DNA from: Reclinomonas americana ATCC 50394
Taxonomy: Eukaryota
Direction: 5' to 3'
DNA length: 44,249 nt
Assembly: GCA_048213135.1 (NCBI GenBank)
Contig: PS015546.1
Coordinates: 6,740 to 50,988, forward strand
Both the position numbers and the translations under genes were made by a program. This document shows, one piece after another, positions 1 through 44,249 of this stretch. Numbering within the stretch: position 1 is the first letter of the stretch; each line of letters begins with the position of its first letter. The notes below the pieces were generated by a model that saw nothing but the letters and a program-made list of their open reading frames with translations, made no database searches and was not told the DNA's origin.

Positions 1-65
1 GAGACGAGAGAAGCGAGAGAGAGAGAGAGAGAGTGTTGTGCTCACTCTCACTGTCTCTCTCAGCG

Positions 66-862
66 ATGGATAAGGTGGACACACTGCCGGAAATGAGCGA
101 ATTCGACGAGGTGCGCGTCTCTCTCTCATCCTCTCTTCCACCTCCTCCTCCTCCTCCTCCTCCCCCCACCACACACTCTTTCTCTCTCCTTCTTCTTCTT
201 CTTCTTCTCTCTCTCTCTCTCACTCCTCAGTTACTCCGATTTCGATATCTCACTCTCCTTTCTCTTGTGTTTGTGCGCGTCTCATTGAGTGGTCACACAG
301 CGCTTCAAGGAGCTGAGAAGAGACCTCGCCAGTGAGCACGTGGCCTCCGGAGGACGCAAGTTCACTGTGCGTCGTGATCAACACACACTCTCTCACTCAC
401 TCTCTTCTCACACTTCTCGATGGCAGTGGCACGGTCGCAAAGTGCGTGGCGATGCGACCGAAGCAGAGCTTGATCAGATCGTGCGACAAGTGGTCATGGA
501 TCCGGTGACAGAGAAGCGCATTGTCGATCAGCTGTTGCGTCACTCGAGGAAGTTAGTTGATCGTTTTTGCTGTTGCTGAGCTGTTGGTGTGCGGGCGACA
601 GGTATGACACTGTCAAGGAGGACATGGAGAGCAACTTGGTGCGCCGCACAGAGAGCACCAAGCGGTCCATGTCGTTCACTGCCAAGGTACCTGGCGTTGT
701 CTGATTGTCGCTGTTCCCTTGTTGCTCACGACTGTGTTTCTTCGCTTTCAGTCGGCGATTCGACGCGGTGTGCAAGAGGCCACCACGCGGCATGTACGAA
801 TGGTGACGACGGATCTGCACCGAGAAGACACGTTTGGCGCCGCAAGAGCCTCCTTTGATTGA
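66..862 (+). CDS. Hypothetical 5-exon protein with weak resemblance to the BOD1/Shg1 family
   Basis: Manual GT-AG splicing gives MDKVDTLPEMSEFDE|RFKELRRDLASEHVASGGRKFT|WHGRKVRGDATEAELDQIVRQVVMDPVTEKRIVDQLLRHSRK|YDTVKEDMESNLVRRTESTKRSMSFTAK|SAIRRGVQEA...ARASFD*, in frame throughout, ending at TGA 860-862. Confidence 0.55.
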
Positions 863-1023
863 CATGAACACATCGCTTTGTTGCCTCATTTCATTTTTCT
901 GGCGACTAGATAGAGCAAAAGGTGGGAGGAGAGAGTTGTAGGGGTGGGATGCGATGGAGACAAACAGACAAACAAACAAACACACACACACAGAGAGAGC
1001 ACGAGGACGGAGGGAAATACTCC

Positions 1024-3803
1024 TCACTCGGGCAGCACCTGGATACCGGCAATCGGGCACGGAGTGTTGTAATAACCGCATTGTGGTGGGTACGAATCGC
1101 CGACCTTGACCGACAGGCACCGCATGCAGTACTCGGTCTGGCAGTGCTGGCACTTGAGATGCTTGCAGGCATCGGCGTGCTCTGCGCGCGCACGGCACGG
1201 GTGGGTGAGTTGTTGCGGAAGGGGATGAGAGGAGAGGGGAGGGGAGGAGAAGAGAGAGAAAGAGAGGAGAGNNNNNNNNNNNNNNNNNNNNNNNNNNNNN
1301 NNNNNNNNNNNNNNNNNNNNNNNNNNNNNNNNNNNNNNNNNNNNNNNNNNNNNNNNNNNNNNNNNNNNNNNNNNNNNNNNNNNNNNNNNNNNNNNNNNNN
1401 AGAGGAGAGGAGAGAGCACATCACACACACCTTGCACGGCGTGGCATTTGGGGCACGCGCGCGTCGTCGGCACCAGTCCGTGTTGTTGCTCGAAAGGCCA
1501 GATGACCTGCACACAACCACCCACGAAGAGGTCAGCACACAGTGCTTCACCTGCTCTCCCCTGCATCGTCACGCACCTTGCACTGCGCATTCCGCAGCAG
1601 ATCATTTGGCGAGTAGCAATCGCGATTTCCGCAGTGGGTCCGCGAGGAGCCTTCCCACTTCTTCTCGCAGCGCAGGCAGAAATGGGTGTTGCACATGCCG
1701 CACACAGCATCGCGGTCATTAGGGTTGTCGGGCATGCAGGCGGTCTTGCACTGTGCGCACACACACACACACACCACGAGCGTGTCAGCAGCGGGCGTTC
1801 ACATTCGCGCGACAGGAACCAGCCACGCAACTGTTGGGCACGTCTTCACGTTGCCCATCAGGAACTGCTCATTCAGCAACTCGTAGTACGCCATGGACAC
1901 CTGCTCAAAGTTGCGCTGTCCAGCAGCGTGTTGCACCACCACAATCGGGACGACTACGCAAGAGGTTGAGGGGTTAGTCGCCGGCGGGCGAAACAACAAC
2001 TACAAGAGCACAGTCGTACCGGTGCCGCAGTTGGTCTTGGCGCACTGCAGTGCACGAGTCTCTCGTCGCTGCACCTGGCTTCGCAGCAGGTCCTCAATGC
2101 TGCACAAGAATGTGAGAATCGGCGAGTCCAGAAAAAGTGTGGCGCAATTCTATTTCCACCACGCACCACTCATCGCAAATGCCATGTCCACACGACAGGC
2201 GGTAGCAGGCCTTGTCGCGCGCCATGCAGCTGGCACACTGCAGACCAACGGCCAGATCGACACCGGACGGAATCGTGACAATGCGTCGGCGTGATGCCGC
2301 CGTCTGCAGAGACGATTGCGCCTGCGCCGCCGGAGCTGCTGATCGTTACGCACACGTGAGTATCATACACACCGCCACTCAGACACACATGCATACACAC
2401 AAACCTTGTGTGGCCGTTGGAGAGTTGGCGTGGATCGGTGTAATGTCGCTGTGTGCGCGTGTGTGCGTGACATGAGTTTCGATAAAGTGCGGTGCACATC
2501 TTGTGGCGCACGGTTACGCAACGCGTCATCCACCCAGTAGCCCTTTTCTGGTCGCTGCGGACATCCGGCAAGCGCAGCCTGAATCGGGAACGTGCTGCCC
2601 GATCGCAAATCATCGCGGTCCCAGAACACGTAGCTGACGATAACGAAACACATACACGGCCGCGACCCGTAAGACGACTGCATCAAATTCATGTTCTGTA
2701 GAAACCGCGCACTCACCAGGTAGGTGGCACGTCGTCGCGGTGATAGAACGTGCCTTGATCTGTGCGATCGCGCGTAAGCACCAAAAACACGCAGCAGCAA
2801 CAACAACACACGCACACGCAGGCACGCACCGCCCACACGAATGGGTCCGACCGGGCGAATGGCGCGGACACGAGTTCCCGGCACCATCGGACGGCGCGAC
2901 GACGCCGCCGACGAATCATCGTCCGAATCTGCACCACCCGACTCTTGTATCGCCCGCTGCAACATCGTCAAGAACCCATGCAAATCGTCGGCAGCCTGAA
3001 TGATGATGAATACAGCAATAACAATGAGTCAATCACAATGTGCGAAATCGAGAAAGGGGGGTCTTCGGAGTGCGATCTTTCTCGCGAATGTCACTGAACA
3101 ATAGCGTACGACAGTGCCAGACACAGCAGCAGAGTGCGAGCGAGATTCCCGACTGCTCCGCACATGTTGTTTCTCTCATGCGCACCAGTCAAAATAACTC
3201 TCAAGGAATGTGGGAGAGAGAGAGAGAGAGGGAGTGAGTGAGTGTGTGTGCAGGGGAGACAGTGTGTGTGTGCGTGTGTGCAAGGGTGAGATTGTGTGTG
3301 TCCGCGTTCGATCAGTGCTCTCATTCTCGCGTGTCTGCCTCTCTCTCACTCTCCTCTCTCTCTCTCTTCCAGTGCATGTGTGTACACCAGAGCAGTGCGC
3401 GCGCACGAACGCGTCCTCTCACACAGACACATACACACAGACGTCATGACTGGACACCAACTCCGCACACACACACTCAGTGAGACAGAGACACACACGC
3501 AACTGCCTGCTGTGAGGGCCCTGGTGCGGCCTGCTGCTGCTGCGGCGGGCGCGGTCGCGGCGGCAACACCAAGTCCTTGCGCTTCATACACGCATTGCAC
3601 AAGTCAAAGTCGCAGCCCTTGACACAGCGATGCCGCCCAACCGCCGTCACTTGCCCGGGCGACACTTGCCGCGAGCATCCGTCGCAGCGGAAGCCGTAGT
3701 TTCCGGCGTGAGCGGCGTCCTTGAAGCGCTCGTTGAACTTGGGATCGTCGGCGCGGCCGAGAGGGTGAGGGTGCGTGTGGTGCGTGGAGGTGTTGGAGCC
3801 CAT
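1024..3803 (-). CDS. RBR (RING1-IBR-RING2) E3 ubiquitin ligase with N-terminal ZZ-type zinc finger and CPH domain; multi-exon
   Basis: ZZ: CDGC...RHRCVKGCDFDLCNAC. CPH-like: PGTRVRAIRPVGPIRVGDQGTFYHRDDVPPTCYVFWD...GYWV. RING1: CASC...LSCGHGIC...LQCAKTNC. IBR: KTCPTC...VCGMCNTHFCLRC. RING2: RACPKC...EHADACKHLKCQHCQTEYCMRC, with the catalytic Cys-x-His. The ZZ exon is joined by an inferred phase-0 intron (3503 to ~2997). Confidence 0.85.
1272..1400. other. Assembly gap (N run) inside an RBR-gene intron
   Basis: Run of N flanked by GA-rich sequence. Confidence 0.98.
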
Positions 3804-4105
3804 CTGTCACTCTCTTACTCACACACACTCACTGCGTGGAAGACAGCAAGAAGCAAGTGGGTTCGAGACTGTGAGAGAGGCGGCGCGTGTGTCGAAGTTT
3901 TTCCGTCAAATGTGCACCTCAACTCTGTTCGCTAGCTGCGTGGCGGAGGAGTGTACGCGAGGGTGTGCGAGTGGACAGCGACGATGCCTTGTTGCCCTCT
4001 CGCAAACACCACAAAGAGAGACACAAGAACGTCTAATGGATCGCAGGACGTGCATGACACGCAACCTTACACAACAACTTTGTTTCATTAACAATAAACA
4101 GTGCA

Positions 4106-7100
4106 TTAGGGGGCCGAGGTGAACGACTCGTCGAGGGAGGCGTCTCCGGCGGCGGCGTTTGCGGCTGCGGCGACGGAGGCGTCGTCGGTGGCGCCGTAGA
4201 CGGTGGCGAGGCGATCGAGCATGTGTGAGGTGGCTTGGCAGGCGGTGAGGAGCTCGAGCATGCTGCCGTTGAGGACGCGGAAGATGAAGACGCCAATGTG
4301 CTGGCGGCGGTCGAGGCCGGTGTAGTATTCGATGGATTTGCCGAGCACGCTGGTGGCGTCGCCGAGGGCCGACAGGCGCGGATCAAAGAGGAAGTTGACG
4401 AATTCCAGCTCGTAGTCGCTGACGGCCTTGGCGGTGGAGGGTGCGGCGGTGGTGGCCGGCGAGGCGCCACTGCCTGTGCTGTGGCTGGCGCCGCCGGCAC
4501 TGCTGGCGCCTCCTCCGTTGGTCGGCGTCTGCATGGTGCTGGACGAGGCGAACGAGCTCGGCGTGAGGGCAGAGGCCGCGGCCAGTGACGTGCTGCTGCC
4601 GCCGCCTCCGCCACCGCCGGCACTGCCAGGAACAGTGCTGCGCGACGACTGCAACGCGGCCGCGTAGGTAAGCTGGCGCTTGACGGCGGCGATCATGTTG
4701 CGCACGCGGGTGTTGAGGCGCGGGATCTTGGTGAGGTTGGTGGTCACAAAGATCGGCCGCTCAAACGCACTCTCCAAGTCCACCAGCACTCGCTCCGCGG
4801 CGTCGTAGTAGTGCGAAAACACATTGATCTTCGCATCGGGGATCTCCACCAGCCGCTGATCACTCTTGCCCTCCTTGCTCTGCACCACCACCACGAAATA
4901 GTATGAGAATGCATGCGCACCACCACCGTACACATGGCAAGCGACGCACGCACGCACCTCGAAGAACACGAGTTTCTCCAGCACAAACACGGTGCCGGAG
5001 AGGCGGTCCCAGACCACGTCGTCGGTGGGCGCCATCACCTTTTGTCCAAAGTTGGCCTCCAGCAGCTTCAAACTCACCGTGTACGTTGGCTCGGTACTGC
5101 TGCCAGTGCCGCCACTCGCCGACGCGCTGCTGCCGCCACCAGCCGCCATGTGCGGCAGCACCGCCACCGACAGGTTCGTCAGCATGATCACGACTTCGCC
5201 GCGCAGTGAACGCGCGTTCGCGGCTTCGGTGGCCGACGCCGAGTCGAGCGTACCGCCGCCCGCCTCGTGCGACACACGGCTGTCGTCAGCCGTGTCTCCG
5301 TCGCCGTCGCCGAGGTCCGGCACGGTGATGGTGGTGTGGTACCGCTTCTTGGACAACCGCAATGTGCTGGCCGAGAGCGGCTCCACCCCGATCGCCGGTG
5401 TGCTCGCCGACGACAGCATGCCGTGCACATGCGCAGCGCCAGCGCCGGTCGCCCGCGACAACATACCGAGCACGCCACCGGAATGACCACCGCCGCCGCC
5501 ACCCACACCGTTTCCACCATGGCCGACAGCACCGCCGCCGCCGCCACTGTTGCTACCGCCACCAGCACCTCCACTGCCACGCGGCACGGTGTTGGTACTG
5601 AATCGGTGCGTGCGCTCGCGCTCGAGCACACTTTGCACGGATTTGACGGCATGGTCATGCGCATCGACCACCATCTTGCTCACACTGTGTTGCGATAGAT
5701 GAGTGCGCCACGATGAAGCACGAGAAGCACAAGCAATCATAATAGAGCTGCCTCACCGGGATCCCACGGCAATCAGTTCAAACGCATTCGTCGCGACCTC
5801 CACGCGAATGCCGTCGGAGATCACACGAGCCTTGAGCCACACCGACTCGCTGCCCTGCAGCAGATCGTCGCGATACTTGACCACCTGCTGCTGCGCCGAC
5901 AGCGACAACACACTGGCACCCTCGTACTGCACGTCGGCACGAATGTGGTTGACGGCGGCAAAGCACACATTCAGCACTCGCTTGCCCGACATGTCCACGT
6001 CCACCGGTCGGCGAATAACACCAATGCCGACACTGGTCACCGCGAGACTGCCGCTCAGCGAGCCCGCCAGCTCTGCCGCCGCGCGCAATACGGTGGCTCG
6101 GAAGGCCGAAATGCGCGTGCCCTCAGTCGGATCCTCGTACCGACTGTGTGAAGCGGATGAGTTTGAGGGGGAGGGGGCAGTTAGAAGGAACAAATCATGT
6201 GGGGACGCAACAGCTTCAGCTCGCAACCAATGTTGCTAAAGGTGGTGACCTGATGGCCGATACCGCGAACCGTGGTGTCGATCTTCACCTCGCCCAACAT
6301 GATGTTCACAAGCAGTGGCATCTGTGACGAAATGAACACGCCCCGGGCAGCCTCGGCAGCCGACACGGTTGCCGCGGGTGACGCTGGACCCACCGGTGCC
6401 ACAACTGCGCACAGACGCATCGTGAGTGCCTTGACAATTGGGTTAGGAGAGAGCAACAACGCAACATGCTCCCCCGGCACCGCGCGCAGAGGTTGGTGTG
6501 GACCGACGGCGCGCCCGATCTCTGTCGAGAGACTCGTACATGCGCGCCTCCACATTTGTCTTCAGCGGCGACCTGCAAGAGAGTGTGTGGTACATTCCGT
6601 GTGAACAAACGGCACGCACCAAGAAGAAAATGCCTGTTGGACAAGCAACGACGCAACGTAATGGACTTGCCGCCCTGTGCACCATGTAGCAGACTGCCGA
6701 CCTCGTCTGTGACCTTGCCGAGAATGTGTCGTGCCTCCAGCGCCTTGGCCTTCCACAGCTCCAAGAAGCGGAAAAAGCGACCGCTCTCCTCCAACTTGCA
6801 CGCCACTCGCACGTGATGCATGGCCGACAGCAGGAACACCACCGGCACCTCCTCGCCGGCCACATCGGCAACCTACACGAATGCGCGTGGTCAGGAGACG
6901 TTTCCACATGCTCGTGTGCTGCACGGACACCGCTCACCCTGTGCGAGTGCGTGTTCCATCCGGTGATCTGCACGTCGAAGAAACCCTGCTGACGGTTCTG
7001 CAAGTCGTACAACTGCGCCACCACAGAATCAAACGGTGAGGAACATGAAACAAGCACCACAGATGGTTGCCGTCGCCGCAACTTGCAACACGATTGACGG

Positions 7101-10100
7101 CACAGTTGCCTCCATGATGCTCATCTGCAACATGGCCTCCTGCACGCCACCAGAAATCGCCATGCGCAGCGCATCGTCGTCGTTGCCAATGTGCAAGCTA
7201 CGCAGCCCGTCAACATGTCAACGAAACAGCTCACACGCACACTCTCAATATAGATTATCACACACTCGCACACAACTCCAACACAATGTCGAACGTCGGC
7301 TGCGTGGTGAGCTGAATGTGAATCGGCGACAGGCGCACCAGAAGCGACAGAGACGACTCTGCATGCCAATAAAGTGAGCAAATGACAACACGACGAGATT
7401 GTAGAGAGGGACTCTTTCGTGCGCACCGATCGAATCCTTTCGCCGCGGAGTCGGCTGCACACACGCCACAAATGAGGCGACTGCCCAGACAAATCAATTT
7501 GACAAACAAAGTCTGCTTACCTGCACCACACGTGTCGGCTTTGGCGCCACCGCGGACAGTTCATCGTACGCCATCATGTGCATTCGCAACGCACGCGCCG
7601 ACCGACTCAGCAAATCATCGTCCGGCAGGTAGTCGCTGGCGGCGAGCGGCTGCATGGACTGTGAACGACCGTGCGTGCGACGCCGTGGAATGCCCGGTTC
7701 GTGATCCTCCACCCAGTGACGCCAGCGATTCACCGTCTCCACGGTCCAACTCAACGGCCAAGCAAAGCCGGCGACTTGCGGTCGCGGCTGCGCCACACGC
7801 CGACCGAGCTCAGTCATGACGCGGAAGTACAGTTGGCGAGCTCGACGCAGGCGGCGAATGCGCACCACTGCAGAGAGTGAGACGTGTGAGCACATGTAGG
7901 TATGACGAATGCATGCGCCTCCCAACGTCGTACCTCGGCGTTGCAAGGCAATCTGGTTCGCACCACGCGTGACAGAGACCAGCGACAAGTTGTGCAGATC
8001 CACAATGTCAGTGGCCGTGCCACGTCGCTGAAGGATCTTGCGACGGCGAGAGGAACTGTGTGCTCCCACACGCCAGTGAGCAAAAGAAAGCGCGACACCA
8101 AAAAAACATGAACATGGCCACATACTCACCGCTCCAACATGCACTGCTTCGTCTCCTCGACAAAGATCATCATGAGAGGCGAGAAGACAAACGGCTGGAA
8201 CTCCACATCCAGGCTGCACGTGATACGACCGGAGGCTCCGTCATCCTCAAACAACAACGGCGGCAAGTCTGCGTCCTGGTTCGGGTCACTCATTCGACTC
8301 CAATCGCTGTGATGCACTCGTGAGCTGTTGTCTCTCCATGATCACCACCACCACAACAACAGCAACACGCAACCCAGAGTCGAAAACGCCACCGGAGGTG
8401 TTGCCGAAAGTGCCCCGCGCCGCACCACCAGAGGGCGGAGGCGGGATGCTGAACGCACTGGCCGTGTCGCCCGACAACACATCGTCTTCCATCCCCGCAT
8501 CAAGCTCCGCTCCGAGATCCGAAGCCGCCGCCGCAGCCGCTGCTGATGCCGTCGGGTTGCGTCGCGAGCCGAACGACTCCGAAGTCGAACCACTCGACAG
8601 GTCGTCCTCGGTGGCACCCCCCGAACGGTCGGGTCGAGTGCGTTCACGCCGCCGCAACTCGGCCACATTCCAGTACTGCGACAACAGCGACCGTCAGTCT
8701 CTTGAAATAACAACACATACGATGCAGTTGGTATGAAAGCGTACCCGAGCGCTGAGTGTAATGTGAGGCAGTGGCAGGTTGAGAATGTGACGGCGCTCCT
8801 CCTCGGCCAACCGCTTGCCGTCGCGGTACTTTTGCACCTCCTGATGCAACGAACTGCAGACGACGTTGCCGCGATCGAGAATGCACACCAAGTCGAGCGA
8901 TATCGACAGAGGAGACTCGTCGTACGACACGGGCTGACGCGGTGTTGCGCCGAGTGCCGCCGGCTTGGCGCCTGCGACCACATTCGGCGACCGCGCGGAC
9001 GATCCGGGCAGGCCAACGTAGTTGACACCATTCGACACCTCCAGCGCCTGCACCCGCTCGGCGCCGGCCACTGCCACTGCCGCCGCGCGAGCCACATACA
9101 CATCGTGCAGCAACTCCTGCGACAGCCGGTACAGTCGGCGGGTGGAGTCGCCACCCTGCGGCAACACCAGGTGCGGTGCCGCCGTCTGCAACAAAAAAAT
9201 GAGCCATTCATTTGGCGACAGGCACCGAGATGAGGAAGACGACATACCAGCAGCGAAAAGTCCTCGATCAAGTTGACCACCTGCGGCGCCACGTCGGCAT
9301 TCAGGCGTACTTCGGGACCCTTGACGTAAATCTCAGCGGCTGCGTCAATCTGTCGTCGATACCGCTTCACGTGGACGTCGACGTAGCCGTTCTGGAAGAG
9401 CACGCGGTTCTGTGCGCGTGAGCCGTCGTGCGCGGTGGGTGGATGCGCCAGCATGCGCTCGGAATCCGTCGGTATGAAGGCTTCCACTTGCTGGAACGTG
9501 CAGCGACCGACCAGAATCGACGACACATGTCGCTTGCGATTACCGCGGCGCGTCAACGTGGTACTCGTGGCGCTCTCCGTGCGTGACGAGAGCTCCACAG
9601 CGCGAGCGTACATGACGAGCGAGGCACCGCGATTGTCGGCACCCAGACCGGGAGCGGCCTTGTTCTCCAAACAGAACGGCAAACTGAACGAGGAGCTCGA
9701 GATGCGCAGCACGAGTGACGACTTGACGTCGGCCGGTACGGCACCCGCCTGCAGAGAAGGGTGCACAAGTCAGGCACATCGCGAACGAACACCGTGGCAC
9801 GCAGTGAGAACAGACAAACCTCGCGAATACCCTGCTGAAGCCGCTGCTGGAGGCCACTGACCTCTCGTTGCACCTCAGCAAAGGCTTCGTTGACAGCGTG
9901 CGCTTCGCGAGCCAGCTCGGCGTGCTGCTGTTGTATGGCGTCTCGGAACTGCACACACAGTTTCAGCCTCTCAACGCACACATGGTAAGAGGAGAAAATA
10001 CGTAACTCGCGAAAAGGACGAGGAAAAGTAGCGCGAGAGGTACATCATAAAGTAGATGCCCTCGCTGCGCAGCATGCAGTGCGGCTGTCGAATCTCGATC

Positions 10101-13100
10101 AGCAGCTTGTTGTTGCACTCATCGTCGAGCAAGCGGCCGGGTCGCTGACTGGTACTGGCGGGATCGTCGGAGAACAGCAGCGATTCCTCGCTCCGTGGCA
10201 CGCGCGCCGCACGCATGGCACGGTTCACCAGTCGGCGACTCGGCACGAAGCGCGAGTAAAAGTTGCGCACCAAGACTGTCGTGTTGCCGCGCGCCCAGAT
10301 GACACACTCGGGTGCGCTGGCGCCAGGAGCCGTGCGATCAAGTGCACTCGGATCGATGAGCCACAAACGGAGGCCGCCACGCTTCGTGTCCGCACTCCAG
10401 TACACGCGCGACGAGTCCAGGCTCTGATCTGGAGTGGGGAGAGCGCCGGCCAGGAGGATGCTCGCCGCCGGGCGGATGCACACCAGCGGATTCGCTCGGT
10501 GCTGCACAGACAAACCGAGAGCACCCGTGTCGCAAACGACAGCCACTGGCGGAACCGTGAACACCAACTGCAGTCCGCCCAGTTCCACATTCAGCGACAG
10601 GTTGAGGCGGTGCTTCAGGTCCAGGTCGACCAGCTCGTACATGAGACCGTCGGGTGTCATTGTTTGCACCAGCCGACCGCGACCACCGTTCGCTTGCGCG
10701 CCACTCGGCGGCTGCGGCGAGAACGGATCACCGTATCCCGAGCCGCCAGCTTCTGCAAAATCGCCCTGACCCATCGACGCCGGCGACGAGTCCAGCGCAC
10801 CACGACTCTGTGAGGCCGACAAAGTGACATTGGCCTTTTGCGGTGGCGAGGTGGCCATCGACGGTGGACTCAGCTGCGCCCCTCCCGACGCCAGCGGCGA
10901 CAACACGCCCAGCACACTGCCTCGGCTGCCACTTCTGCGTTCCTGCAGGTCGCGACGCATGGCCGCACCTGCTTCTGCGAGCTGTGCATGCAGCTGTCAG
11001 CTGCTCGTACTGCCCAGAAAAACTTGCAGGGAGGGATTGAGCACGTACTTCGTTCACGTCCTCGATCAGACTGCGGTGGAGCGTCAGCAGCGACTGGAGG
11101 AACTCGCCGGAGAACGAGTTGATGATCGGCTCCACATGCACCGACACATTGGCAGTGACCACATCGTGCACCACCACTGGTCGTCCGTCCAGCCCGAATC
11201 GCGACACTGACGGATCTCGCTCAGATGTGCCGTCAGAAGTGACAACTGCACCCGAGCAGCTCAGCAACAAACCCCGACAAAGACAAACAATGTGTGTGCG
11301 TACCATCGTCAACCATGGCGTTCCACGCAGCACCGCTGGCTCCGTGGGCCTGGGCAGGTCGCGAACTGCCACCGGTCTCGAGCACCTCAATGTCCTCCAA
11401 CGAGAACTCGCCACCAGCAACAATGCTCGGCATCTGGAACACGCGATGGAAGCTGCGACGGAGTCACGCACATCAGCAATCAACAGAAGAAACAACAACA
11501 GCAACAACTCTCGTCATCAACTCACCTGCCGGCGACGGCTTGCGAGTGGCTGAATTGCAGGAAGCTCTTGTGCACGGATGCGAAGAGAGTGGCGCGCCGC
11601 GGCGCACCGAAATACGAAGCCTGAGCGCCGATGCGTTGGAGTCCCACACGCAGCGTGAGATTCTTCGTCAGGTGCACCACCACGTTCACGTCAGTGAAGG
11701 CCACCGACACGTGTACGGTGAGGTGCGATCCGCTTGGCACGCGATGCGATCCAGGTCGGATCTGAATCGCGCTGTCCGTCAGATCCCACAAGTCTGCCGC
11801 CTGCGACGACGTCGTGGTGCTGCTTCCACCAATGCCGGCATCCGACATTGGGTCGTCGGTGCTCGCCAGGTCCAAGTCAACGTCGTCGTCGGTGGCCACA
11901 TCCACGCCCCCGTACGCATCCATGGCTGTCTCCACAAAGCGCGCACGCCGCGGTACAGGGCTCTGGTCGGCGAAACGCACACGACCGAGACCTTCGTTTC
12001 CGCCCGCGACACCACCCTTGCCAGGCTGGCGACTGGCCTGCGGCTGCGACGGCGACGGTGGTTGCCGCTGCTGGTGCTGTTGGTGCTGCTGGTGCTGCTG
12101 GTGCTGTTGGTGATGTTGGTGGTGCTGGTGATGATGCTGCTGCGCGTGGTGATGGCGCTGCTGATGAGCGGCGTCAGCATGCTGCAGTGCGACGTCGTTC
12201 TGCAAATCGAGGCTCAAGCGAGCGTGCGATCCACCCTGACCGCCATTGGCCAGATCCGCAGCCGCCGAGGCCGACTGTGGCATGAGTGACGCTCGCCGCT
12301 GCAACTCGTCGAGCGTGCTGGTCACGGCATTGGCCATGGACTGCCAGCGCTCCACAAATGTCTGCAGCGCACGCAGTGACTCCTGCCAGCTCTTCAGCGT
12401 GGGCACCTCCGACTCGGGACCACGCAGACACAGCATAAAGGTGAGAGTGCGCTGGCGTCGCAGGGCGGCCAACGACGACAGTCGCTTGACGTGGAAGGAG
12501 CGCCGCTTGCCACCCGACATGAGACCCTGCAGGGTGAGAAGTGAGACACCCCTCCTTGTCATCAGCCAACACAGACACCCAACTGTTGGCTCATTGAGAA
12601 GTGCGTCATGCTGCTCATCATCCGAGGCGGCGGCCCCCGCGTGACCACCCACACCGTCAACGTTGACACCGTGGTGCGTTGTCGCCAGTGACGACTCCAC
12701 CGCGTCCATTGACGGCGATGACACCGCCACGTGGAAGAACACATCGGTCAGCATGCTGCGGAACACGGGCAGATCGGCACTGCTGCCAGCCGGTCGTCTG
12801 TGATACAACAACAAAACAACCCTTTTAGCGAAGACAGAGAGACGCACACGAACGCGCATTGCGACGCAACAGCGCCGTTGGCTGGTACTCGTACTGCAAG
12901 ACCAAGCGCTGAATCTGCAAGTGCGAGAACAGCAGCACATCCACGTCACGGCCGAGTGGCAACTCGCCCGGCAGCTGGTAGTCGACCAGCGTGTTCTGGC
13001 CATGGCTGACCAGCACATCCAGTCCCGACACCTGTCCAATCATGTCAGCGGTCAAAGCGAAAATGATCACCATCGTCAGCATCGCTACACCAACCTCCAG

Positions 13101-16100
13101 AGACACACTCCCGCAGCCAGGACTGTAGCCGCGGATGAGGACCTGCTCGCATCGCGTGGCCAGGAACACCACCATCTGGTGCCGCTCAGCATGCTCCTCC
13201 TGCAGCATCTCGTCCTCCTCCATCCACTGCTCCGGATTCCAGAAGCTGCTGATGACGGCTGTCAGCCGGTCGTCACGGCCACTGCCGCCTCCTCCGTATC
13301 CACCACCGCCGCCCGCCCCGACACCACCCGTACCAAAGCTGCCGTTGTCTCGACCGCCACGGAAGCTGCGCTCTCCAGTCACGCCTCCACCTGTACGAAT
13401 GCCCTCGTTGCGCAAATTCTTCGCCAGCAGGCGGATCTCGTTGAGCGGGCTGAGGATGCCGGTGGAAGTGAGAATGGTTGGACGCGAGCGTGCAACGCCA
13501 CTGCCCGCCCGCTCAGCAGAGCCCGGCACACGGCCCTGTCCAGGTGCCGGTGATGGTGTGGAGCGCGCACCACGCGCACCGTCGGTGGGCGACGGCGGCA
13601 AATCAGCCGAGCCGCCAGAGGCCGACGGAGAATGATGTCGCGTCGTCACCGGCGAGTGACGAGCTGCCGAATTGGTGGACGATGCCCGAGAGCGCTCGCC
13701 CGCCACCGAATCAGTCGGAATGTCGAGGCTGCTGCGCGGCACGGTGGAGTCCAATTCACTCAGTGGCGACACTTGGTCACTGTCGTCGCCCTTGCGAGCA
13801 GTGGCGGCACGACGTACAGCCATGGCTGCGGCGGCGGCGGCTCGGTGCTGCCGCGTGGCACTCATGGGCGACGCCTCGTTAACGGGGACGCGAGCAGACG
13901 GTGCGTTCGGACCCGCAGACGACGAAAACGAGGTCGGAACATCGATGACGGGTCGCCCAGGCACCGACGACTGCTGTGCAGCGTTGCCGGTACGTGCCAG
14001 CCCCGCCGACGTCGGTGCAGCGGATGCGGACGAGCCCTGAGACCCGAGCGATGAGCTGCCGTACCGTCGATTGGCCGCAAACGTACTGTCGCCGCTCTGT
14101 TCCGGCGACAAGTTGGCAGCAGCGCGCGCCGTCCATTCGATACATCCCAACAGGTCCGGGTTGACGTTGACGAGAATTTCTGCGCACGCGCCACACAGCA
14201 TTGAGTGCGGAGATGGAAGCGGTGGAGAGAAAGCAAGTAGGACTGACCGCCAATGCCACCAGTGGCCGTCAGATCTGTTTCCAGGATCATGCCGGTGCCG
14301 ACCTCGGCTGGACGATTGATGACGGGACCCGCGGCCGAATGACTCGGTCTATACGTCCGTGATGGTGAGCGACTCTGCTGCTACTCATCCCTCACCACCG
14401 CATCGCGCACACTCACCGATCGACACCGCCAACCTGCGACGGCAATGTGATGGCCTTGATCTCGTGCAGGAGACGACCTTGCACGGAAATGTCGGACAGG
14501 AAGACCTCATCCTCGGCCTCGTTGACATCTGCACGCACAATATGAGCACGATGAACCGCAGGATTGTGCTCCGACTTGCGCCCACCTTGCCGCAGCGAGT
14601 CAAACACCGACACGTGCACCGCATGCAACACAAAGTTGATGTCGGCACGCACGCGCTGCTTTGACAACGCGAGACGCATGGCATGCTGGTCGGCATCCCA
14701 GCGCTGCGCTGGGCGTCCACCCACTGAACCACCTCCGCTAACAAACATGCCTCGGGTGCGGTCATCCACGTCGCGATCCGATGGCAGCTCATGAACAGTG
14801 GCCTCGTCGTCCTCCGACGGAACATGCTCAATGTCGGCCAACAGGTTGCTGCGACCGTCGGCCGTGTGTTCCGAGACCGTGTTTTCTACAACAGTGCTTA
14901 GTGTGAGAAGCGACGTGACGCTGCAGCTGACTCACGAGTGAAACACTGACCAACACCATCCAACACGTCGGGCAGCAGCAGACTCGACATCCACGAGAAG
15001 ATGTGGTCGCCCACGGCGGGTGCACTGGCCTTGGAGGCCGCGCGAGGTCGTCGCCGAAGCGCCGAAGTGAGAGCCTCGAAGATCTGCGGGCGCTCCGGTG
15101 GCTTGATGGAACCCTCGGCCATGCGCAACAACTGAAGTACTCGGTGCGGCGTGTACTCCTCGTAGTCGGGATACTCGGCCCACGGCACTTGCCGCTGCAG
15201 CAGCAGCAGCAGTTGCTCCTGTTGTGCCTCCAAGAAGAACGAACGCGCGACCACGACACGGTGCATTTGCCAAAAGAGCAGCTGCCGGAAGACGGAGCAA
15301 AGTCAGTGAATCGTGCCGGTGGATGACGTATGGACAAGTGCCGTCTCACCGCCCACGAGCTGTACAGCGCCAGCACCAGCACTGGTGCCTCTTTCAGGAG
15401 CGAAATCTCAATCGGATGCACCGCTACTGTCACGGCGCCGCCCATGCCACCCGCCGCCACAATCTCCTCCAGTTGACCGCCACCACTTATGGCACCAGAG
15501 GGGTCGCTTTACATGCGTGCGCGCAAGAGTATGAGCGAACACGTGACATCGTCAACGAGAATGTGTGTTGTCCGCGCGCACCTCATGCCACGCTGGAACG
15601 ACCACTCCACACGGATGGTGCTGAGCTTGACGTTGCAAATGACAGGCCGATCTTCCACATTGGGTGAGAGCAGCGGCAGACCCTTGACACTGGGCGTGGG
15701 GTTGGCAGGTTGCTGTGCGCGAAGAGAAGGGGACAGATTGAGCGCGGCACACAGAGAGGTGACAGTGGGACAAGGAAACACACCGCCACACGCGGTGTAA
15801 ACAGTCCCCGCGGTCGGCGTGATGATTGATGGGATTTCTCCACAATCAGCTGCAACGCCGCACTGTTTGACAGCTTCTGGATGTAGCCCTCGACGGATCT
15901 GTGTGGACGGCGACGTGAGAGGCAGTCATCACAAACACAATTCGACAGCATGCCAACGCACCCGACGTGGAAGCTGCCGCACGACTCGATGACATTCCAG
16001 TCCGACGATGCAGCATTCTGTGCGAGGAGAGAGACACACATCGGTTAGTTGCCGACCAAGGACCACCAACGTTAGAACCAAGCAGACGTACCTCATCAAA

Positions 16101-19100
16101 CACCCACTGCGGACGCGAATCGAGCGAGCTCGGTCGGAACGTGACCGAGCCGATAAACATGACGTCGTTGATGTCGACCACTGCGCGGCAGGCCAGTGCC
16201 GACCGCAAAACACCTTCGGTGACACGTGGCACCACAGCTTGCACGGCTTGCAACTGCAGCGAAAAGCTGTCGGTCACACACGCGGGTCTGACAGCAGGAG
16301 CAAGCAAGCATACGCACATGAACAGTGCTGGCGGCAAAGCATACGCGCGTCGACACGTGATGGTTGCTGCGTTCTTTCTTGACCGAGCCGTCGACTCGCC
16401 GTGGTGGGAATCTGCGGCAAGCTAGCTGTGAGGAGCGCTGCATTCACAAAAGTGTGTCGAGAGTACATCGCACGCAACGGATGCTTGCGCTCAATCGAGT
16501 CGATCAGCATTTTGAGCGTGCGCGGTGGCTGCCACTTGCGAGCCACGTCGGTGGCATTCTCGAGAGTGCACGGCGACAGATGCACGTTCAGCGGACCGAG
16601 CAAATCAAGCGTGTACGTCACAAAGAGCGTGCGGTGATCGTGAATCTGTCGATTGGTGCGATGGGAACGACCGGCGCCCTCCCTGCAAACAGAACCACCG
16701 TCAATCCACGAGTACAAACGGATAAGAAATAGCCGAGGCACGAGAGAACATGTACCATTCTGGCTCCTCCGATCGCTGCGACGAGGATCGAGGGCGAGCA
16801 GCACGGCGCGTTGGCGACCCCGTCACGGAACTCACTCCGGGAGCTGCATGCCGCAGCGCAGTGAGTCACCGGAACAAGGTGAGAGCAAGGAGGACACAGA
16901 GAAATACAAACCACTGTGTGCGAGGAAGCGGAACCGCGATCCCGTATGCAGACCCACAAACGAGCTCTGCAGCTGATCGAAAAACAACTCATCCTCCTCC
17001 ACGGGGCGCACCGTGTACCGCTGCTCTGTCACCACCATGTGATCGAACGACGAAACGCCCCACTGCGGCTCAGGAGTTGATCTGCGTGAATGGACAAGAG
17101 AGACCAGCCATCAGCGCAACAGCAAAGACGTCGGAGGCGAGAACAGAATGAAAGAAAATTGTGCGCAACGGATCATCCTTCTCCAGAGAGAACTCCGAAC
17201 GCGGATGGTGCGAGTAGTACCCCAGTTGCGAAGAGCGGACCAACATGGGACTGAACACCGGTCGCTCGAAGCTGTACAGTGTGCGCGGCATGTACCGACG
17301 ATAGCTGGGCGGCACTCATACTCGTCAGCGAGCGAGACACGCTAAAAACCAGACGACGCGATCGCAAACCTTGTGAATGCCAGTGGCACGCCCGACTGCT
17401 TCGCGTCGGCGACCTGCACCAAGTACAGTTCCTCCTCGCTTTCGGCAGCTCCAGCAGAGGGATGGTTGTACAGCGGCACAAAGTACCTGCAACCATTCGA
17501 GGTGAATGACCAGGAAGAAGACGGAGGAGGGAGGGAGAGAGCGAAGACGCACCGATCGCGCAAATTGCTCGCCGACGACGATGGTCCGCCACCTGCTGCT
17601 GCCGGCGGAAACGAACCGCCGTTGGCGGTGCCTCGTGCGGAGCGCGGTGGCTCATCAGCGGTGCCATCGCCAACCGTGGGCGTCACGGCACGATCTGACA
17701 CACCGCCTGTCGCATCGTCCTCTGTCATGGCACTCTTGAACGTCTGCATGGTTGTGAGTGAAAGTCGACGTGACATTACCGCAGCGATAGAGCGCAAACC
17801 TGTGAGCCGGTTGATTGCTCGTCCTCGTTCTGGTCGCTGTCGCCGTTTTGCACGGCATCTCGGTAGTCGTCGTCCAGCTGGCGCGCATGCGTATACCAAT
17901 TAGCAGCAGCAACAGCGGCCGGTGAAAACAGAGCCACAAGACGCAACATCGTCGGCCTCGACCAAATCAATCTGCTCGTCGTCGAGCTCAGGCATGTCCA
18001 ACAGATCGCTGCAATCAATGCGAGCGCAGCATGTGAGCAGACATCGAAAAACTGGAACGAACCCCCATTGATGACTTACTCGCGCTCGTCCTGATCACCG
18101 ACGGCATTCGGGCTGCGCTTTCTCCCAGCGCCACGTTTCCTCACATTGACCGGCTCTGGCTCGACAAACGCGTCTTCGTCGGCCACTGCACGAAATACGG
18201 GGCACGTGAGCGTCGATGGGCATTCACTCGCCCGTGCATGCCACTGTCAGCGTACGCAACAGGAGTCCACCCACAAGAACGGAATCAGCTGCGAGTACTG
18301 GTCGTGATGCTCAAGGAAGCGCGCCTGGTGATTCATCTCTTCGACCATTCCAGCCTCGGGATCGCTGATGTGGTCAACTGGCAGACGCGTATACACGTTC
18401 AAACGGAATGCCGTCTCAATGACGCCGCCCTCGAACCAGTCGACACTGCTTCGCGGGCTCCACTGCACGAGATGGCGAATCTGTGTCGGAGCAAGTCAGC
18501 AGACACGATAGCGCGACCGACATCGGATTCAACTTCGGCCCCACACACCCGAACGTACGGCACGCTGACTTCCAGTCTCTCGTGGTACGACTGGTGAATG
18601 TGGTTCGACACCGACACACTGCGTGCACGCGGATCATGTGAGCATCGCCATTCCACTTCTTCGCGTTGGAGACGCGCACGCACCTCACTCCCTGCCGAAG
18701 CGCAATCTCCATGGCCGAGCTCTCGCTCCACAAATGAATCACCACCGAGTTGACGTCGAGTTGGATGGTGTCGAGAATGTCGCGCGCATGACGCTCGTCG
18801 GGTGTGATTTCATCAATCTGGCACAGCACATGCAGTGAGACAAAATATACGCGCCACGCCTCGCACACAATAACAAACCACAGCTGCTTCGGTCGATGCG
18901 GCCGACTCGTCGCCCGCATGTTCCACCACAGTGGATGTCGACGCGTCGTCGTCGCCCTGGCTCACATTGTCCTTGTCAGTCAGTGTCGAATCGGCCAGTC
19001 GGCGAGGGACTTGCCGCTTCTCGTAGTCACCCACGAGTGGCATCCTGCGGACAGAACGAAGCAGACATGAGCTGCCGAAGCAAACATGATGGGGCAAGAG

Positions 19101-22100
19101 TGATCCGCGAGGTCGCAACTTCCACTGCGCAATAAACATTTCGGTGGCAGTGGAGAAGAATGCCAACGAGCCCGGCGTCAGCTCGCCCGTCACGTCGCCA
19201 ACCGAGAACTGCTGTCGCACCATGTACTTGGTCATGTCGATCGGGTTGTACGCCGACTTGAGCTCAAAGTAGAACGAGTCGACACCGACAAAGGAGCCGC
19301 GAGCCGCGGGATCCTCTGGCGGATGCGAGAACGTCGGCGGCAAGATTGTCACGGGAGCCGCCTGCATGGAAATCTCGAGGGCAGACAGCTGATTGCGCGC
19401 CTCAAGCGTGAATCGCTTGCAGTGCACCGCACCAGTCACCTCCTACACACACACACACACACACACACACAAGGTGGTCAGCGAACAGAAGTCACATGGT
19501 GCATAAGAAAACAAGAGCGCAGCGACAAACCGGAGTTGCCGCAAACATTTCCGCCGGCAGCTCCGACTCAATGTTCTTGACGTCGAGAATCACACAGATC
19601 TCCAGGTCCAGTTCCTGAGGCGGTGCCTCTACAGAGCACAGTGTGAGAGACACGAGAAATCTGAAGGAGATACAATGCACCAACTCACCATCGTCTCCAC
19701 CACCCGCCATGCCACCGACACCAACACCACCGCCGGCTGGGACACTGCTGACAACAGCACCACCGGCCGCCGCCGAGACGCCCACACCTCTGTGCACAAG
19801 CACACACATACATGGTTAGTCGCCGTGACCAGCATCACACACGCGCGCGCGCGCCCGATGAACCTCACGCTGCCGGCTCCGACGCCCGATGTGACATTGG
19901 CACCACCGCCTCGCGACGATGCACGGCCTGTGCGAGTCATTGACGTCGCTGCCGCGGTCGGAGCAGCCGCTGATGGGCCACCAGTCGCCTCGTAGTATCG
20001 TGAGACACCTGAAGCCGCTGCAAAACGCCATGAGGTTGCTGCCGAGACGGAAAAATGCTGACTGACTGAATTACCTCGCGACGGTGGTGCGCCACCAACC
20101 AACGGAGGGACACCGCCAGCAGCACGCAAGCGCTGCTTGGCACGCTGCACAATGTACTTGTTTCGCTTGCGCCGTTCCTCATCATAGATCCACTTGGTGT
20201 TCACGTGTCCTCGTTGAGAGAAGCCGATTTGCGTGAGCGACGACCTGCAACGGATGGCGCTGTCAGAAAAAGGGTCGCTCCATGAAAAGAGTGGAAGCAA
20301 GCACGCACCGCCACTGTCCAAAGTAGTTGTAGCACAGATTGAAAACGTACTGCAGCGCGAATCCCGTCAGGCGCGTGTGCACTCGGTCCACGTAGAACTG
20401 CAACACCAACGACGCCGACTGGTGAGACGAGCCGCAAGATGCGCAATACAAGGCACACGCACCTCGAGGCCACAAGAATCACGGCGAAGTGACGGTCCGG
20501 GTCCCAGGGCGGTATTGTGGTACACGTAATGACCGATGATGTTGGCGGTACCGATCTTGCACACTTCGACAGTGGCGCGCGGATTGACCGCATCTCTGCA
20601 CAACAACACAATGCGCGTGTCAAGCCTCATCATTCGGTCGTCTTAGAGATGTCACACACACGAGGTTCGCAACGGTGCTTCGGGAGACGACGGCGCGTGG
20701 AAACTCTTGTGCACGTGCCCCGACGGTGGCAGCCGCAGCAAGCCTTCGCACTGGTCGAGCTGCACACAACAAAAGCCGATGCTAAGAAACACACAACCAC
20801 AGCAGTCGCAGTGCTGGACGCACGAGTACGCACACTTGCTTGAAAGTAGATTTGCGTGAGGTCCTCCATTGGCTTGTTCCACGGCAATCGAAACTTGCCC
20901 GACAAACGTTGTCCGTTCAGCTCAACCAACGCTGCGCAGGCACCATGTGAGTAACGCGAGGCAATGCAGCGCACGAGATCACACCCGTGCAATGCACACC
21001 GTTCTGCTCTGGATCGTTCGGCTTGTCGATAATGTTGTTGCTGTTGACGTGCGCCAGCACGCGGAAGCCACGAAAGTCGGCATCGATTTTCACAAAGCTC
21101 GGCGCGAACTGCCACAACTCCCCCGACGGTCTCCGCTCCGACCAGTCCTTCCCGAGTGACACAAGCATCGGCAGATGATCGTTGAGGTACCAGATGGAGG
21201 AGTTGATCAGAGTGAACGTCACGCGGTTGCCACCGCCGAAATCGCCCCACTTGAGTGGTGAGTCGGAGAACACACGACCCTGCGAGAGAAAGAAGGGGGG
21301 GAATGAGTAAGTCTCCCATCTACACTCGTGTCCCCACAAGTCGACGCAACTTCCAGTCGATCAGCAGTGAGAATCGACGCCCCATTGATCGAGGTGCGCA
21401 CGTCAATCTTCTCCAGCTCCACCTTGGTCGTCACGCGCCACGGTCGAGTGTCGTCCATGATGGTCCACGGAATGTTGACATGCACGTTACTGCCGGGCTC
21501 CACAAACGCCGCAAAGTAGTACTCGCACGGCGCGCCAAGGTCGACGGGCTCCATGTCCTCAAAGGGCATCTTGATGACAGCGCGATCCTCGAACGTCAGA
21601 TGCACTTGCACCGACGTGTACGGGCGGCCGGCAAGCTCCTCCGCAGTCGCCAACTCCATGTCCTCGTACATGGAAGGAAAGAAGAATGTTTGCAGCTCGA
21701 TGCGTGCCTCGTCGTGCACCGGGCCGTACGTGATGCGCGGCTGTGCAATGCCCACGGTCACCTGCGGAGGCGAGAGAAAGAGAGACAGGATTGAGACACG
21801 AGATGAGTAGAAGAAAAAGTGCCTCGGCGACACTCTCTCCACCTGGAACACTGGTGGCGATGGGTCGTGTGCGTGCGGATCGACAGCGTCGTACTCGTAC
21901 GTAATGGTCAGCATAGACGCCAACAGCATCTGCAACTGGTCGTCCTTGATGTGCGGATGCACACCCTCCACGATCGGTGCCGGTTCCGGCTCCATTTCCT
22001 CGACCGCCAACGGTGCACCAAAACGATCGTGGCCTGGTGCGCCACCCGCCATGCCGCCTACCGTGCCACTCATGCCTCCGCTCGTGCCCATGAAGCCGAA

Positions 22101-23814
22101 AGGCGACTTGGTGAGGTCGTCAGCACTGCGTTGGAGAAAGTAGCCGGGAGGCGAGTTCACAAAGTTGCGGCCGATACTCCTCCCTGGCTGGACACGGAAC
22201 GGAGCCGTTCCTGTGTCTGTATCGTCTGTCGACATGAACGGTCGGCCGGTAATGTCAGAGTTCATGGGATCAGTCATGGGGTCGGGTTCTGTGGCAGACG
22301 GGTGTGCGTGAGAAGTGGCACGAGGTACGGTGTGATGGAAGGAGCATTATTTCAAACCAGCAGCGAAGCGATCCTGCCGAGCACCGCGGTACGACGTGGA
22401 GTGAGAGGCGGAGGCGTCGGGCGGAGCCTCTTGCTGACCACGCATGTTGCGGAAGAAGCGACGCAGGCCGCGTGTTGCCACACGGAAGAAGCTGTGCATG
22501 ATGTTGCGCGTCAGCAAAAAACGACGGCGACAGCCAAGCTTCTGAGAAGCGTAACGCAACGCTTCATCGGCCTCCTCCAGCTTGTCATTGATCTGCTCCT
22601 GTGGCTTGCGATAGTCGCGATTCTCACGCAAGAACAGCTCGGCTGCATACAAGCGCGACTCGACGACCATGCGGTAAAGGTCACAGGGGATGGGTGCCTC
22701 TTGAGCGAAAATGAGGCCCTCGGCAGTCTCGAAACTCAGCACCGCCATGCTGCGAATCGCCGGGTTGCCGACCATGACACAGCCCTTCTCCACCATCACA
22801 GCAATGTTGCGCAGCCGTGAAAAGATCTTTGGCAGCCCACGCTCGTACACAGGCGGTGGCGCAGGTGGAGGCTCGGCGACGGGCTTGCTCGGCTTCTTCT
22901 TGGACTTGCTCGCGTTGCCCGACGCACCACCGCCACCGGCAGCAGCCGCCGCCGCAGCAGCAGCAGCAGCAGACGTCGTCGTCGATGCAGACGACGCACC
23001 ACGAGGACGCGGCAGAACATTGTCTCGCTGACCATCCATGGACGTTCGCGGGCTGCCGCACACAAGCACATGAGCGCAATGGAACACTCGGGTGTCTCTG
23101 CAGAGACACACACACACCTCTTGCCCTGTCGTCGCCGCAGCCGCGGATCGCCCGACGCATCGGTGCCATAGGCCATCTCAAAGTGCTCCGCTCCTGCACA
23201 CACAGTCGACGTGGTAAGCAAGAGAACGAGCGCGAGACGAACCCGACGCAAAAGACGCAACGCCGCTGTTCAATCAGCTCCTTCAAGTGATCGTACTTGG
23301 CAATGTTATTGTACACCAGCACCTCCAGCCCATGCAAGCGCACCGACAGCCGCCCCACCGGCGTCGTCACCTCATCAAGAATGCGCGGTCGATGTCGCCA
23401 CCACCACAGCGTAACATACCCATCTGCCACAATGCAATCAATCCATGCACGCACGCAGTCATCCATGGATCTTTCTCTCTCTTTGTGCTCACCAACGACT
23501 CTCACGCCGAAATCCTGCGTGTACAGTCGCAGAGAGCGGAAGAAGATGCGTCCGGCCAGTGGCGCAAACGACACTGATCCGACCTCAAAGTACGAGTTGT
23601 CGTCGCAGTAGAGCCAGCGCACAAGCACAGACACGAGGAAGCCGCACACGCGTGATGCGTAGAACACATAGACCACCAAGCTCACGGCGAATGACACCTG
23701 TCATTGTGCGTGTGAGTGGGAGTGCGTGTGTGCGCAGGAAAGTGTGTGCGTGTGTGTGCCAGACGGAACAATCGCCACGAGGATCTTGAACTCGGTGGTG
23801 CTTCCGCCGGCCAT
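4106..23814 (-). CDS. BLTP1: Bridge-like lipid transfer protein 1 (KIAA1109/Tweek/LPD-3/Csf1 family); giant multi-exon gene
   Basis: N-terminal TM plus family signature YASRVCGFLVSVLVRWLY..SYFEVGSVSFAPLAGRIFFRSLRLYTQDFGVRVVDGYVTLWWWR. FSA_C-like C-terminus: IPDAKINVFSH..VLVDLESAFERPIFVTTNL..FDPRLSALGD..HIGVFIFRVLNGSM. Minus-strand exons linked by GT-AG introns lie between; not every junction was verified. Confidence 0.88.
12066..12168 (-). repeat. CAG/CAC/CAT trinucleotide tract encoding poly-Gln/His in BLTP1
   Basis: Translates to HQQRHHHAQQHHHQHHQHHQQHQQHQQHQQHQQR. Confidence 0.9.
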
Positions 23815-23923
23815 TGCGCGTGGCACGAAGAAGGGCGACGAGCACTGCTCAACTCCCCCACACTATAAATGCAATGCAGTGATCAATGCACGGGACATGT
23901 GAAGTTTTATTGCCGCTGCGAAG

Positions 23924-25252
23924 TCATCTAAAGCCCGAGAGCAGCAGCAGCGATTGTAGTGTGACAGGTCGGCGACATGCTGGGCATTCCGGCTGCGCGT
24001 GCGCGAGAATGAGAACAAGAAAGCCACCTCGGTCGACGTTTGAGCACGACGGACCTTGGCGTTGCACCAATCGACAATGCAGTTCCAGCAAAAGATGTGA
24101 CCGCACTCGGTGGCGGTGGGTGCGCGACGACGAGTGGTCTGGCAGATCAAGCAGCGACCGGTGTGCGTACGCACCGATCCGTTCCCTTTGTCTTCGTCAT
24201 CCTCTTCCTCCTCCTCTTCGTCCTCCTCTTTTGCGGTCTCGTCGGCAGGTTTCGCAGCGACCGCTATGCGTCGGAAAATGGTAATCGCACTGGTGATGCC
24301 CAGTTGAATGAGAATGAGCCAGCCGACCAGCGTGTACGGCCGCTCCGTGTCGGGTGGCGACTTGAGCGGACCCGTGTGCCGCAACTGCGCGCCAGTCGTC
24401 GCAGTGAGTCGCAGGCACACGCAGCAAGCACGAGGGGTGCAGCACGCAACAAAGCGCACGCCTGCCACGCGCTTCGAGATGTGAAAGAACGGTCCGCCGA
24501 GGTAGAACAGCGCCAAGTGCAATCGCGACAACAGGCCAACCAGAGGCGGTAATCGCTCCAAGACGCGTCGCAGCACGTGCAGCCATGGTGGTCGCCACAC
24601 CGCTGGGGCGAGGGGGGCGGGCAAGTAAGGAAACAAGAACGACGGAGGTTGGAGATGGAGAGATGCAAAGTGCGCAACTTCGTTCGCGTCGGAGACACCA
24701 CTGCAGAGCGGCCACGCGTGATGACTCGAGGAGTCGAGGGGCGAGGCATTGCAGCAGCACGTGCGTCCATCGTCGCTGTCAAGGAGAGGTCAGTGAGAGG
24801 GAGAGAGCGAGGGGAGAAGAGAAGGACGCAGAGAGCGATCTCTCACCGGTGTTGATGGGTAATCCTGCGTGTCGTGTGTCACCTGCACGATGCCGCAGTA
24901 CTCTTCGCCGAGGGTTTGGAGGCCTTGATGCGGAGGAGATGAGCAGAGGAGCAGAGTGGAGAGAGAGATAGAAAGAGAGAGACCTCGTCCAGTGGTCACC
25001 AAGTGGCACGCCAGTTCCGAAACCAAGACGCTCTCGTTGAGCCACTGGCGCTGCACGCGGGAGCCTATGCGTGTGCGGAGTGAGGAGGGGCGGAGAGTGT
25101 GTGAGAGAGAGAGAGAGAGAGAGAGTGTTGTGACCGAGTAATCTCTCCAGCACATCGTTGAGTTCGTTGACCAGTCGCATGGCGACATAGCCGTCCTTTT
25201 GTGCAGCGCGAAGCACGTGGGCAGAGGAGGCGGGTGGGAACACCGTTGGCAT
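23924..25252 (-). CDS. PEX10: Peroxisome biogenesis RING E3 ligase PEX10
   Basis: MPTVFPPASSAHVLRAAQKD; conserved G-LQTLGEEYCGIVQV; LHLALFYLGGPFFHISKRVAGVRF; C-terminal RING CLIC...TATECGHIFCWNCIVDWC..PECPACR. Confidence 0.93.
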
Positions 25253-25376
25253 TCTCTCCTTGGAGGTGTTCGAGAGTTCACGGGACGACCACCATCGACG
25301 TCGATGTATTGTTTTGAGCTCACAAGCGGTCACATGGACGCTGGCGACGACGTCTGCGGCAAGGCTGTCTGCACCA

Positions 25377-26105
25377 TCACTGTCCATACTTCTCCGTCAC
25401 GGTGACAAGCTCGGGCGGGCCATTTCCCGGAGCTGAGAAATCCACGACCTGCCCACGTGGTCCATCGGCTCCTTCCGAGCCGAAGCAGTGTGGGTTCGGC
25501 ACTGCAATCGTTGCGATGGCGTGCTCTGCATCGCCCTGGTAGTTGGGGCTTACAAGAAACTGATCGCCGACCCCTCTCTCCAGCGCTTCCGAGGCAGTCA
25601 TTGTCGCCGGGAGAAATCGACCGTGGCTGTCTCGGTATCCTTGGCCTGCCATCTGTACCTGCACGATCAGCAAGGAGTTTGAGAGACGGATGCAACTCCT
25701 TAGGCGATGCAAAGTGTCGCACCTTGTCTGTGCTCCGAAGTACGAGTGCGAGAACGAAGTGGAGATGGAGAGGTTCGTTGTTGATGTGTCGAATTCGACC
25801 GCACATGGGGCGTATTTGACGCGATGTTGACTTGACAGCATTTTCTGCTGACAGCTTCCCTTGCTGCTAACACTACCATGGAGTTCTCCGTGGGGCAGGC
25901 GATGCATTCGGGCAGAGCAGATTGTGCGCCTGCACATTGTTGTCAGCAGCGAACCTGACGATCTCCATGCCTCTCTGCCCGGGGGCCTCGTCAACCGCAC
26001 CATATCCAAGAGCTCGAGTTCACGCAAGAGGTACTCGTTAAAAACAGCGAACAGAAAGATGAGCGAGAAGAGAACTATGAGTTGTATGGTATACAGTAAC
26101 TCCAT
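25377..26105 (-). CDS. Hypothetical protein with N-terminal signal/TM segment; exon structure uncertain
   Basis: MELLYTIQLIVLFSLIFLFAVFNEYLLRELELLDM followed by a GTGCGG donor and downstream acceptors. The frames of later exons are ambiguous. Confidence 0.4.
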   Translation of the reverse strand: MELLYTIQLIVLFSLIFLFAVFNEYLLRELELLDMVRLTRPPGREAWRSSGSLLTTMCRRTICSARMHRLPHGELHGSVSSKGSCQQKMLSSQHRVKYAPCAVEFDTSTTNLSISTSFSHSYFGAQTRCDTLHRLRSCIRLSNSLLIVQVQMAGQGYRDSHGRFLPATMTASEALERGVGDQFLVSPNYQGDAEHAIATIAVPNPHCFGSEGADGPRGQVVDFSAPGNGPPELVTVTEKYGQ

Positions 26106-26150
26106 CCACAGGTTTGTTTATGATTGATTCGCAGCTCTGCTGGTGTGGTA

Positions 26151-29100
26151 TCAATTAATAGTCGACTTGCGAGCGGCACCGCCAGTGGGGCTTGCGCCTG
26201 GCGATGCGGATCCCGAGCCGAATCGATTGGCGCTGGCGGTGGTGATGGCCGCTGTAGTGGCCGTCACTGCCACAGACACAGAAGTACGTGAGTGTGTGAA
26301 ACAGTTTCCCTGTGAACGAAGACGCCGCAAACATACTTTGTCGCATTGGGAGTGGCTGGGTGTGCTCCAGCACCTCATCGATGACGACCTCCTGCAGATC
26401 CTTGCGCGTGATAATGCCCACCAGTCGATTAGATTCGTCGACTGCGTGTACGCGCACTGCGTGTGAGAACGATGGTTCCGCAGCATGAGACGGATAGGGA
26501 GACACACGTACCCACGGGCAAGTGACGCAAGCCGACGGCACGGAACAGGCGGAATGACTTGTGTGCTACATCGCGATTCTCAGCAAGAGGAGGAGATTGT
26601 GTTGAGGAAGAGAGTAACGCACCGGAAGTGAGCTCATTGACGACTAGCGGATGTGGGTTGTAGTACAGCGTAATGTCGATCCACAGATCGCGGTCCTCTG
26701 TGCATCACAGAACGTTGTTGAGCATCGTGCGCGAGACTTGACAAGAGACAGACACATACCGGGTTCGACTTGGATTCGCTCCAGCTTCGGTGGCCGCGGG
26801 TATGCGAGATAGGCAAACTGCTTCGCGGTCACGTAATTCGTGTGCACGTCTGGCGTGCTGCGCTCCGGCTGCACGACAACACAATAATCGTCAACAAGCA
26901 CAGCAACACGTAATATGAGAGAGAATGAAGGACGCAACATAGGAGATGAGCGAGTATGGCACATTCTGGAAGGCCTTCAAGTGGAGGATGAGCAGCAATT
27001 GCTGCCGAGGTGAAGAAGACGGAGAAGTAAAGCAGTGAGCAACACCACATCAGCCACGCTCGATTGTGCAGTCGTAATTCGTTCGCACCGAGCGCAGAAT
27101 CATGCCCTTGAAGATCTGACCCTGGCCACCCTCATGGTCCTCCACTGGCACCACCGGGAACCCATTGTGTGTGGTCGTTTTCAGCAGCTGGGTGTTCACG
27201 CCTCGGTGAGCCAACGTGAACAAGCAGCAATGACTCCACAAGCACAATGACGCACATCGTATATCACGCCGACACGCTCCACTAGTCTCAGGGTCCTGAC
27301 TGGCGTCGACATGATGTCACTGTAGGAGGCGGAGAAAATGAGAAGAAGTGTGCGAGCAGCACACTCGGACGGCCACGCACCGAGCGGTGAGTTTTCTCAT
27401 CTGATGCGACGGCTCAAACTCCAGCAGTGGCACATGCTTGAGATGAATGTGCAAATCGTAGATGCCGCAGGTGAACAGGTCACCGACGAGCTTCGAGACC
27501 ATGATGGTGAGCATGATAACAAGGCCGAAGGAGATGTCTGTGCGCTGCAAGTGTCAGGCCATACGTCATCACACACACCGAGCTGCACTCCACACTCCGC
27601 ACCATTGGTGGCCTCCAGCAAAATGACAGTCAACGAGCTGCGTTTCGTGGTGTGTGAGCCACACGATGCGCGTACATGGCAGGAGCGCAGCAACGCAACA
27701 TTGTCATGCGAGCAATGCCGCCCAGCATGCCACTCGCGCCAAGCAGAGCGTACGTGCCCACATCAATGTCCAGACCAACAATGTTGCGCAAAAAATGACC
27801 ATACAGACGGCCAATAGAGGCTCCCGCCAGCAGGCTCGGCACAAATAGGCCCGACGGCACCGAGATGCCGTACGTCAGAATCGCCAGCAAATAGTAGTAC
27901 GGTATGAAAATGGCCAGACTCGACAGGGAGTACGCTGGAGGTTGTCAAAGTCAGCCAGCAACACAGCGTGAGAAGGGAAGAGTGGACGCACAGTCTTGGT
28001 AGTGGAACAGAGCCTTGATGGTGTCTTCTTGCCGATTGAACAGCAGCGTGGCACTGGTGCTAAACTGTTCTTTCGGACAGTAAAAGCTGCCATGGAACAG
28101 TCAGTTAGTGAGCAACAAAGGTAGGCACGCGCGCACACCCACCTCTTCAAGTAATCATTCTCCTGGGAGAAGATCCAGTCGGGCAGCAGTTTGTTGGTGG
28201 GTCGCGCCATGCAGTTTTGATCAAAGTACGGAATGATGAAGCCAAAAAGCGACGTAATCAGCGTGACAATGGCCACCTGTTGGTCCGCACAGAGTGTGAG
28301 AAAGAGCCAGGGAACTAACAAACAAACTTCTCACTCTCGCCCGCACACACACCTCGAGTACTCTCCGCCACGGGCGCGGGTGGACCCACTTTTGTCGCCA
28401 CAACGTGAGACGGCGATTCAAAAAGATGAAAAACGCTCCCAGCAGGCCGCCAACGACACCGAGGAACATGAACAGCGGCAACTCCCAGAACTGGTAGTGC
28501 GTGCTCTCAATGTAAATCACAGTCTGATTGCCGACCTGGTATTCCTTGGCCACGGTGAACTGGCCAAAGCTGAGCAGGCCTGCATCGCGAACGTGGATGA
28601 GAAGGCATCCACAATAAAAAAAAGCACAGAGCAGGCGAGCACGCACCAGGAGTGGACAACGAGCCCCACGAGCCATTATTGATGCCCGACAAGAAAATAT
28701 CCAGCACAAAAGTGGTGATGATGCAGCAAAAGTACGTGCGCCACGTGAGCTCCTGCTTCCAGAACGACGCCGCCTCCTCCAGTGCAAACAGTGTGCCACC
28801 CGTCGGTGCGCCAAAGGCCGCCGCCACACCTGAAACATCAATGTGTGTGAGCAGAGTTCAACAAACTTGCTGAATCAACGCCACCGCACCTGCGGCGGCA
28901 CCGGCCGACACAAAGTCGCGCTTGTCGTGATCGTTGTGGAACGAGTGCATCGGCAGGTTCCATCGCAGCGAGCGCGAGCCGAGCTGGCTAATGCCGGAGC
29001 CCACAATGGCGCCCGAGTGGATCATGGGACCCTCTTTGCCAATGGCCAGACCGCCACTGACCGAGAAGAGAATGCCCACGGCCTTGGAGATGAGTGCCTT

Positions 29101-30105
29101 CAGACGCACAACATGCGGTACGCGATTGCCGTTCAGGTAGCTCTTGATTTCGGGAATGCCCGAACCGCCAGCCACCATCTGCCACAGCGCCGTGAGAGGA
29201 TGCGAAAAGGGAGAAGGAGTGGTGTATGATGCGCACCTCGATCTTGACCACCAACATTGTGGCAATGAACGTCATCACCAGGTTGAAGCTGACAAAGACG
29301 AGCAGTGGCAGGATGAAGCCGCCATTGCTCTTGATCACTGCGTCAGAGAACATGAGCACGCGTACGGCAGGAGAGAAAAAGAGAGAACGAGAGCGCAGTC
29401 GCGCTCACCATCCACTGTCCACGAGTACTTGAGGCCTACAAGCGTGTGTGCGACACAAAGTCAGTCGAAGCGCGCAAGGGAGAGCGGAGAGCAGAGCGAT
29501 AGAGCGGACAGCGATGCAGCGGAACAATGCCAAACCTGTGAACAACTTGACAAAATAGTCGATAAACACGGCCACGAGCGCCGTAATCACGGCAATCCAG
29601 AACATGAGGAACCACCTCATAAAGTTCTCCCACGAGCGTTGCTGTTCTCTCAACGATATGAACTCTCAATCCCGACGACGACAACAACAACAAACAAACA
29701 ACAAACCCGATCGGTCTTGTCAAGCTGCTCCTTCATGTTGACATAGCACTCGTTGATATCATAGTCCAAGCTCATCGGGAGACGAAGGAGAGACTCTAAG
29801 CCTCATGCCACAACATGACGCACTCAATGCAACTCACCTCTCATACTTTTGCATGGACGCCAACACCTTGCGCACATTCTCACTGGGCGCTGGTCGCGGA
29901 GCAGTCAGCGGAGGCACTGCCTCACCATATCGATCACCAAGCTCGTTGTTGCCCTCGCGCAAGGCAACTGCAGGCGCATGCGCAGATCCACTCACAGAAC
30001 CACCGCGCGGTCTCACTGTGACACACGGTGTGAGCGCGCGCCTCTGTAGGCGTGTGTGAGAGAGAGAGAGAGAGACGCACCGAGCAGTGGTTGCCGCTCA
30101 TCCAT
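26151..30105 (-). CDS. CLC chloride/proton exchanger, ClC-6/7-like, with two CBS domains
   Basis: [26 protein letters not shown] (gating Glu), [17 protein letters not shown] (proton Glu), [26 protein letters not shown] motifs HNGFPVV and [17 protein letters not shown]-terminus MDERQPLL. Confidence 0.93.
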
Positions 30106-30149
30106 CGCGCGTGTGTCAGAGTGTCCTGTGACTTCTCTTTCTTTGACGA

Positions 30150-30771
30150 ATGGAGAACGAAGCAGTGCGCGTGTTCACCGAGGACGACCTGGTGATGCCT
30201 CCCAGTGTCAGCGTGCTCCCGCGTGCAGTGGTTCCAAGTGGAAGTGTGCCTTCGTGCGCGCGCGAGGCCGCCGAGGCCGCACTCTGCCTGGAGAGACACA
30301 AGACGGCCGCGCTGTGTCAGACCGTGGTCGGCACCTACGTGCGCTGCAAGCACACTCGAGTTACGTGCACACACATGAGCGTACACGAGGGGTGTGGCGC
30401 TGACTGTGGTGTGCAGGATCGAGAGGCAGCGCGGGCGGCACTGCGCGGCGAGTGCGCCCTCGTGCAGCGCATGGACGAGGCGCAGTATGAGAGCACGCGA
30501 GCGGGGTTGGCCGAGGCCGCGGAGCAGCTGGGCAGGAGAGCGCGTGCGGAACGGAGGGCGGCGATCATGTTGCAGGGACAGCAGGTGGCGGCGGAGCAGC
30601 AGAGTGCGCATTTCTTCCGCTGGTTCCAGCGGCGATTGGACGAGGAGTTTCTGCGGAAACGCGTGCAGAATGTTGCGTGTGCCTGTATACGATGCGTTAC
30701 CGCTGGGCTCATCCGTGTGCGCACAGGCGGAACGGTGTTGGAAGGAGCGCAAGGCAACTGAGGACAAGTAA
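30150..30771 (+). CDS. Hypothetical helical/coiled-coil protein (3 exons)
   Basis: MENEAVRVFTEDD...ALCQTV|DREAARAAL...RKRVQN|AERCWKERKATEDK*, with in-frame GT-AG introns. Confidence 0.55.
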
Positions 30772-30814
30772 AAGGGCGATTTGTAATAATCAAATGGCGT
30801 TTCTCGCTCGTCGG

Positions 30815-31737
30815 TCACACGGATGAGTAATAGGCGCCGGTGACCTCGGCAGGCCGGCTCTGTATGCAACACGATCAGCAACGGAAACCTGCAAACAAAA
30901 ACAAGAAACACGCAACATCGCCAGCAGCAGCTGCAGACGCGCTCGGCGGTCCATTCTTCGGCGCCGGTGCATGACTGTGCTGACTGTGCGTATCCGCATC
31001 GTCGCCAATCGCCGCAAAGCCGCGTCGCTCCGACGGCGATCCGTAGTCACCAAAGAGCATTGTGGCCACAAAGAGGTAGGCGAACCAGCCGAGCAGCGAA
31101 AAGAACATGCCGATAAAAGCGACGTAGGAATCGTTGCAGACGTTGACGGTGGCGCCGTCGCAGCCGCGCGTGCGGTCGCCCCACACCTTGATCAGACCGC
31201 CGATGAACAAAAAGTAGATGGCGAGCACGACTTGCGTGATGAAGGTCGACACGCCGTGGATTTGCAGGCGGCCGGTGAGGAACATCCACACGAGAAGGAA
31301 GGGCGCGGTCACCAGGAACAAGATCTCCGTCCAGAAGTCCTTGGAAAAGGGAAGAGAGGGTAAGGCAGAGCTGCGTGTGTGTGTGTGTGTGTGTGGAGGG
31401 GCGAGGGGGCTGCAGCGCAACTCGAGTGTTGGCAAACGTCTCTGCATTTGTGTTGTTCGCAAAGTGTTGAGCGACATGTCTCACGCGCGCACTCGCACTC
31501 TCTGTCTCTCACTTACGAACCTTGGTTCATGAAGGCGATGAAGGCCGAGATGAACATAATGTAGCCGATCTGCAGACGAGGCGTGAGCGAGGCAGTGACC
31601 GGAAAAACATGCATTAGTGGTGTGTGTGCGGAAATAACACATGCATGCATGTAAAGAGAGGGACGCACCACCATGATGCCGCAGAGGATCATCACAATGA
31701 GGTGGCGGTGGCGCTGCACTTGGTCGGTGAGAGACAT
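30815..31737 (-). CDS. Four-transmembrane protein of unknown family (tetraspan/MARVEL-like topology)
   Basis: MSLTDQVQRHRHLIVMILCGIMV|IGYIMFISAFIAFMNQG|DFWTEILFLVTAPFLLVWMFL...C-x6-C loop...|SRPAEVTGAYYSSV*. Four hydrophobic segments; last acceptor chosen from branch-site context. Confidence 0.7.
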
Positions 31738-31822
31738 TTGCGTGGAGCTCGATGAATGAAAGAACACTTGTCCTGCAAAACAATTGGGGTTTATTGTACA
31801 ACTTCTTCTCCTCCTTCCACGC

Positions 31823-32786
31823 TTACACAGCCTCCACAGCAGTGGCAGCATTCTGCGTTGTCGCCTGCTGCTGCTGTTGCTGCTGTTTGTTGTAATACGA
31901 GTTGTCCTGCGCCGTTGGTGTCGCTGCCGGTCGCGTGGGCAGCGCACGCAGGTCCTCCACGGCCATCTCGCCATTGGCCAGTCGCAGCACGAGATCCAAA
32001 GTCAGCATGCGGCGCACAATCTTCAGCGCAGACTTGTCCTGTATATCGAGTGAGCGACGTCGTGATGCTACTTTTGTTGTTACAGAGCCACGCAACAGTG
32101 AGCTTCTCCAATGGCGCCTCGCCCATGGTCGTCAGCAGCAACTCCGCCTGCTCCGCCGTCATGCTCGGTCGCTTGGCACTGAGCGCCGACATGAGCTTCC
32201 CGTCAAGCATCGCCTCCCACACGACCTCCAGCAACTGCGGCACCTGCTGCACCGTCAACATGCACTCCTCACTGCTCTCCGCCTCAAACGCCTTGTGCCA
32301 CGCCGTGGCGAACTCGAGCGAGCCCACAAACGAGTCGACCCACGCGCGCACTCGCATTGTCGCCGCATGCGACACACACTGCTTGTTGTTGTTGCTGTTG
32401 CTGGTGGTGACTGCTGAAGGCAATGGTGTGTGATACGTGGAGGCAGAGCTAGGCTCGCTGTCGTCGATGAACATCTCAATCACGGCCAAGTTGAGCGGCG
32501 GAAGAAGTACACCAACTTGGGACTTCTCCTCGGTTCCGACATTGTTGGTGTTGGCCGTGGTCGCCGACACCTCGTCGCTCGCTGAGCTCGGCATCCAGCT
32601 CACCTCATCGTCCTCCTCATTGGTGGTGGCGGCAGTGATCACTGCTCGCGCAGGCGAGGAGGGCGCAGAGAGCACTTGCTGGAAGAAGCCGGGCAGCTGC
32701 AGAGGCGCATCAGCCATGGGCACGAGACTCGCAAAGGGCTTGTCATTGTTGAAGTCTTGCGACTTGCTGCAGGCGCATCCACCCAT
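31823..32786 (-). CDS. Hypothetical protein with predicted N-myristoylation/palmitoylation (MGGCACS)
   Basis: Long exon 32786-32097, GTTGCGT donor, then second exon DKSALKIVRRMLTLDLVLRLANG...AVEAV*. Confidence 0.6.
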
Positions 32787-32930
32787 CTTTCTGCACGCGT
32801 GTGTGTGAGTGGGAAGCGCACTTGGGACGGAAGATGATCAAAATGAATCACCTTGTCTTTGCTCCGACGATAATGGAAGATCAAGAAAGCGGACAGGACC
32901 GCCACTCGCTCACTCACACTCGCTCACACG

Positions 32931-34765
32931 ATGCCCGACAGCTCATCGGTGGACCTGAGCGACTCGGAGCAGTTGCGTGAACACGTGCGACGCGTTCTCA
33001 AAGAGTGTGAATCATTCATTACGCACACACGTCGCGCGCGCACACGCACAGCTTCGTGCCCAATAAGCTGCTCATTCCTCCACCTGCGCCTCCACCACCG
33101 CCACCACCTGCGCGACTGCCACCTGGGCTCACACGCGCGGCCAACACAGCCGCGCTGCTGTCCATGTCACCGCCGTCGTTCCCGCCACCAGTGCTCATTC
33201 GCGAGCGATCATCGTACGCGCCTGCTCCTCCTCTGCCTCCACTGGTGGTTGTGTCAGACTCGACTGCGTGGTGGCAGCCGCCCAGTCGACCGGCGCCACA
33301 GCTGCCACCAGCCACGCGAGCAGCAGCAGCGGAGGAAGAAGAACAGGAGGAAGCACCATCGCCGCCTTCGCCTCCTCCTCCTGCGCCTGCTCGTGCGCAC
33401 CACCTCCACCAGTACAGTGCATCGGGGGAATCGATCATACAGGCAGTGCCGGCACCACAGCCGCACTCGTCGCGGCGATCGTCGTCGCGTGCGAGGAAGC
33501 GAAGGCGGCGACGAGAAGAGTGCGGGACGGCGTGTCGTGTGGTGCTGTTTGCGGGCGATGATGGCGAGGCGAGTGAGCGGGCGCTGGGTCGCCTCAACCG
33601 TCGCCAGCATGTGATTCGTGCGCCAATGATGCGTAGGCGACGCCTGATCCAGCTGCGCGCGGAGCATGAGGAGCGGGAGCGGCGAGTGGACAGTGAGGCC
33701 ACCACGCCTTCCACGGCAGCGGCGGCGGTCTTGACGGTGAGCGATGCGATGCTGGAGACGGATGAGACGACGCCGACGGCTGCAGCGGGTGCGGGTGTTG
33801 TGCTGGAGGTTCCGTCGTCGTCGTGGGTGGGCCTGTCGGCCACGGCGTCGTCGGCGGCGCTGACCGATAGTGAGACGGCGTCGATGGCCACGGCGGCTGC
33901 GCTCGCCGTGGCGCACAACCCCGCGCTGCAGCGGTGGCACTGGACGCTGTCGCCGGCGTTCACGCTGGCGCGTGGACTCGTGGTGCCGCCGCACAACACC
34001 GGTTCGTACCTGACGACCAACACCTCGTCGTCGATCACCATTACGGCTGGTGATGGGGCGCGTCTCGGCGGCGACACGGGCACCACCACCACCGAGGCCG
34101 ACGCGGCACCGCTGACGCTCGACACCTCCTCCAGCGACATGCTCGACGCGGAGGAGGAGGCTGGTGAGACCGGCAGCGCCGGCAGCGGTGGCGGCGGGTG
34201 GACGTACATTGAGAATCGCGCTGCGCTGTTTCTCGAGCAGCGATCCGAGGGGCAGCGAGACGATCGGTGGCTGCTCACCCTCAACGAGCAGTACAATACG
34301 TGGAGTGGTGAGGGGGAGGGGGGAGAAGGGGGGAGAAGGGGGGAGAAGGGGAGGCGAAGGGAGAAGGGGAAGGAAGGGGAAGGGGAAGGGGAAGGGGAAG
34401 AGAGGAAGGAGAAGAGGAAGGGGAGAGGAAGAGGGAAGCAGAAGGGGAAAGGAGGAAGGGGAAGAGGAGGGAAGAGAATGAGAGGTAGGCGAAAGGGGGC
34501 AGACGGAAGGGGGAAGAGAAGAAGAAGTGGGAAGGGTGAAGGGGGAACGAGGGGACCGCGCAGGGGCAAGATGGAGGGGTTTTATTATGTGCAATGCTGA
34601 CGGTGATGTGCGCAGGTTCACTGCGTGCGCGCGCTCGTGCTGCACGCACCAGTGTGGCGGCGTTGTGGCTGGCACCGGCGAGAACTGGTGCGTTCTGTTC
34701 ATTCTTAAGAGGGTATGACTGGTGTGGAGAGTGTTGACTGTCACGCAGCTGCGGCACCACCATGA
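32931..34765 (+). CDS. Hypothetical low-complexity, probably nuclear protein (Pro-rich, Arg cluster, PPHNT motif); 3' exons uncertain
   Basis: MPDSSSVDLSDSEQLREHVRRVLK| then large exon ~33052-34307 containing RARKRRRRR and LARGLVVPPHNTGSYL; intron 34308-34615. Confidence 0.55.
34308..34570 (+). repeat. Homopurine (GGGGA/GAAGGG) low-complexity intronic tract
   Basis: About 260 bp almost entirely G/A, between a GTGAGG donor and the branch/acceptor region. Confidence 0.9.
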
Positions 34766-35365
34766 GGAGACGAGGTGGAGAGAGTTGGTTTCCTCCTAGT
34801 GATGGCAGAACAAGTCATGTGACCTGCTCACTGGATGTGGTGAGTGTGGGAGGGATGATGGTTGGTTTTTCGATCTCCTTCTCAAGCGTGCTGCTGTGTG
34901 GCAGAGAGAAGGAGGCGCTGAGCGGGCGAAGCGCCCGCACGAGAAGCGCTCGGTCACAGAACGGCCGGGGTCCAGTGAGATATCGCTGGAACGCTCGATG
35001 TCGACAACCATCGTGTAGCATGAAGAGTACAAGTGGTGGCATGATACCCCAGTCGGTGTGTTGGAATCGCCGCGGATTATGAACAGCCCAAGTCCTTGCA
35101 GCTTTTTTGGACTCGCCGCGGTGTATGGGAGGGCAAGTGCTGCCCTGTCACAGAGATTGGTGAGGAGTAATACAGTTGTCACCGTAGCGCTGATGCACGA
35201 AGAGGTGTAGGGCGTTGCCGAGTCCTGGTAGCTGCGTTGGACTCACCGCGGTGCATGGGAGTACACATGCTGCTGTTCGCTGCAGGTTGTTGCCGAGTCC
35301 TTCCTCGGTTGTTTCAAGTTGACGGTGATTGCTGCCGCACCCTGTACACACCATCAACGCACCAT

Positions 35366-36830
35366 TCACTCTTCGTCTTCGTCCATCATCTGCGCCGCCA
35401 TCTCCATGTCCACATCGTCGGGTTCGGGCACCGAGTTGGCCGCCTGCTCCTGCGTTATCGGCTGCTGCTGCTGCTGCTGCTGCTGACTGAGTCTCTTCAG
35501 CTCCAACGCCCGTTCGTAGTTCTCTTCCACTTTCCGCGCCTCGTCAAAGTCCATTTCCGCCTCCTCCGATGGTGACTGCGCACGAGAGCTCTGCACGCGC
35601 GCGCATACGTCAGCAACCTGCAGGTGGCGCGCGCGAGTGTGTGGGTGTGTGCAACACGCACCGCTCGACTCGACTCTTCTCCGTCGCTCTCCTGGTGAAT
35701 CGTCCACTCCTGCTCGCCATCGTCGTCGTCGTCGTCGTCGTGATTGTCGCGACGCGGTGGAGCGGCATTGGCCCGCTTGTTGCCAGCCCGGGCCTGCTGC
35801 CGAGGCGGCGGTGAAGGTGAGTCGCGAGCTCCCGGCATGGCCGCCTCGCGCAACACGTCGAAATCGGGGAACTCCTCCTCGGGCGGCGCATCCACACCAC
35901 GCAGCTTGCGATTCAGCCGATGCAACTCCTCCTACGCGCCCATCGTGAGTATAAACGCATACACAGGCACGCCTGCTTCTCCAAGCGACAGACCTCAATC
36001 TCCTGCCGCCGTCCCCAGTGCGAGATCTCGTCGCAAAAGTCGGCAAACCTGGCGTTCGGGAACACATCGTGCGCCCACGCCTGCATCACCTCCAGCAGCG
36101 CACGCAAATCGCGCCCCTCCTGTCCCGCTCCACGCAAACGCACCGCCTTGCACTGTGCCAGCAGCGACTCCAAGCCACGCGATCCCAGCAGCACCGGCGG
36201 CTGCAACTTGGGCTTCGGCGTCCGCTTGCTCTTCAGCACCGGCGCCGGCTCGCCACCCGGGACGTTCACTGTGCGCGTGCAGGCATGAGACAGATGCGGA
36301 AAGGGGGTGGGGTTGGGGGAGAAGAGGCGACGAAACGGGGATCGTGTGCCTCCACCAGCATCGGGTCGTCGCCAGCACCGCCAGCAGTGGTCACCACAGC
36401 GCGGTTGGCGCGGCCTTCTTGCAGAGAGACCATCGGTGGCATGCGAGAGGAAGAGGAGGAGGAGGGAGCGGCGGCCGCAGCAGCAGCCGCTCGTTGCTGT
36501 GAGAATAGGGAAGGTGAGAGAGGGGTAAGGGAGGGAGGAGAGGAAGAGACAGTGAAAGAGAGACGAGGATAAGATGACTTGGGCAGAGTTCGAGAGCGAG
36601 GACAAGGACAGCAGAGAAAGGAGGCAAGGGGACGTGACAGACTTGGAGACACTAGAGAAAGGAGGGAGAGTGTGGTGGAGAGAGATGAGGAGGGTGCAAG
36701 TGACTGGGGCACAGAGAGAGAGGAAACAGGAAGAGAGAGACAGACGAGTTACACTCTTGCCCTCCCTCTCTTGCCCTCTCTCTCTCACTCACGCAACTGA
36801 ACGTGCCGATCGCCCATACAAGTCACTCAT
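35366..36830 (-). CDS. TIPIN: TIMELESS-interacting protein / Swi3 / Csm3 (replication fork protection)
   Basis: Swi3 domain: KRTPKPKLQPPVLLGSRGLESL..RLRGAGQEGRDLRALLEVMQAWAHDVFPNARFADFCDEISHWGRRQEIE; acidic tail. First exon MSDLYGRSARS is inferred. Confidence 0.85.
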
Positions 36831-36928
36831 TCTCCACAACAGATAAGGGTTTGCTAAGAATGGCGGGAGGCGCAGCGAGCACCGATTGTCATTTGTCACT
36901 GCATCACCGACTTCGCGATCACACGCAG

Positions 36929-37380
36929 ATGGGCACCAACACCGAGATCTTCCTCGTCGGCACCGCGCTGTTCCTCATCCTCGGCATTGTCGCCTGGATC
37001 GTCACGTGCTTTGTGAACAAGGACAAGGGGTGAGTGTGTGTGGACATCTCACGCACTTGCACACACACGCACTCTCTCATTGATGCACACTGCGTTCTCT
37101 CTCTCTCTCGTCTTCGCGTGTGTGCATGTGTGGAAAGTGCGTGTGCGCGCGCGAGAGAGAGAGGGAAAGAGCGTGACAAGCGTGAAGAGGACATGACTTG
37201 GATGGCTCACTCTTCTCACTCACGTACGCACGCACGCACACTGTGTCACCAATGCACACTGCTCTGTCTGTGTGTATGAGCGCGTGCACGTGTGCAGCGA
37301 GAGACAGAGAGAGACAGGCACATGAGGATGACTTGAATGACTCACTCTTCTCTCACACACTGATGCACACTGCTCTGTTT

Positions 37381-37415
<35 letters not shown>

Positions 37416-37787
37416 TGTGTGTATGAGCAAGCACGTGCACATGCTGCGAGAGAGAGGCAAGCACATGAGGATGACTTGTATGACTCACTCTTCTCTTCAC
37501 ACACACACACACACACCAATGCACACTGCTCTCTCTCTCTCACACACACACACACTCACACACACTGCATGTTGTGCATGTGCGGTGAGAGAAGAGAGAG
37601 ACAAGCACATGAGGATGACTTGTATGACTCACTCTTCTCTCTCTCTTTCTCTCTCTCTCTCTCCTGTCTCTCTCACAGGCTGGCACGCGCGAATGTGTTC
37701 TTGACGACCTTCTCGTTGTGGCTCTTCTGGTTGATGGTGTTCCTGTCACAGATGAATCCGATTGTTGCACCAACACCTTATGATTGA
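36929..37787 (+). CDS. ATP6V0E: V-type ATPase V0 subunit e (Vma9)
   Basis: Two exons: MGTNTEIFLVGTALFLILGIVAWIVTCFVNKDKG|LARANVFLTTFSLWLFWLMVFLSQMNPIVAPTPYD*. Two TM helices and the WLxW..xLxQxNPxxxP signature. Confidence 0.9.
37070..37665 (+). repeat. Degenerate ~140 bp tandem repeat (about 4 units) in the V-ATPase e intron
   Basis: Recurring CAAGCACATGAGGATGACTTGTATGACTCACTCTTCTCT and ATGCACACTGCTCT blocks separated by CA/GT/GA microsatellites. Confidence 0.85.
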
Positions 37788-38209
37788 GTTCTGTGTTTTG
37801 TGTGCGTTTTTTACTTTGTGTTTTTGTGGGATTGTGTCTGTGATGTGGTGGCGAGTGTGTGTATAATGCATCAGTTGGAGTGTGTGCAGCGTTTCTGTTT
37901 TTCTGGTGCGGATTTGGCTTTTTTTGTGTGATGCATTTGTCGTGATGCAGTTGGTTGTGAACTGAGACAGGAGGGAGGGAGTGAGATGAGGAAACAGAGA
38001 AGGGGGACAGATGCACCTTCGCTGTCTCTCATTCTGATGAACTGAGAGACGAGGGAAGGAAGAGAAGAGACATGGCGACAGAGAGGAGGACAGACAACGG
38101 TAGAGTGAGAGTATACGAAAGACTACGGTCGCTGTCTCTCTGTCCACAAGGGCGGCAGAGGCGAGGGAGGGGTGATGCTTTCGAGACTCTCTCTCATTTC
38201 TCATTCTGC

Positions 38210-38730
38210 TCTGTCGCTGGTGATGCAGAGAGTCAGAAGTAATGGAGAGGGGAGGCTGGCAGTACACGTTTTCTGGTGATGCAGCTGGTCGTGAGTGAGA
38301 GCTCTCTCTCTAGATGGTGATGCAGAGAAGTTCGGAGTAGTGCTCATTTCTGTCTCTGTCCATGGTGATGCAGCTGGTCGTGAGTGAGAGGGCTCTCTCT
38401 CTCTCTCTCTCTCTAGATGGTAATGCAGAGAAGGTCGGAGCAGTGCTCATATTCTGTCTCTGTCCCTGGTAATGCAACTGTGGTCGTAAGTGGGAGGGCT
38501 CTGTCTCTGTTTGGAGAGAAAGGCAGTGACGATGAAGAGGAGGAATTCAGTGTGCGTTTTTCTTTCAGTCCATGAAGATGCAGCTGGCTGAATGAGAGGG
38601 TTCTCTCTCTCTCTCTGTGTGTCGATGTGGGCGGGAGTGATAGTGGGAGGTACTCATGTGTCCATGGTGACGACGTCCGTCGTGAGTGAGAGGGCTGCAG
38701 AGACAAGGAAGGGTGATGCAGAGAAGAGCG
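38210..38730. repeat. Degenerate ~90-105 bp intergenic tandem array
   Basis: Unit GGTGATGCAGCTGGTCGTGAGTGAGAG..CTAGATGGTGATGCAGAGAAG..GTGCTCAT..CTGTCTCTGTCC at ~38275 and ~38363, with partial copies at ~38468, ~38571 and ~38663. Confidence 0.8.
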
Positions 38731-38938
38731 GAGGCTAGAAAGAGAGAAGAGGAGTTTCATCGTCTCCTCTTTCTTTCTCGCTCACTCAATCCTCGAGAGA
38801 CAGCATCGGCTGTGTTCACAGACATGGAGAATTCATGGCAGCGCAAGTGTGGTGGATGGACATCTTGCTCCTCTGTCACGATTACCTGCTGTTGCGTCTC
38901 TTACGATTCATTAATATCGGCCAAGCCAGCGTCTGCAC

Positions 38939-39505
38939 TCATGGAGGAGGAGGTAGCAGCGTGGGAAGAACTTGCTTCTCGAAAAATGCGGCCACCTCGT
39001 CTCTCTCCAAGAGGCCCCGCCGCTCATCGGCGTCGAGGCGCAAGTACAACTCCCGGTCATCGTCGTGGGCCGCGCCTTCGATATACGCGCACAGCGCTCG
39101 CTCAGCACGAATCCGATGACTGTCCCAGAACTGCATGGCCAGAGCGTGCTCCCTGACACGGGCCACAGCAGCCTGCGAGCGTGGATCTGTGACGCACGTT
39201 GTGAGAGGCACTCGAAAACATGCACAGATCACGATCGCTGAGCGTCGACCTGAAGCGTGATCCGGGTGCACACAGTCATCCAGCAGCTGCTCCAGTGTCA
39301 TTTTATCCCACACCGAGTCATCAACACGCGTCGTGTACAGCTCCTTCAAGCCGAACACCACGCGCGCCACATCGTCCACAATCCACCGCTCCAGGTCACG
39401 CAACATCCGCGCTCGACGTCGCCCGCAGACAACAGGCCTCAGCGAACAAAGCTCTTGCTCAACAGCAGCAAGACGCCGGTCAAAGTCGTCGCAGCGTTTC
39501 TCCAT
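38939..39505 (-). CDS. Hypothetical protein (2 exons)
   Basis: MEKRCDDFDRRLAAVEQEL...HPDHAS|DPRSQAAVARV...LLPPPP*; protein-like composition and an in-frame GT-AG intron. Confidence 0.55.
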   Translation of the reverse strand: MEKRCDDFDRRLAAVEQELCSLRPVVCGRRRARMLRDLERWIVDDVARVVFGLKELYTTRVDDSVWDKMTLEQLLDDCVHPDHASGRRSAIVICACFRVPLTTCVTDPRSQAAVARVREHALAMQFWDSHRIRAERALCAYIEGAAHDDDRELYLRLDADERRGLLERDEVAAFFEKQVLPTLLPPPP

Positions 39506-39566
39506 CACCGTAGACGTAGAAAAAGGCGGGAGCGAGCAGACTTGTCCACTGCTGCATTCCATCTTT

Positions 39567-42500
39567 ATGAAGATCATTGACCGCCTTCACCAGGCGCTCG
39601 ACGAGGGCCGCATTGTGTACTCCTTTGAGTACTTTCCTCCGGTGCGTTGTGTGCGCGTGTGAGAGAGAGAGAAGACAAGCGGAAGTGGGGGCACATGTGC
39701 ATCAGCTCATGTCGCCCCCCAAAACACACGTACTTGCACTTGCACACTCTCTCTGTCTTCTCTCCCTGTGTGTGTGTGTGTGTGTGTAGATGTGCAGGTC
39801 ATCGTGCACTTGTCCACGTGTTTTGCCACAATGCTCACTCTTCTCTCTGTGTGTGTGCAGAAAACCGATGCTGGTGTGCAGAACCTGTACGACCGCCTGC
39901 AGCGTATGAAGGAGTACAAGCCGCTCTTTGTTGACGTCACATGGGGCGCCGGAGGTAATGATCGAATTTGATTCTTTGAAATACGTGGGAGGCGGCTTTT
40001 TCTCCGCGAAAAGTTCTCACGCTCTTCTCTCTCACTTTTGTGCTGTTTTTCTCCCTTTTCTGCATCTCTTCTGCTGTTGCTCTTGCTTCTGTTCCAGTCA
40101 TCGTTCATCCTTGTCTACATCCTCTCATGTCTCTTTCTGTCTTCCGTCCCTTCGTTTGCATTTCTTGCCCTTCTCTTCATTCTCGCGCTCCTCATGCGTC
40201 CTTCACTGCTTCGCTTTCGCTCACTCTCTCCCTCTCTCCCTTGCCTCTCAAACTCCCTCTTTCTCTCCCCCCTCCGCTTATCTTGCTTTCCCTTCCCTTC
40301 TTCTTTGTCTCTCCCCTCCCTTCCCTTCCCTTCCCTTCCCTTCCCTTCCCTTCCCTTCCCTTCCCTTCCCTTCCCCCTTCTCACCCCCGTCTCTTCCCTC
40401 CCCCCAGGCTCCACCTCCACCATGACCATGGAGCTGTGCACGTCGATCCAAAACATCATCGGCATGGAGGCACAGATGCATCTGACGTGCACCAACATGC
40501 CCAAGGAGAAGATCGATCAGGCGCTCAAGCACTGCAAGGAGGTCGGCATTCGCAACATTCTGGCCCTGCGTGGAGGTCTGTTGGGCTCTGTGCCGTTTGC
40601 TGTTTGATCGACTCACTGACTCAACACGCTGCTCGCACCAGATCCACCGGCTGGTCAGGAGCGGTGGGAGGCCGTCGAGGGCGGCTTTTCACATGCTGCC
40701 GACTTGGTGCGCTACATTCGCCGCGAGTACGGCGACTTCTTTGGCATTGCCGTGGCCGGCTACCCGGAGGGACACCCCGAGTGCACCGACTACCAAGCCG
40801 ACCTGCAGCACCTGAAGGAGAAGGTCGACGCTGGCGCCGATTTCATTGTCACGCAGCTCTTCTTCGACTGCGACAAGTTCCTGCAGTTTGTGCAGGTGAG
40901 CGAAGCGTCATGGAGTGTGTTCAGTTGATGGAGTGGGATTATCGATGGACCTGTTGTGCATTCACAGTGCGACCTCGTTTCTCCAGTGTCTTTCTCCTTG
41001 GTTGCCTTCCTCTCCATCTTCCCCCCTCCGTCTTCTCCCTCCGTCTTCCCCTTCCGACTTCCCCCTCCGTCTTCCTCCTCCGTCTTCCTCCTTCCGACTT
41101 CCCCCTCCGTCTTCCTCCTCCGTCTTCCCCCTTCCGTCTTCCCCCTTCCGTCTTCCCCCTTCCGTCTTCCCCCTTCCGTCTTCCCCCCTTCCGTCTTCCC
41201 TCGTTCCGTCTTCCCCCCTCCGTCTTCCCCCTCCGTCTTCCCCCTTCCGTCTTCTCCCCTCCGTNNNNNNNNNNNNNNNNNNNNNNNNNNNNNNNNNNNN
41301 NNNNNNNNNNNNNNNNNNNNNNNNNNNNNNNNNNNNNNNNNNNNNNNNNNNNNNNNNNNNNNNNNNNNNNNNNNNNNNNNNNNNNNNNNNNNNNNNNNNN
41401 NNNNNNNNNNNNNNNNNNNNNNNNNNNNNNNNNNNNNNNNNNNNNNNNNNNNNNNNNNNNNNNNNNNNNNNNNNNNNNNNNNNNNNNNNNNNNNNNNNNN
41501 NNNNNNNNNNNNNNNNNNNNNNNNNNNNNNNNNNNNNNNNNNNNNNNNNNNNNNNNNNNNNNNNNNNNNNNNNNNNNNNNNNNNNNNNNNNNNNNNNNNN
41601 NNNNNNNNNNNNNNNNNNNNNNNNNNNNNNNNNNNNNNNNNNNNNNNNNNNNNNNNNNNNNNNNNNNNNNNNNNNNNNNNNNNNNNNNNNNNNNNNNNNT
41701 TCCGTCTTCCCCCTTCCGTCTTCTCTCCCTCCGTCTTCTCCACCTCCGTCTTCTCCCTCCGTCTTCTCTCCCTCCGTCTTCCCCCTCTGTCTTCCCCCTC
41801 CGTCTTCCCCCTCCGTCTTCCCCCTTCCGTCTTCCCCCCTCCGTCTTCCCCCTCCCCCTTTCTCTTTCTCATCCCTTCCCTTTTCTCACCCGCTTTCATC
41901 CCCCGCAGGACTGCCGCGCCCTCGGCATCCACTGCCCGATCGTCCCCGGCATCCTGCCGATTTCCAACTACCAGTCGTTCCGCCGCTTCACCCAGTTCTG
42001 CAAGACGCACATTCCGCCGCAGGTGGAGGAGGAGCTGGCCGCACTGCGCACTGTTGCGTAATCATTCTTGCACTTTTTCTTTTCTCTCTCTCTCTCCATC
42101 CGTCTCACTCTTGCGCAGGACGACGACGAGGCCGTGAAGGAGTACGGCATCAAGCTGGGCGTCCGCATGTGCCAGTACCTCATGGAGCGCGGAGTGCGCG
42201 CCCTGCACTTTTACACACTCAACTTGGAGAAGAGTGTGACCAGCATCATTGAGGGCCTGCACTTGGCGCCCTCTCGCAAGCGCTCTGTCCCATGGGAGCC
42301 GGTGAGTTGTGATGCACTCCCTTCTTTGCTGTTCTCCCCTCCCCCTCCGGCTCACCCCCTCCACGCACAGTCACAAACCCGCGATGAGGAAGTGCGCCCG
42401 ATTTTCTGGTCCAACCGACCCACCTCGTACCTGGCACGCACATCCATGTGGGACGAGTTCCCGAACGGCCGCTGGGGCGATCGTCGCTCTCCGGCCTACG

Positions 42501-43497
42501 CCGGCATGGACCACCACTATCTGTGCCAGCCGAAGATCTCGACCGCCGAGCGCCTCGCCATGTGGGGCGCGGAGCCGTCGGCGGAGGCCGACCTGCAGGA
42601 GGTTTTCATCAAGTTCATCCGCGGCCAGGTCGCCGTCCTCCCGTGGTCACTCGTGCCGATGAACGAGGAGACCAAGCTCATTTCGGAGCCACTGTTGTCA
42701 CTCAACTCGCGCGGCTTCTGGACCATCAACTCACAGGTATTTGTGTGTCGTTTTCTCTTGTGTGGCATCATCCCTTCACTCACCTCCTCGCACAGCCGTC
42801 CGTCAACGGTGTGGTGTCGACGGATCCGGCCGTCGGATGGGGCCCGGAGAACGGCTACGTGTACCAAAAGGCGTACATTGAGTTCTTCTGCTCGCCCGAC
42901 AAGTTTGAGACGCTGCGCGCACGTCTGGAGGATCGCGCTCGCTTCCCGTCACTGACCTACCAGGCGACGAACATGCGTGGCGACGTGACCCACTCCAACT
43001 GCTCCTCGGTGACAGCCGTCACGTGGGGTGTGTTCCCGGGTCGCGAAATCCTGCAGCCGACAGTCGTCGATCCCAAGTCGTTCGATGCGTGGAAGGTTTG
43101 TCTTGGTGGAGGGCGTGTGTGTGTGTGTGCGTGTGCGTGTGTGTGGAGAGAGTGAGAAGCGACTATGATGATTCCACTGTAACACGCAAGAGGTCTGACT
43201 CGGCGTAGTCTGTGCCGGTGACTGCGTACAATCCAGATCTGACGAATCTGAGTGTCGCTTCCTCTCTCTCTCTCTTTCCTCTCTTTCTATCCAGCCCTTT
43301 CAATCGCTGTGCTCATTTCCCGATACACACAGGACGAGGCCTTTGCGCTGTGGATGGACGAGTGGGGCAAGCTGTACGCCGACGACTCCTCGTCGCGCGC
43401 TCTCATTCAGCGCGTGTGCGACACGTACCTGCTGGTCAACATTGTCGACAATGACTTTGTGCGGGGCAACATTTACGCCGTGTTCGAAGACCTCTGA
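39567..43497 (+). CDS. MTHFR: Methylenetetrahydrofolate reductase (catalytic domain plus C-terminal regulatory domain)
   Basis: [136 protein letters not shown]. Confidence 0.97.
40313..40376 (+). repeat. (CTTCC)n pentanucleotide microsatellite in an MTHFR intron
   Basis: About 11-12 tandem CTTCC units. Confidence 0.9.
41016..41860 (+). repeat. (CCGTCTTCCCCCT)n ~13-14 bp minisatellite in an MTHFR intron, spanning N gap 41265-41699
   Basis: Dozens of CCGTCTTC(C/T)CCCT(T) units on both sides of the gap. Confidence 0.92.
43156..43261 (+). ncRNA. Candidate intronic box C/D snoRNA in the last MTHFR intron
   Basis: C box ATGATGA 43165-43171; D' CTGA 43195-43198; internal hairpin CGGCGTAG/CTGTGCCG; weak C'-like GTGACTG; D box CTGA 43248-43251; terminal stem GAAGCGAC/GTCGCTTC. 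Lies about 80 nt upstream of the 3' splice site (43332). Confidence 0.72.
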
Positions 43498-43667
43498 GCA
43501 CCAACACCATTAGTCCCTGTGTATGTAGAGAATTTGTTTGTTTGTTTGTTTGCGGCGGGATAAAGGAACCGATCATTGGTGGCAGCGAGTCATGCTGTGC
43601 TTCACAACGACGAATCGTTCACTCGTCGCCACGTGTTCACTTTCCTCTCCTTTTCGCATTCTACCTC

Positions 43668-44166
43668 TCAGTTGTTCTTGCCCACGCCCTGGTCGGGGAA
43701 CATATCCTCTGGCGGCGGCTTCCCGTACTTGACATAATACGCGCGCCTGCCGGGGTGCGACAACACACGATACGCCTCGGTGATCGCCATCCACCGATCA
43801 TTGCAGGCCTTGTCGCACTTGTCGCCCAGACGATCCGGATGCGCCGTCTGCGCCAGCCTATGATAGGCCTTTCGCAGCGTCTTGAAGTCACTGTGCGCCG
43901 ACACTCCCAGATCGCCCCAGTAGTCGCGCCAGCCCGACTCGGCACGCTGGAACTGGTCCATGTTGTAGCCGAGGAAGCCGAGCAGCAACACGCCACCAAC
44001 CAGCAAGAGAACGGCAGTCAAAGAGATCTTCGACGGTTTCGGCTCGCCGGTCTCTTGTGCGCGATGTCGCGTGGAGGAAGAAGAAGAGGTGGAAGCTGCA
44101 GGAACATCGTCGTGCTCGTCGCCGCCATGAGGAAGCGGGTTGAGCTCGAACTGGCCGCGGTTTTCC
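43668..44166 (-). CDS. TM-anchored protein with C-terminal DnaJ domain; 5' exon(s) beyond the window
   Basis: TM LTAVLLLVGGVLLLGFLGY followed by J-domain DYWGDLGV..LRKAYHRLAQTAHPDR..ITEAYRVLSHPGRRAYY; a pyrimidine tract and CAG acceptor lie upstream. Confidence 0.88.
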
Positions 44167-44249
44167 TGAGGGAGGGCGAGCAAAAGGAGAAGGAGAGTGC
44201 AGGAAAAGAGGAGGAGAAGAGGTGAGTGTAGTTGCGAAAGGGACAGGTA

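Follow-up and report, generated by a model that had tools for sequence, protein, structure and literature searches.

GTTGCGT as a common intron start in a Reclinomonas americana contig and its possible recognition one base downstream

In a 44,249-nt stretch of the Reclinomonas americana ATCC 50394 genome (contig PS015546.1, positions 6,740 to 50,988; hereafter the window), the heptamer GTTGCGT very probably marks real donors of ordinary, major-type GT-AG introns, judging by the sequence evidence given below. The explanation that we favour on balance, at slightly better than an even chance as a whole, is that these genuine donors carry a GTNNGT signal displaced by one base and are matched by an altered U1 5' end. 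If this is true, a shifted register that is a rare exception in humans would be used here routinely for many intron starts. Reading frames and coding statistics, together with homology tests at three junctions, were the basis for the cut positions (Table 1).

GTTGCGT in the window and at intron starts

The window, which is GC-rich, intron-dense eukaryotic sequence, contains 28 copies of GTTGCGT, of which 22 are on the minus and 6 on the plus strand. In 100 shuffles of the window that preserved dinucleotides, the mean was 9.99 copies (sd 3.23) and none had as many as 28. At 0.633 per kb, the motif was about 9 times as dense as in unrelated loci from eukaryotic metagenomes (0.073 per kb over 397 kb). 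Of the 28 copies, 21 are supported donors, all of short GT-AG introns of 55-85 nt, 2 (3503 and 36797) are candidate donors and 5 are non-donors; the 5-7 leftover copies are compatible with the roughly 10 expected by chance. The copies at 39404, which reads ATG-TTG-CGT at a predicted start, and at 8556(+), antisense to BLTP1, were rejected as donors, and those at 4065, 32972(+) and 38891(+) were classed as non-donors. An earlier note on this DNA had listed 19 GTTGCGT donors. The motif was present at 19 of 19 places on the strand given, and 17 of these begin short introns, while donor status was unsupported for 3503 and 36797. Donors were added at 534(+), 6211, 16478 and 26938; with 17 of its 19 sites among the 21 supported overall, the earlier list was an under-count.

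Genes were predicted with an ad hoc Viterbi model that takes any GT as donor in donor-blind runs. GTTGCGT was picked in a donor-blind run for 12 of 103 minus-strand introns, well above the background expectation of 0.73 (hypergeometric p 4.9e-13). It was the top donor heptamer of that run, the runners-up having 3 each. It is no minor class beside the ordinary donors, GTTGCGT being the commonest single donor heptamer. In pass 2 the donor model was learned from pass 1, and this pass is hence circular. The final gene-finder set had 16 of 101 introns outside 40-130 nt, and these 16 are probably wrong. Seven introns were placed by hand, every one of them a GTTGCGT intron.

Table 1. Introns and motif copies with GTTGCGT or a variant shifted donor (a slash separates the last exon bases from the donor)
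Positions	Strand	Length (nt)	Donor	Gene or remark	Basis
534..601	+	68	gct/GTTGCGTC	gene at window's left end; added	donor-blind runs
1751..1831	-	81	aca/GTTGCGTG	RBR/IBR E3 ligase	acceptor by hand
2449..2522	-	74	cgc/GTTGCGTA	RBR	donor-blind run, pass 2
2996..3099	-	104	att/GTTCAGTG	RBR; variant	both donor-blind runs
3497..3503	-			RBR; GTTGCGT closing first coding exon, plausible donor	coding score
6144..6211	-	68	gct/GTTGCGTC	BLTP1; added	both donor-blind runs
6405..6465	-	61	cat/GTTGCGTT	BLTP1	by hand
6573..6657	-	85	tac/GTTGCGTC	BLTP1	by hand
7013..7082	-	70	caa/GTTGCGGC	BLTP1; variant	both donor-blind runs
8307..8373	-	67	tgg/GTTGCGTG	BLTP1	both donor-blind runs
9949..10006	-	58	cga/GTTACGTA	BLTP1; variant	all runs
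12798..12870	-	73	gct/GTTGCGTC	BLTP1	pass 2
16412..16478	-	67	tcc/GTTGCGTG	BLTP1; added	pass 2 donor, acceptor by hand
17063..17120	-	58	gct/GTTGCGCT	BLTP1; variant, candidate model	pass 2
17878..17947	-	70	gat/GTTGCGTC	BLTP1	both donor-blind runs
18186..18260	-	75	cct/GTTGCGTA	BLTP1	both donor-blind runs
19045..19119	-	75	gaa/GTTGCGAC	BLTP1; variant	both donor-blind runs
21280..21350	-	71	gaa/GTTGCGTC	BLTP1	both donor-blind runs
22492..22560	-	69	agc/GTTGCGTT	BLTP1; in frame, stop-free	by hand
23194..23261	-	68	ggc/GTTGCGTC	BLTP1, N-terminal region	both donor-blind runs
23698..23769	-	72	att/GTTCCGTC	BLTP1, first intron; variant	donor-blind run, pass 2
24385..24450	-	66	ttt/GTTGCGTG	PEX10; in frame	both donor-blind runs
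26869..26938	-	70	tat/GTTGCGTC	CLC; added	both donor-blind runs
27638..27699	-	62	aat/GTTGCGTT	CLC	both donor-blind runs
30672..30726	+	55	aat/GTTGCGTG	unnamed ORF 30147-30758	by hand
30860..30916	-	57	gat/GTTGCGTG	small membrane-protein gene; in frame	both donor-blind runs
32039..32096	-	58	act/GTTGCGTG	gene 31825-34209	all runs
36269..36336	-	68	ccc/GTTTCGTC	Swi3-domain gene; variant	all runs
36791..36797	-			GTTGCGT upstream of Swi3-domain gene	sequence only
42053..42118	+	66	act/GTTGCGTA	MTHFR	by hand

A shifted donor class and the last exon base

Among the 85 short introns examined, 28 had T at +3, a base other than G at +5 and G at +6; these are referred to as shifted donors. Deletion of one T turned 28 of 28 into GTNNGT, and the commonest GTNNGT form among ordinary local donors was GTGCGT, which fits the earlier proposal that GTTGCGT is this common donor plus an extra T. 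The exact heptamer was found in 21 of the 28. It is not invariant, as had been stated, since 7 of the 28 shifted donors in the final set were one letter away; these variants, including GTTACGT, GTTCCGT and GTTGCGA, behaved like GTTGCGT. GTTCCGT, suggested before as the first BLTP1 donor with the same shift, was indeed picked by the donor-blind run at 23769. The shifted class had C at +5 in 27/28 and G at +4 in 24/28, and the +4 base of ordinary donors was C in 20, T in 20, A in 11 and G in 2. GTT donors that match GTNNG without a shift (GTTTGT, GTTTGC) followed G, as ordinary donors do.

The last exon base separated the two classes. G was found at -1 in 45/53 ordinary donors versus 1/28 shifted donors (Fisher p 2.5e-13), and in the subset predicted without a donor model in 31/37 versus 1/19 (p 1e-8). 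When only donors with the common GCGT core were compared, GTGCGT followed G in 8/10 cases and GTTGCGT in 1/21 (p 4.7e-5), or 1/14 without the 7 hand-placed introns (p 4.9e-4). The earlier note was correct that GTGCGT donors mostly follow G and that 18 of 19 GTTGCGT sites do not, a proportion that became 20 of 21 in the supported set, where the BLTP1 donor at 8373 is the sole one after G. G precedes exonic GTT in just 12% of cases, and 1/28 is not under this background (binomial p 0.13); T at -1 was found in 16/28 shifted donors against 37% for exonic GTT (p 0.02). The scarcity of G at -1 is the absence of a requirement, not avoidance of G, and the -1 base carries no positive signal of the shifted register.

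In both donor classes the median intron was 68 nt long, with a CAG 3' end and a CTCAC/CTSAY branch at a median of 18 nt from the 3' end. They were also intermixed within genes, BLTP1 having 33 ordinary and 16 shifted introns. In host genes, intron length, branch site and 3' end the classes agree, as would be expected if one spliceosome serves both.

Recognition of the shifted donors

We consider it fairly probable that shifted donors are recognized with a displacement of one base; the register and the RNA that reads it are inferred as follows. GTTGCGT, or GTT-NN-GT, would be the GTNNGT signal pushed one base downstream by the extra T, with the cut before the first G. Pairing that usually covers +2 to +6 (by U1 early and by U6 ACAGA later) would move to +3 to +7. 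The intron +1 G would then take the place of the exon -1 G opposite U1, so that an exon-final G would no longer be needed. The lost need for G at -1 agrees with such a one-nucleotide shift.

Human GUUAAGU donors, which are read by standard U1 in a shifted register, are a rare exception. Nearest-neighbour duplex energies, ignoring pseudouridine and proteins, gave a mean for the standard U1 end of -0.5 kcal/mol with shifted donors and -6.2 kcal/mol with ordinary donors, and the predicted duplex for shifted sites was negligible in any register. Because of this, the human model would not transfer as it stands: GUUAAGU pairs with standard U1, whereas the modelled pairing of GTTGCGT in Reclinomonas americana is negligible. 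With a hypothetical ACGCAC end the means were -6.2 kcal/mol for shifted and -8.9 kcal/mol for ordinary donors. The earlier note had offered routine use of the human mode or a variant snRNA, and the very weak standard-U1 pairing makes a co-evolved U1 appear the likelier branch. The near-fixed U-G-C-G-U of the displaced class, together with the preference for C or T at ordinary +4, would imply a U1 5' end complementary to GCG, of about ACGCAC instead of ACUUAC. This altered U1 5' end in Reclinomonas americana is proposed tentatively, at somewhat less than an even chance; no snRNA gene was found within the window. It would parallel the altered U1 candidate of Mastigamoeba, given in part of bioRxiv 10.1101/2022.06.08.495308 as ACGUAC alongside GUGCGC donors; the same part gives an Entamoeba candidate, ACAAAC, matching GUUUGU. 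It also reports that Thecamonas and Mamiellales favour C at +4 yet keep standard U1, so C at +4/+5 alone would be no proof of an altered U1.

Pairing with a bulge instead of a displacement appears unlikely. U1/U6 would pair with the +1 G and +2 U, one U would be looped out and pairing would resume on GCGU, which accounts equally well for the conserved GCGU and the added T. For human 5' splice sites, a register bulged at +2/+3 has been validated by experiment, according to part of PMC4856993. In this arrangement, however, the last exon base would still lie opposite U1 C9 and a -1 G would add a pair, yet GTTGCGT rarely follows G and GTGCGT mostly does. We likewise doubt that a second, dedicated U1 variant whose 5' end is longer by one nucleotide (about ACGCAAC) pairs perfectly with GUUGCGU while another U1 serves GTNNGT. 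Its modelled duplex with shifted donors, at -9.5 kcal/mol, was the stronger, ordinary donors giving -7.2 kcal/mol; it would account for the 21/28 letter-perfect sites, and a standard plus a modified U1 in one genome are mentioned for Physarum in part of bioRxiv 10.1101/2022.06.08.495308. With the usual CC 3' of the pairing block, however, it would favour G at -1, and no such preference was seen.

Direct reading of UGCGU by a protein, either of the U1 snRNP or associated with it (U1C- or LUC7-like), with little RNA pairing, is quite improbable. We know of no protein that reads five intron bases sequence-specifically at a 5' splice site, and the window held no support for one, but negligible standard-U1 pairing of the shifted class would fit. 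LUC7 proteins are also reported, in part of PMC11842720, to define two 5' splice site classes in animals and plants.

Position of the junctions and individual introns

The cut before the first G was compared with other cuts by homology profiles. For the CLC intron at 27699, the GT..AG pair scored 45.6 bits, the best (rank 1) of 4686 stop-free products when every boundary pair was allowed; GC at +3 gave 35.1 bits and read-through 17.1. By this profile the exact junction is confirmed. The MTHFR intron at 42053 was placed by hand because an N gap broke the gene model. Its GT junction (40.2 bits, versus 37.4 for GC at +3) was the best GT/GC-AG pair and ranked 24 of 7022 products, the 23 above it being non-GT-AG pairs; the local coding score was 16.0 and read-through met a stop. 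Against a profile of 27 PEX10 homologs, the spliced product at 24450 scored 44.6 bits and the read-through 33.0, and a GC donor at +3 plus a different acceptor reached 45.3. In MTHFR and PEX10 the exact GTTGCGT junction is favoured by the profiles. Among motifs said to be rebuilt across junctions, those of CLC and PEX10 (GVRF/L) were borne out and IBR CPT/C was weak, the exon downstream of 1831 aligning, from the exon's first residue on, to positions 26-62 of the Pfam IBR profile with an E of 0.0033, below Pfam's cut-off.

These scores make it very unlikely that the junctions are misplaced, with GTTGCGT a by-product of GT-rich intron starts and the real donor a GC at +3 or GT at +6/+7, or with coding sequence retained. 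Introns 22560, 24450 and 30916 are in frame and stop-free, GC at +3 preserves the reading frame at every site, and the donor-blind run took a GT lying 5-8 nt within the motif at 6652, 3496 and 30679, as an earlier one did at 2517. However, GT at +6 with the same acceptor alters the frame and was absent from the five best GT/GC-AG pairs for CLC and MTHFR, and an inner donor with varying following letters would leave seven fixed letters at the inferred cut unexplained. Least probable of all are introners, a recently inserted mobile intron family keeping the motif by descent and not for recognition: 21 intron starts are identical over 7 letters, but pairs sharing interior 8-mers amounted to 7.7% among shifted, 10.3% among ordinary and 9.8% between classes, and length and composition were alike in both.

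In BLTP1, the two-intron model at 6465 and 6657 kept a single open frame across a 107-nt exon. The gene finder's alternative, one intron of 245-248 nt whose donor GT lies 5-8 nt into the 6657 motif, also kept the frame, making the 6465 intron less certain. At 12870 the donor-blind runs preferred a GT that lies in frame 21 nt further downstream, with the acceptor unchanged, and read-through in the coding frame met a stop. The pass 2 intron from 16478 was 191 nt long; the hand-placed acceptor has a CTCAC branch and CAG. The donor-blind runs took another GTTGCGC, at 17169, in the 17120 region. The gene finder read through 22560, where the local score was 13.9 spliced versus 9.5 read through and both a CTGAC branch and a CAG end are present. 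At 23261, the matches of the unspliced ORF to Pfam Csf1_N/BLTP1_N and in phmmer stopped at about residue 146-149, which is the donor, and a junction scan gave no separation between GTTGCGT and the GT at +5.

The acceptor for 1831 in the RBR gene was placed by hand because an N run (1272-1400) disturbed the gene finder; upstream, the frame stays open in phase 0, read-through meets stops in all frames, and the intron contains a CTGAC branch and closes with CAG. The local coding score at 2522 was weak. For 3503, the 303 nt upstream scored +12.1 as coding, with the frame reaching the motif in phase 0, and a scan of short introns for a coding continuation found no acceptor. The copy at 36797 is possibly a 5'-UTR intron donor; no coding signal was found on either side, and an AG plus pyrimidine tract lies 94 nt downstream. 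The CLC region around 26938 showed no conservation. At 534(+) read-through met stops in 3/3 frames. At 30672(+) the preference of the donor-blind run for a GT 7 nt downstream in a different frame counts against the donor, but the ORF frame reaching the motif in phase 0 had the only positive coding score of six frames (+8.9), and both a branch (CTCAT) and a CAG end are present.

GTTGCGT as a donor

The window has about 59% G+C over its 44,249 bases and is eukaryotic and intron-dense, with an intron for roughly every 250-300 nt of coding sequence. Gene identities were taken from Pfam matches to unspliced ORFs on both strands and are listed in the table together with the other features discussed here. 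The nearest proteins in large collections were 54-68% identical. Scanning metagenomes with a BLTP1 exon found no relatives, and scanning with an MTHFR exon returned 80 loci, among which the full-length matches did not exceed 57% identity and the highest match (71%) was partial, covering 35 residues. Neither of the two scans found a close relative, and the loci obtained with the MTHFR exon were used solely as a motif-density control.

GTTGCGT was present in 28 copies, 22 of them on the minus strand, where most genes sit. Dinucleotide-preserving shuffles gave an expectation of 9.99±3.23 copies, and the observed number was reached in 0 of 100 shuffles. The density in the window was 0.633 per kb, compared to 0.073 per kb in 397 kb of unrelated eukaryotic loci.

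Introns were predicted with a Viterbi gene finder written by the author, for which the long ORFs of the window served to train a second-order, three-periodic coding model. Any GT was accepted as donor and any AG as acceptor, while a CTNAY branch motif and a pyrimidine preceding the AG raised the score. When no donor scoring of any kind was applied, 11 minus-strand introns were placed at GTTGCGT. With a length prior added, this donor-blind procedure placed 13 of its 112 introns there; on the minus strand the figure was 12 of 103, whereas 22 copies of the motif among 3088 GT sites would lead to 0.73 by chance (hypergeometric p = 4.9e-13). GTTGCGT was the top donor heptamer of the donor-blind run, the runner-up heptamers having three introns each. 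The introns beginning with it were 57-75 nt long, carried CTCAC/CTGAC-type branch motifs and ended in CAG. A second pass with a learned donor model used GTTGCGT at 17 sites, a count reported separately because it is circular, the donor model having been learned from the first pass. Chance as the explanation of the motif's abundance was rejected on the shuffles and the donor-blind enrichment.

Seven introns, all starting with GTTGCGT, were placed by hand at sites where the finder had skipped an in-frame intron, merged two introns or broken at a run of N. An inner GT, 5-8 nt within the motif, was preferred by the donor-blind run at 6652, 3496 and 30679 and by an earlier run at 2517, and at site 12870 the donor-blind run took an in-frame GT 21 nt downstream. 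In the final tally, 21 of the 28 copies were supported donors and five were non-donors; the number of leftover copies was about as chance predicts. Two copies belonged to neither group. At 3503 the motif closes, in phase 0, a first exon that is clearly coding, and a search for its acceptor found none; around the one at 36797 coding signal was absent.

Exact junctions were examined by homology at three sites in conserved regions, in the CLC, MTHFR and PEX10 genes. All donor positions within ±15 nt were combined with all acceptors 30-150 nt downstream, whatever their dinucleotides, and each stop-free product was translated and scored against a profile of homologs. On these profile scores, which are given in the table, the exact junction is confirmed or favored at the three sites, and a GC donor at +3, a GT donor at +6 and read-through were rejected for the three junctions. 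In a control scan of eight ordinary donors in CLC and MTHFR, no GT/GC-AG pair outscored the predicted GT-AG pair in seven; the exception was 27578, where another GT-AG pair did. The exon downstream of junction 1831 aligned, starting at its first residue, to the IBR profile, although weakly (E 0.0033). At the BLTP1 junctions 23769, 23261, 23117 and 22560, and likewise at CLC 26938, the scan was uninformative, the protein showing no conservation past the junction. Taken on this sequence evidence, the GTTGCGT sites are very probably real donors.

Features of the window and profile scores of the three homology-tested junctions (window coordinates; single positions are GTTGCGT starts)
Feature	Position	Strand	Observation
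BLTP1/Csf1-like giant gene	N-terminus near 23700, stop near 4108	minus	Pfam
PEX10, CLC chloride channel/exchanger, Swi3-domain gene, DnaJ gene, RBR/IBR-type ligase		minus	Pfam
MTHFR, V-ATPase subunit e		plus	Pfam
CLC junction	27699	minus	GT..AG pair from the motif's first G ranks 1/4686, 45.6 bits; GC at +3 35.1, read-through 17.1
MTHFR junction	42053	plus	top among GT/GC-AG pairs, 40.2 bits, rank 24/7022; all higher products non-GT-AG
PEX10 junction	24450	minus	spliced 44.6, read-through 33.0; GC at +3 with another acceptor 45.3
Hand-placed GTTGCGT introns	22560, 6657, 6465, 16478, 1831; 42053, 30672	minus; plus (last two)	n=7
Non-donor GTTGCGT copies	39404, 4065; 8556, 32972, 38891	minus; plus (last three)	39404: ATG-TTG-CGT at predicted start
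In-frame, stop-free GTTGCGT introns	22492-22560, 24385-24450, 30860-30916	minus	69, 66 and 57 nt
GTGTGC donors	39187-39273, 7198-7273	minus	act|GTGTGCAC and gtt|GTGTGCGA
Fused gene finder model (PEX10 + BLTP1/Csf1-like)	4108-25180	minus	5237 residues, 57 exons
Convergent small genes	30147-30758; 30817-31285	plus; minus	tail to tail, ~60 nt apart
Minisatellite	41012-41264, 41701-41855		18.5 copies of 14-nt unit (left flank), 11.2 of 13-nt unit (right flank)
N runs	1272-1400, 41265-41699		
103-nt unit, 2 copies	38302-38508		88% identity
(GT)n/(TG)n microsatellites	19443-19530, 37376-37422		
Sub-threshold miRNA-like Rfam matches	37381-37676		overlap one microsatellite

Two donor classes and the last exon base

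The final table held 101 introns, of which 16 outside 40-130 nt, probably wrong, were set aside. Among the 85 short introns that were left, 53 had G at +5 in the normal GTNNG register, 28 were displaced, as defined by T at +3, a base other than G at +5 and G at +6, and four were neither. The displaced class makes up about a fifth to a third of the predicted short introns. GTTGCGT was its word in 21 cases and GTTGCG followed by A, C or G in three, while GTTACGT, GTTCCGT, GTTTCGT and GTTCAGT occurred once each. Deleting one T turned all 28 displaced donors into GTNNGT. The earlier note had described 19 introns with invariant GTTGCGT donors. All 19 of its coordinates were correct, and the donor class that it had observed is confirmed and enlarged, to 21 supported GTTGCGT donors and 28 displaced donors in all. 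The donor is not invariant, as the class is wider than GTTGCGT and seven of the 28 have other words. One of these is GTTCCGT, which the note had taken to fit the same shift.

GTT donors that were already in the normal register (GTTTGT, GTTTGC) acted like ordinary donors, and donors of the GTTTGT type made up 5 of the 85. Degeneracy is much lower in the displaced class than in the ordinary class. Of the 28 displaced donors, 24 carried G at +4, 27 carried C at +5 and 25 carried T at +7, whereas among the 53 ordinary donors G occupied +3 in 31, C and T each occupied +4 in 20, and T occupied +6 in 35.

The two classes differed in the last exon base. G stood at -1 in 45 of 53 ordinary donors, compared with just one of the 28 displaced ones (Fisher p 2.5e-13), and when introns with both ends found without a donor model were considered, the figures were 31 of 37 versus 1 of 19 (p 1e-8). 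With the same core, GTGCGT followed G in 8 of 10 cases and GTTGCGT in 1 of 21 (p 4.7e-5); exclusion of the hand-placed introns left GTTGCGT after G in 1 of 14 (p 4.9e-4). Since GTGCGT retains its G in 8 of 10, a strong intron side does not by itself account for the missing G, and compensation of that kind was rejected as the explanation. RCGT cores were not significantly enriched among ordinary donors lacking G at -1 (3 of 8 vs 9 of 45, p 0.36). Active avoidance of G was also rejected, since exonic GTT is preceded by G in only 12% of cases and by T in 37%. The -1 base of the displaced donors (1 G and 16 T among 28; p 0.13 and 0.02) was near this background. A requirement for G was lost; avoidance did not evolve.

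Two GTGTGC donors on the minus strand, both without G at -1, contain another GT that starts two bases further in and precedes GCAC or GCGA. Judging by these donors, the same core may be displaced by two bases as well.

Intron type, register and U1

Every displaced intron ended in CAG (28/28), and reading frames were restored in the gene models. Of the displaced introns 21 of 28, and of the ordinary introns 48 of 53, had a branch motif CT[ACG]A[CT], which the gene finder rewards, at 8-45 nt from the 3' end. Both classes had a median branch distance of 18 nt, CTCAC as the commonest form, a median length of 68 nt and the same composition. Furthermore, they were interleaved within genes, with 33 ordinary and 16 displaced introns in BLTP1 and 12 and 2 in CLC. 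In their GT-AG ends, frame restoration and shared branch site, the displaced introns agreed with the major (U2) type in the features tested. Introns of the U12 type have a 5' end RTATCCTT and a TCCTTAAC-like branch site near the 3' end. This type was rejected, as the donors were GTTGCGT and the branch motifs CTCAC/CTSAY as in ordinary introns, and nothing points to a separate (U12-type) spliceosome for the displaced introns. Interior 8-mers were shared by 7.7% of pairs within the displaced class compared to 10.3% among ordinary introns, and sharing within the displaced class was not above the between-class level. With no excess of interior similarity and the same length and composition, the displaced introns are not copies of a mobile intron; an introner family was rejected on the low sharing of interior 8-mers.

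If the snRNA pairings were displaced by one nucleotide, this pattern would be expected, and displaced recognition is a reasonably probable explanation. The U pairing with U1 A7, and later with U6, would be that at +3 in place of +2, and NNGU would then lie at +4 to +7. The +1 G of the intron would occupy the usual place of the exon-final G facing U1, so that the exon G would no longer be needed. Shifted-register 5' splice sites of human genes were reportedly treated by Roca and Krainer in 2009. The absent preference for G at -1 is the expectation of this human-type shifted register, where the last exon base no longer faces U1 C9. As far as the accessible text of PMC4856993 describes them, the human sites also resemble the displaced donors in their GU-U start with the +3 to +6 letters one place late, and in that every U1 pair is moved by one position with the cut still ahead of the G. 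The same text puts the combined share of all validated non-canonical registers at an estimated 1.5% of 5' splice sites in humans. The human shifted sites are rare, with an AAGU core and a standard U1, whereas the displaced class of the window has a GCGU core and comprises about a fifth to a third of the predicted short introns.

Pairing energies were predicted with a nearest-neighbour model. With the standard U1 end, displaced donors had a mean of -0.5 kcal/mol in any register versus -6.2 for ordinary donors, and the best predicted duplex of the consensus displaced site was -0.6 kcal/mol. The human model is not transferable unchanged because this duplex is weak, five pairs broken by a C mismatch being too few. 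With a hypothetical ACGCAC end, the consensus site reached -7.3 in the shifted pairing, and the class means were -6.2 for displaced and -8.9 for ordinary donors. Under these models a variant U1 is likelier than the standard U1 to be the reader of the displaced donors. The shifted-register reading offered in the earlier note holds in part: the donors are very probably real, the displacement is of one base and the -1 G rule is lost, but a standard U1 is predicted to pair very weakly with them.

An altered U1 with a pairing block of about ACGCAC can be put forward tentatively. It would fit the near-fixed GCGU of displaced donors, the C or T at +4 of ordinary donors and the modelled energies. However, Mamiellales and Thecamonas prefer C at +4 and have a standard U1, according to the available part of bioRxiv 10.1101/2022.06.08.495308, so that the step from donors to an altered U1 is not safe. 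No snRNA genes were found within the window at Rfam gathering thresholds, and a search of the window at E up to 1 gave solely sub-threshold miRNA/scaRNA-like chance matches. More doubtful is a wider rewiring of 5' splice-site reading, with a GCG-matching U1 and the core accepted at two distances (GU-GCGU and GU-U-GCGU), by one U1 or by two variants differing by an inserted base. It seems improbable that the displaced donors are read by a second U1 variant carrying an inserted base. Equally, looping out of the extra U is hard to favor. It recalls the human bulge +2/+3 register (Figure 1C of PMC4856993, seen in part), in which an extra U beside GU is tolerated in this way, but such a register keeps the exon-final G useful, and GTTGCGT followed G in 1 of 21 cases versus 8 of 10 for its unshifted twin GTGCGT.

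Displaced recognition was also compared with systems in other eukaryotes, within the accessible portions of the sources cited. Entamoeba has GUUUGU(U) donors and a U1 candidate with AACAAAC, and Mastigamoeba has GUGCGC donors and a U1 candidate with ACGUAC (bioRxiv 10.1101/2022.06.08.495308). These Archamoebae resemble the window in that their donor is atypical and strongly fixed and has T at +3 or C at +4, which is accounted for there by a changed U1 end. Their genomes have one register and one consensus, whereas the donors of the window point to two registers within the same genes. Ostreococcus lucimarinus, outside chromosome 2, has GTGCGTG donors and is likewise a GC-rich genome in which GTGCGT is the favored ordinary donor (PMC2483917). 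It is intron-poor and a GTTGCGT class is not mentioned in the accessible text of that report, whereas the window is intron-dense and has such a class. Two main 5' splice-site classes, set apart by whether pairing is on the exon side (U5) or the intron side (U6) and by LUC7 paralogs, are described from animals, plants and yeasts (PMC9803359, PMC11732430, PMC11842720). As in the window, one class relies on a final G in the exon and the other depends on strong letters on the intron side. In the parts of these sources at hand the two classes share one register, whereas the intron-side class of the window is also displaced by one nucleotide.

No treatment of GTTGCGT or GUUGCGU as a splice signal was found in the full-text literature, in which logos in figures are not searchable, and a genome paper may already describe it. 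A non-canonical 5' splice-site register is as a kind already known from the human shifted and bulged registers; what appears to be new is a displaced register that has a fixed GCGU core and serves as a main mode. If true, R. americana would be the first organism with a non-canonical U1/U6 register as a main splicing mode and not a rare exception, a fifth to a third of all introns being read one nucleotide outside the universal register. The sliding range of the 5' splice site against U1/U6 is known only from a few human sites and minigenes, where PMC4856993 puts non-canonical registers at about 1.5% of sites. The organism would provide a natural test bed, the displaced form being the commonest donor word beside the normal form in the same genes, for how the cut site is fixed under offset U1 pairing, how the hand-over to U6 proceeds with one extra nucleotide and how splice signals evolve together with snRNAs. 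A large share of its introns will be mis-called by gene finders that were trained on GTNNGT, where +5 is G.

Gene models and repeats

The gene finder fused PEX10 and the BLTP1/Csf1-like gene into one model, a large part of whose protein was low-complexity and rich in Gly, Ala and Ser; the BLTP1 portion alone had about 51 short introns. It read straight through the first of the three in-frame, stop-free GTTGCGT introns listed in the table. Retention of these introns would add 23, 22 and 19 residues, respectively, and would not truncate the protein. In both convergent small genes, for which no Pfam match was found, a GTTGCGT intron lies just ahead of the stop codon.

A C/T-rich minisatellite with a 13-14-nt unit of about TCCGTCTTCCCCC flanks the second run of N on both sides. 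Minisatellite and assembly gap appear to lie inside a long MTHFR intron, between an exon ending near 40925 and one ending at 42052. The 103-nt unit is apparently non-coding and lies between the V-ATPase e gene and a gene at 38941-39406. The miRNA-like matches that overlap one of the microsatellites look like chance. The other microsatellite lies within a BLTP1 intron, immediately ahead of its TAG acceptor.

Follow-up and report, generated by a model that had tools for sequence, protein, structure and literature searches.

A predicted RBR ubiquitin ligase of Reclinomonas americana with a ZZ-type exon and a CPH-like domain

The minus strand of a 44,249-nt stretch of contig PS015546.1 from Reclinomonas americana ATCC 50394 (hereafter the window) raises the question of whether a CPH domain has been joined directly to an RBR ubiquitin ligase outside the CUL9 (PARC) proteins. 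CUL9 is the sole architecture combining Cul7/CPH and IBR domains that is listed in Fig. S5M/N of a 78-genome survey (PMC4327156). According to PMC11257990, its substrate is held by the CPH domain and ubiquitylated by the RBR catalytic cysteine. A sequence-only reading of the window proposed that such a pairing exists here without a cullin, as a parallel or ancestral form with a ligand other than p53.

The gene model, built from a three-frame reading and a coordinate-based reconstruction, has 11 minus-strand exons (3803..1024). Splicing gives a CDS of 1446 nt with a single open frame of 481 codons that ends in a TGA at 1026-1024, and all ten introns have GT..AG ends. Eight of the introns are 66-83 nt long. 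Intron 1 (2996..3503; GTTGCGT..CAG) is 508 nt long and contains many (GA)n and (GT)n repeats, with the exon 1/2 junction in phase 0. Intron 10 (1182..1430) is 249 nt as assembled, which may not be its true length because it encloses an assembly gap of Ns (1272-1400). The stretch quoted by the sequence-only reading corresponds to model residues 139-212 (2881-2830, 2759-2717, 2633-2523 and 2448-2434; placed by that reading within 2440-2890). The coordinate-based model gives identical residues, including an insert of about 25 residues between VFWD and GYWV, and the CPH-like exons join the RING1 exons directly in one open frame, as had been claimed. Three alternative structures were rejected: an alternative first exon within intron 1 does not match the phase of exon 2, the frame is broken if the donors of the GTTGCGT sites are moved by 4 nt, and a hidden intron in the exon 4 insert lacks a usable GT..AG pair.

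The coding frame of the ligase gene has a GC3 of 0.74, as compared with 0.62 and 0.51 in the two other frames, and the GC content is 0.54 in the introns and 0.62 in the CDS. The donor GTTGCGT is used by introns 1, 4 and 8. This heptamer favours the minus strand (22 occurrences, as compared with six on the plus strand and about 2.8 expected per strand). It is also the donor of a 66-nt intron (42053-42118) in the window's MTHFR gene, and because the exon junction there continues the Pfam MTHFR profile from position 238 to position 240, the GTTGCGT donor counts as validated. On the grounds of GC3, the difference in GC content between introns and CDS and the donor bias, the spliced ligase frame exceeds chance. 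Judged by its sequence, the locus is a genuine protein-coding gene, and the eukaryote that carries it is rich in GC and in introns. No Rfam family or tRNA was found when the window was scanned for them.

Exons 6 to 11 encode a complete RING1-IBR-RING2 module in canonical order and spacing, with full metal-ligand patterns in all three fingers. In exon 6 (2167..2338; residues 222-279), a linker leads into RING1, of which C256 through C279 are encoded here, and exon 7 (2020..2099; residues 279-306) encodes the end of RING1 (C298-x4-C303). The complete finger reads C256-x2-C259-x11-C271-x-H273-x2-C276-x2-C279-x18-C298-x4-C303, which is C3HC4 spacing. The linker between RING1 and IBR and the first IBR cysteine (C344) are encoded by exon 8 (1832..1953; residues 306-346), and the IBR (in-between-RING) zinc finger by exon 9 (1577..1750; residues 347-404). 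Exon 10 (1431..1506; residues 405-430) contains the start of RING2 (C422-x2-C425) and exon 11 (1024..1181; residues 430-481 and the TGA) the remainder of RING2/Rcat. This finger reads C422-x2-C425-x9-C435-x-H437-x2-C440-x2-C443-x4-C448-x2-C451, and only 30 residues follow its last cysteine pair. Exons 7, 8 and 10 are assigned from the gene model, exon 9 from Pfam and PDB matches, and exon 11 from Pfam IBR_1 together with the Cys/His pattern.

The strongest Pfam match among these exons is that of exon 11 to IBR_1 (22.3 bits, E-value: 1.2e-4; cut-off 27). Exon 9 alone matches IBR_1 (E-value: 0.013) and IBR (E-value: 0.039) and exon 6 alone matches zf-RING_5 (E-value: 0.026) and zf-C3HC4_3 (E-value: 0.037), in each case under the cut-off; exon 8 alone has no Pfam match. 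Among solved structures, exon 9 is most similar to the IBR of RNF31/HOIP (E-values: 0.015-0.07). The PDB match of exon 11 to the RING2 of ARIH2 (E-value: 2.6) is not significant, the half-domain in exon 6 gave no RBR chain at E<=10, and a PDB search with the 25 residues of exon 10 gave nothing informative. The gene product is predicted to be a 481-residue RBR E3 ubiquitin ligase, in which C435 of the C-x-H motif is, by position, the putative catalytic cysteine.

The N-terminal part begins with a module that the proposed CPH-RBR layout had overlooked, although the junction of the CPH-like region to the RBR stands. Exon 1 (3504..3803; residues 1-100) starts with an ATG at 3803 directly after an in-frame stop (ORF 3477..3806) and encodes a ZZ-type finger followed by a Pro/Gln-rich tail. 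Its N-terminus reads M-G-x-x-x-S, a myristoylation-type pattern. Six cysteines (C40, C43, C60, C64, C69 and C72) have ZZ-like spacing; the usual terminal His pair of ZZ fingers is absent, as there is no His beyond C72. The Pfam ZZ domain (PF00569) matches profile positions 4-36 of 45 (E-value: 0.011; 16.0 bits as compared with a cut-off of 21.4). Entries with ZZ in their titles make up six of the seven PDB matches of exon 1 at E<=10, all of them weak; these matches include the ZZ of a putative kinase (E-value: 0.041), HERC2 ZZ (0.18), BIG ZZ (0.44) and KCMF1 (1.2). The pattern of the alignment is the reason for regarding the best of them, the putative protein kinase, as a ZZ-type finger. The ZZ fingers of HERC2 and KCMF1, for which structures have been solved, recognise protein N-termini. 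An AlphaFold model of the ZZ exon, made with no alignment supplied, has a pLDDT of 51.5 and is too low for use. Five YAG acceptors lie 50-520 nt past the intron 1 donor, and the one at exon 2 has the top pyrimidine tract (0.70) and is the only one with a long open continuation. The ZZ-type exon is very probably part of the same gene as the RBR ligase, and because it comes first, the CPH-like domain would not be the sole N-terminal module.

The CPH-like domain lies between the ZZ-type finger and the RBR. Exon 2 (2830..2995; residues 101-156) encodes an acidic/Ser-rich linker and then the start of the domain (P139 to G155), as placed by the model and an alignment with CUL7. Exon 3 (2717..2759; residues 156-170) encodes the CPH-like motifs GDQGTF and VPP, exon 4 (2523..2633; residues 170-207) VFWD, the insert and GYWV, and exon 5 (2405..2448; residues 207-222) a final strand-like motif, DITPI, followed by a linker; these three are assigned from the gene model. 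The CPH fold has five beta strands and one helix (PMC12318192). An insert of about 25 residues is atypical for CPH domains.

When aligned by hand with the CUL7 peptides in Table 2 of PMC3365014, residues 139-160 and CUL7 379-400 share 10 residues over 22 ungapped positions, and the identities include P-G-x-R-V-R and I-x-x-G-D-x-G-x-F. The BLOSUM62 raw score of this alignment, summed by hand, is 48, or roughly 25 bits. For a search space of 25 x 481 residues, Karlin-Altschul constants convert this into an E-value of about 4e-4, which rises to about 0.07 over the window's six frames; these are hand values that take no account of how many families the reader might have matched. The CUL7 alignment is the only tool-based support for the CPH identity. 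Of the CPH pattern put forward in the sequence-only reading, the first half is borne out by the CUL7 and PARC peptides (PMC3365014); literature searches found no paper for the second-half motifs. We take that second half to consist of VPP, VFW and YWV. These motifs would be specific to CPH rather than to Tudor or MIB domains.

Because the CPH-like domain is split over four exons and three frames, its pieces are too short for the HMMER filters, and no match to PF11515 (Cul7) was found at E<=10 with unspliced frames and single exons. The families MIB_HERC2 (PF06701), Tudor and SH3 likewise gave no match with unspliced fragments, which are too short for the MIB_HERC2 profile as well. In a phmmer search of the PDB, the unspliced fragments of this region matched no CPH chain, exon 4 alone has no Pfam or PDB match, and the sole weak Pfam match of the 21-residue start of the domain (TOBE_3, E-value: 0.083) was judged to be noise. 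The proposed CPH domain is thus partly borne out, by the CUL7 identities and the first half of its pattern, and not by a match of unspliced fragments to PF11515 or to a solved CPH domain. The middle domain is probably homologous to CPH domains. Among 37 of 39 papers that name a 'CPH domain', none was found, as judged by titles and abstract openings, on a protist or on an RBR without a cullin. In some papers, 'cPH' refers to an unrelated PH domain.

The acidic p53-binding motifs of CUL7 and PARC, LDDYEE and DEGEF, read IRPVGP and DQGTF here, such that none of the six acidic residues is kept and Val stands in place of Tyr; these motifs are a functional feature and family membership does not require them. 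Because they are changed to neutral or basic residues, the ligand is unlikely to be p53-like, in keeping with the ligand that had been suggested. CPH ligands other than p53 exist, such as NCOA4, which is bound through W2619 of HERC2 (PMC12318192).

Pfam scans of the gene's frames, the upstream neighbour ORF and the ORFs past the stop gave no match to cullin, APC10/DOC or Ariadne. The ORFs past the stop contain no significant Pfam family (the best, with an E-value of 0.028, is unrelated). The frame is bounded by the stop-ATG and the TGA, and the protein is without a cullin region, as the phrase 'without a cullin' implied, and without DOC and Ariadne regions.

No relatives of the protein were detected. 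A word-indexed search with the 221-aa frame at 2363-3028 scored 5090 candidates, none at E<=1; the same type of search found no relatives of the ZZ exon and no candidate sharing three words with IBR exon 9. A prokaryote genome scan with the ZZ exon found none, and the ESM Atlas gave no usable match. The single phmmer match of the 221-aa frame to 1.84 billion representatives (P0001) was rejected, as it aligns only to translated intron (174-209) and is low-complexity noise. Two loci from a metagenome scan with exon 11 were also rejected, one being a phage-like terminase region (L001) and the other a bacterial MoaA/molybdopterin locus (L002).

It is most improbable that the locus is a chance frame or a decaying, untranslated pseudogene. 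Such an origin would agree with the failure to find a homologue or an annotated protein, but eleven in-phase exons lack an internal stop, GC3 periodicity is strong, the splice signals are validated and each of the three RBR fingers retains its metal ligands. It is also rather unlikely that exon 1 forms a small ZZ gene of its own (with 109 codons and the stop at 3477) or that it is spliced to the acceptor at 3094-3096, such that the ligase would begin at Met111 and be a CPH-like-RBR protein of 371 residues without the ZZ. Intron 1 is far longer than the eight short introns and looks like a repeat-rich spacer, but intron 10 of the same gene is likewise long and repeat-rich. The ZZ frame is open up to its own stop, but the validated GTTGCGT donor lies in phase 0 eight codons upstream of the stop at 3477. 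An acceptor at an intron length of 410 (pyrimidine fraction 0.65) leads to an immediate TGA and would fit a separate ZZ protein; the best acceptor, however, is the in-phase one at exon 2. In exon 2 itself, no start codon precedes Met111, and the reading frame is open over the 10 codons that follow the acceptor.

Less easily set aside, although still unlikely, is the explanation that the RBR is real and the middle domain is either a lineage-specific fold or another barrel of the SH3 type, similar to MIB/HERC2, Tudor or KOW domains, its CPH motifs being convergent. Patterns of the type G-x-R-V...G-x-F...V-x-[FW]-D are common to many SH3-like barrels, including Tudor and MIB/HERC2. The fragments match neither PF11515 nor a PDB CPH chain, but the MIB_HERC2, Tudor and SH3 families are equally unmatched. 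The 25-residue insert sits where CPH domains carry a short turn; against this, the ungapped identities with the published CUL7 peptides argue for CPH, and the second-half motifs would be CPH-specific. The literature also blurs the boundary between CPH and MIB/HERC2. PDB 3DKM is called the 'CPH domain of HECTD1' in a preprint, and HECTD1 is listed with MIB-HERC2 domains (PMC3673628).

The reading of the locus that we favour, and consider reasonably likely, is a ZZ-type, CPH-like, RBR ligase whose ligand would not be p53 and whose domain pairing would be independent of CUL9. The proposed model for its action is as follows. RING1 would bind an E2 charged with ubiquitin, and the ubiquitin would move to C435 of the RING2 C-x-H motif and then onto the substrate. 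The substrate would be held by the N-terminal part, consisting of the ZZ-type finger and, about 60 residues further on, the beta-rich domain (residues ~139-212). This domain would most likely be a divergent CPH, with its insert in the loop immediately ahead of what in HERC2 is the ligand-contacting strand. The M-G-x-x-x-S pattern suggests myristoylation, and the ligase may act at a membrane.

It is the neighbouring domains beside the catalytic core that define RBR ligases. Tentatively, the locus may encode a genuine protist CPH wired to an RBR and a ZZ in a 481-residue, probably myristoylated ligase without detected relatives, with the CPH-RBR pairing invented twice. If this is true, CPH would be older than the metazoan HERC2/CUL7/CUL9 set or independent of it, and its origin would be pushed outside the animals. 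The pairing of CPH with an RBR thioester mechanism, thought to be unique to vertebrate CUL9, would then have a second, minimal, cullin-free version with a non-p53 ligand. If the CPH identity holds, the protein would make it possible to study, in a minimal natural setting, the presentation of a CPH-bound substrate to the RBR cysteine in the absence of neddylation and of a scaffold of 1.8 MDa. If it fails, the protein would be an ordinary lineage-specific RBR with a beta-barrel head.

The protein shares the RING1-IBR-RING2 order and the C-x-H motif with HOIP/RNF31 and ARIH1/2, but lacks the PUB, NZF, UBA and LDD domains of HOIP and the Ariadne domain of the ARIH proteins. In Mind bomb (MIB1/2), a RING-type E3, the head that binds the substrate consists of a ZZ with small beta-barrel MIB/HERC2 domains on either side. 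Mind bomb differs in having C-terminal simple RINGs and ankyrin repeats, and no MIB_HERC2 match was found here. An architecture named 'ZZ zf-C3HC4 IBR' in Fig. S5M of PMC4327156 (decoded by hand) combines ZZ, RING and IBR as in this protein; it is compared by this name alone, in which no Cul7/CPH is listed.

In HERC2, too, a CPH and a ZZ serve as recognition modules close to each other, before an E3 domain of the thioester type (PMC3673628). HERC2 is described as having gained Cul7 and ZZ at the origin of Metazoa (PMC3673628, PMC4327156). The HERC2 ZZ is among the weak PDB matches of exon 1, and the HERC2 CPH has a non-p53 ligand (PMC12318192). In HERC2, however, the module order is reversed (here the ZZ precedes the CPH-like domain), the E3 domain is a HECT rather than an RBR, and the protein is ten times larger.

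CUL9, like this protein, pairs a CPH or CPH-like domain with an RBR. CUL9 is a protein of 2517 residues with ARM repeats, a DOC domain, an RBX1-binding cullin region and control by neddylation, none of which is found in the 481-residue ligase. Its RBR is of the ARIH type with an Ariadne domain, which is missing here, and the acidic p53-binding motifs of its family are not kept. According to PMC11257990, CUL9 originated in vertebrates, where a duplicate of CUL7 was fused with a gene of the ARIH family. Because CUL9 arose in this way, the two proteins would not be ancestor and descendant, and the suggestion that the ligase is an ancestral form is not upheld by this account or by an RBR without the Ariadne domain. 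With its CPH-like domain and RBR, the ligase resembles CUL9 only in principle; the pairing is at most a parallel architecture of independent origin.

The ligase gene, whose predicted 481-residue product comprises a ZZ-type finger, a CPH-like middle domain and a RING1-IBR-RING2 (RBR) ubiquitin ligase module, lies on the minus strand. When positions 3200..800 of this strand are read in three frames, short open stretches alternate between frames and are separated by 66-83-nt GT...AG segments. Exon boundaries were then set by coordinates, giving exons 1 (3803-3504), 2 (2995-2830), 3 (2759-2717), 4 (2633-2523), 5 (2448-2405), 6 (2338-2167), 7 (2099-2020), 8 (1953-1832), 9 (1750-1577), 10 (1506-1431) and 11 (1181-1024). 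The 1446-nt CDS over these 11 exons is in frame throughout and ends in TGA, and all 10 introns are GT..AG. The chosen frame has a GC3 of 0.74, higher than either alternative frame (0.62 and 0.51), and GC content is 0.62 in the CDS compared to 0.54 in the introns. The peptide that the sequence-only reading had assembled from 2440-2890 is identical to model residues 139-212, down to the insert that separates VFWD from GYWV; both the gene and that observation are real. An assembly gap (1272-1400, 129 N) sits within intron 10, whose assembled length may therefore differ from its true length. This gap and a second (41265-41699, 435 N) are both bordered by CT-rich or Pro/Ser-coding simple repeats, and (GA)n, (GT)n and (CA)n microsatellites fill spacers and long introns (3010-3500 and others).

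Introns 1, 4 and 8 of the gene have the unusual donor GTTGCGT (T at +3, C at +5), which is a frequent 5' splice site here. Sites of this type include 3503, 2522 and 1831 (-) and 42053 (+). The whole window contains 22 copies of GTTGCGT on the minus strand and six on the plus strand (approximately 2.8 expected per strand). The minus strand carries most of the long frames, among them a BLTP1/Csf1 N-terminal region (22681-23700), a Pex2/Pex12-type RING peroxin (23863-24789) and a Swi3/Tipin replication fork protection domain (35913-36788). The plus strand encodes an MTHFR with a regulatory domain (41882-42955). In this gene, the match to the Pfam MTHFR profile reaches position 238 in the exon that ends at 42052, the intron (42053-42118, 66 nt) runs from GTTGCGT to CAG, and the first residue of the following exon corresponds to profile position 240. 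Because of this junction and the GTTGCGT excess, both the donor and the intron size can be considered real features of this genome, and the donor consensus might help to place the organism.

Exons 6-11 encode RING1 (C256-x2-C259-x11-C271-x-H273-x2-C276-x2-C279-x18-C298-x4-C303), IBR (C344 to C391) and RING2 (C422-x2-C425-x9-C435-x-H437-x2-C440-x2-C443-x4-C448-x2-C451) in canonical order and spacing. As introns cut every finger, profile scans covered exon pieces, and all single-exon matches fall under the curated cut-offs: exon 6 to Pfam RING models (E-values: 0.026-0.037), exon 9 to IBR_1 (E-value: 0.013) and exon 11 to IBR_1 (E-value: 1.2e-4, 22.3 bits). The best solved match of exon 9 is the IBR of RNF31/HOIP (E-value: 0.015). 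Because three independent exons match the expected models in the expected order and the ligand patterns are complete, the predicted RBR assignment is safe. The reading frame opens at an ATG directly after a stop, and the protein ends 30 residues past C451. Neither the gene nor the upstream neighbour frame (4106-5752, minus strand) has a Pfam match to a cullin or DOC domain, and the frames scanned downstream of the ligase stop lack both an Ariadne domain and any significant Pfam family. These limits and negatives bear out the earlier claim of an RBR protein without a cullin, and confirm at the level of predicted domains a non-Ariadne type of RBR. The neighbour is a 548-codon open frame with many Gly/Ser/Ala runs, no Pfam family at E<=10 and, near 4880-4960, a stretch of approximately 75 nt (GTGCGT..CAG) resembling an in-frame intron.

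The frame 3477..3806, absent from the sequence-only reading, opens with M-G-x-x-x-S and contains the ZZ-type finger. Exon 1 scores below the cut-off for Pfam ZZ (E-value: 0.011; 16 bits, cut-off 21.4), has weak PDB matches among ZZ fingers (putative kinase, HERC2, BIG, KCMF1), and has six Cys in ZZ-like spacing without the terminal His pair. An AlphaFold model of this exon built without an alignment was too poor for use (pLDDT 51.5). The ligase could instead begin at Met111, as a 371-residue protein without exon 1. The GTTGCGT donor, however, lies in phase 0, eight codons upstream of the stop of the frame, and of five YAG acceptors 50-520 nt past it, the exon 2 acceptor is in phase, has the top pyrimidine tract (0.70) and gives the sole long open continuation. 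A long, repeat-rich intron also occurs elsewhere in the gene (intron 10). Exon 1 is thus very likely to be part of the ligase gene. Another acceptor (3094-3096, minus strand; 410 nt past the donor, pyrimidine fraction 0.65) is followed at once by TGA, and its use would yield a 100-residue ZZ-only product. The predicted N-terminus M-G-S-N-T-S (3786-3803, minus strand) conforms to the common N-myristoylation pattern in having Gly2 and Ser6, so the ligase may be attached to a membrane.

The identity of the middle domain (residues ~139-212, exons 2-5) as CPH (Pfam PF11515, Cul7) is probable but unproven. As the domain is split over four exons in three frames, scans used unspliced frames and single exons. 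No match to PF11515 was found at E<=10, a weak negative as pieces of 14-37 residues cannot pass HMMER filters; the same holds for MIB_HERC2, Tudor and SH3 (E<=10) and for phmmer searches of these fragments for CPH chains in the PDB. Word-indexed searches and the Atlas gave no relatives usable for folding or scanning in its place, a prokaryote scan gave none, and metagenome-scan matches fell in two loci, both unrelated. Translated microsatellite spacers and introns draw spurious low-complexity matches, such as the only match (P0001) of an exhaustive phmmer search with the 221-aa unspliced frame 2363-3028, which aligned to translated intron.

The first half of the CPH pattern given in the sequence-only reading agrees with peptides of human CUL7 (376-390, 386-400) and PARC (386-400) in Table 2 of PMC3365014. 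In an ungapped hand alignment, CUL7 379-400, as covered by these peptides, and residues 139-160 are identical at 10 of 22 positions (P, G, R, V, R, I, G, D, G, F). The BLOSUM62 hand sum is 48 (approximately 25 bits), equivalent with ungapped Karlin-Altschul constants to E-values of ~4e-4 for this protein and ~0.07 for all six frames of the window, values that ignore the many other families that could have been considered. Likeness in the second half (VPP, VFW, YWV) is presumed, and literature text searches for these motifs returned no match. Similar patterns are present in other SH3-like barrels and an insert of approximately 25 residues is atypical, both of which count against CPH. Context favours it, because Cul7/CPH adjoins ZZ in HERC2 (PMC3673628). 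In a proper test by profile or fold, the CPH assignment would probably hold.

The p53-binding surface of CUL7 consists of two motifs, LDDYEE and DEGEF, according to PMC3365014. The aligned residues here are IRPVGP and DQGTF. Because none of the six acidic residues, nor the Tyr, is retained at the motif positions, p53-type binding is not expected, and the non-p53 ligand proposed earlier stands as a prediction. CPH domains can bind other ligands: that of HERC2 uses a strand 4 Trp and the beta2/beta3 loop to contact a Lys in NCOA4 (PMC12318192). Two Trp are kept here (W174 and W203), either of which could correspond to the HERC2 Trp, and the insert directly precedes the presumed strand 4.

In the Fig. 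S5M/N text of a 78-genome survey (PMC4327156; shifted font decoded by hand), Cullin is present in every Cul7 + IBR entry listed, and one listed architecture combines ZZ, RING and IBR but not Cul7. Of the 39 papers found to name "CPH domain", the 37 listed describe no protist or cullin-free CPH-RBR protein in their titles or abstract openings. Given the survey entries, a cullin-free CPH-RBR would be unrecorded in these portions of the literature. According to PMC11257990, CUL9 arose in vertebrates when a duplicate of CUL7 fused with an ARIH-family gene. Of the "parallel or ancestral form" suggested earlier, only the first survives: as there is no Ariadne domain, the protein, if CPH holds, would be a parallel invention and not a CUL9 ancestor. 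HERC2, which is described as having gained its Cul7 and ZZ domains at the origin of Metazoa (PMC3673628), has a Cul7/CPH near a ZZ domain, as this protein then would. CUL9 combines an ARIH-family RBR with a cullin, and this protein has neither Ariadne domain nor cullin. The ZZ-type finger is an addition to the earlier picture, that of a cullin-free RBR ligase with a CPH-like head.
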